Source of the DNA: an uncultured Candidatus Saccharibacteria bacterium
GTDB taxonomy: Bacteria > Patescibacteriota > Minisyncoccia > Phycocordibacterales > PALSA-1337
DNA length: 51,122 nucleotides
Assembly: GCA_964349525.1 (NCBI GenBank)
Contig: CAYGGI010000001.1
Span: forward strand, 1-51,122
Reading direction: 5' to 3'
A model generated the notes under the pieces. That model made no database searches and had not been told where the DNA came from. It saw only the letters and a program-made list of their open reading frames with translations. Position 1 is the first letter of the stretch. Every line of letters begins with the position of its first letter. Below are positions 1 through 51,122 of this stretch, one piece after another. Both the position numbers and the translations under genes were made by a program.

Positions 1-70
1 CGCGTAGCTCAGCTGGTAGAGCATTCGACTGATACTCGAAAGGTCCTTGGTTCGACCCCAAGCGCGCGCA
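1..70 (+). tRNA. tRNA-Ile (anticodon GAU); 5' end cut by the window edge (about 3 nt of acceptor stem missing); CCA not encoded
   Basis: Cloverleaf readable by eye: D arm GCTC/GAGC (7-22), anticodon arm TTCGA-CTGATAC-TCGAA (24-40, anticodon GAT at 31-33), variable AGGTC, T arm CTTGG-TTCGACC-CCAAG (46-62), acceptor 3' strand CGCGCGC plus discriminator A (63-70). Confidence 0.9.
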
Positions 71-98
71 CCCGAAGGTTTCTCGATAATCATCATTT

Positions 99-131
99 CA
101 CAAAAGTGACGAAAAATTCGTCACTTTTGTG
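99..131 (+). terminator. Intrinsic terminator after the tRNA; copy 1 of a repeated palindromic element
   Basis: Perfect 15-bp inverted repeat CACAAAAGTGACGAA / TTCGTCACTTTTGTG around an AAA loop, followed by a T-rich stretch. The GTG that starts the 106..1116 ORF lies inside this hairpin. Confidence 0.75.
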
Positions 132-150
132 TTTAAGTAAACATGATGTA

Positions 151-159
151 TGGTATACT
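151..159 (+). promoter_or_regulatory. Extended -10 box TGGTATACT, 7 nt upstream of ATG 166 (leaderless or near-leaderless transcript)
   Basis: TGnTATACT match. The same motif class recurs at 2912, 6237, 11534(-), 13778 and 35662. Confidence 0.45.
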
Positions 160-165
160 ACCCCC

Positions 166-1116
166 ATGAACCCACAAACCCCAACAAAAACCACCCCAAA
201 AGACTTTTTCCTTCACCTCGGCGCGACTGTAGCTCTCTATGCTTCGGTCATTGCCCTTGTTAATTTGCTATTCAGCATTATCGACTATTCATTCCCCGAT
301 GAGCTTTCCAACTACTTTTCCTCAAGCTCTATAGCATGGCCGATCTCCATGCTCATTGTCCTCGTACCTACACTCTATATAATCGGCTGGATCATCAGGA
401 AAGACATTATTCAGATGCCGGAAAAAGACAGTCTCTGGATCCGCCGATGGAGAATATTCCTCACACTTTTCCTAACCGGAGCGACTATTATCGGCGACCT
501 TATCGTACTCATCAACACCTACCTCAATGGGGAAATTTCCGAGAGGTTAATTTATAAAGTCCTTGCCATCCTCATCTTGTTCGGAGTTATTTTCGCCTAC
601 TATCTCCTCGAAAGAATACAGGGTAAAAGAAAGGTGCAAACAGTTCTCGCGTGGGTAGGAGCAATCATCGTTCTCGCAAGCATTGTCGGAGGCTTCCTCA
701 TCGTCGGTTCCCCTACGAAACAGAGAGCTGTACGCTTCGACAATCAGCGCGTGAATGATCTCCAGAGCATTCAATATCAAATCGTTAGTTATTGGCAAAG
801 TAAAAGTAAATTACCGGCGACATTATCTGCTCTCAATGATCCCCTTGCAGGCACTACAGTATCTGTCGATCCAGAGAATCAGACCGAATACGGATATTCA
901 ATAAAAAGCGATAAAAGTTTTGAATTATGCGCAACATTTTCTTTGACATCAGAAGATGCCCGAGGAAAGGGAAGCTACGGCTATAATACGATTTATCAAG
1001 TATATCCTGGAATGGCACAAGACACTTGGAAGTATACCGCAGGTCGCTCCTGTTTTACTCGCACTATTGATCCAGAGATGTATCCTCCAATTCCTAAAAT
1101 CGTAATGCCAATTTAG
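166..1116 (+). CDS. Multi-pass membrane protein of unknown function with a soluble C-terminal domain (N-terminus resembles DUF5671-type membrane domains, from memory only)
   Basis: ORF 106..1116 trimmed to ATG 166 because the upstream GTG lies in the terminator hairpin. Several hydrophobic helices are visible (LGATVALYASVIALVNLLF, ISMLIVLVPTLYIIGWII, LTLFLTGATIIGDLIVLI, VLAILILFGVIFAYYLL, AWVGAIIVLASIVGGFLIV). Confidence 0.7.
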   Translation: MNPQTPTKTTPKDFFLHLGATVALYASVIALVNLLFSIIDYSFPDELSNYFSSSSIAWPISMLIVLVPTLYIIGWIIRKDIIQMPEKDSLWIRRWRIFLTLFLTGATIIGDLIVLINTYLNGEISERLIYKVLAILILFGVIFAYYLLERIQGKRKVQTVLAWVGAIIVLASIVGGFLIVGSPTKQRAVRFDNQRVNDLQSIQYQIVSYWQSKSKLPATLSALNDPLAGTTVSVDPENQTEYGYSIKSDKSFELCATFSLTSEDARGKGSYGYNTIYQVYPGMAQDTWKYTAGRSCFTRTIDPEMYPPIPKIVMPI

Positions 1117-1219
1117 GCTCGCGCAACTTCCCGACATTTCTTTGATTTTTACCGTGGTTTACTGTAGTATTCATGCCTGTACTACTATTTATTAAACATC
1201 CCTAATTAAACCAACCCCC

Positions 1220-2635
1220 ATGAATCTCGAAAAGAAAACAAAGATTGTCTGCACTATCGGTCCCGCCACTGAAAGCGTCGAAAAGCTCACCTCCCTCGTC
1301 AACGCCGGCATGAACGTTATGCGTCTCAATTTTTCCCATGGAGACTTCGCAGAACATCAGAACCGTATAGATAATCTCAAGAAAGTCGTCAAAGCAACAG
1401 GCAAGCGTGTTGCCGTTCTCCAGGACTTGAGCGGACCAAAGATCCGCACGGGGGAATTCGAGACGACAACTGTTACCATCAAGGCTGGGGAGACCTTTAC
1501 CTTTACGACTGAAAAAATAGTGGGGAATGACAAGAAAGTTTACATAAATTACCCTCTTCTTCCAAAAGAGGTGAAAGTCGGTGGTTACATCCTCGTTGAT
1601 GATGGAAAAAAGAAATTTCAGATCACTGGTATCAAGGGCAAGGAAGTCATCACCAAAGTCATCACCGGAGGAGTCACCAAGGGTAAGCGCGGAGTCAATC
1701 TTCCTGGTGCTTACCTCTCCATGAGCTCGATCACCGAAAAGGATCGTGCGGATCTTGAGTTCGGTATAAAGAACAAGGCTGATTTTATTGCTCTTTCCTT
1801 CGTTCGTCGACCTTCTGATGTCGCGGAACTTCGCGATATGCTCGATAAGGCAAAGTCAAAAGCCGCAATTATTTCAAAAATCGAGACTCCCGAAGCTCTC
1901 GAAAATATCGATGAAATTATAAATCTTTCCGATGCCGTCATGGTTGCCCGCGGAGACCTCGCTGTCGAGATTCCCGCCGAAGAAGTGCCTCTTGTTCAGA
2001 AAATGCTCATCCAGAAATGCAACTCCCTCGGCAAGCCTGTTATCACTGCTACACAGATGCTTGAGTCGATGATCAAGAGTCCTGTGCCTACCCGCGCCGA
2101 AGTGTCCGACATCGCGAATGCTATTATCGATGGTACTGACGCTATTATGCTTTCCGAAGAAACGACGCTCGGAGAATATCCTGTCGAAGCTGTCGAGATG
2201 ATGACGCGCATCGCTCTTCGTGTTGAAAAGGACGTCTATACCGCCGATACTATCGCTGAATACGATGATTCTCATGGCGTTACCGATATCGTCTCCCAGT
2301 CTGCCGTCCTTGCCACCCACGAGCTCGATGCACGCTTTATCGTCGCTCTCACCGCATCTGGTCGCACTGCCCGCATGGTTGCTCGCTACAAGCCGGCTGA
2401 ACGCATTGTTGCTATTACATTCTCCGAGACTACAGCGAACCAGCTCGCGCTCTCATTCGGATGTCATCCGGTTGTTGTGCCAAAGCTTTCGAGTAATGAA
2501 GAAGTCCTACCCATCGTCCGCAAGATCGCTCTCGAAGAAAAGATGGCGGCCAGGGGCGACAAGGTGGTCATTCTCGCTGGTATGCCGTTCGGCAAGCTCA
2601 AGGAGACCAACATGATGATTGTCGAGACTCTCTAG
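1220..2635 (+). CDS. pyk: Pyruvate kinase
   Basis: 471 aa. Hallmarks TKIVCTIGPA, MNVMRLNFSHGDF and VMVARGDLAVEIP, at full pyruvate kinase length. Confidence 0.95.
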   Translation: MNLEKKTKIVCTIGPATESVEKLTSLVNAGMNVMRLNFSHGDFAEHQNRIDNLKKVVKATGKRVAVLQDLSGPKIRTGEFETTTVTIKAGETFTFTTEKIVGNDKKVYINYPLLPKEVKVGGYILVDDGKKKFQITGIKGKEVITKVITGGVTKGKRGVNLPGAYLSMSSITEKDRADLEFGIKNKADFIALSFVRRPSDVAELRDMLDKAKSKAAIISKIETPEALENIDEIINLSDAVMVARGDLAVEIPAEEVPLVQKMLIQKCNSLGKPVITATQMLESMIKSPVPTRAEVSDIANAIIDGTDAIMLSEETTLGEYPVEAVEMMTRIALRVEKDVYTADTIAEYDDSHGVTDIVSQSAVLATHELDARFIVALTASGRTARMVARYKPAERIVAITFSETTANQLALSFGCHPVVVPKLSSNEEVLPIVRKIALEEKMAARGDKVVILAGMPFGKLKETNMMIVETL

Positions 2636-2662
2636 TCAGTCAAATCGCACAAAGAAAACAAT

Positions 2663-2842
2663 ATGAAGAAAGTCGAAGTCAAAGAACTCTGGAAATTTAT
2701 CACTGAATTCAACTTTTTCCTCTTGGGTTCGGGTATAGAAAGTGGAAAGGAGAAGAAGTGGCAAGGATGGCTTTTTGCCCTGCCATTCTTGGCTGTGTTG
2801 GGAATACTCATGTTTTTGGTAGTTAGAGTGTTTATAAGTTGA
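2663..2842 (+). CDS. Possible 59-aa small membrane protein (below the ORF-track cutoff)
   Basis: Hand translation: MKKVEVKELWKFITEFNFFLLGSGIESGKEKKWQGWLFALPFLAVLGILMFLVVRVFIS. It has one C-terminal hydrophobic helix and sits in the otherwise empty 285-nt pyk-radC gap. No clear RBS. Confidence 0.35.
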   Translation: MKKVEVKELWKFITEFNFFLLGSGIESGKEKKWQGWLFALPFLAVLGILMFLVVRVFIS

Positions 2843-2911
2843 CTTATCCACAGAGTTCTCAAATTTCGATAAAATTTTCGCATTTTGTGCTATTGAGTAT
2901 ATTTTTCATGA

Positions 2912-2920
2912 TGATATACT
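2912..2920 (+). promoter_or_regulatory. Extended -10 box TGATATACT, 7 nt upstream of radC ATG 2927
   Basis: Motif match and position. A possible -35 TTGAGT lies 16 nt upstream. Confidence 0.45.
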
Positions 2921-2926
2921 TTGCCC

Positions 2927-3673
2927 ATGAACACAACATACACACCAAAAATCTATACTCTCCAGGACACGAATCTATTTCTTGACAACCCGCTCAAGGA
3001 ATACATCCTGAAGATCCACGATATGCCTCTCGATGAAAAGCCGCGCGAGAAACTTATGAAGCAGGGACCGGAGACACTCTCGCTTCCCGAGCTTGTTGCG
3101 GTCGTCCTCAATGTCGGCAGCAAGAGCGAAGGGATTATGGAAATGGCGCATCGTATTGTCAGGGAATATGGCGAGAGAAGCATCTTCGCGGAGAAAAGCC
3201 CGGAGAAACTTTCCATTGATCTTGATATTCCGATCACCAAAGCCTGCCAGATCGTCGCCTGCGGAGAATTAGGAAAGCGTTTCTACGAAAAGAATTCTTC
3301 AGGCTTTACCGTCATTCGCACAGCACAAGACGCCTACGATTATCTCCACGATATGCGCACTCTGTCCAAGGAACACCTGCGCGGACTGTATCTCAACAGT
3401 CATAACCGCATCATTCATGACGAAGTCATCTCTATCGGTACGATCAACACGAACATCGTCCATCCGCGGGAGGTTTTCCGACCTGGTATAGAGTATAGCG
3501 CGGCAGCAGTTATCCTCGCTCATAATCACCCGTCGGGAAATCCACTGCCGAGCAAGGAAGACATCGAGATCACCGAACAGCTCGTACGCGCAGGGAAGAT
3601 TCTCGGCATCAATGTGCTCGACCATGTCGTCATTACGAAGGACGGCTTCCATAGCATCAAGACCAATTATTAA
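2927..3673 (+). CDS. radC: RadC-family JAMM/MPN+ domain protein
   Basis: C-terminal HNHPSGNPLPSKEDIEITEQL motif (JAMM H-x-H-P-S-G ... S-x-x-D) and an N-terminal helix-hairpin-helix-like LSLPELVAVVL. Start set at ATG 2927; TTG 2921 is an alternative. Confidence 0.9.
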   Translation: MNTTYTPKIYTLQDTNLFLDNPLKEYILKIHDMPLDEKPREKLMKQGPETLSLPELVAVVLNVGSKSEGIMEMAHRIVREYGERSIFAEKSPEKLSIDLDIPITKACQIVACGELGKRFYEKNSSGFTVIRTAQDAYDYLHDMRTLSKEHLRGLYLNSHNRIIHDEVISIGTINTNIVHPREVFRPGIEYSAAAVILAHNHPSGNPLPSKEDIEITEQLVRAGKILGINVLDHVVITKDGFHSIKTNY

Positions 3674-3676
3674 ACT

Positions 3677-3991
3677 ATGTATACCATTTCACCCTCACTA
3701 TCAGGAGTACTTTCCGATGATTATCTCTACTTTGAGGGTGTCAGGAGGCCAGAAAGTTTCTTCATGTTACGCGATGGGGGTGAGAAAATCATTGAAACTG
3801 AAGACATCGTCGTTCTCGAGAGGTACTGGAACGACATGTACAACCTCTTCTTGCGCAAGCTCACGCAGTTTGCCGGCAGTAACCCGATTAATGACGAAGA
3901 ATCGCTCAAGCTCCAAGCATTGCTCGAAGAAATGATCAAGGTCAAGAAGCTCATTGAAAATGCCTCAAAGACGGCTATAATGAGGAGGTGA
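3677..3991 (+). CDS. Hypothetical protein (104 aa)
   Basis: The ORF is packed between radC (3-nt gap) and murD (4-nt overlap). No recognisable motif. Confidence 0.55.
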   Translation: MYTISPSLSGVLSDDYLYFEGVRRPESFFMLRDGGEKIIETEDIVVLERYWNDMYNLFLRKLTQFAGSNPINDEESLKLQALLEEMIKVKKLIENASKTAIMRR

Positions 3992-5262
3992 ATTACAAAG
4001 ACTTTTTCCGAGGGAAACGCGTAGTTATTGTAGGGCTCGGTCCTCATGGGGAGATGCTCGCTGATATCAAGTTTCTCCTCAAGCTTGGGGTACAGGTTTC
4101 ATTTTACGATATGCGAAGCGAGTCAAGACTCCAGGGTTTTCTGACGCCTCTCACGGCAGCGGGTTTGACCGACTATACCTTCGGAAAAGTCGATGATGAA
4201 GCACTGGCACAAGCCGATCTCATCATTCTGTCTCCGGAGATCTCGCGAAAATCCCTTTTTTTGAAAAAGGCTGTCAAAGCTGGCGTACGGATAGAATACC
4301 CTGATATCCTTTTTTTAAAATTGGCTCCATCGATTACCCTCATCGGCGTTATGGGTCAATGTGGGAAAAGCACCGTCGCCCACATGCTCTACAAGGTTCT
4401 TAAACAGTCTTTTTCCGAATACGAAGATCAAGGTCTCTACTTTATCGACCCCGATCTTTCCCATGGAGCGCTCACGCATTTGAAGAAAATAAAAGGCGGA
4501 GACGTCGTCTTGGCGCGCATCGCTGAAGACATGATGGGTGAATATTCGAGCGCCCGTGTCAGTCCACATGTTGCGATCATCACTTCTCTGACCTCGCAAG
4601 CTCTCGCCGGCACGAAAAAAGCTTTTGACATTCTCGAACACCAAACATACAACAATTTTGTTGTCGCTCCGGACGCCGTGATTGATGCTATAAAAACAAA
4701 AACTGATTTTGTTACCAAAGCCAAGATGCTTCGGACGCGTGCCGACAACTCCGCCTTGGTTCTCCAAGCCGCCGAGCTCTTTAAGGTTTCTGCTGAAACC
4801 GTCGCGAGCGTACTCGAAGATTTTTCTGGCCTCAAGGGTCATCGAGAGCTTATCAAGAAAATCGGGGGAATCGAGTTCTACAATGATTCTGCAGCCGTCA
4901 CGCCAAAGGCTACTCTCGCGGCTCTACAGGCGTTGTCTGTCGAAAAAAATATTGTTCTCATCCTTGGCGGGGCGTATACGGGCTATGAGTATGGAGAATT
5001 GATCAAAGAAATTCCTTTGCACGCCAAGGTAGTGATCCTCCTGCCAGGAAGCGGCAGTCTCGGTTTTCGCAAGGATTTGGAGGTGCTCTGCGATATCGTA
5101 TTTCTCCAGGCGCCGACCATCGAGGTAGCTCTTACTCTCGCGAAAGAGCAGGCAAAGAAAGGCGACAGGATACTTTTTAGTCCGGCGTGCGAAGCAATCG
5201 GTATCCATATTTCACGGAAGGAGCGAGGAGATAAATTTGTAAAGGCAGTGAGGGCACTGTGA
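3988..5262 (+). CDS. murD: Mur ligase, MurD-like (UDP-N-acetylmuramoylalanine--D-glutamate ligase)
   Basis: N-terminal Rossmann VVIVGLGPHG, P-loop GVMGQCGKSTVAHML, and the HRxE-type segment GLKGHRELI typical of MurD. GTG start overlaps the upstream stop. Confidence 0.8.
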   Translation: MNYKDFFRGKRVVIVGLGPHGEMLADIKFLLKLGVQVSFYDMRSESRLQGFLTPLTAAGLTDYTFGKVDDEALAQADLIILSPEISRKSLFLKKAVKAGVRIEYPDILFLKLAPSITLIGVMGQCGKSTVAHMLYKVLKQSFSEYEDQGLYFIDPDLSHGALTHLKKIKGGDVVLARIAEDMMGEYSSARVSPHVAIITSLTSQALAGTKKAFDILEHQTYNNFVVAPDAVIDAIKTKTDFVTKAKMLRTRADNSALVLQAAELFKVSAETVASVLEDFSGLKGHRELIKKIGGIEFYNDSAAVTPKATLAALQALSVEKNIVLILGGAYTGYEYGELIKEIPLHAKVVILLPGSGSLGFRKDLEVLCDIVFLQAPTIEVALTLAKEQAKKGDRILFSPACEAIGIHISRKERGDKFVKAVRAL

Positions 5263-5319
5263 AAAAATGAGACTCCGAACGGGGAGGGAGCCTTTTTGAG
5301 AGCGATAGCGGTCCAAAAA

Positions 5320-5354
5320 GGACTCCCGACCGCAAGATGAGGAGTCCATTTTTT
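5320..5354. terminator. Bidirectional intrinsic terminator between convergent murD and the PLP-enzyme gene
   Basis: GGACTCC (5320-5326) pairs with GGAGTCC (5341-5347). The hairpin is flanked by AAAAA upstream and TTTTTT downstream, so a U-run follows it on either strand. Confidence 0.7.
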
Positions 5355-5355
5355 C

Positions 5356-6234
5356 CTAGTCCCCACAGATCATACAGACAACTGCGCCTCCCCAACTTTT
5401 ACTCGTATAGATAGCTTGCATAAGTCCTGCAACTGACAGGGCGCTGTTTGGGGAAATTGAAAGCGGATCTTTCCCGGTATTTTTTTTAACAATATCCATC
5501 GCCGCTTTTATTTCTTCATTTGATACTATCCAGCCATTTCCACCAGATTTTTTTATGAGAGGAACAAGTGTCTCTTTGCGCAATGCTGTCTGGTCGACGA
5601 TAGCGTCGGCAATCGACTTTTCATCATGAATGTCATTGTCTACGAAAGCATCGGCGATCGGGTGGCATGAGGAGGTTTGGACGATGTGCACCTCTACACC
5701 CGTAAGGCTCTCGGCCAGTGCCTGTGCCGTTGTTCCTGAAGATGTTCCTATGAAAACAGCCTTCAGATCAGGAATCTGAGCGAGTTCTTCGGCGAGGCTC
5801 TTGTAGCCGACAAGGGCGGTGTCATTGTCCGACTGTCGTAGACTCTGAATATTCGGATCAAGAGTTTTCATAAAAAGGGCTTGGAGAGGACGATCCTGGA
5901 GTGAGAGGAGAATATACTCGTCTTTGAGTGCTTCCAACTTTTTTAATTTATGTGGATTGATACTTTTACCCGCAAGTATCTCCAGAGTTATTTTTTCACC
6001 TTTTTCATTCAATTCTTTAATATATAATCCCGCAGCGAGAGCGGCGTTTCCCGAAGAAGAGATGGCAAAATGTCGGCAACCTCCCTTTATTTTCTCATTG
6101 ATCATGAGGGGAATAGAGCGACCCTTGTGCGAGCCATAGGGATGGAGATCCTCGCGCTTGAAAAAGAGAGGGGTTTCTGTTGGTAGGCCTAAGGCCCGGG
6201 CTAGTTCTGGTTGTGGCTCGTGGAGAGTAAGCAT
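5356..6234 (-). CDS. PLP-dependent enzyme, fold type II (tryptophan synthase beta-like superfamily); specificity unknown
   Basis: FFKREDLHPYGSHKGRS resembles the TrpB/threonine-synthase-type PLP-lysine segment. A glycine-rich loop GTSSGTTAQ lies further on. At 292 aa it is shorter than TrpB. Confidence 0.7.
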   Translation of the reverse strand: MLTLHEPQPELARALGLPTETPLFFKREDLHPYGSHKGRSIPLMINEKIKGGCRHFAISSSGNAALAAGLYIKELNEKGEKITLEILAGKSINPHKLKKLEALKDEYILLSLQDRPLQALFMKTLDPNIQSLRQSDNDTALVGYKSLAEELAQIPDLKAVFIGTSSGTTAQALAESLTGVEVHIVQTSSCHPIADAFVDNDIHDEKSIADAIVDQTALRKETLVPLIKKSGGNGWIVSNEEIKAAMDIVKKNTGKDPLSISPNSALSVAGLMQAIYTSKSWGGAVVCMICGD

Positions 6235-6273
6235 GTTGATATATTACACTGTTTCAGTTAGTATTAGAAGTAT

Positions 6274-6438
6274 ATGACATCGAACTGCCCAGAATGCAAG
6301 AACAATATAGACCTTTCACGATATCCCGCTGTTAAGGAGGGAATGGTCATAGAATGCGACCATTGCGGCATGACACTTCTCGTCAAGAAAATTGATGGTG
6401 ATACTGTCTCAACTGAGATTATTGACGAAGGGAAGTAA
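6274..6438 (+). CDS. LysW-like zinc-ribbon small protein (54 aa; not in the ORF track)
   Basis: Hand translation: MTSNCPECKNNIDLSRYPAVKEGMVIECDHCGMTLLVKKIDGDTVSTEIIDEGK. It has CPEC...CDHC knuckles and an acidic tail. An extended -10 TGATATATT sits at 6237-6245, and the stop abuts the convergent mpl stop. Confidence 0.6.
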   Translation: MTSNCPECKNNIDLSRYPAVKEGMVIECDHCGMTLLVKKIDGDTVSTEIIDEGK

Positions 6439-7854
6439 TTAGGCGGACAAGGCTTTAATCGTTTCCTCTATCATCCCTCTAAACCCATGTGATCCGAGGA
6501 AGACGATGACGTCGTCGGCCTCTGTCTGCCTATTTTGCGAAGTTAGAAAAGTGACCAATTTTTCGTCACTTTCTATGTAGTGAGAATTGGTATGGGTCTT
6601 CCCGATGACTTTTGTAAGCTCATCGCCTTCAAGCGGTTGATCGGCTGTACCCGCATTCGCATCGATTTTTAATTTTGAAAGGCGAGGGATGATGACGGTG
6701 TCGGCGTCCCTGAAAGCGTCGTCGTACATACCAATCGTCTCTCGTTGACGTCCTCCGATATTTGGTTCAAAAACCGCGATTATTTTTTTATGATATACCT
6801 CGCGAAGACTCTCAAGTACTGAAGCGGCCTTCTCTGGTGTTGGCGCATGACAGTCAAAAAGAGTTATGCAGTCTTTTGTTTCAAATCTCTTTTCGAGTCG
6901 TCTTTTAATTCCCCTAAATTCTTTTAACGCCTCAATTATTTTTTCTGGAGAAATTCCAATCTCGTTCGCCATAGCAAATACTCCGGTAATGTTTTCGACA
7001 TTGAATCGACCGAGCATGGGGGATTCTACCCCATACTTTTTATCTTTATGAATGATCGAAAAAGATAGACCATCTTTTGTATGAATTACATCTCCATATA
7101 TATAATCGGCGCTTCCGGTTTTTCCATAGGAAACAACTTTTCTATTCCCGAGAACTTTCGCTGTACCTTTGTCATCTGTACATGCCACGATCATCCCGGT
7201 TACAGGCATTTCCGCCACTAACTTTTTGAAGGCTTCGAAGTAAGATTCTTCAGTAGGGTAGACATCAGCATGGTCCCACGACACAGATGTTAGGAGAAGA
7301 TGAGTGGGGTGATAATGAAAGAATTTGGCAATGTTGTCGGTCTGCGAACCTGTATACTCATCACCTTCGAGAATACTCCATTTCCCATCGGCGATTCTTG
7401 CTGCGTTTTTTTGTGAAAGAGAAATACCGCCGAACATGTATGATGGATCGAACCCTGTTTTTTCGAGAATAAAGGAAAGGAGAGTACTCGTCGTCGTTTT
7501 GCCCCAGGTTCCCGCGCAGACGATAGAATTTTCCCGAAGGAAATATTTCTCGAGAATTTCCGGAAATGAATGAATAGGAATATTCTTTTCTTTTGCGAGA
7601 AGCGTTTCCGGATTGACGCTACTTTTGCCACTGCCACCAATCATGACAATGTCAGGCAGACTTTCGAGCATTTTCTCCGGATGCCAGCCAGCGTAAAATT
7701 CGATGCCGGCTTTCTCGAGCTCGGTCGAAACGGGAGGGTAGAAGCCCTTGTCGGAACCGGTGACCTTCCAGCCTTTGTTGTGAAAGGCGATGGCAATAGC
7801 GCTGGTCGCGACGCCGCAGATGCCGATGATATGGAGGTGTTTCTGATCAATCAT
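6439..7854 (-). CDS. mpl: Mur ligase of the Mpl/MurC type (closest by eye to UDP-N-acetylmuramate:L-Ala-D-Glu-mDAP ligase Mpl)
   Basis: IIGICGVATS...VTGSDKGFYPPVSTELEKAGIEF parallels E. coli Mpl ILGICG...VTGSDANVYPPMSTLLEKQGIE. P-loop CAGTWGKTTT, EGDEY and SWDHADVY are present. Confidence 0.75.
   Translation of the reverse strand: MIDQKHLHIIGICGVATSAIAIAFHNKGWKVTGSDKGFYPPVSTELEKAGIEFYAGWHPEKMLESLPDIVMIGGSGKSSVNPETLLAKEKNIPIHSFPEILEKYFLRENSIVCAGTWGKTTTSTLLSFILEKTGFDPSYMFGGISLSQKNAARIADGKWSILEGDEYTGSQTDNIAKFFHYHPTHLLLTSVSWDHADVYPTEESYFEAFKKLVAEMPVTGMIVACTDDKGTAKVLGNRKVVSYGKTGSADYIYGDVIHTKDGLSFSIIHKDKKYGVESPMLGRFNVENITGVFAMANEIGISPEKIIEALKEFRGIKRRLEKRFETKDCITLFDCHAPTPEKAASVLESLREVYHKKIIAVFEPNIGGRQRETIGMYDDAFRDADTVIIPRLSKLKIDANAGTADQPLEGDELTKVIGKTHTNSHYIESDEKLVTFLTSQNRQTEADDVIVFLGSHGFRGMIEETIKALSA
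6547..6573 (-). repeat. Copy 3 (inverted, 25/27 identical) of the palindromic terminator element, embedded in the mpl coding sequence
   Basis: AAAAGTGACCAATTTTTCGTCACTTTC versus the reverse complement of the 102-128 core, AAAAGTGACGAATTTTTCGTCACTTTT. In frame it encodes ESDEKLVTF of Mpl. Confidence 0.7.
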
Positions 7855-7894
7855 GATGGGATTAAGTATACCCTGACAGTGTATGAGAATTGTA

Positions 7895-7923
7895 TTGACA
7901 TTTTAATCAAAGTGTGCTATGTT
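7895..7923 (+). promoter_or_regulatory. Sigma-70-like promoter for the 8003 gene
   Basis: TTGACA (7895-7900), 17-nt spacer, TATGTT (7918-7923). Confidence 0.55.
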
Positions 7924-8002
7924 TATGAGGAATCAGGCTATGCTCCAGCGGATGTTGGAAGACAGGCTTGGAAGGAAACAGAACGTCAAAAAAAGGAAAA
8001 CG

Positions 8003-8698
8003 ATGAACACTATCGACGCAGGATCGGCCAAATTGGCTGGCTTGCAAATCGACACCCTGACGAAATATCGTGCAGGCAAGATAACCCTTGATCAGTGGGA
8101 ACGGTTTAATGGTCTGAGTTTTGAAGATCGGGAAGAACGTTTCGGTGACTGGAAAAAGCCGGCATTTGCACCGGCCGAACAAACGAAAATTCCGTCCCTG
8201 ATCCTCAAGATCGATCGGACTCGAACCTTCAACTCTGCCGATACCTTTCCTGGTCTCACGATCTGGAAAGGCACGGAGAATAGCTTCGATCCAGAAGGTC
8301 AGGATGACCAGGACTCTCGATCCCTTGCCCTTGTAGAGGTTGACTTCGCCAAGGTGGACTTTACACATCACCTCATAGGCGAAGAAGCCTACATCACTGG
8401 CGAAGTCGCCTTGGTTCGAGCAAAAGAAGGTGGCGAGATCCGGCTCGATCCTGCCATCGGAGAAGCCCTCTGGCTTGACTATAAAGCTAGAGGAAAATCA
8501 TCGGTGTTGCAAGCGATTTTTCAAACTAAGAAGATAACATGGTTTGAGCTTCTCACCCCGCTGCGCGATTCCTACGGCAGCCGGTGTGCGTTGTGCTTCT
8601 GCCGTCGTGGCGGCAGGTGGGACTGGGACTACGGCTGGCTCAGCAGCAACGGCTACGGCCGCGGCGCCGATCGTGTGTCGGCCTCGCTCGCAAGTTAG
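8003..8698 (+). CDS. Hypothetical protein (231 aa), orphan-like; visibly G+C-richer 3' end encoding a Cys/Trp/Gly/Arg-rich tail
   Basis: ORF 7919..8698 trimmed to ATG 8003, which is preceded by AAAGGAAAA. It has its own promoter and terminator. No recognisable motif. Tail: GSRCALCFCRRGGRWDWDYGWLSSNGYGRG. Confidence 0.55.
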   Translation: MNTIDAGSAKLAGLQIDTLTKYRAGKITLDQWERFNGLSFEDREERFGDWKKPAFAPAEQTKIPSLILKIDRTRTFNSADTFPGLTIWKGTENSFDPEGQDDQDSRSLALVEVDFAKVDFTHHLIGEEAYITGEVALVRAKEGGEIRLDPAIGEALWLDYKARGKSSVLQAIFQTKKITWFELLTPLRDSYGSRCALCFCRRGGRWDWDYGWLSSNGYGRGADRVSASLAS

Positions 8699-8750
8699 CT
8701 CTCAAGTCTTGGAATCTGTGCACTCGTGCTCAGACCCTCGACCCTTTGAT

Positions 8751-8785
8751 CTCCCCCGTCTGTTTACAGATTGGGGAGATTTTGT
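8751..8785 (+). terminator. Intrinsic terminator of the 8003 gene
   Basis: CTCCCC (8751-8756) pairs with GGGGAG (8773-8778), followed by ATTTTGT. Confidence 0.6.
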
Positions 8786-8925
8786 ATACTACATTTGGAA
8801 AGTGAAATAAAGAATTTTATACCAAAAAGACAATAGACCAATTTATCGACGTCAGTAAGATGGTGAGAAGTAATCACGAAGTCACAGAGTATCAATTTAC
8901 TGACGTCAATAAAATGATAAAGATA

Positions 8926-8950
8926 GTCGGATCATTTTGTCAGATCCGAC
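8926..8950 (-). terminator. Probable terminator of the NlpC/P60-mraY-ATE_C-like operon
   Basis: 8-bp stem GTCGGATC / GATCCGAC with a 9-nt loop. On the minus strand a T-rich run follows (TATCTTTATCATTTT). Confidence 0.5.
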
Positions 8951-8978
8951 AAATTGACGCAAATAAGCCATAAAATCA

Positions 8979-9611
8979 TCATTTCCCCAAAATATTTTTA
9001 ATCTCCGCTGTATCTTTCTTCCACCCCTTCCCATCACACCACTCCAATCCCTCAAATTGCAACTTGTAGACATCTCCGGGTCTCTGTAGGGAGCCGAGAT
9101 AAAAATATTTAAAGCCGTTTTCTTTTGCCCAGACGAGCGCCTTTATCATCATGCCGAGACCCATGTCTTTTAAACTTTTCTCTAAATCATAAAAAGGATA
9201 GGAGTAATGGAGAATTTTTTTATTCATATAACAAATGGCAAAACCAATACCAGAATAATCAAGCAGAGTATTGAAATTGCTTGTATCACTTGTCAATAAT
9301 TCTTTTATCTTGTTCGCACTGAAGTCGGCATTTCTCGATTCATAAAAATCCTTTGCCAGCTTTCCCATTTCCCATGAATATTTTTCATAAGGTATTTTAT
9401 CCACACTCAACTGCACATTCTCCACCTTCTTCAACACCCTCCTATTCTCACTCGACAATTCGAACTTATTTAAATCAATTCTCACGCTTCTCGTCTGATT
9501 CATCACCCCTTTGCCAATTCTCGTAAAAACAAAACCATTATCATACATCCGAGAAATATTCTCGTCAGAAAAATCCGTAATTTTTTCCTCTTTCCATTTT
9601 AAATATTCCAT
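8979..9611 (-). CDS. Aminoacyl-tRNA--protein transferase-like protein (ATE_C / Bpt-like GNAT fold)
   Basis: HYSYPFYDLEKSLKDMGLGMMIKALVWAKENGFKYFYLGS...YKLQFEGLEW matches the ATE_C/Bpt signature (S-x-Y-x-FYDP...SLG...YxYLGYWI...YK..F.P.E) by eye. RIDLNKFELSSENRRVLKK matches the upstream R-rich segment. Start set at ATG 9611; 9665 is an alternative. Confidence 0.6.
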   Translation of the reverse strand: MEYLKWKEEKITDFSDENISRMYDNGFVFTRIGKGVMNQTRSVRIDLNKFELSSENRRVLKKVENVQLSVDKIPYEKYSWEMGKLAKDFYESRNADFSANKIKELLTSDTSNFNTLLDYSGIGFAICYMNKKILHYSYPFYDLEKSLKDMGLGMMIKALVWAKENGFKYFYLGSLQRPGDVYKLQFEGLEWCDGKGWKKDTAEIKNILGK

Positions 9612-9646
9612 GTAATTTTCAGAGCAATTTATGTAATGAGTACCAA

Positions 9647-10774
9647 CTAGTGCAGTGCTAGCCACACGCCAAAGACGACGAAGATAAAGTGAACAATCCA
9701 GAAGCGCATGATGGTCTTTTCCTCGCTCCAGCCGATAAGCTCAAAGTGGTGATGAAGCGGCGCCATGCGGAATATCCTGCGACCGAGGATATAGCGACCA
9801 GCGACCTGGATGACGACGGTTGCGGCTTCGATATAGAAAAGAAAGCCGAGGAAAAATATCGAGCCGATTTCTCCGATAGCCAGAGTGTTGACGGCAAAGA
9901 GTGCGCCGAGCCCGAGCGACCCGACGTCACCCATCATGAAGCGTGCCGGTTTGATATTGAAATAGGTGTAGGCGACGAGAGCGCCGACGGCGGTGGCGTT
10001 CAGTACCGCGATCTCGCTGAAGCCATTGATCCAGCTCAAAAGGGTGAGGGCACTGAATGTGCTGATGAGCATCCCTCCGGCGAGGCCATCCATCCCATCG
10101 GCAATATTGACAGCGTTAGCCGTGAACATCACAATAAAAATAATGATGGGAATGATACCCCAGCCGGCAGGAATATCGTAGCCGAAAGGTAGATAAATGT
10201 AGTGCCATGCAGGACCAAGCTTGCTATAGACCCACCAGGCTGTGATGGATCCGGCAATGAATTGGAGCAAAAGTTTTTCGTGCACATGAACACCTTTTCC
10301 CGGACGCGAGCCGATCCACACTGATGTTCTTTTGAAAATTGTCCACGGCAATGTGATGGCGTACCAGATGCGCATCTTTGTATCTTTGTGGACTTTTATA
10401 AGTTTCAAAATATGCGAAAGTTTACGAGAACGCCGCTCTGCGCCGAAAATATTGAGGAGATCGTCGACTCCTCCGAGAGCTGCCGAGAGGAGCATAACGG
10501 CGAGCGGTACCCAAGTGAAGTTTCTGTACCAGTTGAAGATGAGAGTAATAACTGCGACGGTGACAATGACGAGAAGTCCGCCCATGATCGGCGTCAGATC
10601 TTTGCCTTTGCGCGACTCGATGGCAGCGAGTTCGACTTTTGCTGATTTTACAATATGGAAGCGATTGAGAAGATATATAAGGAAAGGGGACCAGAGGAAA
10701 GCCACAATGCAGGAGAATAGAGCAAAACCAAGGATATATCCGAAATCGGCTGTTCCCTCCAGGATGCTTATCAT
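9647..10774 (-). CDS. mraY: Phospho-N-acetylmuramoyl-pentapeptide transferase
   Basis: NAVNIADGMDGLAGG and MAPLHHHFELIGW motifs, with about 10 hydrophobic helices. Confidence 0.95.
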   Translation of the reverse strand: MISILEGTADFGYILGFALFSCIVAFLWSPFLIYLLNRFHIVKSAKVELAAIESRKGKDLTPIMGGLLVIVTVAVITLIFNWYRNFTWVPLAVMLLSAALGGVDDLLNIFGAERRSRKLSHILKLIKVHKDTKMRIWYAITLPWTIFKRTSVWIGSRPGKGVHVHEKLLLQFIAGSITAWWVYSKLGPAWHYIYLPFGYDIPAGWGIIPIIIFIVMFTANAVNIADGMDGLAGGMLISTFSALTLLSWINGFSEIAVLNATAVGALVAYTYFNIKPARFMMGDVGSLGLGALFAVNTLAIGEIGSIFFLGFLFYIEAATVVIQVAGRYILGRRIFRMAPLHHHFELIGWSEEKTIMRFWIVHFIFVVFGVWLALH

Positions 10775-10783
10775 GCCCCTACA

Positions 10784-11518
10784 TTACCACAAAAAGAGCG
10801 GTCTGCGAAGGGTAGCCACGGATTTCTGCGCGCGTGTAAACGTGTAGTTTTCCGGGCCAGTTTTTCCGACTTCAAGCCATGATTGTTCGGAAAGAGGTCG
10901 TGTTATATCCGTAATCTGGATAATTCCTTGTCGGACGCCATGCTCATATTCGCCATCAGTGGGCCAAGCGACTGCGTGGGTGTAGTGCAGGGTTCCAGGA
11001 AGAGAGTCTTGATAGTCTACTTGATGGATCAGAAGTATATGATCTCGTTCGTCGTTAATCATTGTTATGATATCTCCCGGTTGAACATCTTTTAAATAAA
11101 TTTCCTCGCTATTTTTCTCATGGGCAAAACATTTGACACTGGCGTTTTCTGCCGGACGAAACTTCGCGCGAAGTTTTCCGATGAAACCAGTTGCGAGAGG
11201 AAAGAAAAGACTTTTCGGGTTTAAGATATGATAGACAAGTCCTGAACAGTCAATGCCGATATTTCCGTCCACCATGAATTTCTTGAGACTAGTGGAATCG
11301 AGTGCGTTTGAGTTTACTTTTTCTTTAGCGGCAACATTTTCTACTTCATCCAGAATATCCTGAGGACTGCCCTTGCCGATCTGCGCGCGGAGCTTCGCCC
11401 GCGCGCGACCCCGACGGTTGTTGTAGTAGGGAACAGCGCAGGTGGCAGAGCCTACGGAGAAACTAAGGTACTTGCTGATGATGGCGAGGTTTTTGTCAGA
11501 AATAGCCTTTGAATTCAT
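10784..11518 (-). CDS. NlpC/P60-family (C40) cysteine peptidase-like cell-wall hydrolase
   Basis: Catalytic-Cys motif IDCSGLVYHIL and downstream GDIITM...DHILLIH. The stop lies 9 nt upstream of the mraY start. Confidence 0.65.
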   Translation of the reverse strand: MNSKAISDKNLAIISKYLSFSVGSATCAVPYYNNRRGRARAKLRAQIGKGSPQDILDEVENVAAKEKVNSNALDSTSLKKFMVDGNIGIDCSGLVYHILNPKSLFFPLATGFIGKLRAKFRPAENASVKCFAHEKNSEEIYLKDVQPGDIITMINDERDHILLIHQVDYQDSLPGTLHYTHAVAWPTDGEYEHGVRQGIIQITDITRPLSEQSWLEVGKTGPENYTFTRAQKSVATLRRPLFLW

Positions 11519-11525
11519 GGTATTT

Positions 11526-11534
11526 AGGATATCA
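11526..11534 (-). promoter_or_regulatory. Extended -10 box TGATATCCT (minus strand), 7 nt upstream of NlpC/P60 ATG 11518
   Basis: Reverse complement of AGGATATCA. Same motif class as the other gene-proximal boxes. Confidence 0.4.
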
Positions 11535-11555
11535 CGATTTCGACCTTTTCTTTGC

Positions 11556-11583
11556 TTGACAAAAAAACTAGGTATGCTATGCT
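11556..11583 (+). promoter_or_regulatory. Sigma-70-like promoter driving the non-coding island
   Basis: TTGACA (11556-11561), 16-nt spacer, TATGCT (11578-11583). No credible ORF lies downstream. Confidence 0.55.
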
Positions 11584-11589
11584 ACTCAT

Positions 11590-11927
11590 CGGTTAGTTGT
11601 TTGAGTCTCGTGCGACGCACAGGCGATGTCGGTAATCAGAGCGGTGTGGGAGCTCCTTTGTCTCCCTGCTTGTCTCCAGAACCGACCCGGCGGAATAGCG
11701 TCCGCACGTGTCAAAAAAGAAAATAGAAGGGTGTTCGCGACCCTATCATTTTCACCTCACACTGTGTCGGTGTGTTGGGGAGATTTTAAGACTGTAGTGC
11801 TTCGGGGTAATCTTGATCGATAGTCCCCGATGACGGTCTGAAAGTGCGGAAGGAGTCTTTTCCTTCAAGATCACGCACATTGCGTTCATGGCGCCGCCGT
11901 TCATTCGGGGGCGCCTTTCCATTTTCC
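11590..11927 (+). ncRNA. Candidate structured non-coding RNA (about 340 nt), class unresolved
   Basis: A G+C-rich island in an AT-rich context with no protein-like ORF on either strand. Nested helices are visible: 11609-11618/11698-11708, 11628-11632/11682-11686, GGGAG/CTCCC 11648-11666, AGGGT/ACCCT 11727-11745, CACAC/GTGTG 11758-11775, TTGGGGA/TCCCCGA 11775-11829 and GTGCG/CGCAC 11844-11877. It ends in a GGCGCC...GGCGCC hairpin (11890-11915) followed by TTTCCATTTTCC. Confidence 0.5.
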
Positions 11928-11946
11928 TAAATATAGAGAAAATTAA

Positions 11947-11973
11947 AAAAGTGACGAAAAATTCGTCACTTTT
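11947..11973. terminator. Copy 2 of the palindromic terminator element (bidirectional; overlaps the stop codon of the ATP-grasp gene)
   Basis: AAAAGTGACGAAAAATTCGTCACTTTT is identical over 27 nt to 102-128. It is flanked by an A-run and a T-run, so it can terminate both strands. Confidence 0.75.
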
Positions 11974-13072
11974 CTGCACCACAGTTTTCCTCTATCTCCT
12001 TTCCCCTCTTATTAAATTTCCCATGAGTCTCCATGATTCCTCTTTCGCTTTGAATACGAAGCAAATCGCTATTTAATTTTGTGTTTTTATAGGAAATTAT
12101 TTTGTAACCGACATTCTCGAGTCCCTGCCCGTCAATCGTCTTGATCTTTTTCGTCATCCTCTGAATAATTTGCGCTCCATCATTTATCTCTACGAGAGGC
12201 GCTGTATTAGGCGTATCTGTCAGTGCAGCGAGATGAGCTTCGAAAGTCGTGATCCCAGGAACACCTTTTCCCCGCGCCTTCGTTTGGAGCTGGGATTCGT
12301 ATGTAGTAGAAGCCGGCTGACGAGCATTTATTTCTATCAAAAAGAGCTTGTCTCTGTGCTCGTCATATATAACATCGATGCCGAAGAGCCCTTTCCAGCC
12401 ATCATCTTGCATTTTTTTACCAATGAGATTAGCAATTTCCGCAAATCTCGCGAGTTGAGCCTCAGTCAAAATGCTGTGAGGCAGACTCCAATCATTTCCT
12501 ATGGTACTAAAAGGATTATCGGTAAAAGGTGGAAGTCCCGTGATTTGGTAGCTCATATTTCCTATGAGAATCCTATCTTTCGCGACCACGATGTTTGCTG
12601 TAAACATGGGACCTTGGATATATTCGGTCACACGCGCTTCGCGATCAGGAAATTTAATTTGAATATCTTTAAGCTCGCCCTCTTTCGTAATTAGAAATGT
12701 TCCATCACCAGTGTGACTATGCGCCCACTGGAGGACGAGAGGAATATTTTTAAAGGTTATATCTTTTGTCTTTGCGATGGAGTGAGGAGGCAAAAGGGAA
12801 GCCAACTCGCCAAGCCATGCGACTTGTGTGATCTTGTTCTCAATCTTTTCCGCGAGTCCCGCGCTGGGGTTTAAAAGTTTCCAACCTTTTTCTTTCGCCA
12901 CTTCCTCTGTCTGAATCGTATTTTTAAAAACGAGAATGCGCGCCCCTCTTTCAATTGAGGAATTTTTAAGTATTTCTAGTGTGTCCTCACCGGTTCCAGA
13001 GACGATAGAGTAGCCCTTGTTTTCTGGCATTCCTTCCGCTCGTTCACGGTCTTTCGTTACATAGATTATCAT
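11966..13072 (-). CDS. ATP-grasp fold ligase, substrate unknown
   Basis: C-terminal ATP-grasp signature GLFGIDVIYDEHRDKLFLIEINARQPAS. It lacks the Ddl HG..GEDG motif. Start set at ATG 13072, which has TGATAGTAT 10 nt upstream; 13099, 13084 and 13030 are alternatives. Confidence 0.7.
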   Translation of the reverse strand: MIIYVTKDRERAEGMPENKGYSIVSGTGEDTLEILKNSSIERGARILVFKNTIQTEEVAKEKGWKLLNPSAGLAEKIENKITQVAWLGELASLLPPHSIAKTKDITFKNIPLVLQWAHSHTGDGTFLITKEGELKDIQIKFPDREARVTEYIQGPMFTANIVVAKDRILIGNMSYQITGLPPFTDNPFSTIGNDWSLPHSILTEAQLARFAEIANLIGKKMQDDGWKGLFGIDVIYDEHRDKLFLIEINARQPASTTYESQLQTKARGKGVPGITTFEAHLAALTDTPNTAPLVEINDGAQIIQRMTKKIKTIDGQGLENVGYKIISYKNTKLNSDLLRIQSERGIMETHGKFNKRGKEIEENCGAEK

Positions 13073-13092
13073 GATAAGGTACATACTATCAT

Positions 13093-13773
13093 ATGCCATA
13101 TTTTTATGTAATTTCCACCCCGATCGGCAATCTCGAAGACATAACCCTTCGCGCCCTTCGTGTGCTCAAGGAAGTCGACCTCGTCCTCTGCGAGGACACG
13201 CGTGTCACGGGAAAGATCTTTTCCCATCACGGAATATCGACGCCAAAGATGAGCTACCATGCGCAGAGCGGTGAAGCAAAAGTAGAAATCATTCTTGATG
13301 AAATTTCACAAGGAAAAAATATTGCTCTCGTGACCGATGCGGGAACTCCCGGCATTTCTGATCCGGGCTCACTCCTCATTTCACAGGTTCGTGCGCAATA
13401 TCCCGATCTCCAGATCATTTCGATTCCCGGAGCTTCGGCTCTTACTGCCGCACTCGCGATCGCCGGTGTGCCGACCCACGAATTTATTTTCCTCGGCTTC
13501 ATGCCGCACAAGAAGGGAAGGGAAACTTTGTTCAAAGAAATTGCTACATCAGAAAGAACGATGGTTTTCTATGAATCCACGCATCGTATCATTAAAACTC
13601 TCGAGTCCCTCGCCGAACATTTGAAAGAAAAAAATAAGAAAGTCACTCTCGTTCGCGAAATTACAAAAATTTATGAAGAAGTCATCCAGGGGACTGCCGA
13701 AGAGGTTCTCGCAACCCTCATATCCATACCTGAAAAGCAAAAAGGAGAATTTGTTGTGATAGTTTCGGAGTAG
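13093..13773 (+). CDS. rsmI: 16S rRNA (cytidine1402-2'-O)-methyltransferase
   Basis: YVISTPIGNLEDITLRALRVLKEVDLVLCEDTR and TDAGTPGISDPG motifs of the tetrapyrrole-methylase-fold RsmI family. Confidence 0.9.
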   Translation: MPYFYVISTPIGNLEDITLRALRVLKEVDLVLCEDTRVTGKIFSHHGISTPKMSYHAQSGEAKVEIILDEISQGKNIALVTDAGTPGISDPGSLLISQVRAQYPDLQIISIPGASALTAALAIAGVPTHEFIFLGFMPHKKGRETLFKEIATSERTMVFYESTHRIIKTLESLAEHLKEKNKKVTLVREITKIYEEVIQGTAEEVLATLISIPEKQKGEFVVIVSE

Positions 13774-13777
13774 GGTG

Positions 13778-13786
13778 TGATATACT
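13778..13786 (+). promoter_or_regulatory. Extended -10 box TGATATACT upstream of the 13817 operon
   Basis: Exact repeat of the radC box; 30 nt before ATG 13817. Confidence 0.4.
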
Positions 13787-13816
13787 GTTGACATAAAATT
13801 TTAATAAATAATTTTT

Positions 13817-14017
13817 ATGTCAAAACGACAACTACTGTGCCTGCTCGGTATCTGGATTATGATATTTCTGTTTCTCGGATTTCCTTCGTCGTGGCATAGG
13901 ATCATTGCCGTAGTCTCCGGACTGCTCGTTATTGTGAATGCATACTCTTTCCCTCCACCGTCCTCGGTATCGACTTCGGTGCCCCGAGAAACTTTTACAG
14001 AAAATAAACAGCCGTAG
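13817..14017 (+). CDS. Small membrane protein (66 aa, two hydrophobic helices)
   Basis: LLCLLGIWIMIFLFLGF and IIAVVSGLLVIVNAY. The stop lies 2 nt before the next ATG. Confidence 0.55.
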   Translation: MSKRQLLCLLGIWIMIFLFLGFPSSWHRIIAVVSGLLVIVNAYSFPPPSSVSTSVPRETFTENKQP

Positions 14018-14019
14018 TT

Positions 14020-15219
14020 ATGAAGAAGTGGGATATACGGAGAATGTTGGGGTGGGCATCGGTAGGAATCTGCGCGGTAATTCTCGTAGACTATTTCCGC
14101 GCCCCTTTTCTACCGAGCATTTCACCTGAGGTTCTTTCTATCATTTCTCTTGATAATAGCTTGACCTACACCACCTCTACCCAGGCAGCCGTTATTCTGA
14201 CAACCCCGCCTTTCGAGGTAACCCACATACGAACACCCGAACCTCTCAAGGCTCTCTATATGACGAGCTGGGTCGGAGGAAATGAAAAGCTCCGCTCGAA
14301 TCTCATTAACCTCATTGATACTACAGAACTCAATGCTGTTGTGATTGATATAAAGGACTATAGCGGAAGAATCTCTTTTGAAGTTGAGGATCCGAAGTTG
14401 CGCGCATTCAATTCTTCGGAAAAAAGAATACCTGATATAAAAGAATTTATTGGTCGACTTCATGACAAGGGGATCTATGTCATCGGTCGCATCTCAGTTT
14501 TCCAGGATTCTTTTCTTGTCAAAACTCATCCTGAATATGCCGTCAAGACTCGCACGGGAGAAGTTTGGAAGGATTATAAAGGTGTGAGCTGGCTCGACGC
14601 TAGCGCCCGACCTGTCTGGGATTACATTGCCCTCATCGGCAACGAAGCATACTCGGTCGGCTTCGACGAGCTCAATTTCGACTATATCCGCTTTCCTTCA
14701 GACGGCAATATGGAGGATATCGCCTATCCTTTTAGCGAAGGTAACATAAAATCAGAAGCCCTGACAGAATTTTTCGCCTTTCTCGACACGAAATTCCGGA
14801 CAAAAAATGTGCCCATTTCCGCCGATCTTTTTGGCATGACAACCTCGAACAGTGACGATCTCGGTATCGGTCAGCTCCTCGAGCCAGCTCTCAAACATTT
14901 TGACTTTGTCGCGCCGATGGTCTATCCATCCCACTATCCTCCGAACTTTAACGGCTATGCCAAGCCGGCCGCAAAACCCTATGAAGTAGTTTATTATGCA
15001 ATGAAGAAAGGTGTTGACCGTGCCCTGCTCGCGAGCACGACTCCTCTCAAATTACGCCCATGGCTCCAGGACTTTAGCATCGGTAGTACGGCGTACACTC
15101 CCGAAATGGTTCGTGAACAAATCCGCGCAACGTACGATACCGGCTTGACGAGCTGGATGATGTGGAATGCCTCGAACAGGTATACAGCGAGTGCACTTGA
15201 CGCTCAAGTTATACAGTAG
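14020..15219 (+). CDS. Membrane-anchored putative glycoside hydrolase (DUF4015-like TIM-barrel family)
   Basis: N-terminal anchor WASVGICAVILV, then ELNAVVIDIKDYSGRISF, WLDASARPVWDY and NFDYIRFPSDG, which are typical of that family from memory. Confidence 0.65.
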   Translation: MKKWDIRRMLGWASVGICAVILVDYFRAPFLPSISPEVLSIISLDNSLTYTTSTQAAVILTTPPFEVTHIRTPEPLKALYMTSWVGGNEKLRSNLINLIDTTELNAVVIDIKDYSGRISFEVEDPKLRAFNSSEKRIPDIKEFIGRLHDKGIYVIGRISVFQDSFLVKTHPEYAVKTRTGEVWKDYKGVSWLDASARPVWDYIALIGNEAYSVGFDELNFDYIRFPSDGNMEDIAYPFSEGNIKSEALTEFFAFLDTKFRTKNVPISADLFGMTTSNSDDLGIGQLLEPALKHFDFVAPMVYPSHYPPNFNGYAKPAAKPYEVVYYAMKKGVDRALLASTTPLKLRPWLQDFSIGSTAYTPEMVREQIRATYDTGLTSWMMWNASNRYTASALDAQVIQ

Positions 15220-15264
15220 TATCATATTTATCCGGACGGCAATGCACACCTGTACGGGTGAAGA

Positions 15265-15543
15265 ATGCGTTGTCAAGAACAAACAACTCAGAAAAACAAC
15301 TCAGTTATGATTAGGGGAACAGAAGGAACGGGAGTCGGGACGGTCAAAACAAAGGCACCAGTTGATCCTAAAAGGATAGTGGCGGAGAGGGTACTCAACA
15401 TGGCGCCTAGGTACGGTTCGCATTCGGTGAGCATAGTCATGCCACAGGCGGTTGTGCTCAAACCTGGGGCAACGAGGCAATTCATTGTATCTATATTGAA
15501 CCGGACAAACGCGGTCGATGCGCTGGTGGCCAAGATGGCCTAG
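15265..15543 (+). CDS. Hypothetical small protein (92 aa; alternative start 15307)
   Basis: An isolated, G+C-richer ORF followed by a strong terminator. No recognisable motif; an RNA function cannot be excluded. Confidence 0.4.
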   Translation: MRCQEQTTQKNNSVMIRGTEGTGVGTVKTKAPVDPKRIVAERVLNMAPRYGSHSVSIVMPQAVVLKPGATRQFIVSILNRTNAVDALVAKMA

Positions 15544-15577
15544 GTCAGTCAGGTAAGAAAGGGGAAAGTTTCGAACT

Positions 15578-15612
15578 CCCCGGGCGCGCAATGCGACCCG
15601 GGGATTTCTGTT
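15578..15612 (+). terminator. Intrinsic terminator
   Basis: CCCCGGG (15578-15584) pairs with CCCGGGG (15597-15603), followed by ATTTCTGTT. Confidence 0.75.
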
Positions 15613-15623
15613 GCATTTTATTG

Positions 15624-15629
15624 TATAAT
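15624..15629 (+). promoter_or_regulatory. -10 box TATAAT for the 15644-28567 operon
   Basis: Consensus hexamer preceded by TG, 15 nt before ATG 15644 and immediately after a terminator. Confidence 0.5.
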
Positions 15630-15643
15630 AGTAGGTAAATGTT

Positions 15644-17371
15644 ATGAACGAAGAAAGGATCACATATTTCGCCGAAACCGACGCCCGAAATAAAAAGGTA
15701 AAATTTGGTATCAAGGCCAAGGATCGTACCCGCCATGTCTATGTCATTGGAAAAACTGGTATGGGAAAATCGACCCTGCTAGAGAACATGGCTGTGCAGG
15801 ATATTAAAAATGGGGAAGGTATCGCCTTCATCGACCCGCACGGCAAGACTGCTGATCTCCTCCTCGAATACATTCCACCGGAGCGTATCAAGGATGTCAT
15901 ATATTTCGCGCCCTTCGATACTGACTACCCGATTTCATTTAACGTCCTCGAGAGTGTCGATCCTGACAAGCGCCACCTCGTCGTCTCCGGACTCATGAGC
16001 ACCTTCAAGAAAATCTGGCAGGATGCCTGGTCCGCCCGCATGGAATATATTCTCACGAACACGCTCCTCGCGCTCCTCGAATATCCAGACGCTACGCTTC
16101 TCGGTGTTAACCGTATGTTGTCGGATAAAAAATTCAGAGAAAAAGTCGTAGCAAATGTGAGCGACCCGGCTGTCAAATCTTTTTGGGTTGAAGAATTCGC
16201 CCACTACACGGAGCGCATGGCGGCAGAGGCGGTTCCAGCGATCCAGAACAAGATCGGGCAATTCACTGCGAACGCGCTCATCAGGAACATGATCGGCCAG
16301 GCCAAGTCCTCTTTCAATATCCGTGAAGTCATGGATCAAAAGAAGATCATGATCATCAACCTTTCGAAGGGTCGCATCGGTGAAACAAATGCCAATCTTC
16401 TCGGAGGAATGCTCATTACGAAAATTTTTCTTGCCGCCCTTTCTCGCGCGGATGTGCCCGACCGCGTCTTGAAAGGTCTCCCGAACTTTTACCTGTTCGT
16501 TGACGAGTTCCAGTCGTTTGCCAATGAGTCATTTGCCGATATTCTCTCCGAGTCGCGCAAATACAAGCTCAACCTCACGATGGCGCACCAGTACATAGAA
16601 CAAATGGAAGAAGAGGTGCGCGCAGCGGTCTTCGGCAACGTCGGGACGATGATCGTCTTCCGTGTCGGAGCATATGACGCTGAGATTCTCGAAAAGGAAT
16701 TCGCGCCGCAGTTCACGGCCGAGGATATTGTAAATCTCGGGTTTGCTCAGATATATTTAAAACTTATGATCGATGGTATTGGCTCCGCACCATTTTCCGC
16801 AACAACTCTCGGCCCGATCCCTCAACCAGAAAAATCAAACATGCAGGAAGCTATGACAATGTCCCGAGCGCAGTTTGCTCATACTCGCGCTGAGGTAGAA
16901 AAAGCAATTGCCGAATGGCATGAGCCGGTAGCTCCACCTCCGCCACCGCCGAGACCAAAGCCACAGGTAGCTTCGCAACCGATGACGCAACCTGTTCATG
17001 TTGCACCAGCGCCCGTACTAATGCCAAAACCTCTTCCGAAACCATCTGCACCAGTTGTAACACCCATTCCCGTACCAACTCACAAACCCTTCGCCGCGCC
17101 ATTATCTGTTCCACTTTCAAATCTGGTTCAGAAACCGCAAACAAAAGTGAATTCAAAAGACGCGTCTCCAGAACGGGTCAATGAATTGCGGAATGCTCTC
17201 GCCTCTGTCCTCGGCTCAATGCCGAAAAAGCCTGCCGAAAAACCAGCACCAGCGCCTGCACCTCACTCCCAACCGGTTCCTCCCCAAGCTCCACCAGCAC
17301 CGAAACCTCCGCAAGATTCTACACAAGAAGTCTCCGAAGATGTACTGAAAAGCGTTCTTAAGGTAAAGTAA
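15644..17371 (+). CDS. VirD4/TraD-like (type IV coupling protein-like) P-loop ATPase without N-terminal TM segments, plus a proline-rich disordered tail of about 170 aa
   Basis: Walker A GKTGMGKST, Walker B-like FYLFVDEFQ and MAHQYIEQM. The tail is PVAPPPPPPRPKPQ...PAPAPAPHSQPVPPQAPPAPKPPQ. Confidence 0.7.
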   Translation: MNEERITYFAETDARNKKVKFGIKAKDRTRHVYVIGKTGMGKSTLLENMAVQDIKNGEGIAFIDPHGKTADLLLEYIPPERIKDVIYFAPFDTDYPISFNVLESVDPDKRHLVVSGLMSTFKKIWQDAWSARMEYILTNTLLALLEYPDATLLGVNRMLSDKKFREKVVANVSDPAVKSFWVEEFAHYTERMAAEAVPAIQNKIGQFTANALIRNMIGQAKSSFNIREVMDQKKIMIINLSKGRIGETNANLLGGMLITKIFLAALSRADVPDRVLKGLPNFYLFVDEFQSFANESFADILSESRKYKLNLTMAHQYIEQMEEEVRAAVFGNVGTMIVFRVGAYDAEILEKEFAPQFTAEDIVNLGFAQIYLKLMIDGIGSAPFSATTLGPIPQPEKSNMQEAMTMSRAQFAHTRAEVEKAIAEWHEPVAPPPPPPRPKPQVASQPMTQPVHVAPAPVLMPKPLPKPSAPVVTPIPVPTHKPFAAPLSVPLSNLVQKPQTKVNSKDASPERVNELRNALASVLGSMPKKPAEKPAPAPAPHSQPVPPQAPPAPKPPQDSTQEVSEDVLKSVLKVK

Positions 17372-17379
17372 TTAAAAAC

Positions 17380-18549
17380 ATGCCACGAAGAGCCCTCATA
17401 TTTTCATTAGCCTACTACCCCCACCTCGTAGGGGGAGCTGAGGTCGCCGTCAAAGAAATCACCGATAGAATAGGGTCGGAGGATATTGAGTTTGATATGG
17501 TTACGCTCTACGCTGGGGCTTCGAGATTCCAGCGCATCGGTAATGTCAATGTCTACCGTGTCGGTCCGAAGATTCGCATCATCGGAAATACCGTTCCCGC
17601 AATTTCATATTTGATAAAATTCCAGTATGTCGCATTCGCTTTTTTCAAAGCTCTTACACTCCACCATCGTCGTCATTACGACTTTACCTACTCTGTCATG
17701 GCGAGCTTCAACGCTTTTTCAAATTTATTTTTCAAATGGATTCATCCTAGAGTTCCCTTTTTCCTCAATCTTCAGGAAGGGGATTCACCGGAGCATATAA
17801 AGAAAGCGACTTCGATCATGTACCCGCTCTACCTGAAGATTTTTAAAAAAGCCGATCACATTCAGGCGATATCGAACTTTCTCGCTGATTATGCCAGAAA
17901 AATTGGGGCGACTTGCCCAATTTCTGTCATTCCGAACGGTGTTGATTTTAAATTCTTTTCTGTGCCCTCTCCGCAGAGTCAAATTAAAGCTCTTCTCCAT
18001 GAGCTCGAGATTGATCCCTTCGACACTGTTCTCATTACAACCTCACGCTTGGTGCAGAAAAATGGGGTAGGGGATATTATTGACTCGCTTGCTCATTTGC
18101 CTCCAACCGTCAAATTTCTCATCCTCGGCACCGGTCCCCTCGAAGAGATGTTGAAAGAAAAGACGAAGCTTTTGAAACTCGAAAGTCGCGTGCGTTTCGT
18201 CGGCTTTGTTCCGCATCGCGAGTTGCCGATATATCTCCAGGCTTCGAATATTTTCATCCGCCCCTCGCTCTCGGAAGGAATGGGAGTATCTTTTATCGAA
18301 GCCATGGCGGCGGGATTACCCGTGATCGCTACACCAGTTGGGGGAATTCCTGATTTCTTGACGGATGGTCAGACGGGGCTTTTTTGTAAAGTTGAAAATC
18401 CGGAAAGTATCGCGGAAAAAGTAGATGTTTTGATGAAAGACAAAGAGTTTCGAGAGTCCCTCGTGAAAAATGCAAAGGAAATGGTGAGGACGAAGTATGA
18501 TTGGGGATTGATTGCGGGGGAGATGAGAGGTGTTTTCGAGAGCCTTTAA
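17380..18549 (+). CDS. Glycosyltransferase, GT4 family (GT-B fold)
   Basis: EGMGVSFIEAMAAGLPVIATPVGGIPDF (E-x7-E region). 8-nt gap after the ATPase gene. Confidence 0.85.
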   Translation: MPRRALIFSLAYYPHLVGGAEVAVKEITDRIGSEDIEFDMVTLYAGASRFQRIGNVNVYRVGPKIRIIGNTVPAISYLIKFQYVAFAFFKALTLHHRRHYDFTYSVMASFNAFSNLFFKWIHPRVPFFLNLQEGDSPEHIKKATSIMYPLYLKIFKKADHIQAISNFLADYARKIGATCPISVIPNGVDFKFFSVPSPQSQIKALLHELEIDPFDTVLITTSRLVQKNGVGDIIDSLAHLPPTVKFLILGTGPLEEMLKEKTKLLKLESRVRFVGFVPHRELPIYLQASNIFIRPSLSEGMGVSFIEAMAAGLPVIATPVGGIPDFLTDGQTGLFCKVENPESIAEKVDVLMKDKEFRESLVKNAKEMVRTKYDWGLIAGEMRGVFESL

Positions 18550-18565
18550 TGCTAGACTTATCCCC

Positions 18566-19570
18566 ATGAATATCCTGATCGCTACCGGCATTTATCCACC
18601 CGCTCTCGGAGGACCGGCGCAATATGCCTATAACATGGGGATAGAGTGGGGAAAAGCTGGGCATAAGGTGGGGATAAAGACATATACTTTTGAACATAAG
18701 CTACCAAAGGTTATTTCCCATATGTGCTACTTTCTCAAGATTATTCCGGCAGTTATTTGGGCAGATTTCATTTATGGACTAGACACATCGGCAGTTGGTT
18801 TTCCTGCGGTGTTTGCATCAAAGATATTTGGTAAGAAGATAATCATCCGTACGGGAGGTGATAGATTGTGGGAAGAATATGTAGAAAGAACTCGCAAATT
18901 GGTACTTTTTAAAGATTTTTATGTAACGACGAGAAATAAATGGTCATTAAAAGACAGGGCTCTTTTCAAAGTAAGTCAGTGGACAATGCAGAATGTTTCC
19001 GCTCTCGTCTTTTCAACAGCGTGGCAGAGAGATATTTTTATTTCAGCATATGACCTCCCAAAGGATCACATACATGTTATCGAAAATTATTATGGACCAA
19101 AAGAAGAGTCTTTTGAACCGATACGCAAGGATTTCATCGCGGGAGCGCGACCATTGCAGTGGAAAAATATTCAGATATTGAAAGAAGTCTTTACTTCGCC
19201 AGAAATTATCGACGCTGGCGCGACCTATCACAAGGAAACCTGTCCGCACGGAGAATTTATGGACAAAATTGCTCATTCTTATGCTTCTCTCCTCGTTTCT
19301 CTCGGTGACATCAGTCCAAATATAATCCTCGATACGATTCGTCATAACAAACCATTCATAATTACCGAGGAAAACGGCCTTATGGATCGTATAAAAGACA
19401 TTGCCATTACTGTGAATCCAAAAGATCCAAAAGACATAAAAAATAAAATCCTCTGGCTCTGTAACAAAGAAAATTACGATGCGCAGGTGCAAAAGATCAA
19501 AAACTTTAATTTTACCCATACCTGGGAACAGATCGCGCGGGAAGTTATAGAACTCTACAAAAAACTATGA
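18566..19570 (+). CDS. Glycosyltransferase-like protein (GT-B, GT4-like N-terminus)
   Basis: MNILIATGIYPPALGGPAQYAYN is a typical GT4 N-terminal beta-strand plus glycine loop. ORF trimmed to ATG 18566. Confidence 0.6.
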   Translation: MNILIATGIYPPALGGPAQYAYNMGIEWGKAGHKVGIKTYTFEHKLPKVISHMCYFLKIIPAVIWADFIYGLDTSAVGFPAVFASKIFGKKIIIRTGGDRLWEEYVERTRKLVLFKDFYVTTRNKWSLKDRALFKVSQWTMQNVSALVFSTAWQRDIFISAYDLPKDHIHVIENYYGPKEESFEPIRKDFIAGARPLQWKNIQILKEVFTSPEIIDAGATYHKETCPHGEFMDKIAHSYASLLVSLGDISPNIILDTIRHNKPFIITEENGLMDRIKDIAITVNPKDPKDIKNKILWLCNKENYDAQVQKIKNFNFTHTWEQIAREVIELYKKL

Positions 19571-20550
19571 AATTATTAATGATCTCAACTGATAGGAATA
19601 TGTTTAATAAAACGAGCGCTGTGGCTCTGCGCCAGATTGAGTACGCAAAAAAGTATGAGGAAGTGCATATTATTATTTTCTCAGATAAAAGTTTTAAAGA
19701 AGCCACTCTTGGTTCAAATATTTTTATTTACCCCACTCGTTCCATTTCCCGCTGGTTCTATGTCTTTGATGCACTTCGACTCGGCAGATTCATCGTCGAG
19801 AAGAGAAAAATAGGCGATGTGACCTGCCAGGATCCCTTTGAAACCGGCCTTGTCGGCGCACTCATCAGGAATCGCGAGCCAGTCTCACTCGAACTACAAA
19901 TACACACCGATATTGGCAGTCCGTATTTCCAAAAGTTCACATTTCTCAATAGAATCCGCACGCTCATTTCAAAATACGCTTTACCCCGCGCCGACCATAT
20001 CCGTCTCGTTTCCTACCGCATCATGGAGTATATCCAGAGGTTCGCCGAACCGTCGCATATCGAGGTGAGACCTATCGTCGTGGATGTGGAGAGGATAAGG
20101 AATGCACAGGTTACCAACAGCTTATCCACAAGATACCCCCAGTTCTCAAAAATAATCCTTATGGTCTCCCGACTTGAGAAAGAAAAAAATATTGAGATGG
20201 CACTCGAAGCCTTCAGGCTCGTACTTGCGCAGATTCCTGGTACAGGACTGGTGATCGTGGGCACGGGAAGTGAAGAAAAGAATTTAAAAAATATGGCTGA
20301 AAAACTTGGTATCGAGAAATCGGTAATTTTCGAGGGTTGGCAGAACGATACCGCCTCATACTACAAGACTTGCAATATATTTCTCAACACCTCATGGTAC
20401 GAAGGCTACGGTATGACGCTCGTAGAAGCTCATGCCGCCGGCGCGAAAATCGTCTCGACTGATGTTGGAGTGGCAAGGGAAGTCGGAGCGAGCATAACAC
20501 ATTTTGATAAAAAAGAAATAGCAAAGGCGACCACAGAAGCGCTCGTATGA
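19567..20550 (+). CDS. Glycosyltransferase, GT4 family
   Basis: SWYEGYGMTLVEAHAAGAKIVSTDVG. ATGA overlaps at both ends. Confidence 0.8.
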   Translation: MKLLMISTDRNMFNKTSAVALRQIEYAKKYEEVHIIIFSDKSFKEATLGSNIFIYPTRSISRWFYVFDALRLGRFIVEKRKIGDVTCQDPFETGLVGALIRNREPVSLELQIHTDIGSPYFQKFTFLNRIRTLISKYALPRADHIRLVSYRIMEYIQRFAEPSHIEVRPIVVDVERIRNAQVTNSLSTRYPQFSKIILMVSRLEKEKNIEMALEAFRLVLAQIPGTGLVIVGTGSEEKNLKNMAEKLGIEKSVIFEGWQNDTASYYKTCNIFLNTSWYEGYGMTLVEAHAAGAKIVSTDVGVAREVGASITHFDKKEIAKATTEALV

Positions 20551-21251
20551 AAAATGTTGTCATAATTCCCACATACAATGAGAAAGAGAATATCGAGACG
20601 GTTATCTCGCGGATCTTTACTCTTGTCCCTGACATATCGGTCACTGTCGTGGATGATAATTCTCCTGACGGAACTGCGACTATTGTGGAATCTCTCATGA
20701 GGAAATATCCACAACTGGCCATAATAAAGAGGCAGAAGAAGGAAGGGCTCGGCAAGGCGTACATCTGCGCCTTCAGGAAGATTCTCGAAGATAACGATGT
20801 TCGTTCAATAATCATGATGGATGCTGATCTATCTCACGATCCCGCAGTCCTTCCGGAAATGCTCGCGTATTCCGAGGAGTATGATGTCGTCATTGGTTCT
20901 CGGTATGTGAGGAGTGGTGGCACCGAAGGATGGGAATTATGGAGACGAGGCTTGAGTTTTTTTGCCAATATATATTGCAGGATGATCACTCGGTTACCGG
21001 TATACGACTGCACGGGAGGCTATAATCTCGTAAGCGTCAGCCTTCTGCGCAAGATTGACTTCAGCACTATGGATTCTTCAGGCTATGCGTTTCAAATGGA
21101 ACTCAAGTTCATGTTGTGGAAAGCCGGCGCTCGATTCAAGGAAATTCCCATAATCTTCAAGAATCGCGCCAACGGAGAGTCGAAGATCTCGAGTCATATC
21201 ATCCTGGAAGGAGTCAGGGCGCCTTGGAATATGGTATATTATTCAGAATGA
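20547..21251 (+). CDS. GT2 polyprenyl-phosphate hexosyltransferase (Dpm1/Ppm1/GtrB-like)
   Basis: VIIPTYNEKENIE, VVDDNSPDGT, GLGKAY and MDADLSHDP. At 234 aa it is a soluble catalytic domain only. Confidence 0.8.
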   Translation: MKNVVIIPTYNEKENIETVISRIFTLVPDISVTVVDDNSPDGTATIVESLMRKYPQLAIIKRQKKEGLGKAYICAFRKILEDNDVRSIIMMDADLSHDPAVLPEMLAYSEEYDVVIGSRYVRSGGTEGWELWRRGLSFFANIYCRMITRLPVYDCTGGYNLVSVSLLRKIDFSTMDSSGYAFQMELKFMLWKAGARFKEIPIIFKNRANGESKISSHIILEGVRAPWNMVYYSE

Positions 21252-22699
21252 AATCTCTAACCACTATTTTCAAGACGACAATTTTTCGTTACGCGATGGC
21301 TGGAGGCACCGCGTCTCTCGTGGATGTCCTCTTATTCAATCTTCTCGTGTATAAGAGCAGTATTCATTATATCGCAGCCATAGTCGTCTCGAGCACCATT
21401 TCGTTTTTTCTCCGTTTCTTTCTGCAAAAGCGCGCATTCGGAGCTTCGTCAAGGACGGATACTCGTACCCAGTTCGTGTTGTACACAGCCCTTTTTGCAA
21501 TCAGTGTTGGTTTGACCGCCGCGCTCATGTATGTATTTGTTGATCTCGTCCATATCCAGAAGTCTATTGCTCAAATCATTTCCATTCTCCTCGTCGCCAT
21601 TTTCTGCTTTTTTACGTATCGACATGTCATTTTTCCCGCAGGCAGGGTGAAGAGTGGTCAAATCAAAAAACTTCTCATTATCACTCAAAAAGTGGATAGA
21701 GATGATCCCGTACTCGGATTCTTTCATAAGTGGGTTGAGGAAATGTCAAAAAAATTCGAGTCGATCATTGTTATCTGCCTCGAGAAAGGTCGGTCTGAGT
21801 TACCGGAAAATGTCAAGGTCTTGTCGCTCGGAAAAGAGGAGAGGCAGTCCCGCCTCCAGTACATCATCCACTTCTACTGGTATATCTTGAGTGAAAAGAA
21901 AAATTATGACGCGGTCTTCGTCCATATGAATCAACAGTATGTCGTTCTCGGCGCATGCGTCTGGAAGGCTCTCCATAAGAGCATCTATATGTGGCGCAAC
22001 CATGTCGCGGGGAGCCTGACAACGAAGCTCGCGGTTCGGCTGTGCGACAAAGTCTTCTGCACATCTGAATTTTCGTATACAGCAAGATACAAGAAGGCTG
22101 TTATTATGCCTGTGGGTGTCAACACGAATTTATTTAAAAAGGAATTAGAAACGACGAAAATTCCGAAGTCCATACTCTTTTTAAGCAGAATGGCGCCTAT
22201 CAAGAAACCTGACATGGTGATTGAAGCTTTCTCGGAAATGAAAAGCCGGGGCGTAGATTTCAGAGCTTCTTTTTATGGCGATCCTTCTCCTCGCGATGTG
22301 GCGTATTATGATACCCTCAAGAAGAAAATTGTCGAGAATGGCCTTTCGGAATCGGTGGCATTACATGCAGGAATTTCGAACAGCGAGACTGTCAGTGTCT
22401 ACAATAGTCACGAGATTTTCGTGAACCTTACACCGAGCGGATCCTACGACAAAACCATCTTTGAAGCTATGGCCTGCGAAACCCTTATCCTCGCTTCCAA
22501 CCGCAGCCTCTACGGTCTCGTGCACGAAGACTTTATTTTCAAAGAAGGAGACATCGCTGATCTCACGGGGAAACTCGAGAAACTTTTAACATTGAGTGTG
22601 GAGGAACGACTCGAGAGAGGCAAGGAACTTCGTGCGACGGTGGTGGAAAGCCATTCGCTCGAAAAGCTCATAGAAAAATTCTCAAAACACATCATATAA
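21248..22699 (+). CDS. Fusion: GtrA-like 4-TM domain + GT4 glycosyltransferase
   Basis: N-terminus FRYAMAGGTASLVDVLLFNLLVY...FFTYRHVIF is GtrA-like. C-terminus GSYDKTIFEAMACETLILASN is GT4. ORF trimmed to ATG 21248 (ATGA overlap). Confidence 0.75.
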   Translation: MKSLTTIFKTTIFRYAMAGGTASLVDVLLFNLLVYKSSIHYIAAIVVSSTISFFLRFFLQKRAFGASSRTDTRTQFVLYTALFAISVGLTAALMYVFVDLVHIQKSIAQIISILLVAIFCFFTYRHVIFPAGRVKSGQIKKLLIITQKVDRDDPVLGFFHKWVEEMSKKFESIIVICLEKGRSELPENVKVLSLGKEERQSRLQYIIHFYWYILSEKKNYDAVFVHMNQQYVVLGACVWKALHKSIYMWRNHVAGSLTTKLAVRLCDKVFCTSEFSYTARYKKAVIMPVGVNTNLFKKELETTKIPKSILFLSRMAPIKKPDMVIEAFSEMKSRGVDFRASFYGDPSPRDVAYYDTLKKKIVENGLSESVALHAGISNSETVSVYNSHEIFVNLTPSGSYDKTIFEAMACETLILASNRSLYGLVHEDFIFKEGDIADLTGKLEKLLTLSVEERLERGKELRATVVESHSLEKLIEKFSKHII

Positions 22700-22701
22700 T
22701 T

Positions 22702-24510
22702 ATGAAACTCATATACCTGACTGCAAAAAGATACCCGGGCACCACGGCAGACCATCATTATGTGGAAAATTTGGCACGAGCCTTCGGCAGGGAACTGGGA
22801 GGGAAATTCACCTTCGTCGTCTCCGAAGCAGAAGAAGGCGCGCTTTCCGGTATTCCTCTCGTGCAGGTTGTGTCCCCGACCTTCCTCAAGCGGACACTCT
22901 TCTTTTTTTTCTGGATTCCATGGCACTGGTGTACGACTGTTAAAAAAGATGAGAATACCGTATTTTTTTCGAATGATCAGAACCTTCTTGCGCTTCTCAT
23001 CTTCTGGAAAAAACTTCTTTCGCTTTCATACAGGGTCGCGCCCGACTGGCACATGCTTTCACATACATGGAAAGACCGTTTCATCGCGCGCACTTCAGAC
23101 TGTTCCATCTCTACCTCGAGAAAGCTCGAGCGGGCGGTGCGCGAGCTTGCGCCCCTCGCGTCCATCCATACCGTATACGGGGCGGTCGACGGTTCGCCTT
23201 TCGAAAAGGAGATTGATAGGAAAACTCTTCGGGAGAAATTGAGTTTGCCTGCAGACAGGTTTCTCATAAGCTATGTTGGACTTTTCAAGACGATGAAGAT
23301 GGAAAAGGGTATTTCCACCATGATACGTGCATTATCGGAATTACCTTCAGACTGCGCAATGGTTTTTGTCGGAGGAAAGCCTGATGAAATAGGACAGTAT
23401 GCGGAAGAAGCTCGATTGCAAAATGTTTTTGATAGATGTATTTTTTTGCCCATACAAAGTTTTGAAAATGTTGTGAGATATGAAAGGGCGATGGATATCC
23501 TCGTCATCCCGTATCCTGATAAACCACACTTTCGTTCTTTCGGTTTCCCCATGAAAATCTATGAATACATGGCGAGCCGTACGCCCATTATCTACACGAA
23601 ACTTGAACTTCTCGAAGAGGTTGTCTCGGACTGCGCGAAAGGTGTTACGCCAGATTCTCCCTCCGAGCTCGCTCAAGCAATTTCTTTTCTCCGATCCCAT
23701 CCAGAGGAAGCCCGGGACATGGCGCTCAAAGCTTTCGAGAAGGCGAAACACTTGACGTGGGAGGCGAAAGCGCACCTCATTGTGAAGAAATTTGCTATAC
23801 TACCCATCGTGCTCCATATACCTCATAACGCTCTCGCGTACATCCTGTTTCAAAGAACAGAATTTTCTATATACGCGACGCGACGGTGGCTCCTACGCTT
23901 AGTTATGAACAGGCGCATTCCTATTTACAATGCGGCGGTAAGACTCGAAGCGTTCCTTTTTCCATCGAGGACCAAGCGGCTTTTTTCCGCAGATATGGAA
24001 AGGGAATATGATATTATAAAAGAGCATCTCCCTTCCAATCTCCATAATATTCTCGATATCGGCTGTGGCGTGGCCGGCATAGACATCATGATCCACGCGC
24101 ACAACAAGAATGCCAATTTTCACTTGCTCGATAAGACCGAAGTGAATTCAAAAGTCTACTACGGACTAGAAAAAGAGGCCGCCTACTACAATTCCCTCGG
24201 CATCGCAAAAGAGATGCTTGTGGCAAATGGTGTCGAATCTTCTCATGTCTTCCTGCAGGAAGTGACCGGCGCCCCCCTTTTTCCCGGGAAGAAATTTGAT
24301 CTGATCATTTCTCTCATCTCTTGGGGATTTCATTATCCGATCTCTACCTACCTCGACTATGCCTTAGACGCGCTCCTCCCGGGAGGAAGGCTCATCATCG
24401 ATGTTCGCAAGGATACCGACGGAGAAGCGCTTCTTGAAGAAAAATTTGGCCCGCTCCGCATCATATATGAAGCGCAGAAGTATCGCCGTCTTCTGGTTAT
24501 AAAAAAATAG
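22702..24510 (+). CDS. Fusion: GT4 glycosyltransferase + class I SAM-dependent methyltransferase
   Basis: GT4 FGFPMKIYEYMASRTPIIYT, then SAM motif I ILDIGCGVAGIDIM and LLPGGRLIIDV in the last 200 aa or so. Confidence 0.75.
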   Translation: MKLIYLTAKRYPGTTADHHYVENLARAFGRELGGKFTFVVSEAEEGALSGIPLVQVVSPTFLKRTLFFFFWIPWHWCTTVKKDENTVFFSNDQNLLALLIFWKKLLSLSYRVAPDWHMLSHTWKDRFIARTSDCSISTSRKLERAVRELAPLASIHTVYGAVDGSPFEKEIDRKTLREKLSLPADRFLISYVGLFKTMKMEKGISTMIRALSELPSDCAMVFVGGKPDEIGQYAEEARLQNVFDRCIFLPIQSFENVVRYERAMDILVIPYPDKPHFRSFGFPMKIYEYMASRTPIIYTKLELLEEVVSDCAKGVTPDSPSELAQAISFLRSHPEEARDMALKAFEKAKHLTWEAKAHLIVKKFAILPIVLHIPHNALAYILFQRTEFSIYATRRWLLRLVMNRRIPIYNAAVRLEAFLFPSRTKRLFSADMEREYDIIKEHLPSNLHNILDIGCGVAGIDIMIHAHNKNANFHLLDKTEVNSKVYYGLEKEAAYYNSLGIAKEMLVANGVESSHVFLQEVTGAPLFPGKKFDLIISLISWGFHYPISTYLDYALDALLPGGRLIIDVRKDTDGEALLEEKFGPLRIIYEAQKYRRLLVIKK

Positions 24511-24513
24511 ACT

Positions 24514-25656
24514 ATGAATAAAAGACTCTTCCTCATCTTTCATGGCAGATTCCCGAGCGAGAAGGCCGCCTCGCTCTTTGCGGCGAAAAGCGCGGAAGTT
24601 TTCGGATCTCAAGGATTGAAAACAACTCTCATTGTGCCGAGAAGGAGGGGTGCGCTTGCGGATGACCCGTATGTGTATTATGGAATAGAGCACTCGTTTG
24701 ATATTGTTTATATCAAGACCGTCGGGATTTTCGGCATAAGAATACTGGAGCCGTTGGCGTTCTGTCTCAGCTACTTCTTCTTCTCTCTCGGGACATTCTT
24801 TTACATTAAAAAAAATAGCAGTGTTGATGATATTATATATTCGAATGAGATTTTTCCTCTGGTTCTGGTCTCATATGCGCGTCCAAACTGTTTCTATGAA
24901 ATGCATGATTTTCCAGAAAGCAAAATCGCTATTTTTGGTTGGTGTTTAAAAAAGATGAAGTGGATTCTCATACATAATAAGTGGAAACTCATCGAAGTAA
25001 AAAAGATATTTCCGGAAATCTCTCTTACTCGCTTTCTTTACGAACCAAATGCTGTCGACATGACTGCTTTTAACCTTTCACTTTCTAAAGAAGAAGCTCG
25101 CGAGAAGTTGTCATTGCCAGTGACAAAGAAAATTGCCGTCTACACAGGCCACCTCTATGGATGGAAAGGGGTGCACACTCTCGCTGAATCGGCAGCACTT
25201 CTTTCTTCCGATTTTCTGGTTATTTTTGTCGGGGGAACAGTGGAAGATGTCGCGAAATTTCGAGAAAAATACGCCACTACCCCTCATATCTCCATAGTCG
25301 GTCATGTTAATCATGCAGAAATTCCTCTATGGCAGAAGGCTGCTGATGTTCTCGTCCTTCCCAACACTGCCAAGGAAAAGATTTCCGCTTTCTATACGTC
25401 TCCCATGAAGCTCTTCGAGTATATGGCGAGCGGTGTACCGATCGTGGCTACGGACATTCCCTCGATCCGGGAGATTGTGAATGATGAGAGTGCTGTGTTC
25501 GTCGAGCCGGACAATGCGCAAGCGTTGGCAGACGGGATAGTAAAAGCTGTAACGACAGAGATTGGTCCGAAGATTTCGGAACAGGCTTTCCGGGATGTCG
25601 AGAGTCATACGTGGGAGAAAAGGGCGAAAAGAATTGTTGATTTTATTGAGAAATAA
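24514..25656 (+). CDS. Glycosyltransferase, GT4 family
   Basis: YTSPMKLFEYMASGVPIVATDIPSIREIV. It is a paralogue of the GT4 half of the preceding gene. Confidence 0.85.
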   Translation: MNKRLFLIFHGRFPSEKAASLFAAKSAEVFGSQGLKTTLIVPRRRGALADDPYVYYGIEHSFDIVYIKTVGIFGIRILEPLAFCLSYFFFSLGTFFYIKKNSSVDDIIYSNEIFPLVLVSYARPNCFYEMHDFPESKIAIFGWCLKKMKWILIHNKWKLIEVKKIFPEISLTRFLYEPNAVDMTAFNLSLSKEEAREKLSLPVTKKIAVYTGHLYGWKGVHTLAESAALLSSDFLVIFVGGTVEDVAKFREKYATTPHISIVGHVNHAEIPLWQKAADVLVLPNTAKEKISAFYTSPMKLFEYMASGVPIVATDIPSIREIVNDESAVFVEPDNAQALADGIVKAVTTEIGPKISEQAFRDVESHTWEKRAKRIVDFIEK

Positions 25657-25668
25657 TGAAAAAATACC

Positions 25669-27870
25669 ATGAAAGATTTTTTCAAGAAATATAGAATAGA
25701 CATTATTATCTTCGGAGTGGCGCTCTGCGCGAGAATTTTCCTTTTTGGGGTCAATTTCCATGCGTCGAATGGAGATCTGCTCGGCACCATTCATGGAGAC
25801 GACGGCTACTTCGAATTGAGCAGAGGCCTTCTCGCAGGCCATGGTTTCTCCTGGGATGTGCAGGAGCCTTTTCTGCCGAACACTCTCCGTACCCCGCTCT
25901 ATATTTATTTTATTTCCGCCAGTACATTCGTCTTCGGAAACTACGGATTCGCCATAGTCATCCAGATCATCCTCGGGGCACTCATTCCTGTCCTTGGTCG
26001 GCATATCGCTCTCGCGCTTATATCGAGAGAAAGGGTGGCTCTATGGGTGGGCATACTCCTTGCCTTCGAGCCTTATCTCGTCCTTTTTTCATCCATTTTC
26101 TACACCGAAACCTTTTTCATATTTCTCTTCTTGATTTTTATTCTTATTTTTCTCAAATATCTGAAGGAGGGAACTACACGCGCGCTCATTTGGAGCTCCT
26201 TCATCCTCGGCTTGGCGACTTTGACAAAAACGACTGTCCAATATCTGCCTCTCCTCCTCTTTTTCCTCATTCTCTGGAATTTCCGAAACATATTTTCACG
26301 AAAAAAGCTCCTTGGGCACGCTATACTTTTCATGGCTGTTTTCCTCGTCACCCTGTCTCCATGGCTGTATCGCAATTATCTGGAATTCGGAGTGGTCGGC
26401 ATGACGGCCCAGCCTGCATATAATCTGAATGTATATCTTGTCCCCTCGGTTCTTTCTCTTGAAAACGGCACGAGTTTCAACAGTGAAGTTGCGAAGTTCG
26501 TCACCACGGAAGAGTCGTCGGGTAACAAGATCACGCTGGCCAACAGTCCTGAATATACCAGAAGAGCATGGACTGTGCTCAAGGATCATCCGACAGGCCT
26601 CGTGAAATCCATGGCCATCACGATGGTTACTTTCTTTACCCACGATGGCATGCTCACGGTGCTCCAACATGCAGGATATGTGCCGGATGTGTACATGGGC
26701 AAGCCTGCCATCTCTCTTATATTCTCGTCGCCCCTCACATTTCTGCAGACTATGTTGAAATATATTCAAACCCCTCTTGTCCTAGTACTCGTCTTACGAA
26801 TAGTATGGATTGTTATTACTTTATTTTTCTTAATCGGGCTCGTGAGATTTATGAAAGTTAGGAAATGCGATGCCATTTCGCTCTTCATCCTTATCACGAT
26901 TCTCTATTTTGTAGCGACGAGTGCTATCGGAGGGCTCGGAGTCAACGCGAGATATCGCATGCCTCTTGATCCGATCCTCTTTACTTTTGCCCTGACTGGA
27001 TTTATATATATCCGCAATGTTATACTGCCTAAGCATAAAAAAACTATGACAAAAGACAGTACACAGCGACGAAAAATGGTAGAAGCCGCCATCGTGTGGA
27101 ATGGTCCATACCGCATTGACGAAAGCGGTCGACCCTTTCTGATTGAAAAGGAAGTTTTTGTTGCGAATGAGACCGAGCATGAAAGCGGGATAAATTGGCT
27201 CAAATCATTTCTTAAACGATGGCCAAAGCTCTACTACAGTGTCTGGCATGTTTTCTGTCCCGTTCTCATGCTTCGTCATGGACCGAGGATGATAAAGGAT
27301 TTTATTCCAAAAGATGCGATAGTAGTAGACCTTGGTTCAGGACCAGAGAGACTAGGAGACAGTTTTTTGAATGTGGATGTCTACCCGTTTCCTGAAGTGG
27401 ACATCGTGGCAGATGCCGAGCACCTGCCTTTCAAGGATAATTCTCTCGAAGCCCTCGTTTCCGAGTCTATGCTCGAGCATGTGCCGAATCCCCGGAAAGT
27501 CGCGGCAGAGATGGCGAGAGTTTTGAAGTCGGGAGGAGTCATCTATGTGAGCGCTCCCTTTATCCACCCATATCACGCTTCTCCAGATGATTTCAATCGA
27601 TGGACTATTTCTGGCTTGAAAGAGCTTTTTCCTGACCTTGAGATTATAAAAAGTGGCGTGCGTTCCGGTCCTTGGAGCGCCTTCCTCATGTTCCTAGCGT
27701 ATTGGCTCGGCGTAGTTTTCTCGCTCGGCTCGAGGAAAGTCGCCCCGTTTCTCGCCCATATTTTTATGTTAGTATTAGGCCCACTTAAATATTTAGATTT
27801 TTTCTTCACGGATATTCCTGGAGCCGAAGCCGTAGCAGCACATCTCTATATAATTGCAAAAAAGAAATAA
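25669..27870 (+). CDS. Fusion: GT-C fold polyprenyl-phosphate-sugar-dependent glycosyltransferase (PMT_2/ArnT-like) + class I SAM methyltransferase + C-terminal TM tail
   Basis: About 450 aa of polytopic membrane domain with first-loop acidic motif HGDDGYFELSRGLLAGHGFSW. Then VVDLGSGPERLG, LVSESMLEHVPNPRKV and LKSGGVIYVSAPF, then two further hydrophobic helices. Confidence 0.75.
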   Translation: MKDFFKKYRIDIIIFGVALCARIFLFGVNFHASNGDLLGTIHGDDGYFELSRGLLAGHGFSWDVQEPFLPNTLRTPLYIYFISASTFVFGNYGFAIVIQIILGALIPVLGRHIALALISRERVALWVGILLAFEPYLVLFSSIFYTETFFIFLFLIFILIFLKYLKEGTTRALIWSSFILGLATLTKTTVQYLPLLLFFLILWNFRNIFSRKKLLGHAILFMAVFLVTLSPWLYRNYLEFGVVGMTAQPAYNLNVYLVPSVLSLENGTSFNSEVAKFVTTEESSGNKITLANSPEYTRRAWTVLKDHPTGLVKSMAITMVTFFTHDGMLTVLQHAGYVPDVYMGKPAISLIFSSPLTFLQTMLKYIQTPLVLVLVLRIVWIVITLFFLIGLVRFMKVRKCDAISLFILITILYFVATSAIGGLGVNARYRMPLDPILFTFALTGFIYIRNVILPKHKKTMTKDSTQRRKMVEAAIVWNGPYRIDESGRPFLIEKEVFVANETEHESGINWLKSFLKRWPKLYYSVWHVFCPVLMLRHGPRMIKDFIPKDAIVVDLGSGPERLGDSFLNVDVYPFPEVDIVADAEHLPFKDNSLEALVSESMLEHVPNPRKVAAEMARVLKSGGVIYVSAPFIHPYHASPDDFNRWTISGLKELFPDLEIIKSGVRSGPWSAFLMFLAYWLGVVFSLGSRKVAPFLAHIFMLVLGPLKYLDFFFTDIPGAEAVAAHLYIIAKKK

Positions 27871-27871
27871 T

Positions 27872-28567
27872 ATGAAGAAACTTTCAATAATAATCCCCGC
27901 ATATAATGAAGAGAAGACAATCGGGAAAATAATAGAGCTTGTCAAAAGTGCGGATATAGGTAATCTCGAACGGGAGATTATCGTTGTTGACAATAACTCG
28001 AAGGATTCAACCTTCAAGGTTGTGAGCGCGATTCCTGATATAAAAGTTATCAAAGAATTGAGGCCGGGGAAAGGCGCCGCAGTGAAAAGAGGTTTTAAAG
28101 AAGCTACAGGAGATATTTTCATCATTCAAGATGCTGACCTCGAATACGACCCCAGGGACTATCAGGCGGTCATACAGCCGGTACTCGATGGCAGATGTGA
28201 ACTGACTCTCGGTATCCGCATAGAAGGCAGGCGCAAAGACGACCATCACAAGATGCTCTATTTTCTCGGACTCCTCGGCAACTACACCATTACTTGGGTC
28301 ACCAATATTCTGTACCTCAATAATGCCGGCGAGTACGAAGGATGCTACAAGGCTATTACAAAGAAGTTGGCGAACGAGATTGAGGTGAAAACTGACAACT
28401 TTGATTATGACAACGAGCTCGTCTGCAAGGCTCTCAAAAAGGGGTATAAGACCATCGATGTTCCTATACATTTTTACCCCAGGAATTATGAAGAAGGAAA
28501 AAAGATAAATTGGAAGCACGGGTTCCTGATTCTGTGGACGATCATAAAGTGCAGGTTTACGAAATAA
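27872..28567 (+). CDS. Glycosyltransferase, GT2 family (polyprenyl-phosphate sugar synthase-like)
   Basis: LSIIIPAYNEEKTIGKII, VVDNNSKDST and IIQDADLEYDP. ORF trimmed to ATG 27872. Confidence 0.85.
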   Translation: MKKLSIIIPAYNEEKTIGKIIELVKSADIGNLEREIIVVDNNSKDSTFKVVSAIPDIKVIKELRPGKGAAVKRGFKEATGDIFIIQDADLEYDPRDYQAVIQPVLDGRCELTLGIRIEGRRKDDHHKMLYFLGLLGNYTITWVTNILYLNNAGEYEGCYKAITKKLANEIEVKTDNFDYDNELVCKALKKGYKTIDVPIHFYPRNYEEGKKINWKHGFLILWTIIKCRFTK

Positions 28568-28570
28568 GCA

Positions 28571-28594
28571 GACCCCTCCGTTTCTGAAGGGGTC
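28571..28594. terminator. Hairpin between convergent operons (probable bidirectional terminator)
   Basis: GACCCCT (28571-28577) pairs with AGGGGTC (28588-28594). Moderately T-rich on both sides. Confidence 0.5.
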
Positions 28595-28612
28595 GTGTTG
28601 TATCAAGTGATC

Positions 28613-30145
28613 CTATGCGGTTGTCCTCAGAATATTTCCTGGGAATCCTTGTCCCATGGAATGTTCATAGCGCATGGCTGGCGCGCCTTTGTTGAAGGGA
28701 ATGTCGAGAATCCTTCGAACATCACTCTCCAAGCGATTGCGTTCGAGGACGATCTCCTCAGTAGAAAGATGGTCTGTGTAGACGAAAGCCTTGTAGCCTC
28801 CGTCCGGATCGCCTTTGTAGTAGTCAGCGACTTCCAGAAAATCGATCTCGATCTGATAGAGTCGTGTGCCGGTCGGTGGATAGGTGTATATCCAGACTCC
28901 TTTTATCTCCGGATGAGGAAGGGCGTGATCGTAGTACGGAGTGCCGGGGTACGCAGTGATGACAGAGACATCGAAGTCATCCGGTTTTGCCTCTAGGAGC
29001 CACTCTCTCGTAGCTTCGATCGTCGCAGGGGATTCACCTGGGTGCCCCATGGACATCAGAGCTTTCACTTTGAGACCATGGTGTTGGGCGATTTCCATGC
29101 AACGAGTGTTTTCGGCCCGTGTAGCTTTTTTATTGATCGCAGTCAGTATCTCTTCAGATCCTGACTCGAAGCCGACGAGGATCCAGCGGAAACCCGCTTT
29201 GTACATGGCTTCGGCCTGTTCGTCGGTGAGGAGTTGGGACTTGATGAATCCGCGGAGCTTCCATTCGACACCGAGATCCTGCTGAGTCTTCGCGATGAGA
29301 GCCATGAGTTCGAGCATCTTAGGATTAACATTGAGTTCGTCATCGTAGAGCATGAAGCCCTTGAAACCATAAGTCTTATAGAGATGGACCATTTCATCAA
29401 CGATATCTTGGGATGTTCGCATGCGGATCCTGCGAAATGTCGGAGATTCCCGACCTCCACAGAATCCGCAACCAAAAGGACAACCGAGCTGGGCGATGAG
29501 AGAGATGGCGATAACTCCGTCGATGGAGTAATGATAGCTTGAAACATCCACGAGGTGTCTAGCTGGCCACGGTGACAGGTTCAAACGTTCGTTTGTGAGG
29601 AAGAGCGCTGAACCTACGATATCCGCGTCGACAATCTTCGGCGATTTCTCTCCGAGAGCGATAAAGATCGCTTCTTCGCCGTCTCCTGCCACGATGACAT
29701 CGAATGTATCAGTGAGTTGGTTCATGGCTTTTGTAGCCCGACCTGTTCTTCCCACCAACTTCTCTTTTTTGTAGGCGGTATTGGTGAGTGTGGCATGTGG
29801 TCCGCCGAGGATGATTTGCACATCCGAACGGACACTGCGTAGCGCTTCCACAATCTTCACCGTTGCCGGCAATTGTGGAGTGGTGGCAGTGATTCCAAAA
29901 TGATGAACATCAGGAGTTTGCCTAACATAGTCTCGAACAATGTCGAGAAAGTTATTGAATCCTGACAGATCGAGGACATCGACGCGTACCCCAGCTTGTT
30001 CCACCATCGCGGCGACCTTGAGGATGCCGAGGTTCATAAACACTCGTTCGTCCATAAGGAAGATAGATGGAGGAGTGATGAAGGTCACGCGACCGGGAAG
30101 GTAAGAGTCTCTCGTGCGGAAAGACTCGGTGGTAATGATTTTCAT
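28613..30145 (-). CDS. B12-binding-domain radical SAM enzyme (class B-like)
   Basis: CxxxCxxC cluster motif GCPFGCGFCGG. It is preceded by a Rossmann-like N-terminal domain of about 180 aa (LGILKVAAMVEQAGVRVDVLDL...IILGGPHAT), typical of cobalamin-binding radical SAM proteins. Confidence 0.8.
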   Translation of the reverse strand: MKIITTESFRTRDSYLPGRVTFITPPSIFLMDERVFMNLGILKVAAMVEQAGVRVDVLDLSGFNNFLDIVRDYVRQTPDVHHFGITATTPQLPATVKIVEALRSVRSDVQIILGGPHATLTNTAYKKEKLVGRTGRATKAMNQLTDTFDVIVAGDGEEAIFIALGEKSPKIVDADIVGSALFLTNERLNLSPWPARHLVDVSSYHYSIDGVIAISLIAQLGCPFGCGFCGGRESPTFRRIRMRTSQDIVDEMVHLYKTYGFKGFMLYDDELNVNPKMLELMALIAKTQQDLGVEWKLRGFIKSQLLTDEQAEAMYKAGFRWILVGFESGSEEILTAINKKATRAENTRCMEIAQHHGLKVKALMSMGHPGESPATIEATREWLLEAKPDDFDVSVITAYPGTPYYDHALPHPEIKGVWIYTYPPTGTRLYQIEIDFLEVADYYKGDPDGGYKAFVYTDHLSTEEIVLERNRLESDVRRILDIPFNKGAPAMRYEHSMGQGFPGNILRTTA

Positions 30146-30217
30146 AAGAACTATATACTTCCATAAATATACCCATTATCAAGATGCGTGTCCATAGGTG
30201 ACTTTATTTTCACCTTT

Positions 30218-31000
30218 TTACCGTCTTAGACCGTGATACCCAATATCCTTCGGTGTATTCCATTCTCCTGATTCTGCCTTGAACTTTATAGAGACTGCCT
30301 TGCAGATAAGTATGGAGTTCCAGGCTGTTATATGCTTCTCTATGACCTCAAATCCCGCGCACTGAAGCATGGACTCAAGACAACTCGGGGTCATACCCCA
30401 GAACCAGTTCCCATAGCCTTCCTGCGGCTCATAGGGGCCTGTAATAGCCTTTTGGCTGCCTATACCCCTATTCCATATTTTACGCTGATTTTCGGGTAAA
30501 AAGGGGTAAAAAATGGCTGCATTTCGGAGTCCGTGCACCTCAGGGATCGATGCGGTATTGAGTATCAAAATTTCACCAGTAATAGCGCGAAGACGGGTGA
30601 GAAGGTGAATAGGGTCAGGAGTGTGGTAAAGGACTCCAGAACAGAGAACCACATCACATACACCTACCTTGTTTGTAGTATCGGTAAGGTTCACATCTCC
30701 TTGAACGAATTCTACTTTGGAATTCCTGCGTTTTTTTTCTTCTATAAATTTCTCGCTCGCCGGGTAAATGTCGAGTGCGACAATTCTCCGTGCTCCACTT
30801 TCTTCAGCCACAAATGAATTGAGACCATCCACCCCCCAAAGTGCGCCGATATCTGCAAAAGATTTCCCCTTTGAATATTTTTTTACCAGATCACTATTAC
30901 TGATCTCTGGGCGAGCTCCAAATACCTTTTTTAATTTGCGCCTCACTCGCTGTGTGAATGCATATCTTTTTGAAAGTCGTACTGAAAGTTTGTAAAACAT
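30218..31000 (-). CDS. Class I SAM-dependent methyltransferase
   Basis: FADIGALWGVDG, RIVALDIY and VVLCSGVLYHTPDPIHLL (motif I / post-I / motif II-III pattern). Confidence 0.7.
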   Translation of the reverse strand: MFYKLSVRLSKRYAFTQRVRRKLKKVFGARPEISNSDLVKKYSKGKSFADIGALWGVDGLNSFVAEESGARRIVALDIYPASEKFIEEKKRRNSKVEFVQGDVNLTDTTNKVGVCDVVLCSGVLYHTPDPIHLLTRLRAITGEILILNTASIPEVHGLRNAAIFYPFLPENQRKIWNRGIGSQKAITGPYEPQEGYGNWFWGMTPSCLESMLQCAGFEVIEKHITAWNSILICKAVSIKFKAESGEWNTPKDIGYHGLRR

Positions 31001-31012
31001 AATAAATATTAT

Positions 31013-31816
31013 TTAATGATAAAATGACTTACTTATTTTTAAATGATCGATCGGTAGTCCATCTTTCACGGCAAGATAGTTCGTAAGGGTGAATCTTTCC
31101 TGATCTGGATAATAGATGACTTTTTCTGTTGATAGAGGTTTGATTCTATATAGAGTATATCCATAACTTACAAAAAAATCTATAAAATCTTTCAAGAAAA
31201 CGCCTGCTTGGGCTGTGGCGCCAGAAAACTCAAACTGGATAAGGTCGATTGCTTTTTTTTGAAACATTCCACGAGCACCCTCGAGAACAAAAAATTCGTA
31301 TCCTTCGACATCTATTTTCATGAAATCAATATGAGTGATATTTTTTGAATCGGCATAATTGTCTATCGTGTCTACCTTCACTTTCTTGTTTTCCAGAAGT
31401 TCAGCCTCGCCATGGAGGTCGAGAAGGGAATTGAAAACGCTTTTGTTCTTGTGAAGGTGAAGTACGGCTTCACCAACAGTTTTTCCTAAAGCGCAGTTAT
31501 TAGCCCTTACTCCCTTCTTCGAAAGTTCACCAAACGCTCGCGAGTCGGGTTCAAAAGCATGGATAAGGACATCTTTTTTGATATGTAAAATCTCCTCCGC
31601 ATAGTCTCCAATATTTGCGCCCACATCGAACACGACTTTCGCACGAGGGATGATCTCTTTTAGGAGGCGATACTCGCCATTTGTTCTACGATCAAAATCG
31701 TTGTCTCCATAACAGAAATCAACATACCTGGAGCAGAATTTAAAGAGGTTTTTTGAATATCGTGGATGAGCTCGGTTCATGAAGAGACGAGTCGCCAGCA
31801 GTCCAAATAATTTCAT
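31013..31816 (-). CDS. FkbM-family methyltransferase
   Basis: [28 protein letters not shown] and [19 protein letters not shown]. The ORF was trimmed from 32281 to ATG 31816 because the extension is antisense to a motif-bearing gene. TGCTATGAT box 9 nt upstream. Confidence 0.8.
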
Positions 31817-31867
31817 ATGAGGCGTATCATAGCATATTTTATGGATATCAAGTATAATTTTCGAGTC

Positions 31868-32647
31868 ATGCAACCTTCCATAACTGATGTAAAGGACTTC
31901 TGGAATCGCCGTCCCTGCAACCTCCGCCATTCTCCCGAGCCTGTCGGCACACGGGCGTATTTTGATCAAGTAGAAAAAAGAAAGTACTTTGTCGAGTACC
32001 ACATTCCAGGCTTTGCAGATTTTCCTAGGTGGAAAGGGAAGAAGGTTCTCGAGATCGGTTGCGGTATCGGGACGGACTCCGTCAACTTCGCTCGTGCAGG
32101 CGCCGAGCTCACTGCTGTCGAACTTTCTGAGGAGAGTCTCAAGCTCTGCCGAGAGCGTTTCGAAGTTTATGGCTTGCGAGCCCGATTCTACATAAGCGAC
32201 GCGGAAACCCTTTCGCGAGTGGTGCCTATCGAGAAATACGACCTCGTATATTCCTTTGGCGTTATCCACCATTCGCCACATCCGGAAATGATTATTGCGG
32301 AGGCACAGAAATACATGGGTCCGGATTCCGAGCTACGCATCATGCTCTATGCAAAGTATTCTACAAAGAATTTCCTCATCTTGCTCGGCCTCATGCAGCC
32401 GGAAGCGCAGACAGGATGTCCTATCGCTTTTACCTACAGTAAAAAAGAAGTAAGGGATTTACTCAAGGACTTTAATGTTATTTCGATACAAAAAGAGCAT
32501 ATTTTTCCGTATAAGATAGGACCATATAAAAAATACGAGTACAAGAAAGCATTTCCGTGGAATATTTTGCCGAGCGCGGTTCTCCGATGGTTTGAAAAGA
32601 GATTCGGCTGGCATCTTTTGATCAGGGCGAAGCTTAAGAAAATGTAG
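31868..32647 (+). CDS. Class I SAM-dependent methyltransferase
   Basis: FWNRRPCN N-terminus, [19 protein letters not shown] and [16 protein letters not shown]. Start set at ATG 31868, with TATAAT at 31853-31858. Confidence 0.8.
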
Positions 32648-32651
32648 TTCT

Positions 32652-33557
32652 TCAACACTGCACCATCTTCGCATACTTGTTCTCAAAAAACTCCTTCTTA
32701 TCCGCGTAGTAATTCCAATCCATTTGATTTTTTGTCATTACAATATGCGGGATATTCCCATACCATGAAGCGAACGCGCCGAAGCTCGAATCAGATCCGA
32801 TGATCATGTCTGTACTTGAGAGGAGGAAGAGGTCGGTGACCGAGTCCTCTTTTGAGATATATGTATTTAAATTCCTGAAAATGCTTCCTTCTATCGGTCC
32901 ATCGGAAGTAATGAGAAAGAGTGTCGCATTTTTATTGATGGAGTTCCTCTGGATGAATTCATCGATAATCTCTTTTACCCGTGTTTGATCTATAAAATAT
33001 GCCCCACCTTTGAATTCTCTGTAGTCATGCTGACGAATATGGACGCCGATTATCTTCTCATGCGTTTGCCGAAGCGACCCAATGATATCGGTCACTTTCT
33101 TCTCGATCGCTGAGTTCGGTGTAAAAGCGGACACGAGTTCTCTTCTGCATCTTTTGAGTCCAGCAGGATTCCTGAACAGCCAACCTACAAAGTAGAGAGT
33201 ATCTTTGGTAGGAAGTGTGGTGGGTAGATAGACTACTTGATTTCCTTCGTTCTCTGAAGATACTACGCTGTTTCTAACGAAGAATTGTACGCTATGCGCG
33301 TACGCGAGATAGGCATTTCGCCAGAAGCGATTGCGAGAGCTCCCGCGCCTGCCTATTGAATCCCGGAACCAATAGGAGAAAAATCGAGTAAGAAAGTTTT
33401 CATGTTCGATAAATTTGAAATAGGGATGATATTCAAAAAAAGAAGGGTTCTGCACCTCTGCGCCAGTTTCGAGTCCATAGGCGTAGATGCTTATATAATT
33501 CCACAATTGGTTTGCGAGTTCACCTCCGCCATGCTTCAAAATAATTATTTTTTTCAT
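32652..33557 (-). CDS. GT11-like (fucosyltransferase-superfamily) glycosyltransferase, putative
   Basis: GGGELANQLWNY parallels GT11 GGLGNQLFQY. IIGVHIRQHDY parallels the GT11 HVRRGDY motif. IGSDSSFGAFASWYG parallels the C-terminal S-x-FSWW motif. Confidence 0.5.
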   Translation of the reverse strand: MKKIIILKHGGGELANQLWNYISIYAYGLETGAEVQNPSFFEYHPYFKFIEHENFLTRFFSYWFRDSIGRRGSSRNRFWRNAYLAYAHSVQFFVRNSVVSSENEGNQVVYLPTTLPTKDTLYFVGWLFRNPAGLKRCRRELVSAFTPNSAIEKKVTDIIGSLRQTHEKIIGVHIRQHDYREFKGGAYFIDQTRVKEIIDEFIQRNSINKNATLFLITSDGPIEGSIFRNLNTYISKEDSVTDLFLLSSTDMIIGSDSSFGAFASWYGNIPHIVMTKNQMDWNYYADKKEFFENKYAKMVQC

Positions 33558-34876
33558 TTCTTTCTACCAGGAGAAATGTAGGTCACATGTTTATTAAAAT
33601 CCTTCTGCGTGAACATACCCCACGAGTCTATGATAGTTTTCTTTGTTTTCGTATTCTTGAGGATTTCAGGAATGGTGATGAAGAGCTTGTCGTTATTAGA
33701 TACAAAAATCACATCACTTTTCTTCAGTGTGTCTTTTAAGCTTTTAGCATAACTAACTTTACCGCCAAAAACCCTCTTTGCATCATGGTGGCCCATCGGC
33801 TCATAAAGTAGGATGGGGTGTTTAAGGGAAACAAGCTTCTCGGTGATGAAGCGGGCCTGGGATTCTTCGGAGAGAGTGGTGTTTGGCTTGTAGGAGATGC
33901 CGAGGATTCCTATCACATCCTTCGGCTTGGCGGCAGATTTTCTGATAAGAGATAAAGTTTTTTTCCAGATGCCATCATTGAGATTGTGGGTGGCGAGAGC
34001 AATAGGAGTCTCTACCCCCAGCTTTTTGGCCATTGCGGCGAAGGCAAAGTTGTCGCGGGGGAAGCAGGTGCCGCCATAGCCGAGACCTGCGCGCAGATAC
34101 GCCTTCCCGATTCTCCGGTCCTTGCCCAGAGTGGTGGTGATCTCGTCAACATCGGCATACGGAAGTTTCGAACAGAGTTCACCGAGAATGTTGGCAAAAG
34201 TGATCTTCATGGTCACATAAGAGTTGAGGCTGATCTTGGCAAGCTCCGCGCTTTCTATGTTCATCTGTTCAATAGGCTTCTGGCCTTTGTAAATATTCTC
34301 GTAGATCTCTCTCACCGCCTCGCGAGCTGGTCCCTCCGGAGCTCCGAGGAATACGAAATCGGGATTTTCGAGATTGTTGAGAATATCCCCGATGGCGATG
34401 AGGCTCGGGCTGTAGGCGTAGCCGAAATGCTCGCCATGCTTCTTCCCTGAATGTTTTTCAAAAGCGGGAATGATGAGCTCATGGGAATTTCCCGGAAGAA
34501 CCGTGCTCACAAGGACGAAGACATGGTAGCCGTCTTTTTTATTGAGATGATGTCCGATCGCTTGCGCGGCAGAAAGAATATAGTCGACAGAAAATAAACC
34601 ATCTTTCCTGCTCGGAGTAGGGAGGATGATGAAGGTAAGATCTGTCTCTGCTATGAGCCTACCAAGCTCTGTAGTAGCGCTTATGCGCTCGCTGTTTCTC
34701 TTTATGAGCTCCGCAAGCCCAGGCTCATTTACAGGCGCCAAGCCCTCATTTAAAAGGCTTACATTCGCCTCATTGATATCGTAGCCCAGAACACTGTAGC
34801 CCTTGCTGGCATAAAAAGCGGCATAGCAAGCTCCTAGTTTTCCCAGACCAATGACTGAAAGTTTCTTTTTTGGCAT
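33554..34876 (-). CDS. Nucleotide-sugar 6-dehydrogenase (UDP-glucose/GDP-mannose dehydrogenase family)
   Basis: LSVIGLGKLGACYAAFYASKGYSV (NAD fold) and catalytic-Cys segment GYGGTCFPRDN. ORF trimmed to ATG 34876. Confidence 0.85.
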   Translation of the reverse strand: MPKKKLSVIGLGKLGACYAAFYASKGYSVLGYDINEANVSLLNEGLAPVNEPGLAELIKRNSERISATTELGRLIAETDLTFIILPTPSRKDGLFSVDYILSAAQAIGHHLNKKDGYHVFVLVSTVLPGNSHELIIPAFEKHSGKKHGEHFGYAYSPSLIAIGDILNNLENPDFVFLGAPEGPAREAVREIYENIYKGQKPIEQMNIESAELAKISLNSYVTMKITFANILGELCSKLPYADVDEITTTLGKDRRIGKAYLRAGLGYGGTCFPRDNFAFAAMAKKLGVETPIALATHNLNDGIWKKTLSLIRKSAAKPKDVIGILGISYKPNTTLSEESQARFITEKLVSLKHPILLYEPMGHHDAKRVFGGKVSYAKSLKDTLKKSDVIFVSNNDKLFITIPEILKNTKTKKTIIDSWGMFTQKDFNKHVTYISPGRKK

Positions 34877-34889
34877 ACCTGCTATCTTT

Positions 34890-35675
34890 TCATATATTCC
34901 TGAAATGGTAAAGCCCTGTTCCGAAGCCTTTCGTGGCGTCGTAGGCAGGATAAATATCCTTGCCATAAATATATTTTTCTTCTGTAAGATTGAGTGGTTT
35001 GAAAATGTTTAGAATGTAGTCGCGGGTAAAAGCTCGGTGTGCGTTGAAGTAGACTTTATTTTCCGCATCTACGGGCACAGAAATATATAATGAGCCGCCC
35101 TTTGCGAGGACTCTTGCAAGTTCTTTGGCCGCTTTTTCTGTGCCGAACTGATCGAGAGGATCGCCGTATCTGCCGAGGCCAATGTGTTCGATGACACAGA
35201 TGGAGCTCAAGGAAGAGATCGACTGGTCGGCAAAAGGTAGAGCTGTAATATCGCCTTCGACAAAGGAAAGTCCGGGCAGGGAAAGGGCGAGTGGACGGAT
35301 GTCGACCATCGTCGTAGGGGTAAATTGGGAAATGATACCGACCATGAGCGCCTGTGAACCGATATCATGATGCTTTTCCGGCTTGGCTTCGAAAATTTTC
35401 TTTGCGCACCATGTACCTTGGAGAAAGTAAACAGGGTCGAGTTTGTGACTGCCTGTTTTGTCATAGATACGAGGGAAGAGGTTGGAGGTCTTTAGTTTGT
35501 GGGTCGGGTTTCTAGAGAGATTCTTAAAGAGTCGATAATCACGAAAAAAGGAGTGCAGGTATTTCGCTTTATTAAAAAAACCATACTCACATACGAAAGT
35601 TCTAGCTGTTATGACCATGTATTTCAAAATAGGAATACTTTTTAGCTTTTCTTTCATATTGTGATAAACTAACAT
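34890..35675 (-). CDS. SAM-dependent methyltransferase-like protein (DUF268/Methyltransf_11-like)
   Basis: [17 protein letters not shown] and [13 protein letters not shown]. Alternative start at 35657. Confidence 0.6.
35662..35670 (+). promoter_or_regulatory. Extended -10 box TGATAAACT, 10 nt upstream of ATG 35680, located inside the divergent gene
   Basis: Motif match. The only 4-nt gap between divergent start codons forces the promoter into the neighbouring coding sequence. Confidence 0.35.
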
Positions 35676-35679
35676 AAAT

Positions 35680-36744
35680 ATGGCGAAATCTCAAACAACA
35701 AAATACGCTTTAGTGACTGGCTCTGCTGGCCTCATCGGTTCAGAGTCGGCACGTTTTTTTGCTTCTCAAGGATATGAGATTGTCGGTATTGATAACGATA
35801 TGAGACAGTATTTCTTTGGTTCTGATGCGAGTACCACATGGAACAATGATCTTTTGAAGAAAGATCTGCAAGGACACTATTCTCATTATAAAGTCGATAT
35901 TAGAGACAATGAGAAAATAGAGGAGATATTTAAGACACATACATTCGACATCATCATTCACACTGCGGCTCAGCCAAGCCACGATTGGGCCGCGAAGGAA
36001 CCCCTAACAGACTTTTCTGTAAATGCTCTCGGAACTCTCATCATGCTTGAAAATTTCAGAAAGTATTCACCTGAAGCAACTTTTATTTTCACTTCTACGA
36101 ATAAAGTCTATGGAGATAGGCCAAATAGCCTGCCACTTGTCGAACTAGAAAAAAGATATGAAATTTATGATGGTCATGAATATGTCAAAGGTATCCCAGA
36201 GACGATGAGTATTGACGATACCAAGCATAGTGTCTTCGGAGCTTCAAAAGTCGCCGCAGATATCATGGTCCAGGAATATGGAAAGTATTTTAATTTGAAT
36301 ACCGGCGTTTTTCGTGGAGGTTGCCTGACAGGCCCTGCGCATAGTGGTACCGAACTCCATGGCTTCCTTGCATACCTTGTGAAGTGTATTGCAACAGGTA
36401 AGAAGTACACGATTTTTGGCTATAAGGGCAAGCAAGTTAGGGATAACATCCACTCCTATGATCTCGTCAATATGTTCTGGCACTACCATGCGGATCCTGG
36501 CCGAGGTGAAGTCTATAATGCCGGCGGAGGAAGACAATCAAACATCTCTATCCTCGAAGCGATCGATAAGATTGAAAAAATCCTCGGTAAAAAAGCTCTC
36601 TACGAATACAAGGATGATAACCGCATTGGTGATCATATATGGTATATTTCAGACACATCAAAGTTTTCTTCACGGTATCCTGAGTGGAAGTATACCTATG
36701 ATATAGACGCCATTCTCGAAGAGATGTGCGCACATTATAGATAA
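35680..36744 (+). CDS. Extended SDR NAD-dependent epimerase/dehydratase (CDP-paratose-2-epimerase-like) with Phe in place of the catalytic Tyr
   Basis: [14 protein letters not shown] and TSTNKVYGD. The expected YxxxK reads [22 protein letters not shown] is also present. Confidence 0.8.
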
Positions 36745-36749
36745 ATCCC

Positions 36750-37823
36750 ATGAACTATAAAACCATACTTATCACAGGAGGTTGTGGATTTGTCGGATCA
36801 AACCTTGCTGAGAAAATTAAAAAAACATATCCAGATGCGCGGGTGATTGCTATGGATAACTTATACAGGAAAGGATCTGAACTTAATGCTCAACGTTTAG
36901 AAAAGATGGGCGTGGAATTTAAAAAAGGGGATGTTAGAAAAAGAGATGATTTCACGTTTGACATAAAAATTGATCTCATCATCGAGTGTGCAGCTGAGCC
37001 CTCAGTCATGGCTGGTTTGAGTGAATCACCTCTGTATGCTGTTGATACAAACCTGAATGGCGCTATTAACTGCCTCGAATTGGCACGGACAAATGATTCC
37101 TCGCTCATCTTTCTTTCGACAAGCCGCGTCTATCCTGTACAAGAGCTCAAGGAAATCGTACTCACAGAATCTAGAAGTCGATTTGAGATAGACAGTCACC
37201 AGACACTGAAAGGAGTATCTGATTTTGGAATCTCAGAAGAATTTTCTCTAGGAAATGTGCGTACATTATACGGCGCGACGAAATTGGCCTCGGAATTTAT
37301 CATCAAAGAATATGCAGAAAATTATCACATACCCTCAGTCATTGACCGTTGCGGGGTGATCACGGGACCATGGCAGTTTGGTAAAGTAGATCAAGGAGTT
37401 TTTTCTTTGTGGGTTGCTCGGCATATATATCGAAGCAAGAAACTCTCGTACATCGGTTTTGGAGGCACAGGTAAGCAGGTCAGGGATTTTATCCATATTG
37501 ATGATCTATTCAATGCAGTCAAATTTCAAATGGAAAATCTTTCAAACTGGAGCGGAGAAGTATTTAATATCGGTGGTGGAAGAGAACAGAGCCTCTCGCT
37601 TTGTGAGTTAACTGAACTATGTCAGAGTCTTTCCGGAGTTAAGCTAGAAATTGATCAGGTAAAAAAAGATAGAGTCGGAGATATACCTCTCTACATCAGC
37701 GATTGTAGAAAATTTCAGAAGATGAGTAATTGGAAGCCCCGCATTGGTCCAAAAGAAGCCATCAAGAGTCTCTTCGATTGGATGAATGAATACAAGGAAT
37801 TGCTGAAACCTATTTTAGAGTAA
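36750..37823 (+). CDS. Extended SDR NAD-dependent epimerase/dehydratase (paralogue, canonical YxxxK)
   Basis: ILITGGCGFVGSNL, LYGATK and GTGKQVRDFIHIDD. Confidence 0.85.
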   Translation: MNYKTILITGGCGFVGSNLAEKIKKTYPDARVIAMDNLYRKGSELNAQRLEKMGVEFKKGDVRKRDDFTFDIKIDLIIECAAEPSVMAGLSESPLYAVDTNLNGAINCLELARTNDSSLIFLSTSRVYPVQELKEIVLTESRSRFEIDSHQTLKGVSDFGISEEFSLGNVRTLYGATKLASEFIIKEYAENYHIPSVIDRCGVITGPWQFGKVDQGVFSLWVARHIYRSKKLSYIGFGGTGKQVRDFIHIDDLFNAVKFQMENLSNWSGEVFNIGGGREQSLSLCELTELCQSLSGVKLEIDQVKKDRVGDIPLYISDCRKFQKMSNWKPRIGPKEAIKSLFDWMNEYKELLKPILE

Positions 37824-38789
37824 GATACTTGGGAAATTTTCTTGAGGATGTCCCCAATTTGGGCTGTATTCTTTATAAGGTTTTTTAGTCCGCAGCATTT
37901 CCTCCGCATCTTTCCTGAATTTACTATAAGAAGCAAGATACCTCACTCCTCCATGGTGATGGTAAAGATGAAAAAGAGGGAAGTTCAGGATCTTTTGTTG
38001 AGCACCTTTGCAGTAAAGCATATACATGATGTAGCCATCCATAATGCCGCTACCCACTGTTTCTTCATCATAGCCACGGACAGTGTTCCAGAGGTTTCGG
38101 TGCATGAGCAGAAAGTCCCCAGCAGCATTTTCGTGTAGTGTAGAGTTGTTCGTATTTATTTTTTTAAAAGAGTTGAAAAGGGGGCATTGCTTTAAACTTT
38201 TTCTATTTCTTGTGTGAATAAACATTCTAAACCATTCCTTATACGAGACGTACACCGTCTGGTTATTATAGAGGATCTTTATGACATTTTCCTGAGCCAG
38301 TTCTAGGATTTCGGCTGGAGTAAGATCAGAAGATACGAAATTTATCGAAGTATCCTTCCTATTGATTCTATAAAAAGTATTTTGCCCCAGTTTTTTTGAT
38401 GAAAAAAAATCAAAGAGCTTATCGCTGAAGAGCACATCCGGGTTTGTGGCTAGGATGAACTGACCTTTTGCCCTGCGTATGCCAATATTTTTTGCAATGA
38501 ATTCGCACACAGTAACTTCCTCATTTCTCGGAAGGGTTTTGTGAAATTCATTAGGCACGACGATGAATCTCACGGAAAAATAGGGATTGGATATGACGGT
38601 AAGCTCTTGATGGAGATTTTTCTTGTTGGGAATTGGGTTGTATTCTACAAAGACAAGTTCGCAAGTGAGTCTTGTTCTCTCTGCTTGGTAAGCAAGTATT
38701 TTTATAAAGGCATTGATACGGTTTACCCAATTTCCACCGTAATCGTCATTCCTCGCTGTCGCAACAAAAGAGATATATGGGTAAGTCAT
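37815..38789 (-). CDS. Putative GT-A fold glycosyltransferase (family unresolved)
   Basis: FVATARNDDYGGN and ILATNPDVLF. AAGDFLLMHRNLWNTVRGYDE resembles the GT2/GT7-type C-terminal segment. It overlaps the convergent SDR gene by 9 nt. Confidence 0.45.
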   Translation of the reverse strand: MTYPYISFVATARNDDYGGNWVNRINAFIKILAYQAERTRLTCELVFVEYNPIPNKKNLHQELTVISNPYFSVRFIVVPNEFHKTLPRNEEVTVCEFIAKNIGIRRAKGQFILATNPDVLFSDKLFDFFSSKKLGQNTFYRINRKDTSINFVSSDLTPAEILELAQENVIKILYNNQTVYVSYKEWFRMFIHTRNRKSLKQCPLFNSFKKINTNNSTLHENAAGDFLLMHRNLWNTVRGYDEETVGSGIMDGYIMYMLYCKGAQQKILNFPLFHLYHHHGGVRYLASYSKFRKDAEEMLRTKKPYKEYSPNWGHPQENFPSILL

Positions 38790-38797
38790 GAGCGTTA

Positions 38798-39685
38798 TTA
38801 CTTATTCCAAAGAAATTCTGGCTTTTCAGCTTTACTTCTTTCTACAAGCCATTTTTCTGCATCGTGATAAAGCTCTTCCCATGGAGTTATGAATGTTGGC
38901 CCGTCGTACTTCTTGAATCCTTGTCGGAATTTTTCACGCAGCCGCCTCGCTTTTTCCCGAAGCCATGAGTCCGGATTTTCATTGAGATAAAATTTGCGCA
39001 GACGAGCTACCTCAGTTTTCTTCCTTTCTTTTTTTGTCCAGGTGATACTGCTTTGGTTTCGAATGTATACATATGTCGAACCTGTATACCATGCAACATT
39101 GGATTTTCCTGCTGTGGCTCTAAAGGAAAATTCCACGTCTGCCATTACAAAAGAGTGATTCCAATATCCTAAAATTTGAAGAGCCTCGCGACGAAACATC
39201 ATTCCCAAAACACTGAACTCAAAAGGTTTGTGAATCTTCTGCCAATCTCTATAACTTGGAGTATAGCCAACGATCTGACGAATAGTCATCTTTGTTGGAC
39301 TAGCATGTTTGTACGACCCTCCTTCTGCTCCCAAGATGTCTACTTCGGGGTGAGCAAGCATGAACTCTTTACACGCATTGATGGCGGGGAAGTAGTAGCA
39401 GTCATCATCGTTAATAATTTTAATAAGGGTGCCTCGGGCAACAGGGAAAAGTTTGTTTAATGAATGTGATTCTCCATAGTTCGGTTCGGAAATGTAGAAA
39501 TCAATTTTCCCTGCCTTTTTGAGCCCTTCAAGGTATTCTTTTGTGCCATCGCTGCTTCCTCCATCATCGACGAGGATTTCCTCATCGTCTTTTTTATTGG
39601 CGATAAGCTTTTCGAGGCCGACCTTGAGATAAGGGAGTTTGTTAAAGGTGGCTGTGAGGTATGAAAGTCTGATTTTTTTATCCAT
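38798..39685 (-). CDS. Glycosyltransferase, GT2 family
   Basis: LSYLTATFNKLPYLK, ILVDDGGSSDGT and IINDDDCYY. Confidence 0.8.
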   Translation of the reverse strand: MDKKIRLSYLTATFNKLPYLKVGLEKLIANKKDDEEILVDDGGSSDGTKEYLEGLKKAGKIDFYISEPNYGESHSLNKLFPVARGTLIKIINDDDCYYFPAINACKEFMLAHPEVDILGAEGGSYKHASPTKMTIRQIVGYTPSYRDWQKIHKPFEFSVLGMMFRREALQILGYWNHSFVMADVEFSFRATAGKSNVAWYTGSTYVYIRNQSSITWTKKERKKTEVARLRKFYLNENPDSWLREKARRLREKFRQGFKKYDGPTFITPWEELYHDAEKWLVERSKAEKPEFLWNK

Positions 39686-39759
39686 AATCCCTCTAGTCTA
39701 TTACATAACGTGCATGTTGCCAAATAGGGCATAAAGCCGTATGATACGGAAATCTTCCC

Positions 39760-40521
39760 ATGAAGCATCTTCGAAGGAAAATCCTCCACATGGCAGCTGG
39801 AACAGGCGAGGGACATATACCGAGCGGTCTTTCTATTTTGGATATACTCTGGGTTCTCTATGACCAGGTTCTCGATATTACTCCGAAAAATATTCACGGT
39901 TTGAACAGGGATCGATTTATCTTGAGCAAGGGTCATGGTTCACTAGGGTTATATGTAGTCTTAGCTGAGAAAGGCTTTATCAAACCTGCGACTTTGAATT
40001 CCTTTGTAAAATTTAACAGCAATCTTGGTGGACATCCAGACCGCACTAAGATCTCTGGAGTCGAGGCTTCGACGGGTTCCTTGGGTCATGGCTTGCCTAT
40101 GGCAGTGGGGCTCGCCCTTGGGATGAAGATACTGAAGCAACCGCATCGGGTATATGCTGTCATCGGAGATGGGGAATGTAATGAGGGAACGATCTGGGAA
40201 TCTTTAAAACTAGCGTCGCATCATAAACTTTCAAATTTTTACTGCATAGTTGACCACAACCATTCGGGAGATCGAGCCCTGACTCTCGGTGATTTGCAAA
40301 AAAAGTTTGAATCATTCGGCTGGGAGACTGTCTCGATCGATGGTCATGATCAGAAAAAAATATACAAAGCTCTGACAAAAAAGAGCAAAGGTCATCCGAT
40401 GGCCATTATCGCTGAAACTATCAAAGGTTATGGAGTGAAAAGCATGGAGAATAATCATGCATGGCATCACAAATGCCCCACTCCTCAAGAACTAAAAGCT
40501 CTTCTCGAAGAAGTAGCTTAA
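39760..40521 (+). CDS. Split transketolase, N-terminal (ThDP pyrophosphate-binding) subunit
   Basis: GHIPSGLSILDIL, SKGHGSLGLY, GSLGHGLPMAVG and VIGDGECNEGTIWES. Confidence 0.9.
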   Translation: MKHLRRKILHMAAGTGEGHIPSGLSILDILWVLYDQVLDITPKNIHGLNRDRFILSKGHGSLGLYVVLAEKGFIKPATLNSFVKFNSNLGGHPDRTKISGVEASTGSLGHGLPMAVGLALGMKILKQPHRVYAVIGDGECNEGTIWESLKLASHHKLSNFYCIVDHNHSGDRALTLGDLQKKFESFGWETVSIDGHDQKKIYKALTKKSKGHPMAIIAETIKGYGVKSMENNHAWHHKCPTPQELKALLEEVA

Positions 40522-40536
40522 ATAATTATTTTTTCT

Positions 40537-41415
40537 ATGCGCAAGCAATTTGTTAAAACAGTAGAAGATATTTTGGAAAAAGACAAGAAGCTGGTCCTGC
40601 TTTTGGGCGATATCGGAGTCTTCGGTTTTCGCAATTCTTTTACGAAATATCCCGATCGAGTTTATAATATTGGAATCCTCGAACAGTCAACCATCGGTCT
40701 GGCCGCTGGACTTGCTATGCATGATTTTGTCCCTGTAGTTCATACCATCGCGCCGTTTATCGTCGAGAGATCTCTTGAACAGATCAAAGATGATTTCGGT
40801 TACCAGCGTCTCGGTGGAAACTTCGTCAGTGTCGGAGCGTCCTATGACTATGCTGCGCTTGGGTGTACACATCATTGCCCTGGCGATGTGGGAATTCTAA
40901 AGAATGTTCCCGAGATTGAAATCGTGCTTCCTGGAACACCCACTGAGTTCGACGGTTTATTTAAGCAATCATATAACAATGGCCATCCGACCTATTTCCG
41001 TTTGAGTGAAAAGAGTAATATTGAAAGCAATAAGGTAAAATTTGGCAAGGCAAATGTTATCAAAAAAGGGAAGCACGCCACTGTCATTACTGTGGGTCCT
41101 ATGCTCGATAAAGTGAAAGAAGCTTGCAAGGATATGGATGTAACAATCCTCTATTATACGACTCTTACACCCTTTGATCGAGAGACTCTTCGGAAAAATA
41201 TGAGTGGGGATAAGATCATTATCTGCGAGCCTTACTACAGCGGAGCTCTGGACTTCGATGTCTTGGAGACATTCATCGGTAAAAAGATACAAATATTCCA
41301 CATCGGAGTTCCTCGAGAATTTCTACGGAATTATGGCACTACAGCGGACCACGATGTTTACCTAAAGTTGACACCGAAGGATATTAAGGGCAAGATAAAT
41401 AAAATTCTCAAATAA
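40537..41415 (+). CDS. Split transketolase, C-terminal (pyrimidine-binding) subunit
   Basis: NIGILEQSTIGLAAGLAM and HTIAPFIVERSLEQI. The size (292 aa) is typical of the TktB-like half. Confidence 0.9.
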   Translation: MRKQFVKTVEDILEKDKKLVLLLGDIGVFGFRNSFTKYPDRVYNIGILEQSTIGLAAGLAMHDFVPVVHTIAPFIVERSLEQIKDDFGYQRLGGNFVSVGASYDYAALGCTHHCPGDVGILKNVPEIEIVLPGTPTEFDGLFKQSYNNGHPTYFRLSEKSNIESNKVKFGKANVIKKGKHATVITVGPMLDKVKEACKDMDVTILYYTTLTPFDRETLRKNMSGDKIIICEPYYSGALDFDVLETFIGKKIQIFHIGVPREFLRNYGTTADHDVYLKLTPKDIKGKINKILK

Positions 41416-41416
41416 T

Positions 41417-42238
41417 ATGAAAAAGTCTAAATTAAAAAAAGGTGAACTGGTTGGACGAACAGCATTTATTACTGGTGGTAGCAAAGGAATAGGGCTAGCT
41501 ATCGCTCTAGCTATGGCAAAAGAAGGGGCTTCCATTGCGATTTGTGGAAGATCAAAGATAGATCTCGACAATGCTCTTAAATCTCTTGAAAAAACAGGAG
41601 CAGTTTGCCGTTCTTATGTAGCAGATGCATCTGACAAAAAGGCCGTTGAAAGAACACTCATGAATATAAAAAAAGATTTCAAGGGACTTGATATTCTCGT
41701 AAATAATATCGGAGGGGTAAAGCAATTTGCCGATTTTGAAGGGTTAACCGACGAGGATTGGCAAGAAGTCTTTGATATGAATATTATGAGCATGGTGCGC
41801 TTTACGAGAGTAGCCTTGCCTCTGCTCAAAAAATCGCCTCATGGACGGGTCATAAATATTGCGAGTGTTTCAGGGAAAAGACCAGGAAATTTCAATCCGC
41901 ATTATGGATCTATGAAAGCCGCCATGATCCACCTCAATAAATACCTTTCCAACCAGTGGGGAAAATACGGCATTCTCGTCAACGCTATTTCACCGCATAC
42001 GGTAAGGGGGGGTGTCTGGGACAGGGATGTTTCTGATAAGGCAGAAAAGGATGGATTGACACAGAAGCAAGCTGAGGAAAAAATGATCGAGCAAGTGGCA
42101 AGTAAGACAGTTATAAATAGTGTAGCCGATCTCGATGATGTGACAAATATCGCTGTTTATCTGGCTTCAGATAAGGGTAAATTTATAACAGGACAGTGCC
42201 TGACCATCGACGGAGGAGCAGTCAACTCGATTTTTTAA
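41417..42238 (+). CDS. Classical SDR oxidoreductase
   Basis: AFITGGSKGIGLAIALAMAKEGA and YGSMKAA (YxxxK). The start lies 1 nt after the transketolase stop. Confidence 0.85.
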   Translation: MKKSKLKKGELVGRTAFITGGSKGIGLAIALAMAKEGASIAICGRSKIDLDNALKSLEKTGAVCRSYVADASDKKAVERTLMNIKKDFKGLDILVNNIGGVKQFADFEGLTDEDWQEVFDMNIMSMVRFTRVALPLLKKSPHGRVINIASVSGKRPGNFNPHYGSMKAAMIHLNKYLSNQWGKYGILVNAISPHTVRGGVWDRDVSDKAEKDGLTQKQAEEKMIEQVASKTVINSVADLDDVTNIAVYLASDKGKFITGQCLTIDGGAVNSIF

Positions 42239-42719
42239 TCTTCTCGATAATTTTTGTCGTAGAGATATTTTCAAATTCTTGAGGACAATTCCGGTCCAAC
42301 ACTAGAAGTTTTACACCGTATTTTTTCGTAAGTTCCTTTCTATATGGTATATCAAAAGCATCTTCGTTTATGGCGTATATTTCAGGTTTGAGATGTTCAA
42401 AGAAGACTCCGATGGTATCGAGAGGATGACCCCCTTGGATCCATGGAGTATTGAGAAAACAGTAGTCAACATGTTTCAAGGAATCGATCATTTTCAACCT
42501 GATATCTTGGTTGAGTATGGGACGATCTTGGCCTTTATTTATCTTTATTTCATCATCTCGCCCAACCATAACGACGAGGATGTCACCAGATTTTTTGCAA
42601 TCCTCAAAGAAAAGAACATGACCAGCGTGAGTCAGATCGAAAGAGCCTGAACAGAAAACTATTTTTTCCCCAGTATGTTTTTTGCGGATAGAGGATAGAT
42701 CGTCAAAAGAAATAATCAT
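42222..42719 (-). CDS. Cytidylyltransferase-like nucleotidyltransferase (TagD / RfaE domain II type)
   Basis: FCSGSFDLTHAGHVLFF (HxGH motif); 165 aa. It overlaps the convergent SDR gene by 17 nt. Confidence 0.8.
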   Translation of the reverse strand: MIISFDDLSSIRKKHTGEKIVFCSGSFDLTHAGHVLFFEDCKKSGDILVVMVGRDDEIKINKGQDRPILNQDIRLKMIDSLKHVDYCFLNTPWIQGGHPLDTIGVFFEHLKPEIYAINEDAFDIPYRKELTKKYGVKLLVLDRNCPQEFENISTTKIIEKIKKSS

Positions 42720-42725
42720 ACTAAG

Positions 42726-42751
42726 AAGCGTAGCATTTTCATGCTACGCTT
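42726..42751 (-). terminator. Strong hairpin between the Nudix and cytidylyltransferase genes (terminator or processing/attenuation site)
   Basis: 11-bp perfect stem AAGCGTAGCAT / ATGCTACGCTT with a 4-nt loop. There is no long U-run on the minus strand, so function is uncertain. Confidence 0.35.
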
Positions 42752-42772
42752 TCAATGAGGAGAATACTTCGG

Positions 42773-43333
42773 TCAAATCTGGACTCGTTCTCGTAGGTGA
42801 GGCAGAGCCAAGAGAGTCAGGACTGCACTCTTGCTGTCAAGCTTGGTGTCTGGGTCGAAAATCATCTCACACCACTCCTCCCACGGGAGAATGGTGACTT
42901 CAATAATCTCGTTTCGGTCGAGTTCTGGTTCTTTTTCCTTGATGCAGTCGAGAGCGAGGTACGCTGTGAAAGTGACCCGCAAGCTTGGCGGATCGATCCA
43001 GCAAGCTTGCTTCAGAAGGATGAGCGTCTTTGGTCTGTAGCCCGTCTCCTCGAGGAGCTCTCGGATTATTGCTTTTTCGGGATCTTCATCCAGCTCTGCA
43101 TGTCCGCCTGGCAGTTCCACGATATAGTCATTAGCCGCAAATCTAAATTGGCGAAGAGTGACTACTTGGTTCTCGAGGGTAAGCGGGAGAATGACAACAG
43201 GACTTCCATGTTTTGATTTGAGGACAAAGAACTCCTCTTTTTCCCCGTTGGGAAGTGTGAAATCCTGGAGGATGACTTGTCGACCGTAGGATTCTAGGAG
43301 CAGATGCTCCTCACCGGCAATTGGTCTGTTCAT
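42773..43333 (-). CDS. Nudix hydrolase
   Basis: Nudix box PGGHAELDEDPEKAIIRELLEETG. ORF trimmed to ATG 43333. Confidence 0.85.
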   Translation of the reverse strand: MNRPIAGEEHLLLESYGRQVILQDFTLPNGEKEEFFVLKSKHGSPVVILPLTLENQVVTLRQFRFAANDYIVELPGGHAELDEDPEKAIIRELLEETGYRPKTLILLKQACWIDPPSLRVTFTAYLALDCIKEKEPELDRNEIIEVTILPWEEWCEMIFDPDTKLDSKSAVLTLLALPHLRERVQI

Positions 43334-43472
43334 AATGATACCTTTCTCAGGTAAACATACATTATTTGTTAGTATTGTCAATCTCAAGTAAATAGTCTAT
43401 AGTGAACCCAGATTGAAAACCGTTTTTTGATCTTTGATTTGAACTTCTGAGAACCCTCTAACTAAGGAATCT

Positions 43473-45296
43473 ATGCAAACCATTTCGGTGCCTCTTACAC
43501 CTGCCGAGATCACCCTTACGGGGAAGATCGGACAGAAGGTGAAAAGACTATTTCCTAAGGGGTGTGAACGAATCCTTTTGATTCACATTCCTCAAGTCGA
43601 CAAGGAGAATTTCGATCTGGCAACGGCCAGAGCCGGAAGATATCCTTGTTTTCCGCCCTATGGGCCTGGACTCCTGTCCCGCAACCTGCGTACTGCTGGT
43701 TATACTACCAAGCTTATCGACCTCAACTACGAGATCCTATTTCATGTTGCTGACAGGATGTTCGACTACAGTCTCTGGGAAAAGGTCTTGGATGAAGTGA
43801 TGGAGAGCTTCCAGCCGAGCTTAGTGGCAGTGAGTTGTATGTTTTCAGCGACCCATGGGTCCATGAAAATGGTGACAGACTATCTCAAGGAGCATTTTCC
43901 ACAGATACCTATTGTTGCTGGGGGGGTTCACCCCTCAAACAATGTACGAGGTGTCTTGCAGGATGTTCCTAGCATCGACATCGTCATTGCCTACGAGGCA
44001 GACAAAGCCTTCACAACCTTCGTGGATTTTGTGAACAACAAAACCACGGCAGATCGTATCACCCAAACTGCGCTTCTCGAAGATGGAGAGTTCTTGTACA
44101 TGGAACGGCGCGCCGTTCCTGCGGAGGACGAGGTCAACTTTTCCCCCGACTACGACCTCCTTCCTATCGGGGACTATGGCAAACGAGGTGAGATCGGTGT
44201 CTATAGCTGGCTTCGAGGCACGCCTCCACGAAGTACCATCCTCGCCAATCGAGGTTGTCGCGCGCGCTGCACCTTCTGTTCAGTGAACAGTTTCAACGGA
44301 AATGGGGTGCGAAGCCGCGATCATAAGTTTGTTGCTGATGAGATGCAGCGCCAAGTCGAGAAATACAAAGTCGAACACTTCATGTGGCTTGATGATGATC
44401 TCTTTCGGCCTGACTGTGTCGACCTCTTCAGTGAGATTACTTCTCGGGGACTCAACGTTACCTGGGATGCGTCGAATGGTGTTATCGCTTCGGCTACAAC
44501 TCCCGCAGTCTTGCGGGCAGCCAGGGATTCTGGATGTATCGGACTTAGCTTCGGCATAGAGTCCGGTGATCCTGAGATCCTACGTTCGGTCAAAAAACCG
44601 AGTACGGTCAAGCATTTCCGGGCTCTCGGCGGAATGCTGAAAGAACACCCGACGATCTTTACGAAAGGATTCCTCATGGTGGGGTTTCCTGACGAGACTA
44701 TCGAAAAGATCTGGAACACGATCAACCTCGCGCTTGAAATGGCTCTCGACTGGTATCCGATCCAAATCCTCATGCCGTTCGGTGGCACGGAGATGGCAAA
44801 GAAACTTATCGAACGAGGTGTTACCGATGAGCACACAGTGCTCTCCTCCAAGATGCAGATCGGTCCTGCTGGCGCCATACGCCTCAAGGAACGCCGAGAA
44901 GATGCAGTAAGTACCTTCAATCCCGATGTTCTCGATCAGTCGAGAGCTGATAGGATACCAGCTCGCGAGGAGTTGCCGGACATTTGGTTCCTAATGGACT
45001 ACATGGTGAACTATCGACGCATCAATGATGAGAGTGACCCTGTCAGACTGAGGATGAAAGCTCTCAACCTACAGAACATTCTCGACCGGATCCCTCGGCA
45101 CGTCGCCCTAGCGTCTCTCTACCTCGGGGTCATCAACCAGAAACTTGGAAACTTCGAAGCTGCCTCAAGCAACTTTGAAGCAACTGAGCGGTATCTGGAA
45201 GAGTCGGCCTTCTGGCGGCTTAGGTTCGAGAAACTCGGCTTGAACGAGTTTCTTGCAAAGCGGCGGAGCAATGAAAGTTCCTTCGCAGTTTTATAA
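43473..45296 (+). CDS. B12-binding-domain radical SAM enzyme (class B-like) with a helical-repeat C-terminal extension
   Basis: CxxxCxxC motif NRGCRARCTFCSV. The N-terminal Rossmann-like domain reads LIHIPQ...VAVSCMFSATHGS...PIVAGGVHPS. The C-terminal 120 aa or so are helical (ALASLYLGVINQKLGNFEAASSNFEATERYLEE). Confidence 0.8.
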   Translation: MQTISVPLTPAEITLTGKIGQKVKRLFPKGCERILLIHIPQVDKENFDLATARAGRYPCFPPYGPGLLSRNLRTAGYTTKLIDLNYEILFHVADRMFDYSLWEKVLDEVMESFQPSLVAVSCMFSATHGSMKMVTDYLKEHFPQIPIVAGGVHPSNNVRGVLQDVPSIDIVIAYEADKAFTTFVDFVNNKTTADRITQTALLEDGEFLYMERRAVPAEDEVNFSPDYDLLPIGDYGKRGEIGVYSWLRGTPPRSTILANRGCRARCTFCSVNSFNGNGVRSRDHKFVADEMQRQVEKYKVEHFMWLDDDLFRPDCVDLFSEITSRGLNVTWDASNGVIASATTPAVLRAARDSGCIGLSFGIESGDPEILRSVKKPSTVKHFRALGGMLKEHPTIFTKGFLMVGFPDETIEKIWNTINLALEMALDWYPIQILMPFGGTEMAKKLIERGVTDEHTVLSSKMQIGPAGAIRLKERREDAVSTFNPDVLDQSRADRIPAREELPDIWFLMDYMVNYRRINDESDPVRLRMKALNLQNILDRIPRHVALASLYLGVINQKLGNFEAASSNFEATERYLEESAFWRLRFEKLGLNEFLAKRRSNESSFAVL

Positions 45297-45327
45297 AGGC
45301 TATACAACCTTTCGAATTCGCACAAGT

Positions 45328-45361
45328 CTCGCCTAACCTTCAGGTTACGCGAGGCTTTTTT
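45328..45361 (+). terminator. Intrinsic terminator after the second radical SAM gene
   Basis: CTCGCCTAACC-TTCA-GGTTACGCGAG (one mismatch), followed by GCTTTTTT. Confidence 0.7.
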
Positions 45362-45375
45362 ATGTAATTTTTTAT

Positions 45376-46227
45376 TTAACTTACGAGATCGTCGATACCC
45401 TTCGGATAGACAGGATTCTGGTCTTTGACTCTCCACATGTATAACGGTATAGAGATTATATGACTATTTTTAAAAGTTTCCGCAACTTGAAAATTAAAAT
45501 CTTTATCCGCACCTCTTCCCATAAACGATGGCCAGACTCGGTCTTTCAACTTTCTGAACTTTACTTTTTCGATGACTTCTCGTCCGAACAGAGGAGAATT
45601 GCCGGCTCCGGGATAATTTTCGAGGGAGCCAAAAAAGAATTTATTTAGAACCCGTCTTCTCTTTATGTGAAAGGGAATAAGTGCATTGAGCCCACGAGAA
45701 ATCTTTGCGACGAATCCTTTTGACCTTTGAGACATCTCATATATTTCTTTTGGTTCCGTGACTACGAGCTTATTTTCAAATGCTTCCATGTCCAATTTTT
45801 TTCCAAGGTGTGCTGGATTAAATTGAACCCAATCCATTGTCAGATGAGTAGAGTCGTATTTCGATAGGAGCTTATACTGGACTTCGATACGGTTCAGTAG
45901 GGAAGCGTCATCGGCGTCTTGGAAGGTTAGGTATTCTCCTCTGGCATTTTCAAAACCGGTATTTCGAGCAGAATAACCTGCATTTACATTTCGATTCAGT
46001 ATCTTATCGAAACGCTCGGGGTCGTCTTTTCCTTCGACGAGCTTGATTCTCGAATCAAGTTTTACCAGGTTCTCCACCGCCACTTTTGTACCATCAGTAC
46101 TTTTGTCATTCACGACGATAATTTCAAGATTGCGATAGGTCTGATCGAGGATTGACTGGATGGCGATGGCAATCGTTTTTTCACAATTATAGACAGGGAT
46201 GATGACGCTTATGAGAGGATGGTTCAT
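45376..46227 (-). CDS. Glycosyltransferase, GT2 family
   Basis: ISVIIPVYNCEKTI, IVVNDKSTDGT and LTFQDADD. Confidence 0.85.
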   Translation of the reverse strand: MNHPLISVIIPVYNCEKTIAIAIQSILDQTYRNLEIIVVNDKSTDGTKVAVENLVKLDSRIKLVEGKDDPERFDKILNRNVNAGYSARNTGFENARGEYLTFQDADDASLLNRIEVQYKLLSKYDSTHLTMDWVQFNPAHLGKKLDMEAFENKLVVTEPKEIYEMSQRSKGFVAKISRGLNALIPFHIKRRRVLNKFFFGSLENYPGAGNSPLFGREVIEKVKFRKLKDRVWPSFMGRGADKDFNFQVAETFKNSHIISIPLYMWRVKDQNPVYPKGIDDLVS

Positions 46228-47375
46228 ATTTTTAATATTTCCGTGATAAAACGATCATAGGCTTTTCTAAATTCATTTCGAGTGTAACGTCTTCGTGCAT
46301 AGTTCCAGATACTTCGAGATTTCCCTTTTATTTTTTCTGCAGGTTCTGTCTGAAACTTACACACAGTTTCCATGATGGATTCAGGAGTAGGATCGATAAG
46401 AGGAATGTATCCCGAGTCTTCCTGTATGCCCGTTTCGTGGCTTATAATAGGGATTATTCCAGCATGCATTGCCTGTACTATAGCTCCAGAGGAACCTTCC
46501 CCCCCAGATGGGTATATGACAGCAGAGCACGTATTTAAAATATTTTTAAATTTTTCGTGAGCAACATCAAGTCTTCCGTAGACGTGGATATTGGGAGTTT
46601 CTTCCAACTCCTTTTTATATTCTTTGACGAAATCTTTTTCTCCGTATAGTGGTCCGCAAATATGCAGATGTGTATCCGGCATTTTACTGAATGCTTCGAG
46701 GGTTATATCGAGTCCCTTTAAGACTGCTCCGCCACCACCTATCCACATAAAGTGTTTCCTTGACTTCTCAAAATCTTTATTTTTTGGGAAATCATACTGG
46801 ATTACGGTAGAAATAGGAATAAAGGTAATTGGCTTATGAAATTGCTCAAAGGTTTTAAATATTGTTTTGTTACCGAATCCTTCGAGGTAATCCGCAAGTT
46901 CAGCATCACGAGAAGGTTTTACAGAACGATGAGGAGAGAGCCGTATACCACGTCTTTTTTTGAGAGCGTCGAGACGCTTTGCTTCAGCATCATTATAGGC
47001 TTTCCAATAGGAAATAAGGATATGAAATACTTTTTTACAATTTTGAGGAAGGTATTTCAAAAGTCTTTCGAGATCGTCATCTGAGTCTATGCAAACCACG
47101 TATTTTTTTTTCGGAATGAAAATATGATCTTTAGAATTGATGATATCTACCTCGAATCCTTTTTCAGAAAAGAGTCGAGCTATTTCGTAACATTCCCAAT
47201 ACATGGTGTGATAGTTGGGGAAAGGTCTCCAAGGTGCAAAGGTAAATGGCTCGGTAAAATAAGAAAGAAGTACTGCACCTTTTTTTCGTCCTTGTGCTGG
47301 CATGTGAACTCTCCCCCATAACTTGTTGGTGATTTTGTTCTTGTACGCCCAATAGGTTTTTGTTATTTTATTCAT
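46224..47375 (-). CDS. Glycosyltransferase, GT4-like (GT-B fold)
   Basis: PSGGEGSSGAIVQAMHAGIIPIISHETG. Start set at ATG 47375 (8-nt overlap with the asnB stop); TTG 47396 is an alternative. Confidence 0.7.
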   Translation of the reverse strand: MNKITKTYWAYKNKITNKLWGRVHMPAQGRKKGAVLLSYFTEPFTFAPWRPFPNYHTMYWECYEIARLFSEKGFEVDIINSKDHIFIPKKKYVVCIDSDDDLERLLKYLPQNCKKVFHILISYWKAYNDAEAKRLDALKKRRGIRLSPHRSVKPSRDAELADYLEGFGNKTIFKTFEQFHKPITFIPISTVIQYDFPKNKDFEKSRKHFMWIGGGGAVLKGLDITLEAFSKMPDTHLHICGPLYGEKDFVKEYKKELEETPNIHVYGRLDVAHEKFKNILNTCSAVIYPSGGEGSSGAIVQAMHAGIIPIISHETGIQEDSGYIPLIDPTPESIMETVCKFQTEPAEKIKGKSRSIWNYARRRYTRNEFRKAYDRFITEILKI

Positions 47376-49122
47376 GGTCTTTGTAGTGAAGTTCAAACCA
47401 AATGCCGAGACACAGTATCGACCATATTTTTCGTATTGAAGATTTTGTATACCTGTCTTTTTTTTCTATGATCTTTCGCACAGTTTCTCGGTCGAGGTAT
47501 TTGTACATCGGATGGGCATTGTCAGTAAGAATCTTATGGATCTCATCCTGCAACACCTTTTCTTTAAGCCAATCTACTATCGGAGCTCCAAAACCTTGTT
47601 TTCTTCGATATACAAAATCTTTCGGCATAATTTCTGAAAGAATATCCTTCAAGATTATTTTATTTTCTGTCTTATTTATTTTGAATTTCCAAGGAAGATT
47701 GTATACAAATTCTACGAGCGCTGTATCTAAAAAAGGTGAGCGAACCTCGAGAGAATGCATCATGCTGGTTCTGTCAATCTTCGTTAGGAGTTGTCCAGGA
47801 AGGTAGATCTTGAGATCGTATCTATTTATCTTATCAAAGGAATCGACAGCACCACTGGTTGCGAGGGATTCAAATTCATCCTCTATAAGAGTTCTCTTTT
47901 TTATAAGGACTGCACGTTCTTTTCTATCAAATACTTCCACCATTTTTCTATATGAAGAGAATGGATTTTCGAAGATTTTTTTGTAGAGCGGGGTATTCCA
48001 GTATTTTTGATACCAACCATATCCCATAAAGAGCTCGTCTGCTCCATCACCAGAAAGAGCGACTTTGACCTTGGTCGAAGCTAGCTTCGATATGAGATGC
48101 TGGGGAAAGTTTGAAGAATCTGCATGCGGTTCGTCGAAGTATTCTATCACGTTTCTCAATTCTTCTATATCACTTGCTTGTGCAGTCAGAGTGAAGTGGT
48201 CAGTGCCTATCTTCTTTGAAGCTTCGAGTGCAAAGGGAAGCTCATTTACCCCTTTGTCATATCCCACTGCGAATGTTTTTATAGGATGAGAGGCATACTT
48301 TTGTGCATACAGAGTGACGAGGGTTGAATCGATACCTCCTGAAAGCAGTGACCCTATTTCCACATCTGCAACCATTCTTTTCTGTACAGCAAGATCAAAA
48401 AGTTTTTTTATGGTTTTTTTTGCTTCCACGAAGGAAATAGAAACCTCCTTTTTCTCTAGATCCCAATATTTCCTCATCCGTATATTTCCATCTTTTATAG
48501 TGGCTACATGAGCAGGGGGGAGGACATGAATGTTGGAGTAAATACTTTTGTTGGGTGGAATATATGAAAGTCGTAGGTAATCCTCAAGGGCTCCCGGATC
48601 TATTTTACCCTTTATTTTTCCGGTGGCAAAAAGAGCTTTTATTTCAGATGCGCCGAAGAACGTTTTGTCTATGAAGGTATAGTAAAAAGGTTTCTTTCCA
48701 AATCTATCGCGCGCGATAAAGAGTTCTTTTTTTATATCATCCCATAGTGCGAATACGAACATCCCGTCGAGTTGATCGAGACATGCATCACCGTATTCTG
48801 CATATGCCTTCAATATAACTTCAGTATCGGATTGCGTGCTGAAGCTGTGCCCGAGAAGCTCAAGCCTCCCCCTCAAATCCTTGTACCCATACATCTCCCC
48901 GTTGAAGACGATAGTATACGGATTCTTGGTATCTTTCATTGGCTGGTGCCCACCACCTATGTCCACAATAGAAAGCCGAGTTTGCCCGATGATCGCTCGA
49001 TCCTCTCTCACAAAACCCTTATCATCTGGACCGCGTTTCGACAATGTCGAAAGCATGGCGTCTATGCGACCATTCTCTATGGTGCCTGCGTTATTTCCCG
49101 TTATGGCTATAATTCCACACAT
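47368..49122 (-). CDS. asnB: Asparagine synthetase B-type glutamine amidotransferase
   Basis: N-terminal nucleophile MCGIIAI and PP-loop LLSGGIDSTLV; 584 aa. Confidence 0.9.
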   Translation of the reverse strand: MCGIIAITGNNAGTIENGRIDAMLSTLSKRGPDDKGFVREDRAIIGQTRLSIVDIGGGHQPMKDTKNPYTIVFNGEMYGYKDLRGRLELLGHSFSTQSDTEVILKAYAEYGDACLDQLDGMFVFALWDDIKKELFIARDRFGKKPFYYTFIDKTFFGASEIKALFATGKIKGKIDPGALEDYLRLSYIPPNKSIYSNIHVLPPAHVATIKDGNIRMRKYWDLEKKEVSISFVEAKKTIKKLFDLAVQKRMVADVEIGSLLSGGIDSTLVTLYAQKYASHPIKTFAVGYDKGVNELPFALEASKKIGTDHFTLTAQASDIEELRNVIEYFDEPHADSSNFPQHLISKLASTKVKVALSGDGADELFMGYGWYQKYWNTPLYKKIFENPFSSYRKMVEVFDRKERAVLIKKRTLIEDEFESLATSGAVDSFDKINRYDLKIYLPGQLLTKIDRTSMMHSLEVRSPFLDTALVEFVYNLPWKFKINKTENKIILKDILSEIMPKDFVYRRKQGFGAPIVDWLKEKVLQDEIHKILTDNAHPMYKYLDRETVRKIIEKKDRYTKSSIRKIWSILCLGIWFELHYKDHE

Positions 49123-49134
49123 GACATCACTATA

Positions 49135-50043
49135 CTATAGTTTCACCCAATTTTCAGGTAGAAGGTCTCTCGTGTCGTTTTTGGGTGCGTTGGCAAACCA
49201 TTTTTTTGGTGCGATAACAATCTTGTCCTTGTTCGGATTAAGCCATGCACCCCACCAGCTGAAACTGCTGTTCGCTATGATGTGATGCCTGCACTCTGAC
49301 ATAAGGATCATATCCTCATAATTTTTTTCAATTCCATTTTTTACACAAGTATAAGGATGCTCGAGCCATTTGAAATTTTCGACCACCCATTCATAATCAT
49401 CTGAAAATATAAAGAAATGAGGCGAAGGGACTTTTTCTGAAATTAGAAGGACGGCAGCTTTGTAGTATTCGAGAGAGCATGAGCCGTGAAAAGCGCTGAT
49501 GACAGGATCGGATACAAAGACTGTGCGGCGCACATGGAGAGAAACAGCATTGGTTTTACGAATGGTGTCACTGATACTCTGGCTATAAGCCTCAAAAGGT
49601 TTTACGAGTGTCACCTCTTTTCGTATCTCATCCCCGATTTCTTCGAAATATTTTCCCGTCTGCCAGAAACCATCGAAGTACACCGAACCTTTTTTTGTAA
49701 AGACTTCTGGATCGAAAGCAAAAGTCTTTTCTATAAAATAAAATGGCAGGAAGAAACGTCGGAGACGCAAGCGCGCATACAGTCTGTTGAAAAAGGCGTA
49801 GTGTCTGCGAACGGCGACAAAACCAAGCATATCCGAGCCTTTTGCAAAAGTGATTTTAGTATTGAAATGATGGAGATAGTATTCTGGTATGAGGGTACCT
49901 GGAGGCCAGTACTCAAGCTTTGGATCAAAGGCCGCACTATCGAGAAGGAACGTGGTATTCATGCGCTTCGCAACCGCTCGGGCAAAGGCGTATTGAAAAA
50001 GTTGATTTCCTAGACCTCCGACAGTTTTGACGATTATTGGCAT
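49135..50043 (-). CDS. GT11-family glycosyltransferase (alpha-1,2-fucosyltransferase-like)
   Basis: VGGLGNQLFQYAFARA, SLHVRR and ANSSFSWWGAWLN. Confidence 0.8.
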   Translation of the reverse strand: MPIIVKTVGGLGNQLFQYAFARAVAKRMNTTFLLDSAAFDPKLEYWPPGTLIPEYYLHHFNTKITFAKGSDMLGFVAVRRHYAFFNRLYARLRLRRFFLPFYFIEKTFAFDPEVFTKKGSVYFDGFWQTGKYFEEIGDEIRKEVTLVKPFEAYSQSISDTIRKTNAVSLHVRRTVFVSDPVISAFHGSCSLEYYKAAVLLISEKVPSPHFFIFSDDYEWVVENFKWLEHPYTCVKNGIEKNYEDMILMSECRHHIIANSSFSWWGAWLNPNKDKIVIAPKKWFANAPKNDTRDLLPENWVKL

Positions 50044-50050
50044 TGTAGTT

Positions 50051-50674
50051 CTATGGATAAATGGGTGTTCGGGGGTAAATTCTTAAGTTATCATTCTTCA
50101 TTTCAAATAAATAACCATAGCGACATGCAAGTTTTTCGATCGCTGCTACGGTCGGATACCCACCTCTACCAGTGAAATCTCTCGCATCATCGATGAGGAT
50201 AACATGATTCTTTATAGAGTGCTGTAGCAAAGCTTCAAGTTCTGATTCGATGGGAGTAATGACGGATCCTCTGGCGGTATCGCCTCCAGAATCATGCGCA
50301 TCCAGCCAGAATATAGCTGGTTCATGCAAGTCTCTCAAAACTTGTGGAAGAACAGCCGCACTGTCACCATGAAGAAGGTGTATGTGCTTATCTCCACGGA
50401 ATCGCTCGCATGCCTTAGTATAGAGATCATCTCCAAGCTCTATCGAATATATCCTCTTGAATCGTGTTTTCATCGCCTCCACCATGTCCCCATGATAGGT
50501 TCCTGTCTCTATAAAAGTGTCATATTTGAAACGTCTTTTGAAACCCATAATAGAATCTTCCCGCGCCTTCTGGAGTTTCCAGAACTTTCTGCGTGTAAGA
50601 AAAGCCATGAGAGGTGCATGAAGACCGACTGCTTGAAGAATTTTTTTTGCGATCGAACGTGGTGTGATTTTCAT
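50051..50674 (-). CDS. Putative SAM-dependent methyltransferase-like protein (family unresolved), tandem paralogue A
   Basis: ETGTYHGDM (glycine-rich motif I-like), IFWLDAHDSGGDTA and HVILIDDARDF. Clearly homologous to the next gene. Confidence 0.5.
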   Translation of the reverse strand: MKITPRSIAKKILQAVGLHAPLMAFLTRRKFWKLQKAREDSIMGFKRRFKYDTFIETGTYHGDMVEAMKTRFKRIYSIELGDDLYTKACERFRGDKHIHLLHGDSAAVLPQVLRDLHEPAIFWLDAHDSGGDTARGSVITPIESELEALLQHSIKNHVILIDDARDFTGRGGYPTVAAIEKLACRYGYLFEMKNDNLRIYPRTPIYP

Positions 50675-50675
50675 A

Positions 50676-51122
50676 TTATGTTTTGGGATAAATTCTAAAA
50701 ATATTTTCTACCATATCAAATGAATAATTATTTTCCCGTGCGAGTCTCTCCACTGATGTTGCCGTGGGATATTCATATTTGGGATCAAAGTCGCCCGCAT
50801 CATCTATTAAAATAACATGATTTTTTATCGGGTGTGCGAAGATAGCTCGTATCTCTCGCTCGATAGGTGTATTGGTTTCTCCTCGAGCCGTCTCTCCTCC
50901 CGAGTAGTGGGCATCGAGCCAGAAAATAGCGGGTTCATCTATTTCTGTCAAGATTTTGGGCAATTCGACGGCGCTATCACCATGGAGCAATCTTATGTGG
51001 GAATATTTTCCAAATTTCTCGCGTGCTCTCTCGTAGAGCACATCAGCAAGTTCTATCGAATATATTTTCTTGAACTTTTTTCTCATTGCCTCCACCATTT
51101 CTCCTCTGAACGTTCCTGTCTC
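50676..51122 (-). CDS. Tandem paralogue B of the methyltransferase-like protein; 5' end runs off the window
   Basis: The frame stays open to 51122 (ETGTFRGEMVEAMRKK...). IFWLDAHYSGGETA and HVILIDDAGDF. The stop lies 1 nt from the start of paralogue A. Confidence 0.5.
   Translation of the reverse strand, partial: ETGTFRGEMVEAMRKKFKKIYSIELADVLYERAREKFGKYSHIRLLHGDSAVELPKILTEIDEPAIFWLDAHYSGGETARGETNTPIEREIRAIFAHPIKNHVILIDDAGDFDPKYEYPTATSVERLARENNYSFDMVENIFRIYPKT

Follow-up and report, generated by a model that had tools for sequence, protein, structure and literature searches.

The stretch of DNA analyzed here (51,122 nt, hereafter the window) corresponds to contig C1 in a genome of 685 kb that is divided among 61 contigs and is 98.7% complete. 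The relatives recovered through the S15 protein of this genome are labelled Candidatus Taylorbacteria, Paceibacteria or Patescibacteria. An intergenic gap of 447 nt (11519-11965) separates two minus-strand ORFs in the window and raises the question of what occupies it. The original prediction described a stand-alone structured RNA that could not be classified. In our analysis there is about an even chance that the gap carries an independently transcribed, plus-strand non-coding RNA of approximately 340 nt, which would be an orphan. The elements on which this reading draws, with their assigned roles as predictions, are as follows.

10784-11518, minus strand: NlpC/P60-like ORF of 244 aa; the gap begins at its start.
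11526-11535, minus strand: putative proximal promoter of the NlpC/P60-like gene, an extended -10 element TGATATCCT read from the sequence 7 nt before the ATG at 11518.
11556-11583, plus strand: sigma-70-type promoter, TTGACA (11556-61), 16-nt spacer and TATGCT (11578-83), with TG upstream of the -10 box; 10/12 consensus matches.
11590-11927, plus strand: proposed primary transcript of about 338 nt (an upper estimate), placed from the promoter and terminator positions.
11590-11712, plus strand: G+C-rich 5' region (59% G+C) with the helix 11609-11618/11698-11708 and three CU-rich motifs.
11713-11757, both strands: mid-unit terminator-like element, made up of an A-tract, a 5-bp hairpin (11728-11744) and a T-rich tract.
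11752-11904, minus strand: antisense ORF of 50 codons (MNGGAMNAMCVILKEK...), probably not a gene, with an SD-like GGAAAGG 9 nt upstream and its start codon inside the GC hairpin.
11758-11889, plus strand: very stable 3' domain of four hairpins, one of which pairs an SD-like GGAAGGAG (11849-11856) with UCCUUC.
11890-11927, plus strand: intrinsic terminator, a GGCGCCGCC/GGGGGCGCC hairpin (11890-11915) followed by the T-rich tail UUUCCAUUUUCC.
11945-11975, both strands: second, bidirectional terminator, the palindromic element AAAAGTGACGAAAAATTCGTCACTTTT, overlapping the stop codon of the ATP-grasp-like gene.
11966-13099, minus strand: ATP-grasp-like ORF of 377 aa; the gap ends at its stop.

The flanking genes are labelled "NlpC/P60" and "ATP-grasp" only from sub-threshold Pfam matches together with motifs in their translations. 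The 244-aa ORF has a DCSG motif and an NlpC/P60 match of 17.2 bits, and the 377-aa ORF has an ExN-type LIEINARQ motif and a faint ATP-grasp match (YheC/D-type) of 12.2 bits. Both proteins are nevertheless conserved throughout the genus (the first in 43 of 45 genomes) and represent divergent families. The G+C content of the unit body is 0.53 and exceeds that of the window (0.45) and of the genome (0.46), which agrees with the enrichment that had been predicted. The approximately 445 nt said to lack a protein-like ORF correspond to 11519-11965, where all six frames contain several stops. At the Rfam gathering threshold, the sole match in the whole window was a tRNA at 1-70.

A consensus promoter faces into the gap on the plus strand. 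The TTGACA-16-TATGCT promoter of the original prediction is present and carries an additional TG just 5' of the second hexamer; from its position, plus-strand transcription would be expected to start near 11590. The wider pattern to which it belongs, CTTGACAA-N11-RTGnTAnnnT, occurs at only three sites in the 685-kb genome. On the opposite strand, the NlpC/P60-like gene had been credited with its own proximal -10 box, and TGATATCCT can be read at this place as an extended -10 promoter with a leaderless-type layout that lacks a Shine-Dalgarno sequence. This arrangement, a -10 box and then the ATG, is shared by the xerC-like genes of relatives, which have no Shine-Dalgarno sequence either. A spacing of 6-7 nt between the -10 box and the ATG recurs in several genes (window 11516-11535 and the xerC-like starts of relatives, e.g., L032 and L069), which suggests that leaderless mRNAs may be common in the lineage of this genome.

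The other end of the unit is marked by two terminators, both present as predicted. The GC hairpin at 11890-11915 is followed by a U-tract on the plus strand, while no T-run follows it on the minus strand. The second terminator belongs to a repeated family: the palindromic hairpin AAAAGTGACGAAAAATTCGTCACTTTT has 16 copies in the genome at up to three mismatches, including window 11945-11975, window 102-128 and 14 others, and these lie mostly in apparent intergenic gaps, where a bidirectional terminator role would be expected. A terminator scan also flagged the element at 11713-11757 on both strands; in the plus-strand fold, its A-tract pairs with its U-tract. Since this element lies inside the unit, the RNA length of 340 nt is an upper estimate. 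Overall, the interval looks like a plus-strand unit with its own promoter and terminator, in keeping with the stand-alone character first proposed for it.

The stability of the fold was compared with that of dinucleotide shuffles. The whole unit on the plus strand gave a z score of -3.67, and none of 100 shuffles folded as well. All of this excess stability is located in 11758-11930, which folds at -69.2 kcal/mol (z -4.49) on the plus strand and at -52.3 kcal/mol (z -2.99) on the reverse strand. The plus-strand fold is 17 kcal/mol more stable than the minus-strand fold, with nine G-U pairs against three. The 5' region (11590-11712) gave z -0.27, and 80 of 200 shuffles were as stable. The 10-bp helix to which attention had been drawn, 11609-11618/11698-11708, is present in the minimum-energy fold, but the domain that contains it is no better than chance. 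The three CU-rich motifs of this 5' region were read from the sequence as GCUCCUUUG, GUCUCCC and GUCUCCAG. In the minimum-energy fold, an apical loop is made up of UCCUUU, whose first C pairs with the G after it; together with the preceding paired C, the loop reads CUCCUUU, which resembles the core of the 16S anti-Shine-Dalgarno sequence, a 7-mer observation made post hoc. The unit was read as a plus-strand transcript because the only good promoter is on this strand, the T-run after the GC hairpin is found only on this strand, and the plus-strand fold is the more stable one. Transcription itself, its strand, the RNA ends and any function are inferred from these features.

The phylogenetic distribution of the unit was analyzed at the level of both sequence and locus. 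BLAST of the body (11585-11935) against the 44 other genomes of the genus returned A-rich noise only, and no match was found by BLAST in phage or plasmid collections or in two scans of metagenome contigs. A single-sequence covariance model of the 3' domain recognized only itself when the 44 other genomes of the genus were searched. When this model was run with filters off on 32 loci with similar units, the best score of 14.2 bits was driven by the terminator, and homology was rejected. The original prediction had staked its structured RNA on conservation of sequence or structure in related genomes, and no homologue was found in the genomes searched. By that standard, its claim of a conserved structured RNA fails, and with no homologue the unit offers neither covariation nor a sign of purifying selection. 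At the locus, three further assemblies from this population show 100% identity and hence provide no polymorphism for a population comparison.

A further 29 genomes of the genus were compared for the neighborhood of the NlpC/P60-like gene. In 17 of them, the gene immediately before it on the same strand is the ATP-grasp-like gene, with gaps of a few to approximately 100 nt, and a divergent gene of about 380 aa adjoins it in 10, this gene being mraY in the one case checked. A non-coding insert at the junction was found in only two relatives, G141 and G144. Its absence from the remaining 27 indicates a species-specific insertion into the ATP-grasp/NlpC-P60 gene pair. The closest relatives, G140, G010, G135 and G021 (XerC identity of 86-94%), have no insert at the junction, and G022, another of the five closest, has no match to the NlpC/P60-like gene at all; none of these five carries an orthologous unit elsewhere either. 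The possibility that the interval is a remnant of the divergent upstream gene of some relatives was rejected, as this gene is mraY and shows no similarity to the interval.

The inserts of G141 and G144 (loci L046 and L044) have the same arrangement as the present one: an ATP-grasp gene, a terminator, an oppositely transcribed body led by a strong promoter, and an NlpC/P60 gene that has a promoter of its own. They differ from it in their length of approximately 650 nt, and their alignment to the insert studied here is confined to the promoter and about 20 nt. These two genomes are not among the closest relatives, with XerC identity of about 60% compared with 86-94% for the insert-free genomes. 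The two inserts are homologous to each other, being 65-73% identical in the 5' 300 nt and the 3' 110 nt. They have no Rfam match (L046 ~750-1500; L044 ~800-1500) and have a common block in frame, LNISKL..GE.VKV. Their terminator stems differ by paired changes.

A model of the locus can be proposed on this basis. A species-specific insertion would split an otherwise contiguous ATP-grasp-like/NlpC-P60-like gene pair and bring in a bidirectional promoter module. On one side of this module, the extended -10 element would drive the NlpC/P60-like gene as a leaderless-type mRNA, and on the other side the strong consensus promoter would drive the plus-strand RNA of about 340 nt. The RNA would end after approximately 165 nt if the internal terminator-like element works, and otherwise at the GC hairpin and its U-tract, behind which the repeated palindromic terminator at 11945-11975 would act as a backstop. 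The transcript would most likely be a non-coding small RNA acting in trans. Neither Hfq nor CsrA was detected in the genome, which makes direct base pairing the most plausible mode of action if the RNA regulates. As a low-confidence guess, the CU-rich loop, which is anti-Shine-Dalgarno-like and reads UCCUUU as folded and CUCCUUU as sequence, might bind the ribosome-binding sites of target mRNAs; such occlusion by CUCCUUU is speculation.

The main rival to the plus-strand non-coding RNA is that the insert is functionless evolutionary debris, in which a recent rearrangement or illegitimate recombination left behind a promoter module, G+C-rich filler and terminators. We consider this possible, though on the unlikely side, and the same applies to its corollary that a transcript exists only through the strength of the promoter while the terminators merely insulate the neighbors. 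A strong promoter on a recent insertion may indeed produce a functionless transcript, and the unit is unique to one species and absent from its five closest relatives, its promoter module is the only part that resembles anything else, and its 5' half is not unusually structured. Units of this kind also come and go at another site, the gap between xerC and rpsO: among 72 species with resolved synteny, this gap holds a unit of 240-1092 nt in 34 and is empty (33-190 nt) in 38. Debris would not be expected, however, to have a 3' half that is far more stable than its shuffles (z -4.49) and asymmetric between the strands, nor to form a tidy unit with one promoter and a dedicated terminator, and a streamlined genome of 685 kb rarely keeps 450 nt of junk.

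It is unlikely that the interval instead encodes one or more very small proteins, either the 50-aa ORF on the minus strand (from 11904 to 11752) or a plus-strand mini-ORF such as the 22-aa ORF with a TTG start at 11658. The start of the 50-aa ORF, an SD-like sequence followed by ATGAAC, resembles the mini-ORF starts (MNxPP...) in the xerC-rpsO units of relatives, and a terminator-like element with a T-run (11744-11728) lies just past the ORF on the minus strand. Nonetheless, neither this ORF nor a 65-aa ORF on the plus strand has a homologue, as searches of 5.8 billion proteins returned self-matches only, and their codon scores fall in the 2nd percentile of real 50-codon gene pieces, that of the 22-aa ORF being much lower. 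The only promoter candidate for the minus strand, TCGTCA-16-TATATT, from which a transcript would start near 11925, is weak (9/12, no TG), and an HMM built from the units of relatives matches neither strand of the interval. The ORF overlaps the strongly promoted antisense RNA convergently, so that the plus-strand RNA could be pictured as its antisense partner, in a layout resembling that of type I toxin-antitoxin pairs. Such a pair would be compatible with the geometry and with the masked start codon, but the predicted peptide is basic and hydrophilic rather than a membrane toxin, has no homologues and scores poorly for codon usage, and this arrangement is not favored.

The resemblance of the promoter module to sequences elsewhere in the genus leads to a further alternative. 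Between the divergent ATG and the end of CTTGACAAAAAAACTAGGTATGCTATGCT, the module shows a colinear alignment (81% over 47 nt, E 1e-6) to modules that flank the xerC-like gene in relatives, and the -35 box lies 36-37 nt from the divergent ATG both here and in the xerC-rpsO units. The xerC-like gene encodes a tyrosine recombinase according to Pfam. Where the gap upstream of rpsO is occupied (among loci L069-L097 and L111-L190), it contains one or two promoter-to-terminator units, whose bodies change very fast. A typical unit consists of the promoter, a 5' (C)AGnTGATC motif, an SD-like sequence with an ATGAAC..CCGCC mini-ORF (MNSPP.., MNNGPP..), a AAAGAAAGGAG block and a terminator. The present unit is similar to these in the CTTGACAA-N11-RTGnTAnnnT promoter and its distance from a divergent leaderless-type start, in its first transcript bases, (A)GTTG(ATC)TTTGA, in ending with a terminator, and in its patchy presence between species. 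It differs in its locus and in a sense strand without the SD and ATGAAC..CCGCC mini-ORF and without AAAGAAAGGAG. The corresponding xerC-rpsO gap of this genome (C20:339-428, ~89 nt) is empty.

Membership of the unit in the xerC-rpsO family was rejected, as only the promoter module aligns. No k-mers of the body are shared with the xerC-rpsO units, the resemblance being loose and confined to the antisense strand, and nhmmer with an HMM of nine such units found no match in this genome. A single-copy RNA gene that moves between sites was also rejected, as a second unit with this promoter type is present on C6 of the same genome and in the closest relatives this promoter precedes ordinary genes and a tRNA. 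The second unit (G000:C6 ~4130-4418, minus strand; L109:630-919) is approximately 250 nt long and contains, besides an SD-like sequence and a terminator, an ORF of 25 aa (MLDIKCRK...); it has no Rfam match and a z score of -0.5 against shuffles. The motif GGCTCAATAAAG upstream of it is common to the G141 and G144 inserts. It is distinctly unlikely that the unit studied here is a relocated copy of a family-wide expression cassette, in which cargo that changes fast (a small RNA or mini-ORF) would lie between a bidirectional promoter module and a terminator, and which would be found beside the xerC-like gene in about half of the related, Taylorbacteria-labelled species, in zero, one or two copies. 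If it were, this would imply that these tiny genomes have a loosely integron-like platform, associated with a recombinase, by which small expression cassettes are moved among a few intergenic sites, and a cassette landing in an operon would rewire that operon, for example by providing a new leaderless promoter for the NlpC/P60-like gene.

As a structured 5' leader of the NlpC/P60-like gene on the minus strand, riboswitch-like or of the c-di-AMP type, the interval had been given a tentative role in the original prediction, but this is very unlikely and close to refuted. Such a role was conceivable in that c-di-AMP riboswitches of the ydaO type occur upstream of cell-wall hydrolase-like genes in other phyla. 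The corresponding Rfam model (ydaO-yuaA, RF00379) found no match in the interval at E<=10 or in the genome at E<=1. Furthermore, the strong terminator at 11975-11945 precedes the interval on the minus strand, a -10 box belonging to the gene itself lies 7 nt before the ATG, no leader of any kind is present in 27 of 29 relatives, and the minus-strand fold is weaker than that of the plus strand.

The least credible reading, in which the interval would contain a divergent representative of one of the universal families RNase P RNA, tmRNA, SRP RNA and 6S RNA, has already been refuted for the first three. A length of about 340 nt and a strong promoter would suit a housekeeping RNA, and neither SRP RNA nor 6S RNA was detected genome-wide, but a universal RNA would be expected in the 44 other genomes of the genus, yet it is absent there. 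A search of 11400-12100 against Rfam on both strands yielded nothing credible at E<=10, the best noise being driven by the terminator (RsaF, 20.9 bits against a cut-off of 60), and no family reached its gathering threshold. The unit thus remained as unclassifiable as it had first appeared. RNase P RNA (RF00010/RF00011) had no match in this region at E<=10 and was found at C7:7624-7981 (122.7 bits), whereas tmRNA (RF00023), for which neither Rfam nor ARAGORN gave a match in the interval, was located at C4:169-580 (83.9 bits), both copies scoring above their cut-offs; ARAGORN detected no tRNA in the interval either. The failure to recognize signatures of RNase P, tmRNA and SRP RNA in the interval is accordingly in line with the presence of the first two on other contigs and with a genome without an SRP RNA match. 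For 6S RNA (RF00013), no match was obtained in the interval (E<=10) or the genome, and the predicted fold has multiple domains with separate hairpins instead of a rod with a central bubble.

A divergent SRP RNA became an attractive candidate once the SRP RNA proved to be missing from the genome. The models of the small and large SRP RNAs (RF00169/RF01854) matched neither the interval nor the genome, RF01854 giving 0 matches in this genome and RF00169 0 in the 31 genomes of the order (this genome and 30 relatives). The Ffh M domain (PF02978) was likewise found in 0 of these 31 genomes, the SRP54 GTPase domain (PF00448) gave only P-loop-level matches (20.7 bits in this genome, 24.6 bits in G004), and a six-frame motif scan of this genome detected no Ffh- or FtsY-like ORF. 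The same searches were positive in 13-14 of 14 model genomes used as controls. As Ffh and FtsY are absent as well, from this genome and its relatives, an SRP RNA would have no partner proteins, and the candidate was rejected; the orphan RNA is not SRP RNA. From these sequence searches, the whole SRP protein-targeting pathway seems to be absent from the genomes searched in this order. The literature search retrieved no paper on SRP loss in such genomes and nothing relevant on CPR non-coding RNAs.

If the plus-strand non-coding RNA is a real regulatory RNA, it would join a very short list of concrete candidates through which small RNAs might regulate genes in CPR/Patescibacteria. To our knowledge, these bacteria lack Hfq and CsrA, and we know of nothing reported on their post-transcriptional control. 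The locus also suggests that a single insertion can split an operon and hand the downstream cell-wall gene its own leaderless promoter. Taken alone, an unconserved, predicted candidate from a single species has limited immediate value, and what is new here is likewise limited to one such candidate of a familiar kind, a promoter-to-terminator orphan RNA. The variable xerC-rpsO cassettes and the apparent absence of the SRP pathway may matter more than the orphan RNA itself.

Among known systems, the unit can be compared with two groups of RNAs. It is similar to OLE, ROOL, GOLLD and raiA in being richer in G+C than its surroundings, in its many hairpins, and in having its own promoter and terminator; however, conservation and covariation in many species are what define those RNAs, whereas the unit described here has no relatives and no Rfam match. 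The second group comprises orphan, species-specific sRNA genes, such as those of the Staphylococcus aureus Rsa RNAs, which pair with Shine-Dalgarno regions through C-rich loops and independently of Hfq. Compared with these, the present RNA would be longer than most at about 340 nt, is unconserved, is predicted from sequence, and belongs to an ultra-small CPR (Taylorbacteria-like) host, and we know of no sRNA regulation characterized in such genomes. It resembles them in being a stand-alone intergenic unit with a strong promoter, an intrinsic terminator and stable hairpins, and in combining CU-rich motifs, including one that is located in an apical loop, with a genome without Hfq.

Follow-up and report, generated by a model that had tools for sequence, protein, structure and literature searches.

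Gene content of the glycan island

The window, i.e., the whole stretch of DNA analysed, is an entire NCBI contig of 51,122 bp. When all long ORFs were scanned against Pfam and NCBIfam, 32 consecutive glycan-related genes emerged between positions 17380 and 51122, with no break in the run and intergenic gaps of at most 85 bp, in agreement with the run of about 32 genes over some 34 kb reported in a preliminary description. That description started the island at 15644, which holds only from 17380 onwards: the gene at 15644-17371 was rejected as a glycan gene and encodes a TrwB/VirD4/HerA-like ATPase. Peptidoglycan genes flank the island, with MraY and Mur ligases upstream and MurB downstream; the PF00953 protein at 9647-10774 was rejected as a WecA, being MraY-like (TIGR00445, 166 bits, vs. 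38 bits for WecA). The window also encodes a DUF5671 protein, and the homologs all belong to Patescibacteria/Paceibacteria MAGs; on this homology the host genome is assigned to the Patescibacteria, Paceibacteria-type, as fits the reduced-genome host guessed before. The genes of the island are as follows (scores are from Pfam unless another source is named).

17380..18549, plus: GT4 glycosyltransferase (Glycos_transf_1, 138.8 bits)
18530..19570, plus: GT-B/GT4-like, weak assignment (Glyco_transf_4, 23.8 bits, under cutoff)
19567..20550, plus: GT4 glycosyltransferase (Glycos_transf_1, 107 bits)
20547..21251, plus: small soluble GT2, polyprenyl-phosphate sugar synthase-like (Glycos_transf_2, 104 bits)
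21248..22699, plus: GtrA-domain/GT4 fusion (GtrA_DPMS_TM, 53.9 bits; Glycos_transf_1, 48 bits)
22702..24510, plus: GT4/SAM-methyltransferase fusion (Glyco_trans_1_4, 56 bits; MTS, 30.8 bits, residues 439-595)
24514..25656, plus: GT4 glycosyltransferase (Glycos_transf_1, 86.5 bits)
25669..27870, plus: polytopic GT-C (PMT_2/ArnT-like)/SAM-methyltransferase fusion (PMT_2, 41.2 bits; Methyltransf_11, 49.5 bits)
27854..28567, plus: second small soluble GT2, polyprenyl-phosphate sugar synthase-like (Glycos_transf_2, 94.6 bits)
28613..30145, minus: B12-binding radical SAM enzyme (Radical_SAM, 88.6 bits; B12-binding, 57.2 bits)
30218..31000, minus: class I SAM methyltransferase (Methyltransf_11, 31.6 bits)
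31013..31816, minus: FkbM-family methyltransferase (Methyltransf_21, 72.6 bits; TIGR01444 above cutoff)
31817..32647, plus: class I SAM methyltransferase (Methyltransf_25, 59.7 bits; Methyltransf_31, 57.9 bits)
32652..33557, minus: unassigned 301-aa protein, possibly GT11-like
33554..34966, minus: nucleotide-sugar 6-dehydrogenase (UDPG_MGDP_dh N, central and C domains; TIGR03026, 294 bits, above the cutoff of 190)
34890..35675, minus: SAM methyltransferase (DUF268, 43.5 bits; Methyltransf_11, 28.9 bits)
35680..36744, plus: extended SDR sugar-nucleotide epimerase/dehydratase (Epimerase, 139.5 bits; GalE and RmlB models about 110 bits, under cutoff)
36750..37823, plus: extended SDR sugar-nucleotide epimerase/dehydratase (Epimerase, 125 bits; RmlB model 137 bits, under cutoff)
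37815..38789, minus: unassigned 324-aa protein with GT-A-like motifs
38798..39685, minus: GT2 with no TM segment (Glycos_transf_2, 54.8 bits; Glyco_trans_2_3, 32.8 bits)
39760..40521, plus: split transketolase, N-terminal (ThDP-binding) half (Transketolase_N, 142.9 bits)
40537..41415, plus: split transketolase, pyrimidine-binding and C-terminal half (Transket_pyr, 71.7 bits)
41417..42238, plus: classical SDR ketoreductase (adh_short_C2, 176.8 bits)
42222..42719, minus: sugar-phosphate nucleotidyltransferase, RfaE domain II/TagD-like (CTP_transf_like, 58.3 bits; rfaE_dom_II, 82.7 bits, under cutoff)
42773..43387, minus: Nudix hydrolase (NUDIX, 55 bits)
43473..45296, plus: second B12-binding radical SAM enzyme (Radical_SAM, 65.2 bits; B12-binding, 50.7 bits)
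45376..46227, minus: GT2 (Glycos_transf_2, 98.2 bits)
46224..47396, minus: GT4 (Glycos_transf_1, 42.3 bits)
47368..49122, minus: AsnB-type glutamine amidotransferase (Asn_synthase, 303.8 bits; TIGR01536 above cutoff)
49135..50043, minus: GT11-family, alpha-1,2-fucosyltransferase-like (Glyco_transf_11, 105 bits)
50051..50674, minus: class I SAM methyltransferase (AF2 pLDDT 89.4; Foldseek)
50676..51122, minus: methyltransferase paralog, cut by the contig end (53% identity to 50051-50674)

These HMM-based counts agree almost exactly with the domain inventory of the preliminary description. Its seven or eight GT4 became six firm assignments (17380, 19567, 24514, 46224 and the fusions at 21248 and 22702) plus a weak one (18530, with no NCBIfam match), its four or five GT2 became four (20547, 27854, 38798, 45376), and the single GT-C (25669) stood. 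From its two GT11-like genes, 49135 is firm and 32652, without matches in Pfam or NCBIfam, shares only the C-terminal GT11 motif in a local match (E 0.04); homologs of the latter adjoin wzt in the related loci L028 and L065. The GT-A domain left unresolved there corresponds to 37815, which had no match to Pfam or NCBIfam models and would be GT-A-like by its motifs, picked out by eye (ISFVATARNDD, TNPD and GDFLLMHRNLWNTVRGYDE).

Eight SAM methyltransferase domains were found where at least eight had been proposed: those in the C-termini of 22702 and 25669 and in 30218, 31013, 31817 and 34890 by HMM scans, and the 50051/50676 pair by AF2 and Foldseek. The 50051 product belongs to a family of 5,205 homologs without a Pfam model, and its top Foldseek PDB matches are all SAM methyltransferases (E 1e-7 to 1e-5); the predicted structure and these matches show both paralogs to be class I methyltransferases. 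The mechanical ORF of the FkbM gene extends to 32281, with the plus-strand gene 31817..32647 beneath its N-terminus; Methyltransf_21 is confined to ORF residues 219-376 and the alignable part in homologs is just about 230 aa long, the likely start being the Met at 31816 or at 31780. The radical SAM enzyme at 28613 reached no NCBIfam equivalog and is probably a methyltransferase.

HMM searches also recovered the two B12-radical SAM enzymes, three SDRs, sugar dehydrogenase, AsnB, split transketolase, nucleotidyltransferase and Nudix hydrolase listed earlier. The dehydrogenase product is predicted to be a uronic acid, and AsnB, whose best match is an EPS-associated amidotransferase, probably amidates a uronic acid. 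Among the sugar-nucleotide enzymes, only the generic dehydrogenase and AsnB met an NCBIfam equivalog cutoff, and the chemistry of the glycan is therefore speculative.

Analysis of TM segments corroborated that the only polytopic proteins of the island are the GtrA and GT-C fusions, whose GtrA and PMT_2 domains score above cutoff. The stop codon of the GT2 gene at 20547 overlaps the start of the GtrA-GT4 gene, revised to the ATG at 21248, as ATGA. The GtrA-GT4 product has about four TM segments, and its GtrA part is a putative flippase of lipid-linked sugars or membrane partner of the upstream GT2; the GT-C fusion contains some 11-13 hydrophobic segments, of which two lie beyond the methyltransferase domain.

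The contig end and the ABC exporter beyond it

As previously described, no match to the Wzx, Wzy, Wzz, Wzm/Wzt, WbaP or WecA families was found inside the island using Pfam and NCBIfam. Since the window is a whole contig, its end is an assembly break, and the exporter is missing from it because the contig stops there. The ENA contig L001 overlaps positions 47583-51122 (3,540 bp) with 100% identity, and L003, another independent assembly, is in agreement over 256 bp beyond the window end. Past the window, L001 encodes a glycosyltransferase, Wzt, Wzm, two sugar-nucleotide SDRs, a nucleotidyltransferase, a Wzy_C-TPR ligase-like protein and MurB, where this contig ends; it also contains the complete 50676 paralog (199 aa, L001 8769-9368). 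Gene wzt starts 1.25 kb beyond 51122, and wzm/wzt span 1.25-3.4 kb past the contig end. The exporter and ligase thus sit off the window's own contig, linked to it through assemblies other than its own, from that population or a near-identical one. The earlier claims that export machinery is not recognisable and that the ABC route does not fit the architecture do not hold, given this standard Wzm/Wzt exporter; of the exporter plus initiating transferase past 51122 that the preliminary description itself named as refuting evidence, the former is there, the latter not being at the locus.

The L001 Wzt combines ABC_tran (78.5 bits) and Wzt_C (40.3 bits, cutoff 30.4) domains; its closest solved structure is the Aquifex aeolicus O-antigen Wzt (E 7e-64), in an alignment that passes the ATPase domain to reach residue 374. 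Wzm matches ABC2_membrane (58.7 bits). In the minus-strand operon containing both genes, the GT2 at 45376 is the last gene, and the methyltransferase genes 50051 and 50676 adjoin the GT-wzt-wzm genes; the GT2-GT4-AsnB block occurs again beside wzt in loci L076, L028 and L065.

The Wzy_C-TPR protein, whose Wzy_C domain scores 59.9 bits (cutoff 31.7) and which also has TPR, adjoins MurB in 54 of 80 related Patescibacteria loci, Wzm/Wzt in 28 and a PF01943 Wzx-type flippase in 21, with both exporters together in none. Residues R222, R299 and H349 do not vary among 21 homologs. Against solved structures, sequence matches came from the TPR part alone, with none detectable for the Wzy_C part. Other island genes reappear in the related loci as shuffled modules, and the SDR ketoreductase, transketolase pair and radical SAM gene stay together in L014. 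With the L001 extension, the whole glycan locus is about 42 kb, of which the window is the larger part: a large yet ordinary locus for a surface glycan in an uncultured, ultrasmall bacterium.

An initiating phosphoglycosyltransferase was found neither in the approximately 60 kb scanned here, including the L001 extension, nor in 1.34 Mb of related loci, nor at this locus in any of the 80 relatives, so that its absence from the locus, noted before, is upheld. The lipid carrier and linkage type are consequently assumed.

Readings of the assembly route

We consider it probable (around 75%) that this surface-glycan locus operates mainly through the classical ABC-transporter-dependent route, with a parallel three-component decoration.

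A teichoic-acid-like wall polymer, whose polyol- or glycosyl-phosphate chain would be built from CDP-activated precursors, exported by a TagGH-type transporter and attached to peptidoglycan by an LCP enzyme, appears unlikely. In NCBIfam, the Wzt ATPase domain does match best PRK13545, the ATPase of a teichoic-acid exporter (206 bits), structures of TarH and TagH match Wzt at E 1e-54, two TagD/RfaE-like nucleotidyltransferases are present, the locus lies amid peptidoglycan genes, and the host is presumed to have a single membrane. However, every teichoic-acid model scored far under cutoff, the approximately 60 kb scanned contain no TagF/TagB-type glycerophosphotransferase, TagO/WecA or LCP, Wzt carries Wzt_C and is nearest in structure to an O-antigen Wzt, and its conserved partner is a Wzy_C ligase-like protein instead of an LCP.

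We likewise give little credence to an archaeal-style initiation, in which an AglJ-like GT2 would start on polyprenyl monophosphate, so that no phosphoglycosyltransferase is needed, GT4s would extend the chain and the GT-C would transfer the oligosaccharide outside the membrane. Both small GT2s find their best NCBIfam match in AglJ, the initiator of S-layer N-glycosylation (59.5 bits for 20547 and 106.9 bits for 27854), none of the relatives has a phosphoglycosyltransferase at the locus, and one GT4 carries a fused GtrA/DPMS-type membrane domain. Nevertheless, these scores are far under the AglJ cutoff of 325, and both GT2s also match, again under cutoff, ArnC, PpgS and Dol-P-hexose transferases, makers of monosaccharide donors. 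To our knowledge, the glycans handled by every characterised Wzm/Wzt or Wzy_C system are diphosphate-linked. Furthermore, the initiating transferase may be elsewhere in the genome, like wecA in E. coli (PMC7685785).

Least credible is a new assembly route without a classical exporter, with export and transfer by the GtrA and GT-C fusions alone, which fits the exporter-free window and its just two polytopic proteins, but the window ends where the contig does, wzt, wzm and the Wzy_C gene on L001 share the minus-strand operon of genes 45376-51122, and the GT-wzt-wzm order recurs in relatives such as L014.

Proposed pathway and comparison with known systems

In the ABC-dependent pathway that we favour, soluble GT4, GT2 and GT11 enzymes would assemble the polymer on the cytoplasmic side of the membrane, with polyprenyl diphosphate as the carrier, started by a phosphoglycosyltransferase presumably encoded elsewhere in the genome. 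Sugar donors would be tailored by enzymes of the locus: the 6-dehydrogenase and AsnB could supply an amidated uronic acid, the extended SDRs 6-deoxy or epimerised sugars, and the transketolase/ketoreductase/nucleotidyltransferase/B12-radical-SAM module a modification of a sugar donor, with the eight SAM methyltransferases probably taking part. Wzm/Wzt, whose genes are present, would export the finished chain, and the Wzt_C domain implies recognition of a modified chain end. The likeliest source of such a cap is one of the methyltransferases adjoining wzt, 50051 being a candidate terminal-capping enzyme; the fusion at 22702 is a candidate chain modifier or terminator. The Wzy_C-TPR membrane protein would then attach the glycan, once exported, to a final acceptor; in a lineage that presumably has no outer membrane, this is probably a surface protein, a wall component or a lipid component. 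Alongside this, the two small GT2s would make polyprenyl-phosphate monosaccharides, which the GtrA domain may flip, unless it anchors the GT2, and which the GT-C would add to the polymer on the outer side of the membrane. The island may hold the genes for more than one polymer.

Several of these elements have known counterparts. The carbohydrate-binding domain of Wzt recognises a modified chain terminus (PMC9445017), and WbdD caps the O9a chain with methyl phosphate (PMC3482155; PMC7685785). The conserved R222, R299 and H349 of the Wzy_C-TPR protein occupy nearly the same positions as the Arg/Arg/His residues of PglL (R224/R298/H349) and WaaL (R215/R288/H338) (PMC3643930), as matched by position and Pfam domain and not by direct alignment. 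The locus lacks an in-cluster initiating transferase, as do E. coli ABC-type O-antigen loci, with WecA encoded outside them in the ECA cluster (PMC7685785). Lastly, three-component glycosylation outside the membrane (GT2/GtrA/GT-C) is a recognised route for the export and transfer of lipid-linked sugars (PMC8035078), and the two small GT2s, GtrA domain and GT-C of the window match that system, although neither GT2 has the C-terminal membrane helices found in GtrB- and ArnC-type enzymes.

Glycan genes, putative decoration genes and initiation

The glycan genes of this contig and its continuation probably form a large, modular, ABC-transporter-dependent surface-glycan locus that includes a putative three-component decoration system, in a Paceibacteria-type genome. 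ORFs were listed for the 51,122-bp window, comparing every long ORF with Pfam and selected ORFs with NCBIfam. From 17380 to the window end we found 32 consecutive genes, all of them glycan-related or unassigned in these scans, with intergenic gaps of at most 85 bp and common 4-bp overlaps. The gene inventory of the preliminary description, with its eight or more SAM methyltransferase domains, was accurate by the same scans, while its starting point for the island, 15644, has to be moved: the gene at 15644-17371 encodes a TrwB/VirD4/HerA-like ATPase, and the glycan run begins at 17380.

Glycosyltransferases and other enzymes of the island (window coordinates)
17380, 19567, 24514 and 46224: firm GT4
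22702: firm GT4, fused to a methyltransferase
GtrA-GT4 fusion, directly after the GT2 at 20547: firm GT4; GtrA_DPMS_TM 53.9 bits (cutoff 26.1)
18530: weak GT4
20547, 27854, 38798 and 45376: GT2
25669-27870: GT-C fused to a methyltransferase; PMT_2 41.2 bits (cutoff 26.1), at least 11 hydrophobic segments
49135: firm GT11
32652-33557: possible second GT11; C-terminal GT11 motif only, E 0.04
37815-38789: protein without HMM match; GT-A-like motifs, read by eye
Other enzymes: two B12-radical SAM enzymes, three SDRs, AsnB, a split transketolase, a nucleotidyltransferase, a Nudix hydrolase, and a nucleotide-sugar dehydrogenase above the TIGR03026 cutoff

When the two unassigned proteins were compared by BLASTP with the GT11 protein, 32652-33557 gave a marginal motif match and 37815-38789 none. 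A hydropathy scan showed that the GtrA and GT-C fusions are the only polytopic proteins in the island, and the family scans of its genes gave no match to Wzx, Wzy, Wzz, Wzm/Wzt or a phosphoglycosyltransferase. The ATPase that precedes the island is a TrwB/VirD4/TraG/HerA-like P-loop protein of 575 aa without a TM segment, placed between the peptidoglycan genes and the glycan genes; a homolog with 42% identity occurs in a related locus (L080), ca. 7 kb downstream of murB. Also just upstream of the island lies a gene (14020-15219) whose product, a putative glycoside hydrolase, matches DUF4015 with 330.8 bits, has a hydrophobic segment at its N terminus and could process extracellular glycan.

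Five of the eight SAM methyltransferase domains were detected directly with Pfam. The sixth (Methyltransf_25, 59.7 bits) is encoded on the plus strand at 31817-32647, overlain by a spurious N-terminal extension of a minus-strand FkbM ORF (31013-32281 region); the mechanical FkbM ORF has 422 aa, with the FkbM domain confined to residues 219-376, and automatic gene calling by longest ORF would lose the methyltransferase gene. The seventh and eighth are tandem paralogs, 53% identical, at 50051-50674 and from 50676 to the window end; the second is completed, to 199 aa, at positions 8769-9368 of L001, the overlapping ENA contig described below. An AlphaFold (AF2) model of a tandem paralog, built with 40 homologs, had a pLDDT of 89.4, and its top Foldseek matches in the PDB were all class I SAM methyltransferases. 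The family comprises more than 5,200 homologs, nearly all without a Pfam domain, and its few members with a named source are from Patescibacteria or unclassified MAGs. The paralogs represent a widespread methyltransferase family outside current domain models.

All matches of the sugar-nucleotide enzymes to NCBIfam were below the equivalog cutoff, so no sugar can be assigned. A module at 39760-45296 combines the split transketolase, a classical SDR and a B12-radical SAM enzyme with the nucleotidyltransferase and the Nudix hydrolase; the transketolase pair, SDR and radical SAM genes are kept as a block in another related locus (L014, 2707-7136), with 49-74% identity. Two divergent gene pairs, 35675/35680 and 31816/31817, are only 0-4 bp apart, which leaves no room for an intergenic promoter; if their start codons are placed correctly, the promoters must be inside the neighbouring genes.

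Two of the GT2 enzymes are small (234 and 237 aa), lack membrane helices and best match AglJ, dolichyl-phosphate hexose transferase, ArnC and PpgS, all below the NCBIfam equivalog cutoffs. These reference enzymes are polyprenyl-phosphate sugar synthases. The stop codon of the GT2 gene at 20547 overlaps the start codon of the GtrA-GT4 gene as ATGA (21248-21251), suggesting translational coupling of both genes; by analogy with GacJ for GacI, the GtrA domain may be a membrane partner of the GT2, instead of or besides being a flippase. The second small GT2 gene (27854) lies directly 3′ of the GT-C gene. In the GT-C fusion, an unusual architecture, the methyltransferase domain spans residues ca. 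546-646 and is followed by two hydrophobic segments at 668-709, which implies a cytoplasmic domain with membrane helices on either side.

The AglJ match also makes conceivable an archaeal-style initiation, in which an AglJ-like GT2 would start the glycan on a monophosphate carrier, although the similarity behind it is sub-threshold. As stated in the preliminary description, we did not find an initiating transferase at the locus: the window and L001 gave no Bac_transf match, and neither they nor 80 related loci yielded a WbaP/PglC or WecA/TagO-type enzyme. When all these sequences were translated in six frames, each locus gave at most one WbaP/PglC motif, the sole match in the window being in a non-coding frame. 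Escherichia coli has the gene for its initiating transferase, WecA, in the ECA cluster and not in the O-antigen locus, also for O-antigens of the ABC pathway (PMC7685785), and the absence of an initiator here is therefore not anomalous.

The only PF00953 protein, at 9647-10774, was considered as a WecA-type initiator and rejected, because it is MraY-like (TIGR00445, 166 bits, vs. 38 for WecA); it adjoins MurD and another Mur ligase, which indicates a role in peptidoglycan synthesis. This MraY homolog (375 aa) scores below the TIGR00445 cutoff of 192, in two matching stretches, and its Pfam domain is limited to residues 161-298; it is divergent for a MraY and perhaps carries an insertion. It had no tblastn match in the 1.34 Mb of related loci.

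Export genes beyond the contig end

A homolog search placed the protein encoded at 50051-50674 on an NCBI contig of exactly 51,122 bp. The window is therefore the entire contig, and its end is consequently an assembly break. An exact-sequence lookup with the GT11 protein found four other contigs. One of them, L001 (ENA ERZ27247820, 12.8 kb), is 100% identical to window positions 47583-51122 over 3,540 bp and reaches 8.9 kb past the window end. A contig from a second, independent assembly (L003; Logan assembly, different run) is in turn 100% identical to L001 over 3,796 bp, of which 256 bp lie beyond the window. Exact matches to the last 41 bases of the window were not found among JGI metagenome contigs. 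The genes in the extension were scanned with Pfam and NCBIfam, and are given here in window-equivalent positions (w, 60044 minus the L001 position).

Genes of L001 past the window end
to w51275, minus: remainder of the 199-aa methyltransferase
w51303-52355, minus: GT-B-like glycosyltransferase
w52370-53632, minus: Wzt (ABC_tran plus Wzt_C)
w53653-54474, minus: Wzm (ABC2_membrane)
w54481-56535, minus: two extended SDRs, one GDP-fucose-synthase-like
w56591-57076, plus: second RfaE/TagD-like nucleotidyltransferase
w57097-59301, plus: Wzy_C plus TPR protein, 734 aa
from w59557, plus: MurB

Wzm (L001 5570-6391) matches ABC2_membrane with 58.7 bits (cutoff 26.9) and a galactan Wzm model with an E value of 7e-20, below its cutoff. 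Wzt (L001 6412-7674) matches ABC_tran with 78.5 bits and, in residues 276-392, Wzt_C with 40.3 bits (cutoff 30.4), the marker of the terminus-recognising subclass. Its closest solved structure is the O-antigen Wzt of Aquifex aeolicus (8dku / 7k2t; E 7e-64), in an alignment that extends beyond the ATPase domain, to residue 374. From the gene order in L001, the window genes at 45376-51122 share one minus-strand operon with wzt and wzm, and the full locus measures ca. 42 kb, with peptidoglycan genes on both flanks.

A teichoic-acid-type polymer is suggested by the ATPase domain, which scores as TagH-like, and by the TagD-like nucleotidyltransferases. This is made less probable by the Wzt_C domain of the transporter and by the ca. 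60 kb scanned, in which there is no TagF/TagB-type polymerase (Glyphos_transf), TagO/WecA or LCP protein (LytR_cpsA_psr). As to the other classical routes, the Pfam scan revealed no Polysacc_synt, MurJ or Wzz protein of the Wzx/Wzy pathway in the window or L001, and there is no synthase-type processive GT2 with a membrane channel, none of the four GT2 enzymes having a TM segment.

A glycan pathway without a classical exporter is essentially refuted by the presence of Wzm and Wzt, with its Wzt_C domain, on the 100%-overlapping L001, 1.25 kb past 51122. The preliminary description had claimed that the island lacks a recognisable exporter and does not fit the ABC route, and had itself taken an exporter immediately past the window end as refuting evidence; the claim arose because the fragmented assembly breaks off at this point. 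Apparent gaps in machinery at the edges of metagenomic contigs should be checked in overlapping assemblies before anything unusual is claimed.

Related loci and a proposed pathway

GTDB representative genomes were scanned with the Wzy_C-TPR protein encoded on L001, before MurB. This yielded 363 relatives, of which we kept 80, with 41-66% identity; their loci (1.34 Mb in total) come from Patescibacteria or unclassified uncultured-bacterium MAGs (Paceibacterota, Taylorbacteria, Parcubacteria and similar). In 54 of the 80 loci, the next gene after Wzy_C-TPR is MurB. Directly upstream of this gene there is Wzm/Wzt in 28 loci and, in the same slot, a MOP/Wzx flippase in 21 (PF01943 in the representative checked), while no locus has both; in 15 there is neither exporter within at least 5 kb, and the flanks of the remaining 16 are too short to judge. 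Export cassettes seem to replace one another at a constant position beside murB. Island genes also recur as shuffled blocks (TK_N-TK_C-SDR-radical SAM, GT2-GT4-AsnB and GT11-methyltransferase); for instance, the order in L014 is GT-Wzt-Wzm-TK-TK-SDR-rSAM-GT11-MTase-SDR-WzyC-MurB, with 49-88% identity. Such behaviour is that of an O-antigen-like locus, hypervariable between conserved flanks. O-antigen and capsule loci show the same swapping of cassettes and modules where phages or hosts drive diversifying selection, and surface glycans may plausibly determine how these episymbionts attach to their hosts and resist phages. A literature search on glycan loci or O-antigen ligases of the Candidate Phyla Radiation found nothing specific, and glycosylation in Patescibacteria is without experimental study (PMC11623550).

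The Wzy_C-TPR protein matches Wzy_C with 59.9 bits and has ca. 12 hydrophobic segments. An alignment of 21 homologs shows no variation at residues R222, R299 and H349, and H[NSQ]x9Gxx[GTY], which we take to be an O-antigen ligase motif, is present in 20 of these. Matched by sequence position, without direct alignment, the three residues are near those that are functionally important in PglL (R224/R298/H349) and WaaL (R215/R288/H338) (PMC3643930). Sequence and profile searches against solved structures matched the TPR part alone, and neither WaaL nor PglL. As the gene is constant under either exporter, this conservation of the locus makes a ligase or oligosaccharyltransferase more likely than a polymerase.

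In the pathway that we infer from the genes present, cytoplasmic GT4, GT2 and GT11 enzymes would build the chain on a polyprenyl-diphosphate primer supplied by an enzyme whose gene lies elsewhere. The dehydrogenase and AsnB could provide an amidated uronic acid donor, and 6-deoxy or epimerised sugars could come from the SDRs, in keeping with the GT11 and the Fcl-like SDR; the transketolase/ketoreductase/nucleotidyltransferase/Nudix/B12-radical-SAM module would also tailor a donor sugar, and the glycan would be extensively O- or C-methylated. A terminal modification, probably methylation by one of the methyltransferases adjoining wzt, would be read by Wzt_C, coupling termination to export by Wzm/Wzt. 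Candidate chain terminators are the paralogous methyltransferases adjoining GT-wzt and the GT4-methyltransferase fusion, none of them with similarity to WbdD. Coupling of termination and export is known in other systems (PMC9445017, PMC3482155). The Wzy_C-TPR enzyme would then pass the exported chain to an acceptor (protein, wall or lipid), and the GT2/GtrA/GT-C system would add side-chain sugars outside the membrane.

A far wider reading, which we regard as rather improbable as a whole, is that Paceibacteria share an undescribed surface-glycan conjugation system, in which the Wzy_C-TPR protein beside murB takes glycans delivered by Wzm/Wzt or Wzx, and hypervariable, heavily methylated chains go to surface proteins, for instance pilins or S-layer proteins, or to the wall; its initiation might be non-canonical, given that there is no phosphoglycosyltransferase at the locus in 80 genomes. 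Several features of the ABC-dependent locus itself are notable: a Wzy_C-TPR gene is conserved beside murB across the lineage, ABC and Wzx cassettes alternate, the GtrA-GT4 and GT-C-methyltransferase fusions are unusual, much is invested in methylation, and an initiator is absent from the sequence scanned. For an ultrasmall bacterium with a genome sized like the 876-kb chromosome of a relative, ca. 42 kb for one hypervariable surface-glycan locus would be ca. 5%.

Comparison with known systems

Like the O-polysaccharide systems of E. coli O8/O9a, Klebsiella and A. aeolicus, the locus has Wzm and a Wzt with a C-terminal carbohydrate-binding domain. It also shares with ABC O-polysaccharide loci several cytoplasmic GT4/GT2 enzymes, methyltransferases adjoining wzt, the lack of Wzx, Wzy polymerase and Wzz, an initiator encoded, here presumably, outside the cluster and, as predicted here, a Wzy_C-family ligase acting downstream. 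Conversely, the host is a Patescibacterium, presumed to have neither an outer membrane nor LPS, which rules out lipid A-core as the acceptor. The locus also exceeds those systems two- to fourfold in size, and it includes the gene for the ligase-like protein, which has a TPR domain, as well as eight methyltransferases and two B12-radical SAM enzymes.

The slg cluster of Geobacillus stearothermophilus NRS 2004/3a directs an ABC-transporter-dependent assembly of S-layer glycan in a single-membrane host, where a methyltransferase-glycosyltransferase multidomain enzyme caps the chain and a Wzy_C-type oligosaccharyl:protein transferase puts the glycan on the surface protein. The single membrane, presumed for the present host, the ABC route, a methyltransferase-GT fusion and a Wzy_C-type enzyme are common to both loci, with no detectable close sequence relationship between them and no S-layer protein or acceptor identified here; the slg cluster encodes its own WbaP-like initiator and a full rml set. 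With the WaaL/PglL ligases, the Wzy_C-TPR protein shares a polytopic nature, the Wzy_C domain and invariant Arg/Arg/His residues at nearby positions; unlike them, it bears a C-terminal TPR domain of ca. 250 aa and its gene is conserved beside murB, in a lineage presumed to be single-membrane.

Three-component, or multi-component transmembrane, glycosylation systems consist of a GT-A enzyme, a GtrA protein and a GT-C enzyme, with variants that include a soluble GT-A with a small membrane partner, and decorate teichoic acids, wall polysaccharides or O-antigens outside the membrane (PMC8035078). As in GtrABC, CsbB-GtcA-YfhO, GtlA-GtcA-GtlB and GacI/J/K/L (PMC8035078), the island has GT-As resembling polyprenyl-phosphate sugar synthases, encoded together with a GtrA-family membrane domain and a PMT_2-type GT-C; its GT2s are soluble, nearer to GacI than to GtrB. 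The island differs from these systems in that its GtrA is fused to a GT4, and its GT-C has a SAM methyltransferase domain followed by two more hydrophobic segments.

Follow-up and report, generated by a model that had tools for sequence, protein, structure and literature searches.

The stretch of DNA analyzed here (the window, 51,122 nucleotides from an uncultured Candidatus Saccharibacteria bacterium) encodes a 510-aa radical SAM protein of an uncharacterized, strongly constrained orthogroup, a family that lies inside surface-sugar gene clusters and has remained unstudied. We propose, with a confidence only a little short of an even chance, that this enzyme tailors a sugar linked to a lipid carrier or to a nucleotide, most likely by C-methylation. 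The domain architecture of the protein, the conservation of its family and the conserved neighborhood of its gene were observed directly.

28613..30145, minus strand: radical SAM gene of class-B architecture, 510 aa (Pfam, alignment of 30 homologues, AF2 model, fold matches)

A strongly conserved family of class-B architecture

The open reading frame is real, as are the Rossmann B12-type N-terminal domain and the CPFGCGFC motif that an earlier note on this DNA had described. The HMM search against Pfam matched the B12-binding domain PF02310 at residues 38-140 (57.2 bits, above the cut-off of 32.1; E 2e-15), so that similarity to cobalamin-binding domains is not lacking, and Radical_SAM PF04055 at residues 219-383 (88.6 bits, E 7e-25). 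The motif occupies residues 222-229 and has the CX3CX2C spacing of a [4Fe-4S] site. The protein has both an N-terminal Rossmann-type B12-binding domain and a core with CX3CX2C, as expected of class-B radical SAM enzymes, and the two Pfam domains were matched in all 30 aligned family members, which extends the architecture claimed by the note to the whole family. The mean column identity of this alignment is 69%; C222, C226 and C229 are the sole invariant cysteines, C349 being nearly so. The N-terminal domain is conserved as strictly as the core (invariant D32, R34, G40, T86, T88, P90, G114, G115, H117, D155, G156 and E157), which suggests that it binds a ligand. In the AF2 model (pLDDT 88.9), residues 19-174 form alternating strand and helix elements; when this domain was searched alone by sequence, no solved chain was matched. 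The family is 58 to 82% identical across at least eight phyla, was found in 0/200 and 3/121 sampled genomes of two phyla, and has a tree that follows phyla. This tree and an identity of 58 to 67% between phyla would fit one conserved small-molecule substrate. The sister subfamilies are also unnamed.

Relation to methylases and to other radical SAM enzymes

Most characterized class-B radical SAM enzymes are methylases (PMC9204698; PMC12931638). Of the C-methylase reading given in the earlier note, the class-B architecture stands, whereas orthology to a characterized methylase (HpnR, PhpK and QCMT models) did not emerge. The protein reached no curated NCBIfam cut-off: the best matches were PhpK (110.8 bits against 600), HpnJ (104.5 against 577.6) and BchE (101.1 against 481.35), and the methylase models compared, for HpnR, QCMT, KedN5, RiPP C-methyltransferases and the P-methylase PhpK, all stayed below theirs (HpnR 65.9 against 650, QCMT 76.9 against 360, rSAM_ocin_1 52.2 against 282). 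NCBIfam alignments to cobalamin-linked families covered the N-terminal domain (BchE 42-416, HpnR 30-405, BzaD 20-381 and ApyD 35-406). Orthology to a nonmethylating family, which the note had named as a refuting outcome, was not found either, the identity with BchE or HpnJ being rejected on scores far under the cut-offs and on the lack of chlorophyll or hopanoid genes in the neighborhood. Among solved structures, AprD4 matched the family profile best (81.8 bits versus 64.7 for QCMT), and the Foldseek E-values are nearly equal (TsrM 9e-21, AprD4 1e-19, MgmA 4e-18, TokK about 7e-15 and OxsB 1e-14). By sequence and by fold, the protein is as near to AprD4, which is not a methylase, as to the true methylases QCMT and TsrM. 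Since it shows no methylase orthology, has AprD4 as its top match by profile and matches several folds almost equally well, the term "C-methylase" expresses a prior drawn from the enzyme class and not a result.

The same sugar setting could thus host chemistry without methyl transfer: radical 1,2-diol dehydration followed by SDR reduction, with deoxygenation as the outcome, as in AprD4/AprD3, ring contraction, as in HpnJ or OxsB, epimerization or oxidation, with an N-terminal domain that would be free of cobalamin or use it as an electron sink. This is a real possibility, if a doubtful one. AprD4 is itself cobalamin-free, and class-B-like architecture can therefore go without the cofactor (PMC12931638). 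Besides the rank of AprD4, first by profile and near the top by fold, this chemistry is favored by the scores of the nonmethylases HpnJ and BchE, as high as those of any methylase family, and by the SDR gene that immediately precedes the radical SAM gene, in the same orientation, in roughly one locus in four (strict cluster of 19 loci, median gap of 71 nt), which fits a dehydratase-reductase pair. The family also has an invariant Gly two positions past the third cluster Cys in the 30 homologues, where radical methylases have a hydrophobic residue, e.g., W215 in TokK (PMC12931638); this mapping is of low confidence, as is that of T88 to TsrM R69 and TokK W76, which comes from a weak alignment. 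On the other hand, the AprD4-family model NF033070 (cut-off 500) gave only 64.8 bits, in an alignment limited to the core (189-415), and the family has CX3CX2C where the aligned AprD4 chain (6FD2) has CX3CX3C. Membership in the AprD4 family was rejected on these two grounds. Furthermore, the N-terminal domain exceeds the Pfam B12-binding cut-off in 30/30 members and is extremely conserved.

The adjacent methyltransferases

The earlier note had placed the radical SAM gene at the head of a block of three methyltransferases. That the gene adjoins a class I, an FkbM and an opposite-strand class I methyltransferase is borne out by the open reading frames and by Pfam:

28571..28594, minus strand: terminator-like hairpin whose stem has 9 pairs (6 G-C), with a T-rich tail; 19 nt past the radical SAM stop codon
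30166..30194, minus strand: promoter-like site TGGACA-17-TATATT, 10/12 matches (consensus match only)
30218..31000, minus strand: class I methyltransferase, 260 aa (weak matches, Methyltransf_11 31.6 bits)
31013..31819, minus strand: FkbM-family methyltransferase (Methyltransf_21 72.6 bits, TIGR01444 74.6 bits)
31868..32647 (alternative ATG at 31817), plus strand: class I methyltransferase (Methyltransf_25 59.7 bits)

The mechanical FkbM reading frame extends to 32281, with the FkbM domain at residues 219-376 of the long frame. Its upstream part overlaps a well-supported gene on the opposite strand, so translation most likely begins from the ATG at 31819 (268 aa).

The radical SAM gene does not lead this block. 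It is the 3'-most gene of a minus-strand run, hence the last on its strand, and has promoter-like and terminator-like sites of its own. The former sits within the 72 nt between this gene and the one before it; it is a consensus match only, and such sites were rarer in the scanned region than in shuffled sequences, which makes it weak evidence for a promoter. A single unit of the radical SAM enzyme with its three methyltransferase neighbors, making a multiply C- and O-methylated sugar, is in our view very unlikely. Their adjacency, with minus-strand gaps of 12 nt and 72 nt, and the presence of six methyltransferase domains in the cluster at 17-50 kb (beyond the three of the note, DUF268 at 34890-35675, MT11+PMT_2 at 25669-27870 and MTS+GT1 at 22702-24510) would agree with such a unit. 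It is contradicted by conservation. The 260-aa methyltransferase and the plus-strand one lack a homologue in 12 related Patescibacteria loci, where the GT2 and GT-C genes persist, and the FkbM gene has one in only some of them (55% identical in L007). In the closest relatives, a divergently oriented CmcI-type methyltransferase takes their place, and clusters of class I and FkbM methyltransferases are not among the frequent neighbors across 72 family loci. The promoter-like and terminator-like sites of the radical SAM gene also speak against a single unit. Hence, of the heavily methylated sugar proposed by the note, the sugar context and the methyltransferase-rich cluster stand, but a functional tie with the three neighboring genes does not.

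A conserved glycosyltransferase module

The genes that remain beside the radical SAM gene in its relatives are found among those surrounding this block:

21116..22699, plus strand: fusion of a GtrA domain (candidate flippase) and GT1 (GtrA_DPMS_TM 53.9 bits)
22702..24510, plus strand: GT1+MTS fusion, syntenic with the GT-C module in relatives
24514..25656, plus strand: GT1, syntenic with the GT-C module in relatives
25669..27870, plus strand: 733 aa, polytopic GT-C of the PMT_2 type fused at its C-terminus to a class I methyltransferase domain (PMT_2 41.2 bits, cut-off 26.1; Methyltransf_11 49.5 bits)
27854..28567, plus strand: small GT2, 237 aa, like polyprenyl-phosphate sugar synthases (AglJ, PpgS, ArnC, GtrB; Glycos_transf_2 94.6 bits)
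32652..33557, minus strand: 301-aa protein without a family match
33554..34966, minus strand: nucleotide-sugar 6-dehydrogenase of the UDP-glucose dehydrogenase type (TIGR03026 294 bits, above cut-off)
34890..35675, minus strand: DUF268/class I methyltransferase (Pfam; syntenic in relatives)
35680..37823, plus strand: two NAD-dependent epimerase/dehydratase (SDR) genes (family matches)
43473..45296, plus strand: second B12-binding/radical SAM protein, 607 aa, of a different family (domain matches)
47368..49122, minus strand: AsnB-type glutamine amidotransferase (TIGR01536 479 bits)

The small GT2 gene and the radical SAM gene converge, and the GT2 scores under every NCBIfam cut-off (AglJ 106.9 against 325, PpgS 48 against 370, ArnC-type 44.7 against 529). 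Its orthologues, 53 to 85% identical, adjoin the radical SAM gene in five loci (L007, L089, L090, L064 and L077), where they come with MT11 and PMT_2 domains, and a strict BLAST cluster of this GT2 comprises 15 loci, all within 3 kb. The synteny of the GT-C and GtrA-type arrangement holds in L007, L089, L090 and L077. The PMT_2 and methyltransferase parts of the fusion are separate adjacent genes in L007 and L090, the GtrA/GT1 fusion has a 60%-identical orthologue in L090, and in L035, L064 and L075 GT-C homologues neighbor the radical SAM gene. In this lineage, the constant partners of the radical SAM gene are the small GT2 and the PMT_2/MT11 module, not the adjacent methyltransferases. Other genes are kept as well: upstream of the radical SAM gene, the 301-aa protein and the DUF268 gene stay side by side (the former 50 to 72% identical in L007, L089 and L090), and in L081 the two SDRs have orthologues (71% and 52% identical) at a distance of 1.7 kb from the radical SAM gene. 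The true start of the UDP-glucose dehydrogenase-type gene is probably near 34876, to judge from its Pfam domains, which begin at residue 35. The second B12/radical SAM protein is 26% identical to the 510-aa protein, in the core only, and has homologues of its own.

The sugar or surface-glycan context was found in every locus examined. Across the 72 family loci, the neighbors include GT2 in 39 (26 of them within 3 kb), GT1/GT4 in 33, SDR in 25 and AsnB in 12, together with an ABC exporter, Bac_transf, Wzy_C and Wzy_C-TPR. The gene is accompanied in other phyla by Wzy_C, Bac_transf, AsnB-type amidotransferases and SDR epimerase/dehydratases. One radical SAM relative (P0160) is fused to an Exostosin GT47 domain, a Rosetta-stone link to glycosyl transfer. 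These neighborhoods also bear on whether the substrate could be the polyprenyl carrier or another lipid, methylated or cyclized as by Gmm, GrsA/B or HpnR/HpnP, or else a protein or peptide accepting the glycan, which we regard as unlikely. Class-B enzymes related to MoeK5 do methylate isoprenoid lipids, as with Gmm (PMC11214058), the lipid-biosynthesis B12/radical SAM model TIGR04072 and HpnR matched with 66 bits each, and the conserved GT2 partner would act on a polyprenyl phosphate. However, all these scores are far under the family cut-offs, no lipid-synthesis genes recur beside the family in its loci, precursor-peptide and RiPP genes are lacking, and the fusion partner is a glycosyltransferase.

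Cobalamin and SAM supply

The window lacks cobalamin biosynthesis and uptake genes, as the earlier note had stated, and this extends to the whole 685-kb assembly (Patescibacteria-type, 98.7% complete by marker genes), in which we found no FecCD, Peripla_BP_2, CbiQ/EcfT, CobS, CobA or PduO-type gene and no cobalamin riboswitch (RF00174). The ribonucleotide reductase (RNR) is of class I, and B12-binding domains occur genome-wide only in the two radical SAM proteins of the glycan cluster. Genes for uptake or salvage, a riboswitch and further B12 enzymes thus all went undetected in the genome, and the note was right that the cofactor would probably need to be acquired. The lack of a detectable cobalamin route could be taken in favor of chemistry without methyl transfer. 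Yet a transporter of an unrecognized type may bring in cobalamin. The genome also lacks a SAM synthetase (MetK), and cofactor import is its normal way of life, so that the missing cobalamin genes say little. Two of the three radical SAM genes of this genome are in the glycan cluster, an investment that we counted on the side of sugar tailoring.

A possible route of sugar tailoring

In our preferred reading, sugar tailoring with C-methylation, every step is inferred, from the identity of the substrate and the transfer of a methyl group to the role of cobalamin and the sequence of events. The small GT2 would transfer the sugar moiety of a nucleotide sugar to polyprenyl phosphate. This sugar may be derived from a uronic acid, because the cluster holds two SDRs along with an AsnB amidotransferase and a UDP-glucose dehydrogenase. 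At the cytoplasmic face, the radical SAM enzyme would take a hydrogen from an unactivated sugar carbon via the 5'-deoxyadenosyl radical, and this carbon would then most likely receive a methyl from methylcobalamin on the N-terminal domain, a C-methylation like that of MoeK5. The membrane-anchored MT11 domain and other methyltransferases could add O-methyl groups. The GtrA-type protein would flip the carrier, and the PMT_2 GT-C would attach the tailored sugar to a surface polymer or to a protein. We counted the architecture, the constraint on the N-terminal domain, the glycan context and the abundance of methylases in the class in favor of sugar C-methylation, and the unreached cut-offs, the closeness to AprD4, the lack of a cobalamin route, the SDR neighbors and the invariant Gly against it.

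Comparison with known systems

AprD4 acts on the sugar ring of an aminoglycoside pseudodisaccharide, with AprD3 as its partner reductase. Like it, the 510-aa protein has a Rossmann-type N-terminal domain and belongs to a family that SDRs often adjoin, and its core (170-393) aligned with 6FD2 almost position for position, though with a different Cys spacing; the Foldseek comparison gave TM 0.60/0.66. The order of an N-terminal Rossmann domain and a partial TIM barrel is shared with the solved cobalamin-dependent radical SAM enzymes QCMT/MgmA (9CCB), TsrM (6WTE), TokK (7KDX), OxsB (5UL3) and CysS. However, sequence identity is only 12 to 19%, their substrates are unrelated (peptide, tryptophan, carbapenem, nucleotide), and a conserved C-terminal extension containing DYYKGDPxGGY and YEHSMGQ is particular to the family. 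HpnJ, the hopanoid cyclitol-ether enzyme and second-best named match, is also a B12-domain radical SAM enzyme that works with a GT2, HpnI, whose lipid-linked amino sugar it acts on, but it is separated by its score and by the lack of hopanoid genes here. The ring contraction by HpnJ is itself only proposed (PMC9204698), and in similarity networks HpnJ groups with the sugar- or phospho-linked MoeK5 and Fom3 (PMC9204698; PMC12931638).

The likeness to the MoeK5 system is one of description: a B12-domain radical SAM enzyme occurs with an AsnB-type amidotransferase and a UDP-sugar 6-dehydrogenase, and the cluster of one relative includes a carbamoyltransferase. In moenomycin biosynthesis, MoeF5 is an AsnB-like amidotransferase and MoeM5 a carbamoyltransferase. 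MoeK5 belongs to this antibiotic pathway, whereas the radical SAM gene described here lies among surface-glycan genes that include a GT-C. MoeK5 is a class B C-methyltransferase thought to act on a lipid-phosphate-linked uronic acid (described in part in PMC9204698).

Finally, the small GT2, the GtrA-domain protein and the polytopic PMT_2 GT-C occur together as in the three-component extracytoplasmic glycosylation systems GtrA/GtrB/GtrC, ArnC/ArnE-F/ArnT and PpgS/Rv3779, with the polytopic GT-C and the GtrA-type candidate flippase in one locus and their arrangement conserved. To our knowledge, the known Gtr/Arn-type systems transfer a sugar that is unmodified or conventionally modified. Unlike them, the systems of this lineage have the radical SAM enzyme and a membrane-anchored methyltransferase as constant additions.

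Results

The radical SAM gene and its glycan cluster

The gene under study is an intact ORF whose 510-aa product carries a B12-binding domain at residues 38-140 (Pfam, 57.2 bits, cut-off 32.1), a Radical_SAM domain at residues 219-383 (Pfam, 88.6 bits) and the motif CPFGCGFC at residues 222-229. This bears out the earlier note, which had described a B12-type radical SAM gene beside three methyltransferases. All three are present, but the third sits on the other strand:

28613-30145, minus strand: B12-type radical SAM protein
30218-31000, minus strand, upstream of the radical SAM gene: 260-aa class I methyltransferase, weak Pfam match
31013-32281, minus strand, upstream of the radical SAM gene: FkbM methyltransferase, mechanical ORF
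31817/31868-32647, plus strand: class I methyltransferase, well supported

The N-terminal 154 codons of the mechanical FkbM ORF overlap the well-supported plus-strand gene, and we therefore place the FkbM start most likely at the ATG at 31819. The radical SAM gene had been thought to lead the block; instead, it closes the minus-strand run. The 72-nt gap upstream of it contains a promoter-like site (30194-30166), and its stop codon is succeeded by a terminator-like hairpin (28594-28571).

The assembly to which the window belongs, as contig 1, has 61 contigs totalling 685 kb, and marker genes put its completeness at 98.7%. Named homologues and related genomes of 0.5-1.2 Mb indicate an affiliation with Patescibacteria. 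From 17 to 50 kb, the window is a single large glycan cluster. This cluster holds GT4/GT1/GT2 transferases, a small GT2 and a GT11; the fusions GtrA+GT1, GT1+methyltransferase and PMT_2 GT-C+methyltransferase; and a nucleotide-sugar 6-dehydrogenase and two SDR epimerase/dehydratases. A split transketolase is accompanied by an SDR, a cytidylyltransferase and a NUDIX protein, and the cluster also encodes an AsnB-type amidotransferase and a further B12-type radical SAM protein of 607 aa. Directly upstream of the cluster lies a TraG/TrwB/VirD4-like type IV coupling-protein ATPase (15644-17371, plus strand, 575 aa). The mechanical ORF of the dehydrogenase (33554-34966, minus strand) overlaps the neighbouring DUF268 gene by 77 nt; the domains of the dehydrogenase begin only at residue 35, which makes the ATG near 34876 its probable start.

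The 607-aa radical SAM protein (43473-45296, plus strand) belongs to a different family, with 26% identity to the 510-aa protein in the core only, and its homologues are found in Patescibacteria, Elusimicrobia, Nitrospira and Brocadia at 40-65% identity. Its gene is adjoined (39760-43387) by those for the NUDIX protein, a small cytidylyl/adenylyltransferase (RfaE domain II-like), an SDR and the split transketolase, which suggests a separate, unexplained activated-sugar pathway.

A conserved neighborhood of putative lipid-carrier genes

ORFs were called in 80 loci and clustered by BLAST, and neighbors were counted over the 72 loci with a gene of the family, i.e., the orthogroup of the 510-aa protein. 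A GT2 gene was a neighbor in 39 of the 72 (within 3 kb in 26), a GT1/GT4 gene in 33, an SDR epimerase/dehydratase in 25, often directly upstream on the same strand, and an AsnB-type amidotransferase in 12. Other neighbors were Wzy_C, Wzy_C-TPR, ABC exporter, Bac_transf and FkbM genes. The layout in Patescibacteria is stereotyped: a lone radical SAM gene faces, in convergent orientation, a GT2 gene (~235 aa), and beyond the latter come MT11 and PMT_2 GT-C genes. Orthologues of the small GT2 of the window (27854-28567, plus strand, 237 aa), 53-85% identical by tblastn, adjoin the radical SAM gene in loci L007, L089, L090, L064 and L077, and relatives keep the order of the PMT_2/MT11 (here 25669-27870, plus strand), GT1, GT1+MTS and GtrA+GT1 genes after it. 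On the upstream side, relatives have a DUF268 gene and a 301-aa unknown protein. In the window this pair consists of the 301-aa protein (32652-33557, minus strand) and a DUF268 methyltransferase (34890-35675, minus strand), and it is kept upstream of the radical SAM gene in L007, L089 and L090 (50-75% identity). The 301-aa protein gave no family match; its N terminus, HGGGELANQLWNY, resembles a GT11 fucosyltransferase motif.

The adjoining methyltransferases are absent or patchy. Across 12 related loci, the 260-aa and the plus-strand enzymes have a homologue in none and the FkbM enzyme in only a few, and the closest relatives have at that position a divergently oriented CmcI-type methyltransferase. 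Hence, the radical SAM gene and the three methyltransferases, proposed in the earlier note as a functional unit making a heavily C- and O-methylated sugar, are not conserved together. The specific claim is only partly supported; as a distinct statement about these three methyltransferases, its literal model appears very improbable. Read from gene order, the conserved unit is the radical SAM gene together with a putative lipid-carrier sugar synthase and the GT-C.

Spread and conservation of the family

Homologues number in the thousands, are ~500 aa long and 63-82% identical, and are almost all unnamed; members in species-representative genomes show 58-67% identity. They occur in Patescibacteria, Elusimicrobiota, Nitrospirota, Acidobacteriota (including the cultured Sulfidibacter corallicola M133), Omnitrophota, Latescibacterota, Planctomycetota and Methylomirabilota/Rokubacteria. 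The idea that the gene is common in Patescibacteria was rejected, as a sample of 200 other genomes from the window's phylum did not contain it; among sampled Elusimicrobiota genomes, 3 of 121 have it. A literature search found no paper on the family.

In an alignment of 30 family sequences, columns average 69% identity, and no cysteines are invariant other than the three of CX3CX2C. The N-terminal domain equals the core in invariance, and the C-terminal extension bears two invariant motifs, DYYKGDPxGGY and YEHSMGQ. The branching of a tree of 81 sequences follows phyla, and Elusimicrobiota, Nitrospirota and Omnitrophota are each confined to one side of a branch. The identity of ~60% between phyla therefore reflects constraint, and recent horizontal spread as its source is not supported.

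Two oddities were seen among homologues. Protein P0160 (702 aa) is a natural fusion of the family's radical SAM part (residues 5-430) to an Exostosin GT47 domain (554-664). An intein, often with a LAGLIDADG endonuclease, interrupts many members, among them roughly half of the 20 top representative clusters (P0121, P0123, P0124, P0127, P0134, P0150, P0162, P0212 and P0238; also large ORFs in loci L013, L016, L020, L023 and L079). The intein sits inside the cluster motif, between CX3 and CX2C (GCPYx / intein...HN / CxFC), and its +1 extein residue is the second [4Fe-4S] cysteine. The gene in the window is free of it.

Kinship to known enzymes

Every curated model scored far below its cut-off against the 510-aa protein: PhpK (110.8/600), HpnJ (104.5/577.6), BchE (101.1/481), QCMT (76.9/360), HpnR (65.9/650) and AprD4 (64.8/500). 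Orthology to BchE, HpnJ, AprD4 or HemN-like enzymes was rejected on scores and, as far as such profiles can tell, no known family fits. The more distant sister subfamilies found among 1.84 billion representative proteins are all unnamed, and none reaches a curated cut-off. Against solved structures, the single sequence placed QCMT/MgmA (9CCB) about level with AprD4 (6FD2), and the family profile placed AprD4 first (81.8 bits versus 64.7 for QCMT). A confident AF2 model (pLDDT 88.9) matched TsrM (9e-21), AprD4 (1e-19) and MgmA (4e-18) in Foldseek, then MiaB, TokK, OxsB and CysS, without separating cobalamin-binding from cobalamin-free relatives. A profile of the N-terminal domain searched against all PDB sequences gave noise only (Rab GTPases with E above 0.02; 4Q37 with E of 0.14).

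AprD4, a sugar diol dehydratase, has a Rossmann-like domain yet binds no cobalamin (PMC12931638; PMC5461906), and therefore the architecture alone does not show methyl transfer. A true cobalamin domain in the family would be favored by three features: the B12-binding Pfam cut-off is passed by 30 of 30 members; the cobalamin-linked models BchE, HpnR, BzaD and ApyD align through the N-terminal domain, whereas that of AprD4 aligns with the core only; and the cluster motif is CX3CX2C, versus CX3CX3C in the aligned AprD4 chain. Two residues, both placed by low-confidence mapping, would speak against it: the third cluster Cys is followed at a distance of two residues by an invariant Gly, where radical methylases have a hydrophobic residue (PMC12931638), and the invariant T88 aligns with TsrM R69 (PMC12931638).

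Cofactor supply

The observation that the window lacks cobalamin genes held up and extends to the whole 685-kb assembly. We found no FecCD, Peripla_BP_2, CbiQ/EcfT, CobS, CobA or PduO-type family and no cobalamin riboswitch in the genome, while each of these searches gave matches in control genomes. B12-binding domains occur only in the two glycan radical SAM proteins; free-living carriers of the family have many other B12 proteins. The only tetrapyrrole methylase match in the window, a TP_methylase-fold protein (13093-13773, plus strand, 226 aa), could mislead cobalamin-gene searches; its size fits the RsmI type, and it is probably an rRNA methyltransferase of that kind and not a corrin enzyme.

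A class II (B12) ribonucleotide reductase was rejected as a sign of cobalamin use, the enzyme being class I NrdA (1211 bits, cut-off 988). Its alpha subunit gene lies on contig C7 (4370-6178, plus strand; NF005101, 1211 bits), and the only radical SAM gene outside the cluster, on contig C47 (1509-1925, minus strand), encodes an NrdG-like anaerobic reductase activase (CNFRCPYCHN). Because both genes are present, aerobic and anaerobic dNTP synthesis seem to be retained.

Whole-genome profile searches for an S-adenosylmethionine (SAM) synthetase were negative for both bacterial MetK (TIGR01034) and the archaeal type (PF01941), and the six-frame translation lacked the MetK signature motif. Still, the genome has three radical SAM genes (two in the cluster, one on contig C47) and many methyltransferases. 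Hence, SAM is probably imported, or the synthetase gene lies in an assembly gap. Import would weaken the lack of cobalamin genes as an argument against cobalamin use.

Discussion

Architecture, conservation and a conserved neighborhood were observed, and from them we infer the whole chemistry, which would most likely run as follows. The small GT2 would make a polyprenyl-phosphate sugar. On the cytoplasmic face, the radical SAM enzyme would alter an unactivated carbon, either in this sugar or in the nucleotide precursor of the sugar. Methyltransferases would add O-methyl groups, a GtrA-type protein would flip the carrier, and the PMT_2 GT-C would move the sugar to a surface acceptor. That the family performs radical sugar chemistry (C-methylation, deoxygenation or ring rearrangement) on the carrier before flipping, which would be new for polyprenyl-phosphate-linked donors, is a speculative proposal that we regard as rather unlikely.

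Class B radical SAM enzymes most often catalyze methylcobalamin-dependent C-methylation, and we give this chemistry a little less than an even chance here. Non-methylating sugar chemistry, i.e., deoxygenation, ring contraction or epimerization, is a tentative but serious reading: AprD4/AprD3-like deoxygenation could pair with the neighboring SDR, and HpnJ/OxsB are models for ring contraction. A lipid or protein as the substrate seems improbable.

The feature is real, conserved and testable, and the cultured carrier S. corallicola M133 opens the question to experiment. Most known class B enzymes come from pathways for antibiotics, cofactors, lipids and peptides. The present orthogroup ranges from Patescibacteria to Nitrospirota and Acidobacteriota and accompanies lipid-carrier glycosylation modules; if devoted to cell-surface glycans, it would bring radical chemistry to the sugars of the envelope. 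Unusual sugars (C-methylated, deoxygenated or rearranged) would then be expected on organisms with chemically uncharted surfaces. Since two of the three radical SAM genes of this genome lie in the cluster and neither a SAM synthetase nor a cobalamin route was found, the surface decoration of this 685-kb symbiont may depend on host cofactors. If so, the carrier-bound step of ultra-small symbionts would use host SAM and perhaps cobalamin; alternatively, the family would form a second lineage that has a B12-like domain yet is cobalamin-free.

Among known systems, MoeK5 is a close precedent for C-methylation, acting on the lipid-linked uronic acid of moenomycin, a likeness drawn from published descriptions; a uronamide would fit the dehydrogenase, SDR and AsnB genes of the cluster. 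At the locus of the homologue P0092 (JGI 3300071325), the genes flanking the radical SAM gene encode an SMR protein (Multi_Drug_Res, ArnE/F-like), a PMT_2 GT-C, a small GT2 and a NodU/CmcH-type carbamoyltransferase, an Arn-like plus Moe-like combination. The module of the window would resemble Gtr/Arn-type lipid-carrier glycosylation with an added, uncharacterized class-B-type radical SAM enzyme, and its carrier-bound step, if confirmed, would give Gtr/Arn-type extracytoplasmic glycosylation a fourth, radical, component.

Follow-up and report, generated by a model that had tools for sequence, protein, structure and literature searches.

Organization of the locus

The window, the whole 51,122-nt stretch of DNA analysed here, comes from the 685-kb genome of a candidate-phyla-radiation (CPR) bacterium and includes a surface-glycan locus of ~34 kb that houses a second, remodelled two-piece transketolase. 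The forward strand carries two extended SDR genes, epi1 (35680–36744, 354 aa; PF01370, 139.5 bits) and the NDP-sugar dehydratase/epimerase-like epi2 (36750–37823, 357 aa; PF01370, 125.1 bits), followed by a glycan-type split transketolase-like enzyme encoded in two genes, the ThDP/Mg-binding subunit (TK-N; 39760–40521, 253 aa; PF00456, 142.9 bits) and the pyrimidine-binding/C-terminal subunit (TK-C; 40537–41415, 292 aa; 71.7 bits for PF02779, 26.3 bits for PF02780), and by a classical SDR ketoreductase (41417–42238, 273 aa; adh_short_C2, 176.8 bits). On the reverse strand lie a small HxGH nucleotidyltransferase of the CTP_transf_like type (CT; 42222–42719, 165 aa; PF01467, 58.3 bits), which is HldC/RfaE-II-like, and an ADP-sugar-pyrophosphatase-like Nudix hydrolase (42773–43333; PF00293, 55 bits). 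A B12-binding radical-SAM gene, class B methylase-like (43473–45296, forward strand, 607 aa; PF02310, 50.7 bits and PF04055, 65.2 bits), is transcribed divergently from the Nudix-CT pair. By ORF coordinates, gaps of 15 nt and 1 nt separate TK-N from TK-C and TK-C from the classical SDR, which converges on the transferase and Nudix genes, exactly the packing that an earlier sequence-only reading had described. The classical SDR and CT overlap by 17 nt. The Nudix ORF extends over 42773–43387 from a TTG start; translation from the ATG at 43333 yields a protein of 186 aa, as long as the 68%-identical orthologue in locus L132. Promoter-like and terminator-like matches between 35 and 46.5 kb occurred at shuffle level and were given no weight.

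The accessory split transketolase

The window pair is an accessory, non-housekeeping paralogue that belongs to a multi-phylum clade of glycan loci. A canonical split transketolase pair is present on contig C18 of the same genome, the two TK-N sequences sharing 35% identity. In the tree, the housekeeping enzymes are separated from window TK-N, which falls in a multi-phylum clade of 35 rows (SH-aLRT 98); the C18 copy falls in a same-class clade of 16 rows (support 99). None of 150 same-class genomes contained a TK-N at ≥50% identity. The sequence-only reading had taken the pair to be non-housekeeping, and both the phylogeny and the presence of the C18 genes bear this out.

The closest solved structure to TK-N was 6YAK, a split transketolase N-subunit (204 bits), with TK-C reaching only 85.7 bits against 6YAJ. 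Like this Carboxydothermus hydrogenoformans enzyme (6YAK/6YAJ), the window pair is split over two genes and has the ThDP/Mg motifs, the cofactor Glu and the catalytic histidines, but the N-terminus of window TK-C is ~20–35 residues shorter than in the C. hydrogenoformans and housekeeping subunits. In E. coli numbering, TK-N retains H26, H66, H100, D155, N185 and H261, with Ile187 replaced by Ser and the loop following Asn185 shortened, and TK-C retains R358, E411 and H473. Three further positions in TK-C, which bind the sugar phosphate or the acceptor, are substituted (H461 to Gly, D469 to Leu and R520 to Glu), likewise in 19–23 of 24 family members, whereas none of them is changed in the housekeeping TK-C from this genome. 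Judged from these residues, the ThDP/Mg catalytic core is intact and the substrate pocket rebuilt; since Arg358 is kept, a phosphorylated ligand would still be possible.

That the window pair is an ordinary pentose-phosphate transketolase, present in a glycan locus by chance, is hardly credible. It does reach the Pfam transketolase gathering scores with its catalytic His, Glu and Asp residues in place, but it differs from canonical transketolases in the three replaced substrate residues, all of which the C18 enzyme has, in its glycan-locus setting and in a separate phylogeny scrambled across phyla by horizontal transfer, and its type was not found in the 150 same-class genomes.

The close orthologues of the pair (54–79% identity) have a nucleotide-sugar context. 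A cassette found in many phyla comprises TK-N, TK-C, an extended SDR (~343 aa), an Fcl-like protein (~306 aa), an MT-like protein and GT10, and in L131 UGDH lies immediately 5' of the pair. More distant pairs are similarly placed: in L118, Gmd (PF16363, 499 bits) lies immediately 5' of a pair 47% and 31% identical to window TK-N and TK-C, and in L039 a 48%/38%-identical pair adjoins a TylC3-like NDP-sugar C-methyltransferase and is followed by a GtrB-like GT2. The slot after TK-C is taken by a classical SDR in the window, L012, L129 and L133, and by an extended SDR (~340 aa) in L008, L130 and L131.

The reductases, nucleotidyltransferase and Nudix hydrolase

The classical SDR has the TGxxxGxG and YxxxK motifs, and the models and structures nearest to it include glucose 1-dehydrogenase, gluconate 5-dehydrogenase, acetoin/butanediol dehydrogenase, xylitol dehydrogenase and sorbose reductase; its orthologues following TK-C are 70% (L012), 76% (L129) and 68% (L133) identical. 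In epi1 the catalytic Tyr is replaced by Phe (FGASK), as it also is in a 73%-identical orthologue directly 5' of TK-N in the L133 operon. The corresponding motif of epi2 is intact (YGATK), and this protein scored 136.6 bits against the dTDP-glucose 4,6-dehydratase model, under the model cut-off. For the TK and CT families alike, the most frequent neighbour is an extended SDR.

CT had been called a TagD/RfaE-II-type cytidylyltransferase. The RfaE-II side of this assignment stands and the TagD side does not: CT scored 82.7 bits against rfaE_dom_II (TIGR02199; cut-off 181.5) and 36.2 bits against TagD, and the top Foldseek PDB match of its AF2 model (pLDDT 90.6) was HldC (5XF2, E=1e-11), so that the heptose-1-phosphate adenylyltransferases HldC and RfaE-II are its nearest relatives by both fold and profile. 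The Fom1 CyTase domain (5X3D), which has the fold in common, ranked 41. The HxGH and ISTT motifs are present, as is a KG..RP segment identified by eye, and AMP is more likely than CMP as the nucleotide. In the profile search, CT reached no cofactor-enzyme model at cut-off, and its orthologues (52–84% identity), in CPR bacteria and DPANN archaea, all lie in sugar-tailoring loci, which argues against orthology with a cofactor enzyme. A PF00483-GHMP kinase fusion is also carried by six CT loci, and CT may therefore not be the primary activating enzyme.

The kinship with the D-glycero-beta-D-manno-heptose-1-phosphate adenylyltransferases (HldC and HldE domain II) raises an alternative in which the transketolase acts before activation: it would build an unusual ketose such as a heptulose or octulose, either free or phosphorylated, which would be isomerised, phosphorylated at C1 and nucleotidylated by CT, as in a heptose-type pathway that has its own enzyme for supplying the carbon skeleton. 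Loss of phosphate-binding residues would fit unphosphorylated substrates, TK-type genes neighbour GHMP kinase genes in CT loci L143, L149, L169 and L184, SIS_2 (GmhA-like) genes occur in three CT loci, and the fused transketolase of L134 is accompanied by an HAD phosphatase and a cupin. CT differs from the adenylyltransferases in falling well under the equivalog cut-off and in its constant Nudix and radical-SAM partners, which are absent from the ADP-heptose pathway. Against the alternative, the host genome lacks a GmhA, kinase or GmhB pathway, with neither GHMP kinase nor PGM present. The kinase-adjacent transketolases, moreover, are mostly of mini E1-like or fused architecture, and those of the window type have Gmd or UGDH on one side and NDP-sugar reductases on the other. 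We consider this order of events improbable.

The Nudix protein scored 52.5 bits against the NudE model, under its cut-off, and its best solved relatives were ADP-ribose pyrophosphatases, NudF and the ADP-sugar pyrophosphatase NUDT5. It had been likened to Gmm/WcaH of the colanic acid locus, which it resembles in lying inside a polysaccharide locus and in plausibly acting on a nucleotide sugar; the likeness does not extend to the protein, which did not match the Gmm model and belongs with NudE, NudF and the ADP-sugar pyrophosphatases. Gmm-like Nudix genes are present in other TK cassettes, such as L017.

Recurrence of the gene set

Linkage was counted in 41 loci, each of at least 8 kb and each carrying a CT orthologue. 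Extended SDRs were present in 34 of these loci, B12 radical-SAM genes in 28, Nudix genes in 26, TK-superfamily ThDP enzymes in 25, DegT in 19 and GHMP kinase in 15. The Nudix gene directly adjoined CT in 18 loci, and a TK-superfamily gene lay within two genes of CT, likewise in 18. The 25 of 41 loci with a TK-superfamily enzyme compare with a chance expectation roughly estimated at a few per cent, taking ±8 kb around CT and one or two TK loci per genome. In many related CT loci, pairs of mini E1_dh and Transket_pyr genes of the AviB/Pau type stand beside CT. L129, L132 and L133, which are metagenome contigs independent of the window, show its architecture again, with radical-SAM orthologues flanking the Nudix-CT pair in L132 (81% identity) and L133 (57%), and L204 unites an extended SDR, radical-SAM, extended SDR, DegT, SDR, TK-N, TK-C and CT in that order as a single operon. 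The five genes from TK-N to Nudix are thus a real, recurrent module, arranged beyond chance and recurring across CPR bacteria and DPANN archaea. This supports the earlier view that the genes function together inside a polysaccharide locus; the membership of the module was drawn too narrowly, as the neighbour counts indicate that the adjacent radical-SAM gene and the extended SDR at 35680 should be included.

The coupling of CT to TK is frequent and not obligatory, given that L012 has TK, SDR and radical-SAM genes without CT or Nudix, and that L138 and L139 have CT without TK inside the 7 kb fetched on each side. Such loci bear on the possibility that the Nudix-CT pair is unrelated to TK-SDR and was merely inserted, serving ADP-ribose, NAD or cofactor metabolism or the salvage of imported nucleotide sugars. 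The pair is encoded on the strand opposite TK-SDR, it occurs in L139 without a nearby TK, and it behaves as an insertion/deletion unit relative to L012, where the radical-SAM orthologue (65% identity) directly follows the SDR. Yet sugar-tailoring loci are the only setting in which CT orthologues were found, no cofactor-enzyme model matches CT at cut-off, TK-superfamily genes accompany it at the frequencies given above, and TK-C and CT share an operon in L204 (1 nt apart) and L213 (8-nt overlap). An unrelated pair is very improbable on this evidence.

Comparison with known pathways

Branching followed by reduction has precedents in YerE/YerF and in Pau11/12 with Pau7 (PMC9306805, PMC4753412). 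In the systems for yersiniose/erwiniose (YerE/YerF), Pau11/Pau12 with Pau7, and AviB1/AviB2, as in the window, a ThDP enzyme lies beside an NAD(P)H reductase among enzymes that form NDP-keto-sugars. The families differ: YerE is of the decarboxylase/FAD type and AviB and Pau11/12 are of the E1 alpha/beta type, whereas the window enzyme is of the transketolase family, and Pau7 is an aldo-keto reductase in contrast to the classical SDR of the window. The conserved donor-binding histidines suggest transfer of a glycolaldehyde (ketol) unit, rather than of an acetyl unit derived from pyruvate.

The fosfomycin pathway comprises the ThDP decarboxylase Fom2, the reductase FomC, the Fom1 CyTase, the class B radical-SAM methylase Fom3 and the hydrolase FomD (PMC8158854), and the same five kinds of function, parallel one for one, are clustered in the window. 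There, a class B radical-SAM enzyme works on a nucleotide-linked substrate whose phosphoanhydride is then hydrolysed. By analogy, and in line with the earlier suggestion of a route from ketose phosphate through alditol phosphate to CDP-alditol, the TK-like enzyme would make a small ketose phosphate, the SDR would reduce it to an alditol phosphate, CT would add the nucleotide and the radical-SAM enzyme would methylate the NDP-alditol, from which Nudix would remove the nucleotide handle, unless it is left as a glycan-decorating donor. The shared fold of CT and the CyTase domain, the retention of Arg358 and the polyol and ketose reductases among the nearest relatives of the SDR are consistent with such a route, which requires no kinase, none having been found in the genome. 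It also fits Nanoarchaeota loci L138 and L146, which read CT-CT-rSAM-rSAM-SDR-IMPase with no NDP-hexose enzymes or glycosyltransferases in view; the radical-SAM orthologue flanking the tandem CT genes of L138 is 42% identical.

Several observations nevertheless make this route unlikely. The sugar-phosphate site formed by H461, D469 and R520 is replaced, position 520 now being acidic; TK orthologues of 60–79% identity sit in CT-free cassettes with NDP-sugar enzymes immediately 3'; and extended SDR, DegT and RmlC-like NDP-sugar enzymes dominate CT loci. CT itself matches rfaE_dom_II and HldC far better than TagD. A genome search found no TagF, LicD or PEP mutase. The absence of PEP mutase means that, in contrast to fosfomycin synthesis, no C–P bond is expected; the ThDP enzyme, reductase and hydrolase also come from different families, and their setting is a glycan locus with many NDP-sugar enzymes.

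A proposed sugar-tailoring pathway

The NDP-sugar neighbours and the remodelled pocket best fit the other route put forward in the sequence-only reading, in which ThDP chemistry on a nucleotide keto-sugar is followed by reduction; of that interpretation, the module, the accessory transketolase and this route are retained, and the alditol route, the TagD affinity and the Gmm likeness are not. In the pathway that we propose, the HldC-like CT would place a nucleotide on a sugar 1-phosphate, and the extended SDRs would convert the resulting nucleotide sugar, by oxidation or dehydration, into a keto (or aldehydo) intermediate. The TK-like enzyme would then move a two-carbon ketol unit, with a ketose or hydroxypyruvate as donor, onto the carbonyl of this intermediate, yielding a C-branched or chain-extended alpha-hydroxy-ketone; we infer its acceptor, donor and product from context. 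The NAD(P)H-dependent classical SDR would reduce the new ketone, branching then reducing as in YerE/YerF, and the B12 radical-SAM enzyme would place a methyl group on an unactivated carbon. Nudix may cleave the nucleotide-sugar diphosphate bond for pool control or recycling, or to permit re-activation, and the neighbouring glycosyltransferases would install the product.

Several points count against this pathway. The assembly has no source of sugar 1-phosphate, searches for GHMP kinase, PGM/PMM and GmhA having been negative, which leaves the substrate of CT without an explanation in the host. Known sugar-branching ThDP enzymes, in addition, fall in other ThDP families. The loose coupling of CT to TK, the kinase fusion carried by six CT loci and the retained Arg358 also count against it.

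Weighing these points, we give a probability of roughly 0.45 to the reading that the eight genes, namely the two extended SDRs at 35680–37823 and the six from TK-N to the B12 radical-SAM gene, form a horizontally mobile sugar-tailoring unit that follows the proposed pathway. The product of the module is probably a modified, nucleotide-activated sugar.

A transketolase module embedded in a glycan locus

The window is contig C1 of a genome that was assembled as 685,091 bp in 61 contigs and is rated 98.7% complete; the genome's size, together with the Mur ligases encoded at 3988-7854 and best homologues from Paceibacteria, Saccharibacteria, Yanofskybacteria and other groups, identifies it as that of a CPR (Patescibacteria) bacterium. 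Almost all genes between about 17.4 kb and the end of the window encode sugar-related enzymes, including glycosyltransferases (GT4, GT2, GT11 and a GT-C fusion), methyltransferases, a UDP-glucose/GDP-mannose dehydrogenase-family (UGDH-family) gene, an AsnB-like amidotransferase, extended SDRs and two B12 radical-SAM enzymes. A Glycos_transf_4 (MraY/WecA-family) gene about 7 kb to the left of this island (9647-10774, minus strand) is a possible initiating transferase, and the left edge of the island carries a TraG/VirD4-like coupling ATPase (15644-17371, plus strand) that is possibly a trace of mobile DNA. The 324-aa protein encoded at 37815-38789 had no match in Pfam or NCBIfam and gave no hit in the related loci. 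Scanning for promoters and terminators was uninformative, as match counts were at the level of shuffled sequence. Elsewhere in the genome, contig C44 (174-5828, 5.8 kb) contains two extended SDRs, putative Wzt-/Wzm-like exporter genes, recognised by eye and size only, and, truncated where the contig stops, a third small HxGH transferase; this contig is probably a further piece of the glycan region and may be the source of the export machinery missing from the window.

The five open reading frames described in the sequence-only reading were recovered with the same coordinates, spacing and domains when ORFs and profiles were checked. The two halves of a split transketolase-like enzyme, TK-N (39760-40521) and TK-C (40537-41415), are followed by a classical SDR (41417-42238), which converges on and overlaps by 17 nt the gene for a 165-aa HxGH transferase, here called CT (42222-42719, minus strand). 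The ATG at 43333 is the most likely start of the Nudix gene (42773-43333, minus strand) and gives 186 aa, the length of the Nudix orthologue in comparison locus L132. Divergent from the Nudix gene lies a B12 radical-SAM gene (43473-45296, plus strand), whose N-terminal B12-binding domain (PF02310, 50.7 bits) and radical-SAM core (PF04055, 65.2 bits) form the domain combination of class B (cobalamin) methylases; the equivalog models BchE, HpnJ and P-methylase scored 86-102 bits, all below cut-off. Between 39000 and 46000, G+C content is 0.41-0.43 over the TK, SDR and transferase genes and 0.48-0.50 over the radical-SAM gene, a step hinting at a mosaic origin of the module. Farther upstream, an extended SDR (35680-36744) has its catalytic Tyr replaced by Phe (S-x-FGASK). 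Its 73%-identical orthologue in locus L133 (10267-11418), directly upstream of TK-N, retains this replacement, which is therefore a conserved trait rather than an error or the mark of a pseudogene.

The transketolase pair is an accessory enzyme with a rebuilt pocket

A search for a separate housekeeping transketolase revealed that contig C18 carries another split pair (TK-N 1078-1968, TK-C 3226-4227). In a TK-N tree of 101 sequences (quick IQ-TREE run, SH-aLRT support only), the C18 protein fell in a 16-row clade with transketolases of the same class (SH-aLRT 99), and the window TK-N lay outside this housekeeping clade, in a separate 35-row clade (SH-aLRT 98). The latter contains members from Patescibacteria, Thermodesulfobacteriota, Verrucomicrobiota, Omnitrophota, Chloroflexota, Pseudomonadota and other phyla, and this make-up indicates horizontal spread of the lineage as resolved in the tree. 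The same-class TK-N copies are 33-44% identical to that of the window (35% for the C18 copy), and no TK-N with at least 50% identity was found in 150 sampled genomes of the class. The window TK-N is thus neither a sole copy nor a vertically inherited orthologue of the pentose-phosphate transketolases; a housekeeping role was rejected in view of the canonical pair on C18, the separate clade, the replaced residues described below and the absence from the 150 class genomes. Membership in the YerE decarboxylase type or the AviB E1 alpha/beta family of ThDP enzymes was likewise rejected, since the best Pfam match was Transketolase_N (142.9 bits), far above E1_dh (29 bits) and TPP_enzyme_C (25 bits).

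To examine the active site, the window pair and its family were aligned to E. coli TktA numbering, with Ser385 left unaligned. The glycan-type family keeps His26, His66, His100, Asp155, Asn185, His261, Arg358, Glu411 and His473; the ThDP/Mg motif (GDG...N), the cofactor-activating Glu411 and the donor-binding His26 and His261 are shared by the window protein and 21-25 of the 25 family members. With these catalytic residues retained, the machinery that forms the ThDP-bound ketol is intact. The sugar-phosphate/acceptor site has changed: His461 is replaced by Gly in 23 of 24 members, Asp469 by Leu in 19 of 24 and Arg520 by Glu in 19 of 24. The window protein retains Arg358, and the C18 housekeeping protein has every residue named here, including all four of Arg358, His461, Asp469 and Arg520. 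Judged from these substitutions, the glycan-type enzymes have rebuilt the site in which a normal sugar-phosphate substrate is bound through its phosphate and 2-hydroxyl.

Relatives of the pair lie among nucleotide-sugar genes

Adjacent TK-N and TK-C genes were found in 76 of 80 genome loci, that is, in every locus with both genes, the remaining four stopping at or just past TK-N. In 30 loci, TK-N and TK-C each share 50% identity or more with their window counterparts. The dominant cassette among these joins TK-N and TK-C to an extended SDR (about 343 aa), an Fcl-like protein (about 306 aa) and a protein with weak likeness to methyltransferases (about 311 aa). A gene for a GT10 fucosyltransferase-like enzyme is frequently next in line, and the neighbourhood often includes Wzm/Wzt, a Gmd-like SDR, DegT and a Gmm-like Nudix. 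UGDH-family and Gmd genes also flank the family: L131 (TK 71%/76% identical) has a UGDH-family gene immediately upstream of TK-N, and L118 has a true Gmd (PF16363, 499 bits) directly upstream of a more distant pair (47%/31%). In L039 (48%/38%) a TylC3-like NDP-sugar C-methyltransferase precedes SDR-TK-N-TK-C, followed by a GtrB-like GT2 and YfhO. The orthologues are accordingly flanked by genes of the NDP-4-keto-sugar-forming kind (Gmd, UGDH, extended SDRs), with a classical or extended SDR following TK-C.

The window is part of a syntenic series. Here TK-N and TK-C are followed by a variable slot and then, on the opposite strand, by GT2, GT4, AsnB and GT11. The slot holds an extended SDR in L008, L130 and L131 and, in L012, a classical SDR plus a radical-SAM gene, with neither CT nor Nudix. 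In the window it holds the SDR, opposite-strand CT and Nudix, and the radical-SAM gene, an order that two close relatives of the window, L129 and L132, jointly reproduce. L133 reproduces the module architecture of the window without the GT2/GT4/AsnB/GT11 flank. As classical and extended SDRs occupy the same position, the classical SDR fills a nucleotide-sugar reductase slot. Furthermore, TKs of 60-79% identity occur in loci that have no small transferase, which argues that the TK reaction is independent of this transferase and takes place among nucleotide-sugar intermediates.

The recurrence of the module and its members, the accessory status of the TK and its intact ThDP core with a remodelled pocket are direct observations. 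From gene context and precedent we propose that a nucleotide-linked sugar is branched and then reduced, and we assign the whole mechanism a probability of about 0.45. Extended SDRs would generate a carbonyl on the nucleotide-linked sugar, the TK-like enzyme would add a C2 ketol unit to it and the classical SDR would reduce the resulting alpha-hydroxy-ketone; the B12 radical-SAM enzyme would methylate an unactivated carbon, the HldC-like CT would supply the nucleotide linkage and the Nudix enzyme would cleave it for control, recycling or re-tagging. YerE/YerF and Pau11-12/Pau7 provide precedent for a branch-then-reduce sequence (PMC9306805, PMC4753412). The TK could instead act upstream, supplying the carbon skeleton to a heptose-like route, but the altered pocket and the nucleotide-sugar context of its orthologues weaken this alternative, which is judged unlikely.

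The small transferase and Nudix enzyme resemble ADP-sugar enzymes

The best profile for CT was rfaE_dom_II (TIGR02199; 82.7 bits, cut-off 181.5), and its AF2 model (pLDDT 90.6) matched Burkholderia HldC best (5XF2, E 1e-11), followed by 3GLV, TagD and CCT; further down the ranking, at 41, comes the Fom1 CyTase domain (5X3D), which has this fold too. Of the two likenesses proposed earlier for this protein, the RfaE-II one therefore held, below the equivalog cut-off, and the TagD one did not: TagD (TIGR01518) scored 36.2 bits against a cut-off of 165.4, and a profile search of the genome returned neither of the CDP-alditol-using transferase types TagF and LicD (PF04464, PF04991). CDP-glycerol/CDP-ribitol teichoic chemistry was rejected on the same weak score and missing partner. 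CT carries HxGH and ISTT motifs. Scores against cofactor-enzyme models were far under their cut-offs (PPAT 20.4 bits, RibF_rel 24.8 bits), and with no such model reached and a glycan rather than housekeeping context, a cofactor nucleotidyltransferase (CoaD, RibL/FMNAT, NMNAT) was rejected; so was a split NadM-Nudix of NAD salvage, given the TagD/RfaE-type GxFDxxHxGH motif and the unmatched NMNAT model.

The Nudix protein has a Nudix box, and its top PDB matches are ADP-ribose/ADP-sugar pyrophosphatases; it scored 52.5 against the NudE model (cut-off 169), and the downstream proline of the Proline-16 ADPRase signature is present in the window protein and not conserved across its cluster. The Gmm/WcaH-like role suggested for it found no support, the Gmm model being unmatched. 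Each likeness stays below equivalog threshold, but both favour an adenine-nucleotide sugar over a CDP-alditol.

In contrast to the pathway in which HldC or HldE domain II operates (GmhA, a kinase and GmhB), the genome has no SIS_2 or GHMP kinase. Neither PF00483 nor PF12804 sugar-1-phosphate nucleotidyltransferases, GHMP kinase, GmhA nor PGM/PMM were found in the 98.7%-complete assembly, and a canonical ADP- or GDP-heptose pathway was rejected for want of GmhA, GHMP kinase and PGM/PMM. Because these families were not found, the three small PF01467 proteins (in the window and on contigs C31 and C44) are the only candidate sugar-activating enzymes found. Genes for Mur ligases, an enzyme of the UGDH family and over 12 glycosyltransferases are present in the same assembly. 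PF00483 is present in 120 of 150 other genomes of the class and in all five of the same order; its absence here may reflect scavenging or assembly gaps. On the less likely nucleotide-handle reading considered below, the Nudix-CT pair might also convert scavenged host nucleotide sugars to the cell's own donors, given that enzymes forming sugar 1-phosphates or standard NDP-sugars were not found in this organism.

CT recurs with Nudix, radical-SAM and ThDP enzymes

CT belongs to a well-defined family (52-84% identity) of CPR bacteria and DPANN archaea (Nanoarchaeota, Pacearchaeota). Only one of 300 sampled representative genomes of the phylum has an orthologue above 50% identity; in it, CT lies 2.8 kb from the Gmd-TK-N-TK-C-extended SDR operon of L118. 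Ten public-assembly contexts and 80 metagenome loci were clustered, and partners were counted in the 41 loci, the window among them, that span 8 kb or more; a few near-duplicates make the number of independent cases somewhat smaller. An extended SDR was present in 34 of these loci (directly adjacent to CT in 20), a B12 radical-SAM gene in 28 (adjacent in 13), a Nudix gene in 26 (adjacent in 18), and a classical SDR in 13 (adjacent in five); DegT aminotransferase (19 loci) and GHMP kinase (15 loci) directly adjoined CT in one locus each. The CT/Nudix pair is broadly linked to TK-superfamily ThDP enzymes (25/41 loci, within two genes of CT in 18), and Nudix, radical-SAM and TK genes occurred jointly in 14. 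At least five architectures of the ThDP partner were seen: window-type split, other splits, mini E1_dh + Transket_pyr pairs, TK-N with a short Pyr, and fused proteins of 611-635 aa. Single operons include extSDR-rSAM-extSDR-DegT-SDR-TKN-TKC-CT in L204 and TKN-TKC-CT in L213. The coupling of CT to TK is frequent, not obligatory, because L012 lacks CT and Nudix, and no TK was present in L138 or L139 over the 7 kb retrieved to the left and right.

All CT orthologues whose surroundings were examined lay in a glycan locus, and three CT-related loci carry SIS_2 and GHMP kinase. L213 (377-2419) and five other CT loci encode a fusion of about 680 aa (PF00483 nucleotidyltransferase-CBS domain-GHMP kinase), so these six contain two different nucleotide-activating enzymes. 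A family of 226-283 aa without Pfam match (L136 7551-8231 and cluster c8, six long loci) adjoins CT in several DPANN/CPR loci; a Nudix-box-like stretch (GGGQ...ERE.NEEF, by eye) suggests that it may be a divergent Nudix. In L138 (1507-8729) and L146, both of Nanoarchaeota, two tandem CT copies precede two radical-SAM genes, one a 42% orthologue of that in the window, an SDR, an inositol-monophosphatase-family gene and a PhyH oxygenase. With no TK or glycosyltransferase in view, this looks like a stripped-down archaeal version of the module.

Such DPANN CT-CT-rSAM-rSAM-SDR-IMPase loci, free of hexose enzymes, fit a fosfomycin-like form of the route from a ketose phosphate to a CDP-alditol, in which five functions of the module would correspond one-to-one to Fom2, FomC, Fom1-CyTase, Fom3 and FomD (PMC8158854) and no kinase would be required. 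We regard this version as unlikely, since the TK pocket changes and the nucleotide-sugar context of the TK orthologues count against it. A phosphonate pathway proper was rejected, as PEP mutase was not found in the genome. A similarly small chance attaches to the near-constant triad of CT, Nudix and radical-SAM enzyme being a 'nucleotide-handle' device, a non-phosphonate counterpart of Fom1-CyTase/Fom3/FomD. The ThDP enzyme and reductase would then build a sugar or polyol phosphate, to be tagged transiently with AMP or CMP, or switched from one nucleotide tag to another; the radical enzyme would methylate the tagged substrate, and the Nudix enzyme would strip or exchange the tag.

Implications for CPR cell-surface chemistry

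To our knowledge, almost nothing is established about cell-surface chemistry in CPR bacteria and DPANN archaea, and we know of no characterised member in such a setting for three of the families found here, the TK-type enzyme with a rebuilt pocket, the HldC-like transferase and the B12 radical-SAM enzyme. Literature searches on transketolase in O-antigen or capsule loci, split transketolase and polysaccharide, and Patescibacteria nucleotide sugars returned no study of the TK family in the literature covered, which likewise gave no paper on the TK clade, the small transferase family or their association. Our analysis puts numbers on the association of the transferase family with ThDP enzymes, Nudix genes and B12 radical-SAM genes. 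It also characterises one of the small enzymes as HldC-like and the other as ADP-sugar-like, places classical and extended SDRs as equivalents in one slot, and draws the parallel to fosfomycin logic. The module genes are small and encode soluble-looking proteins, making direct in vitro testing feasible.

About 34 kb of the 685-kb genome is devoted to cell-surface chemistry, and the 165-aa HldC-like transferase retains about 60% sequence identity from bacteria to archaea. That it is so tightly paired with the Nudix enzyme suggests a hitherto unrecognised step in how nucleotide sugars are handled. Addition of a ketol unit to a nucleotide sugar, if the TK-like enzyme performs it, would be a new class of reaction for the transketolase family and also a new route to branched or extended sugars.
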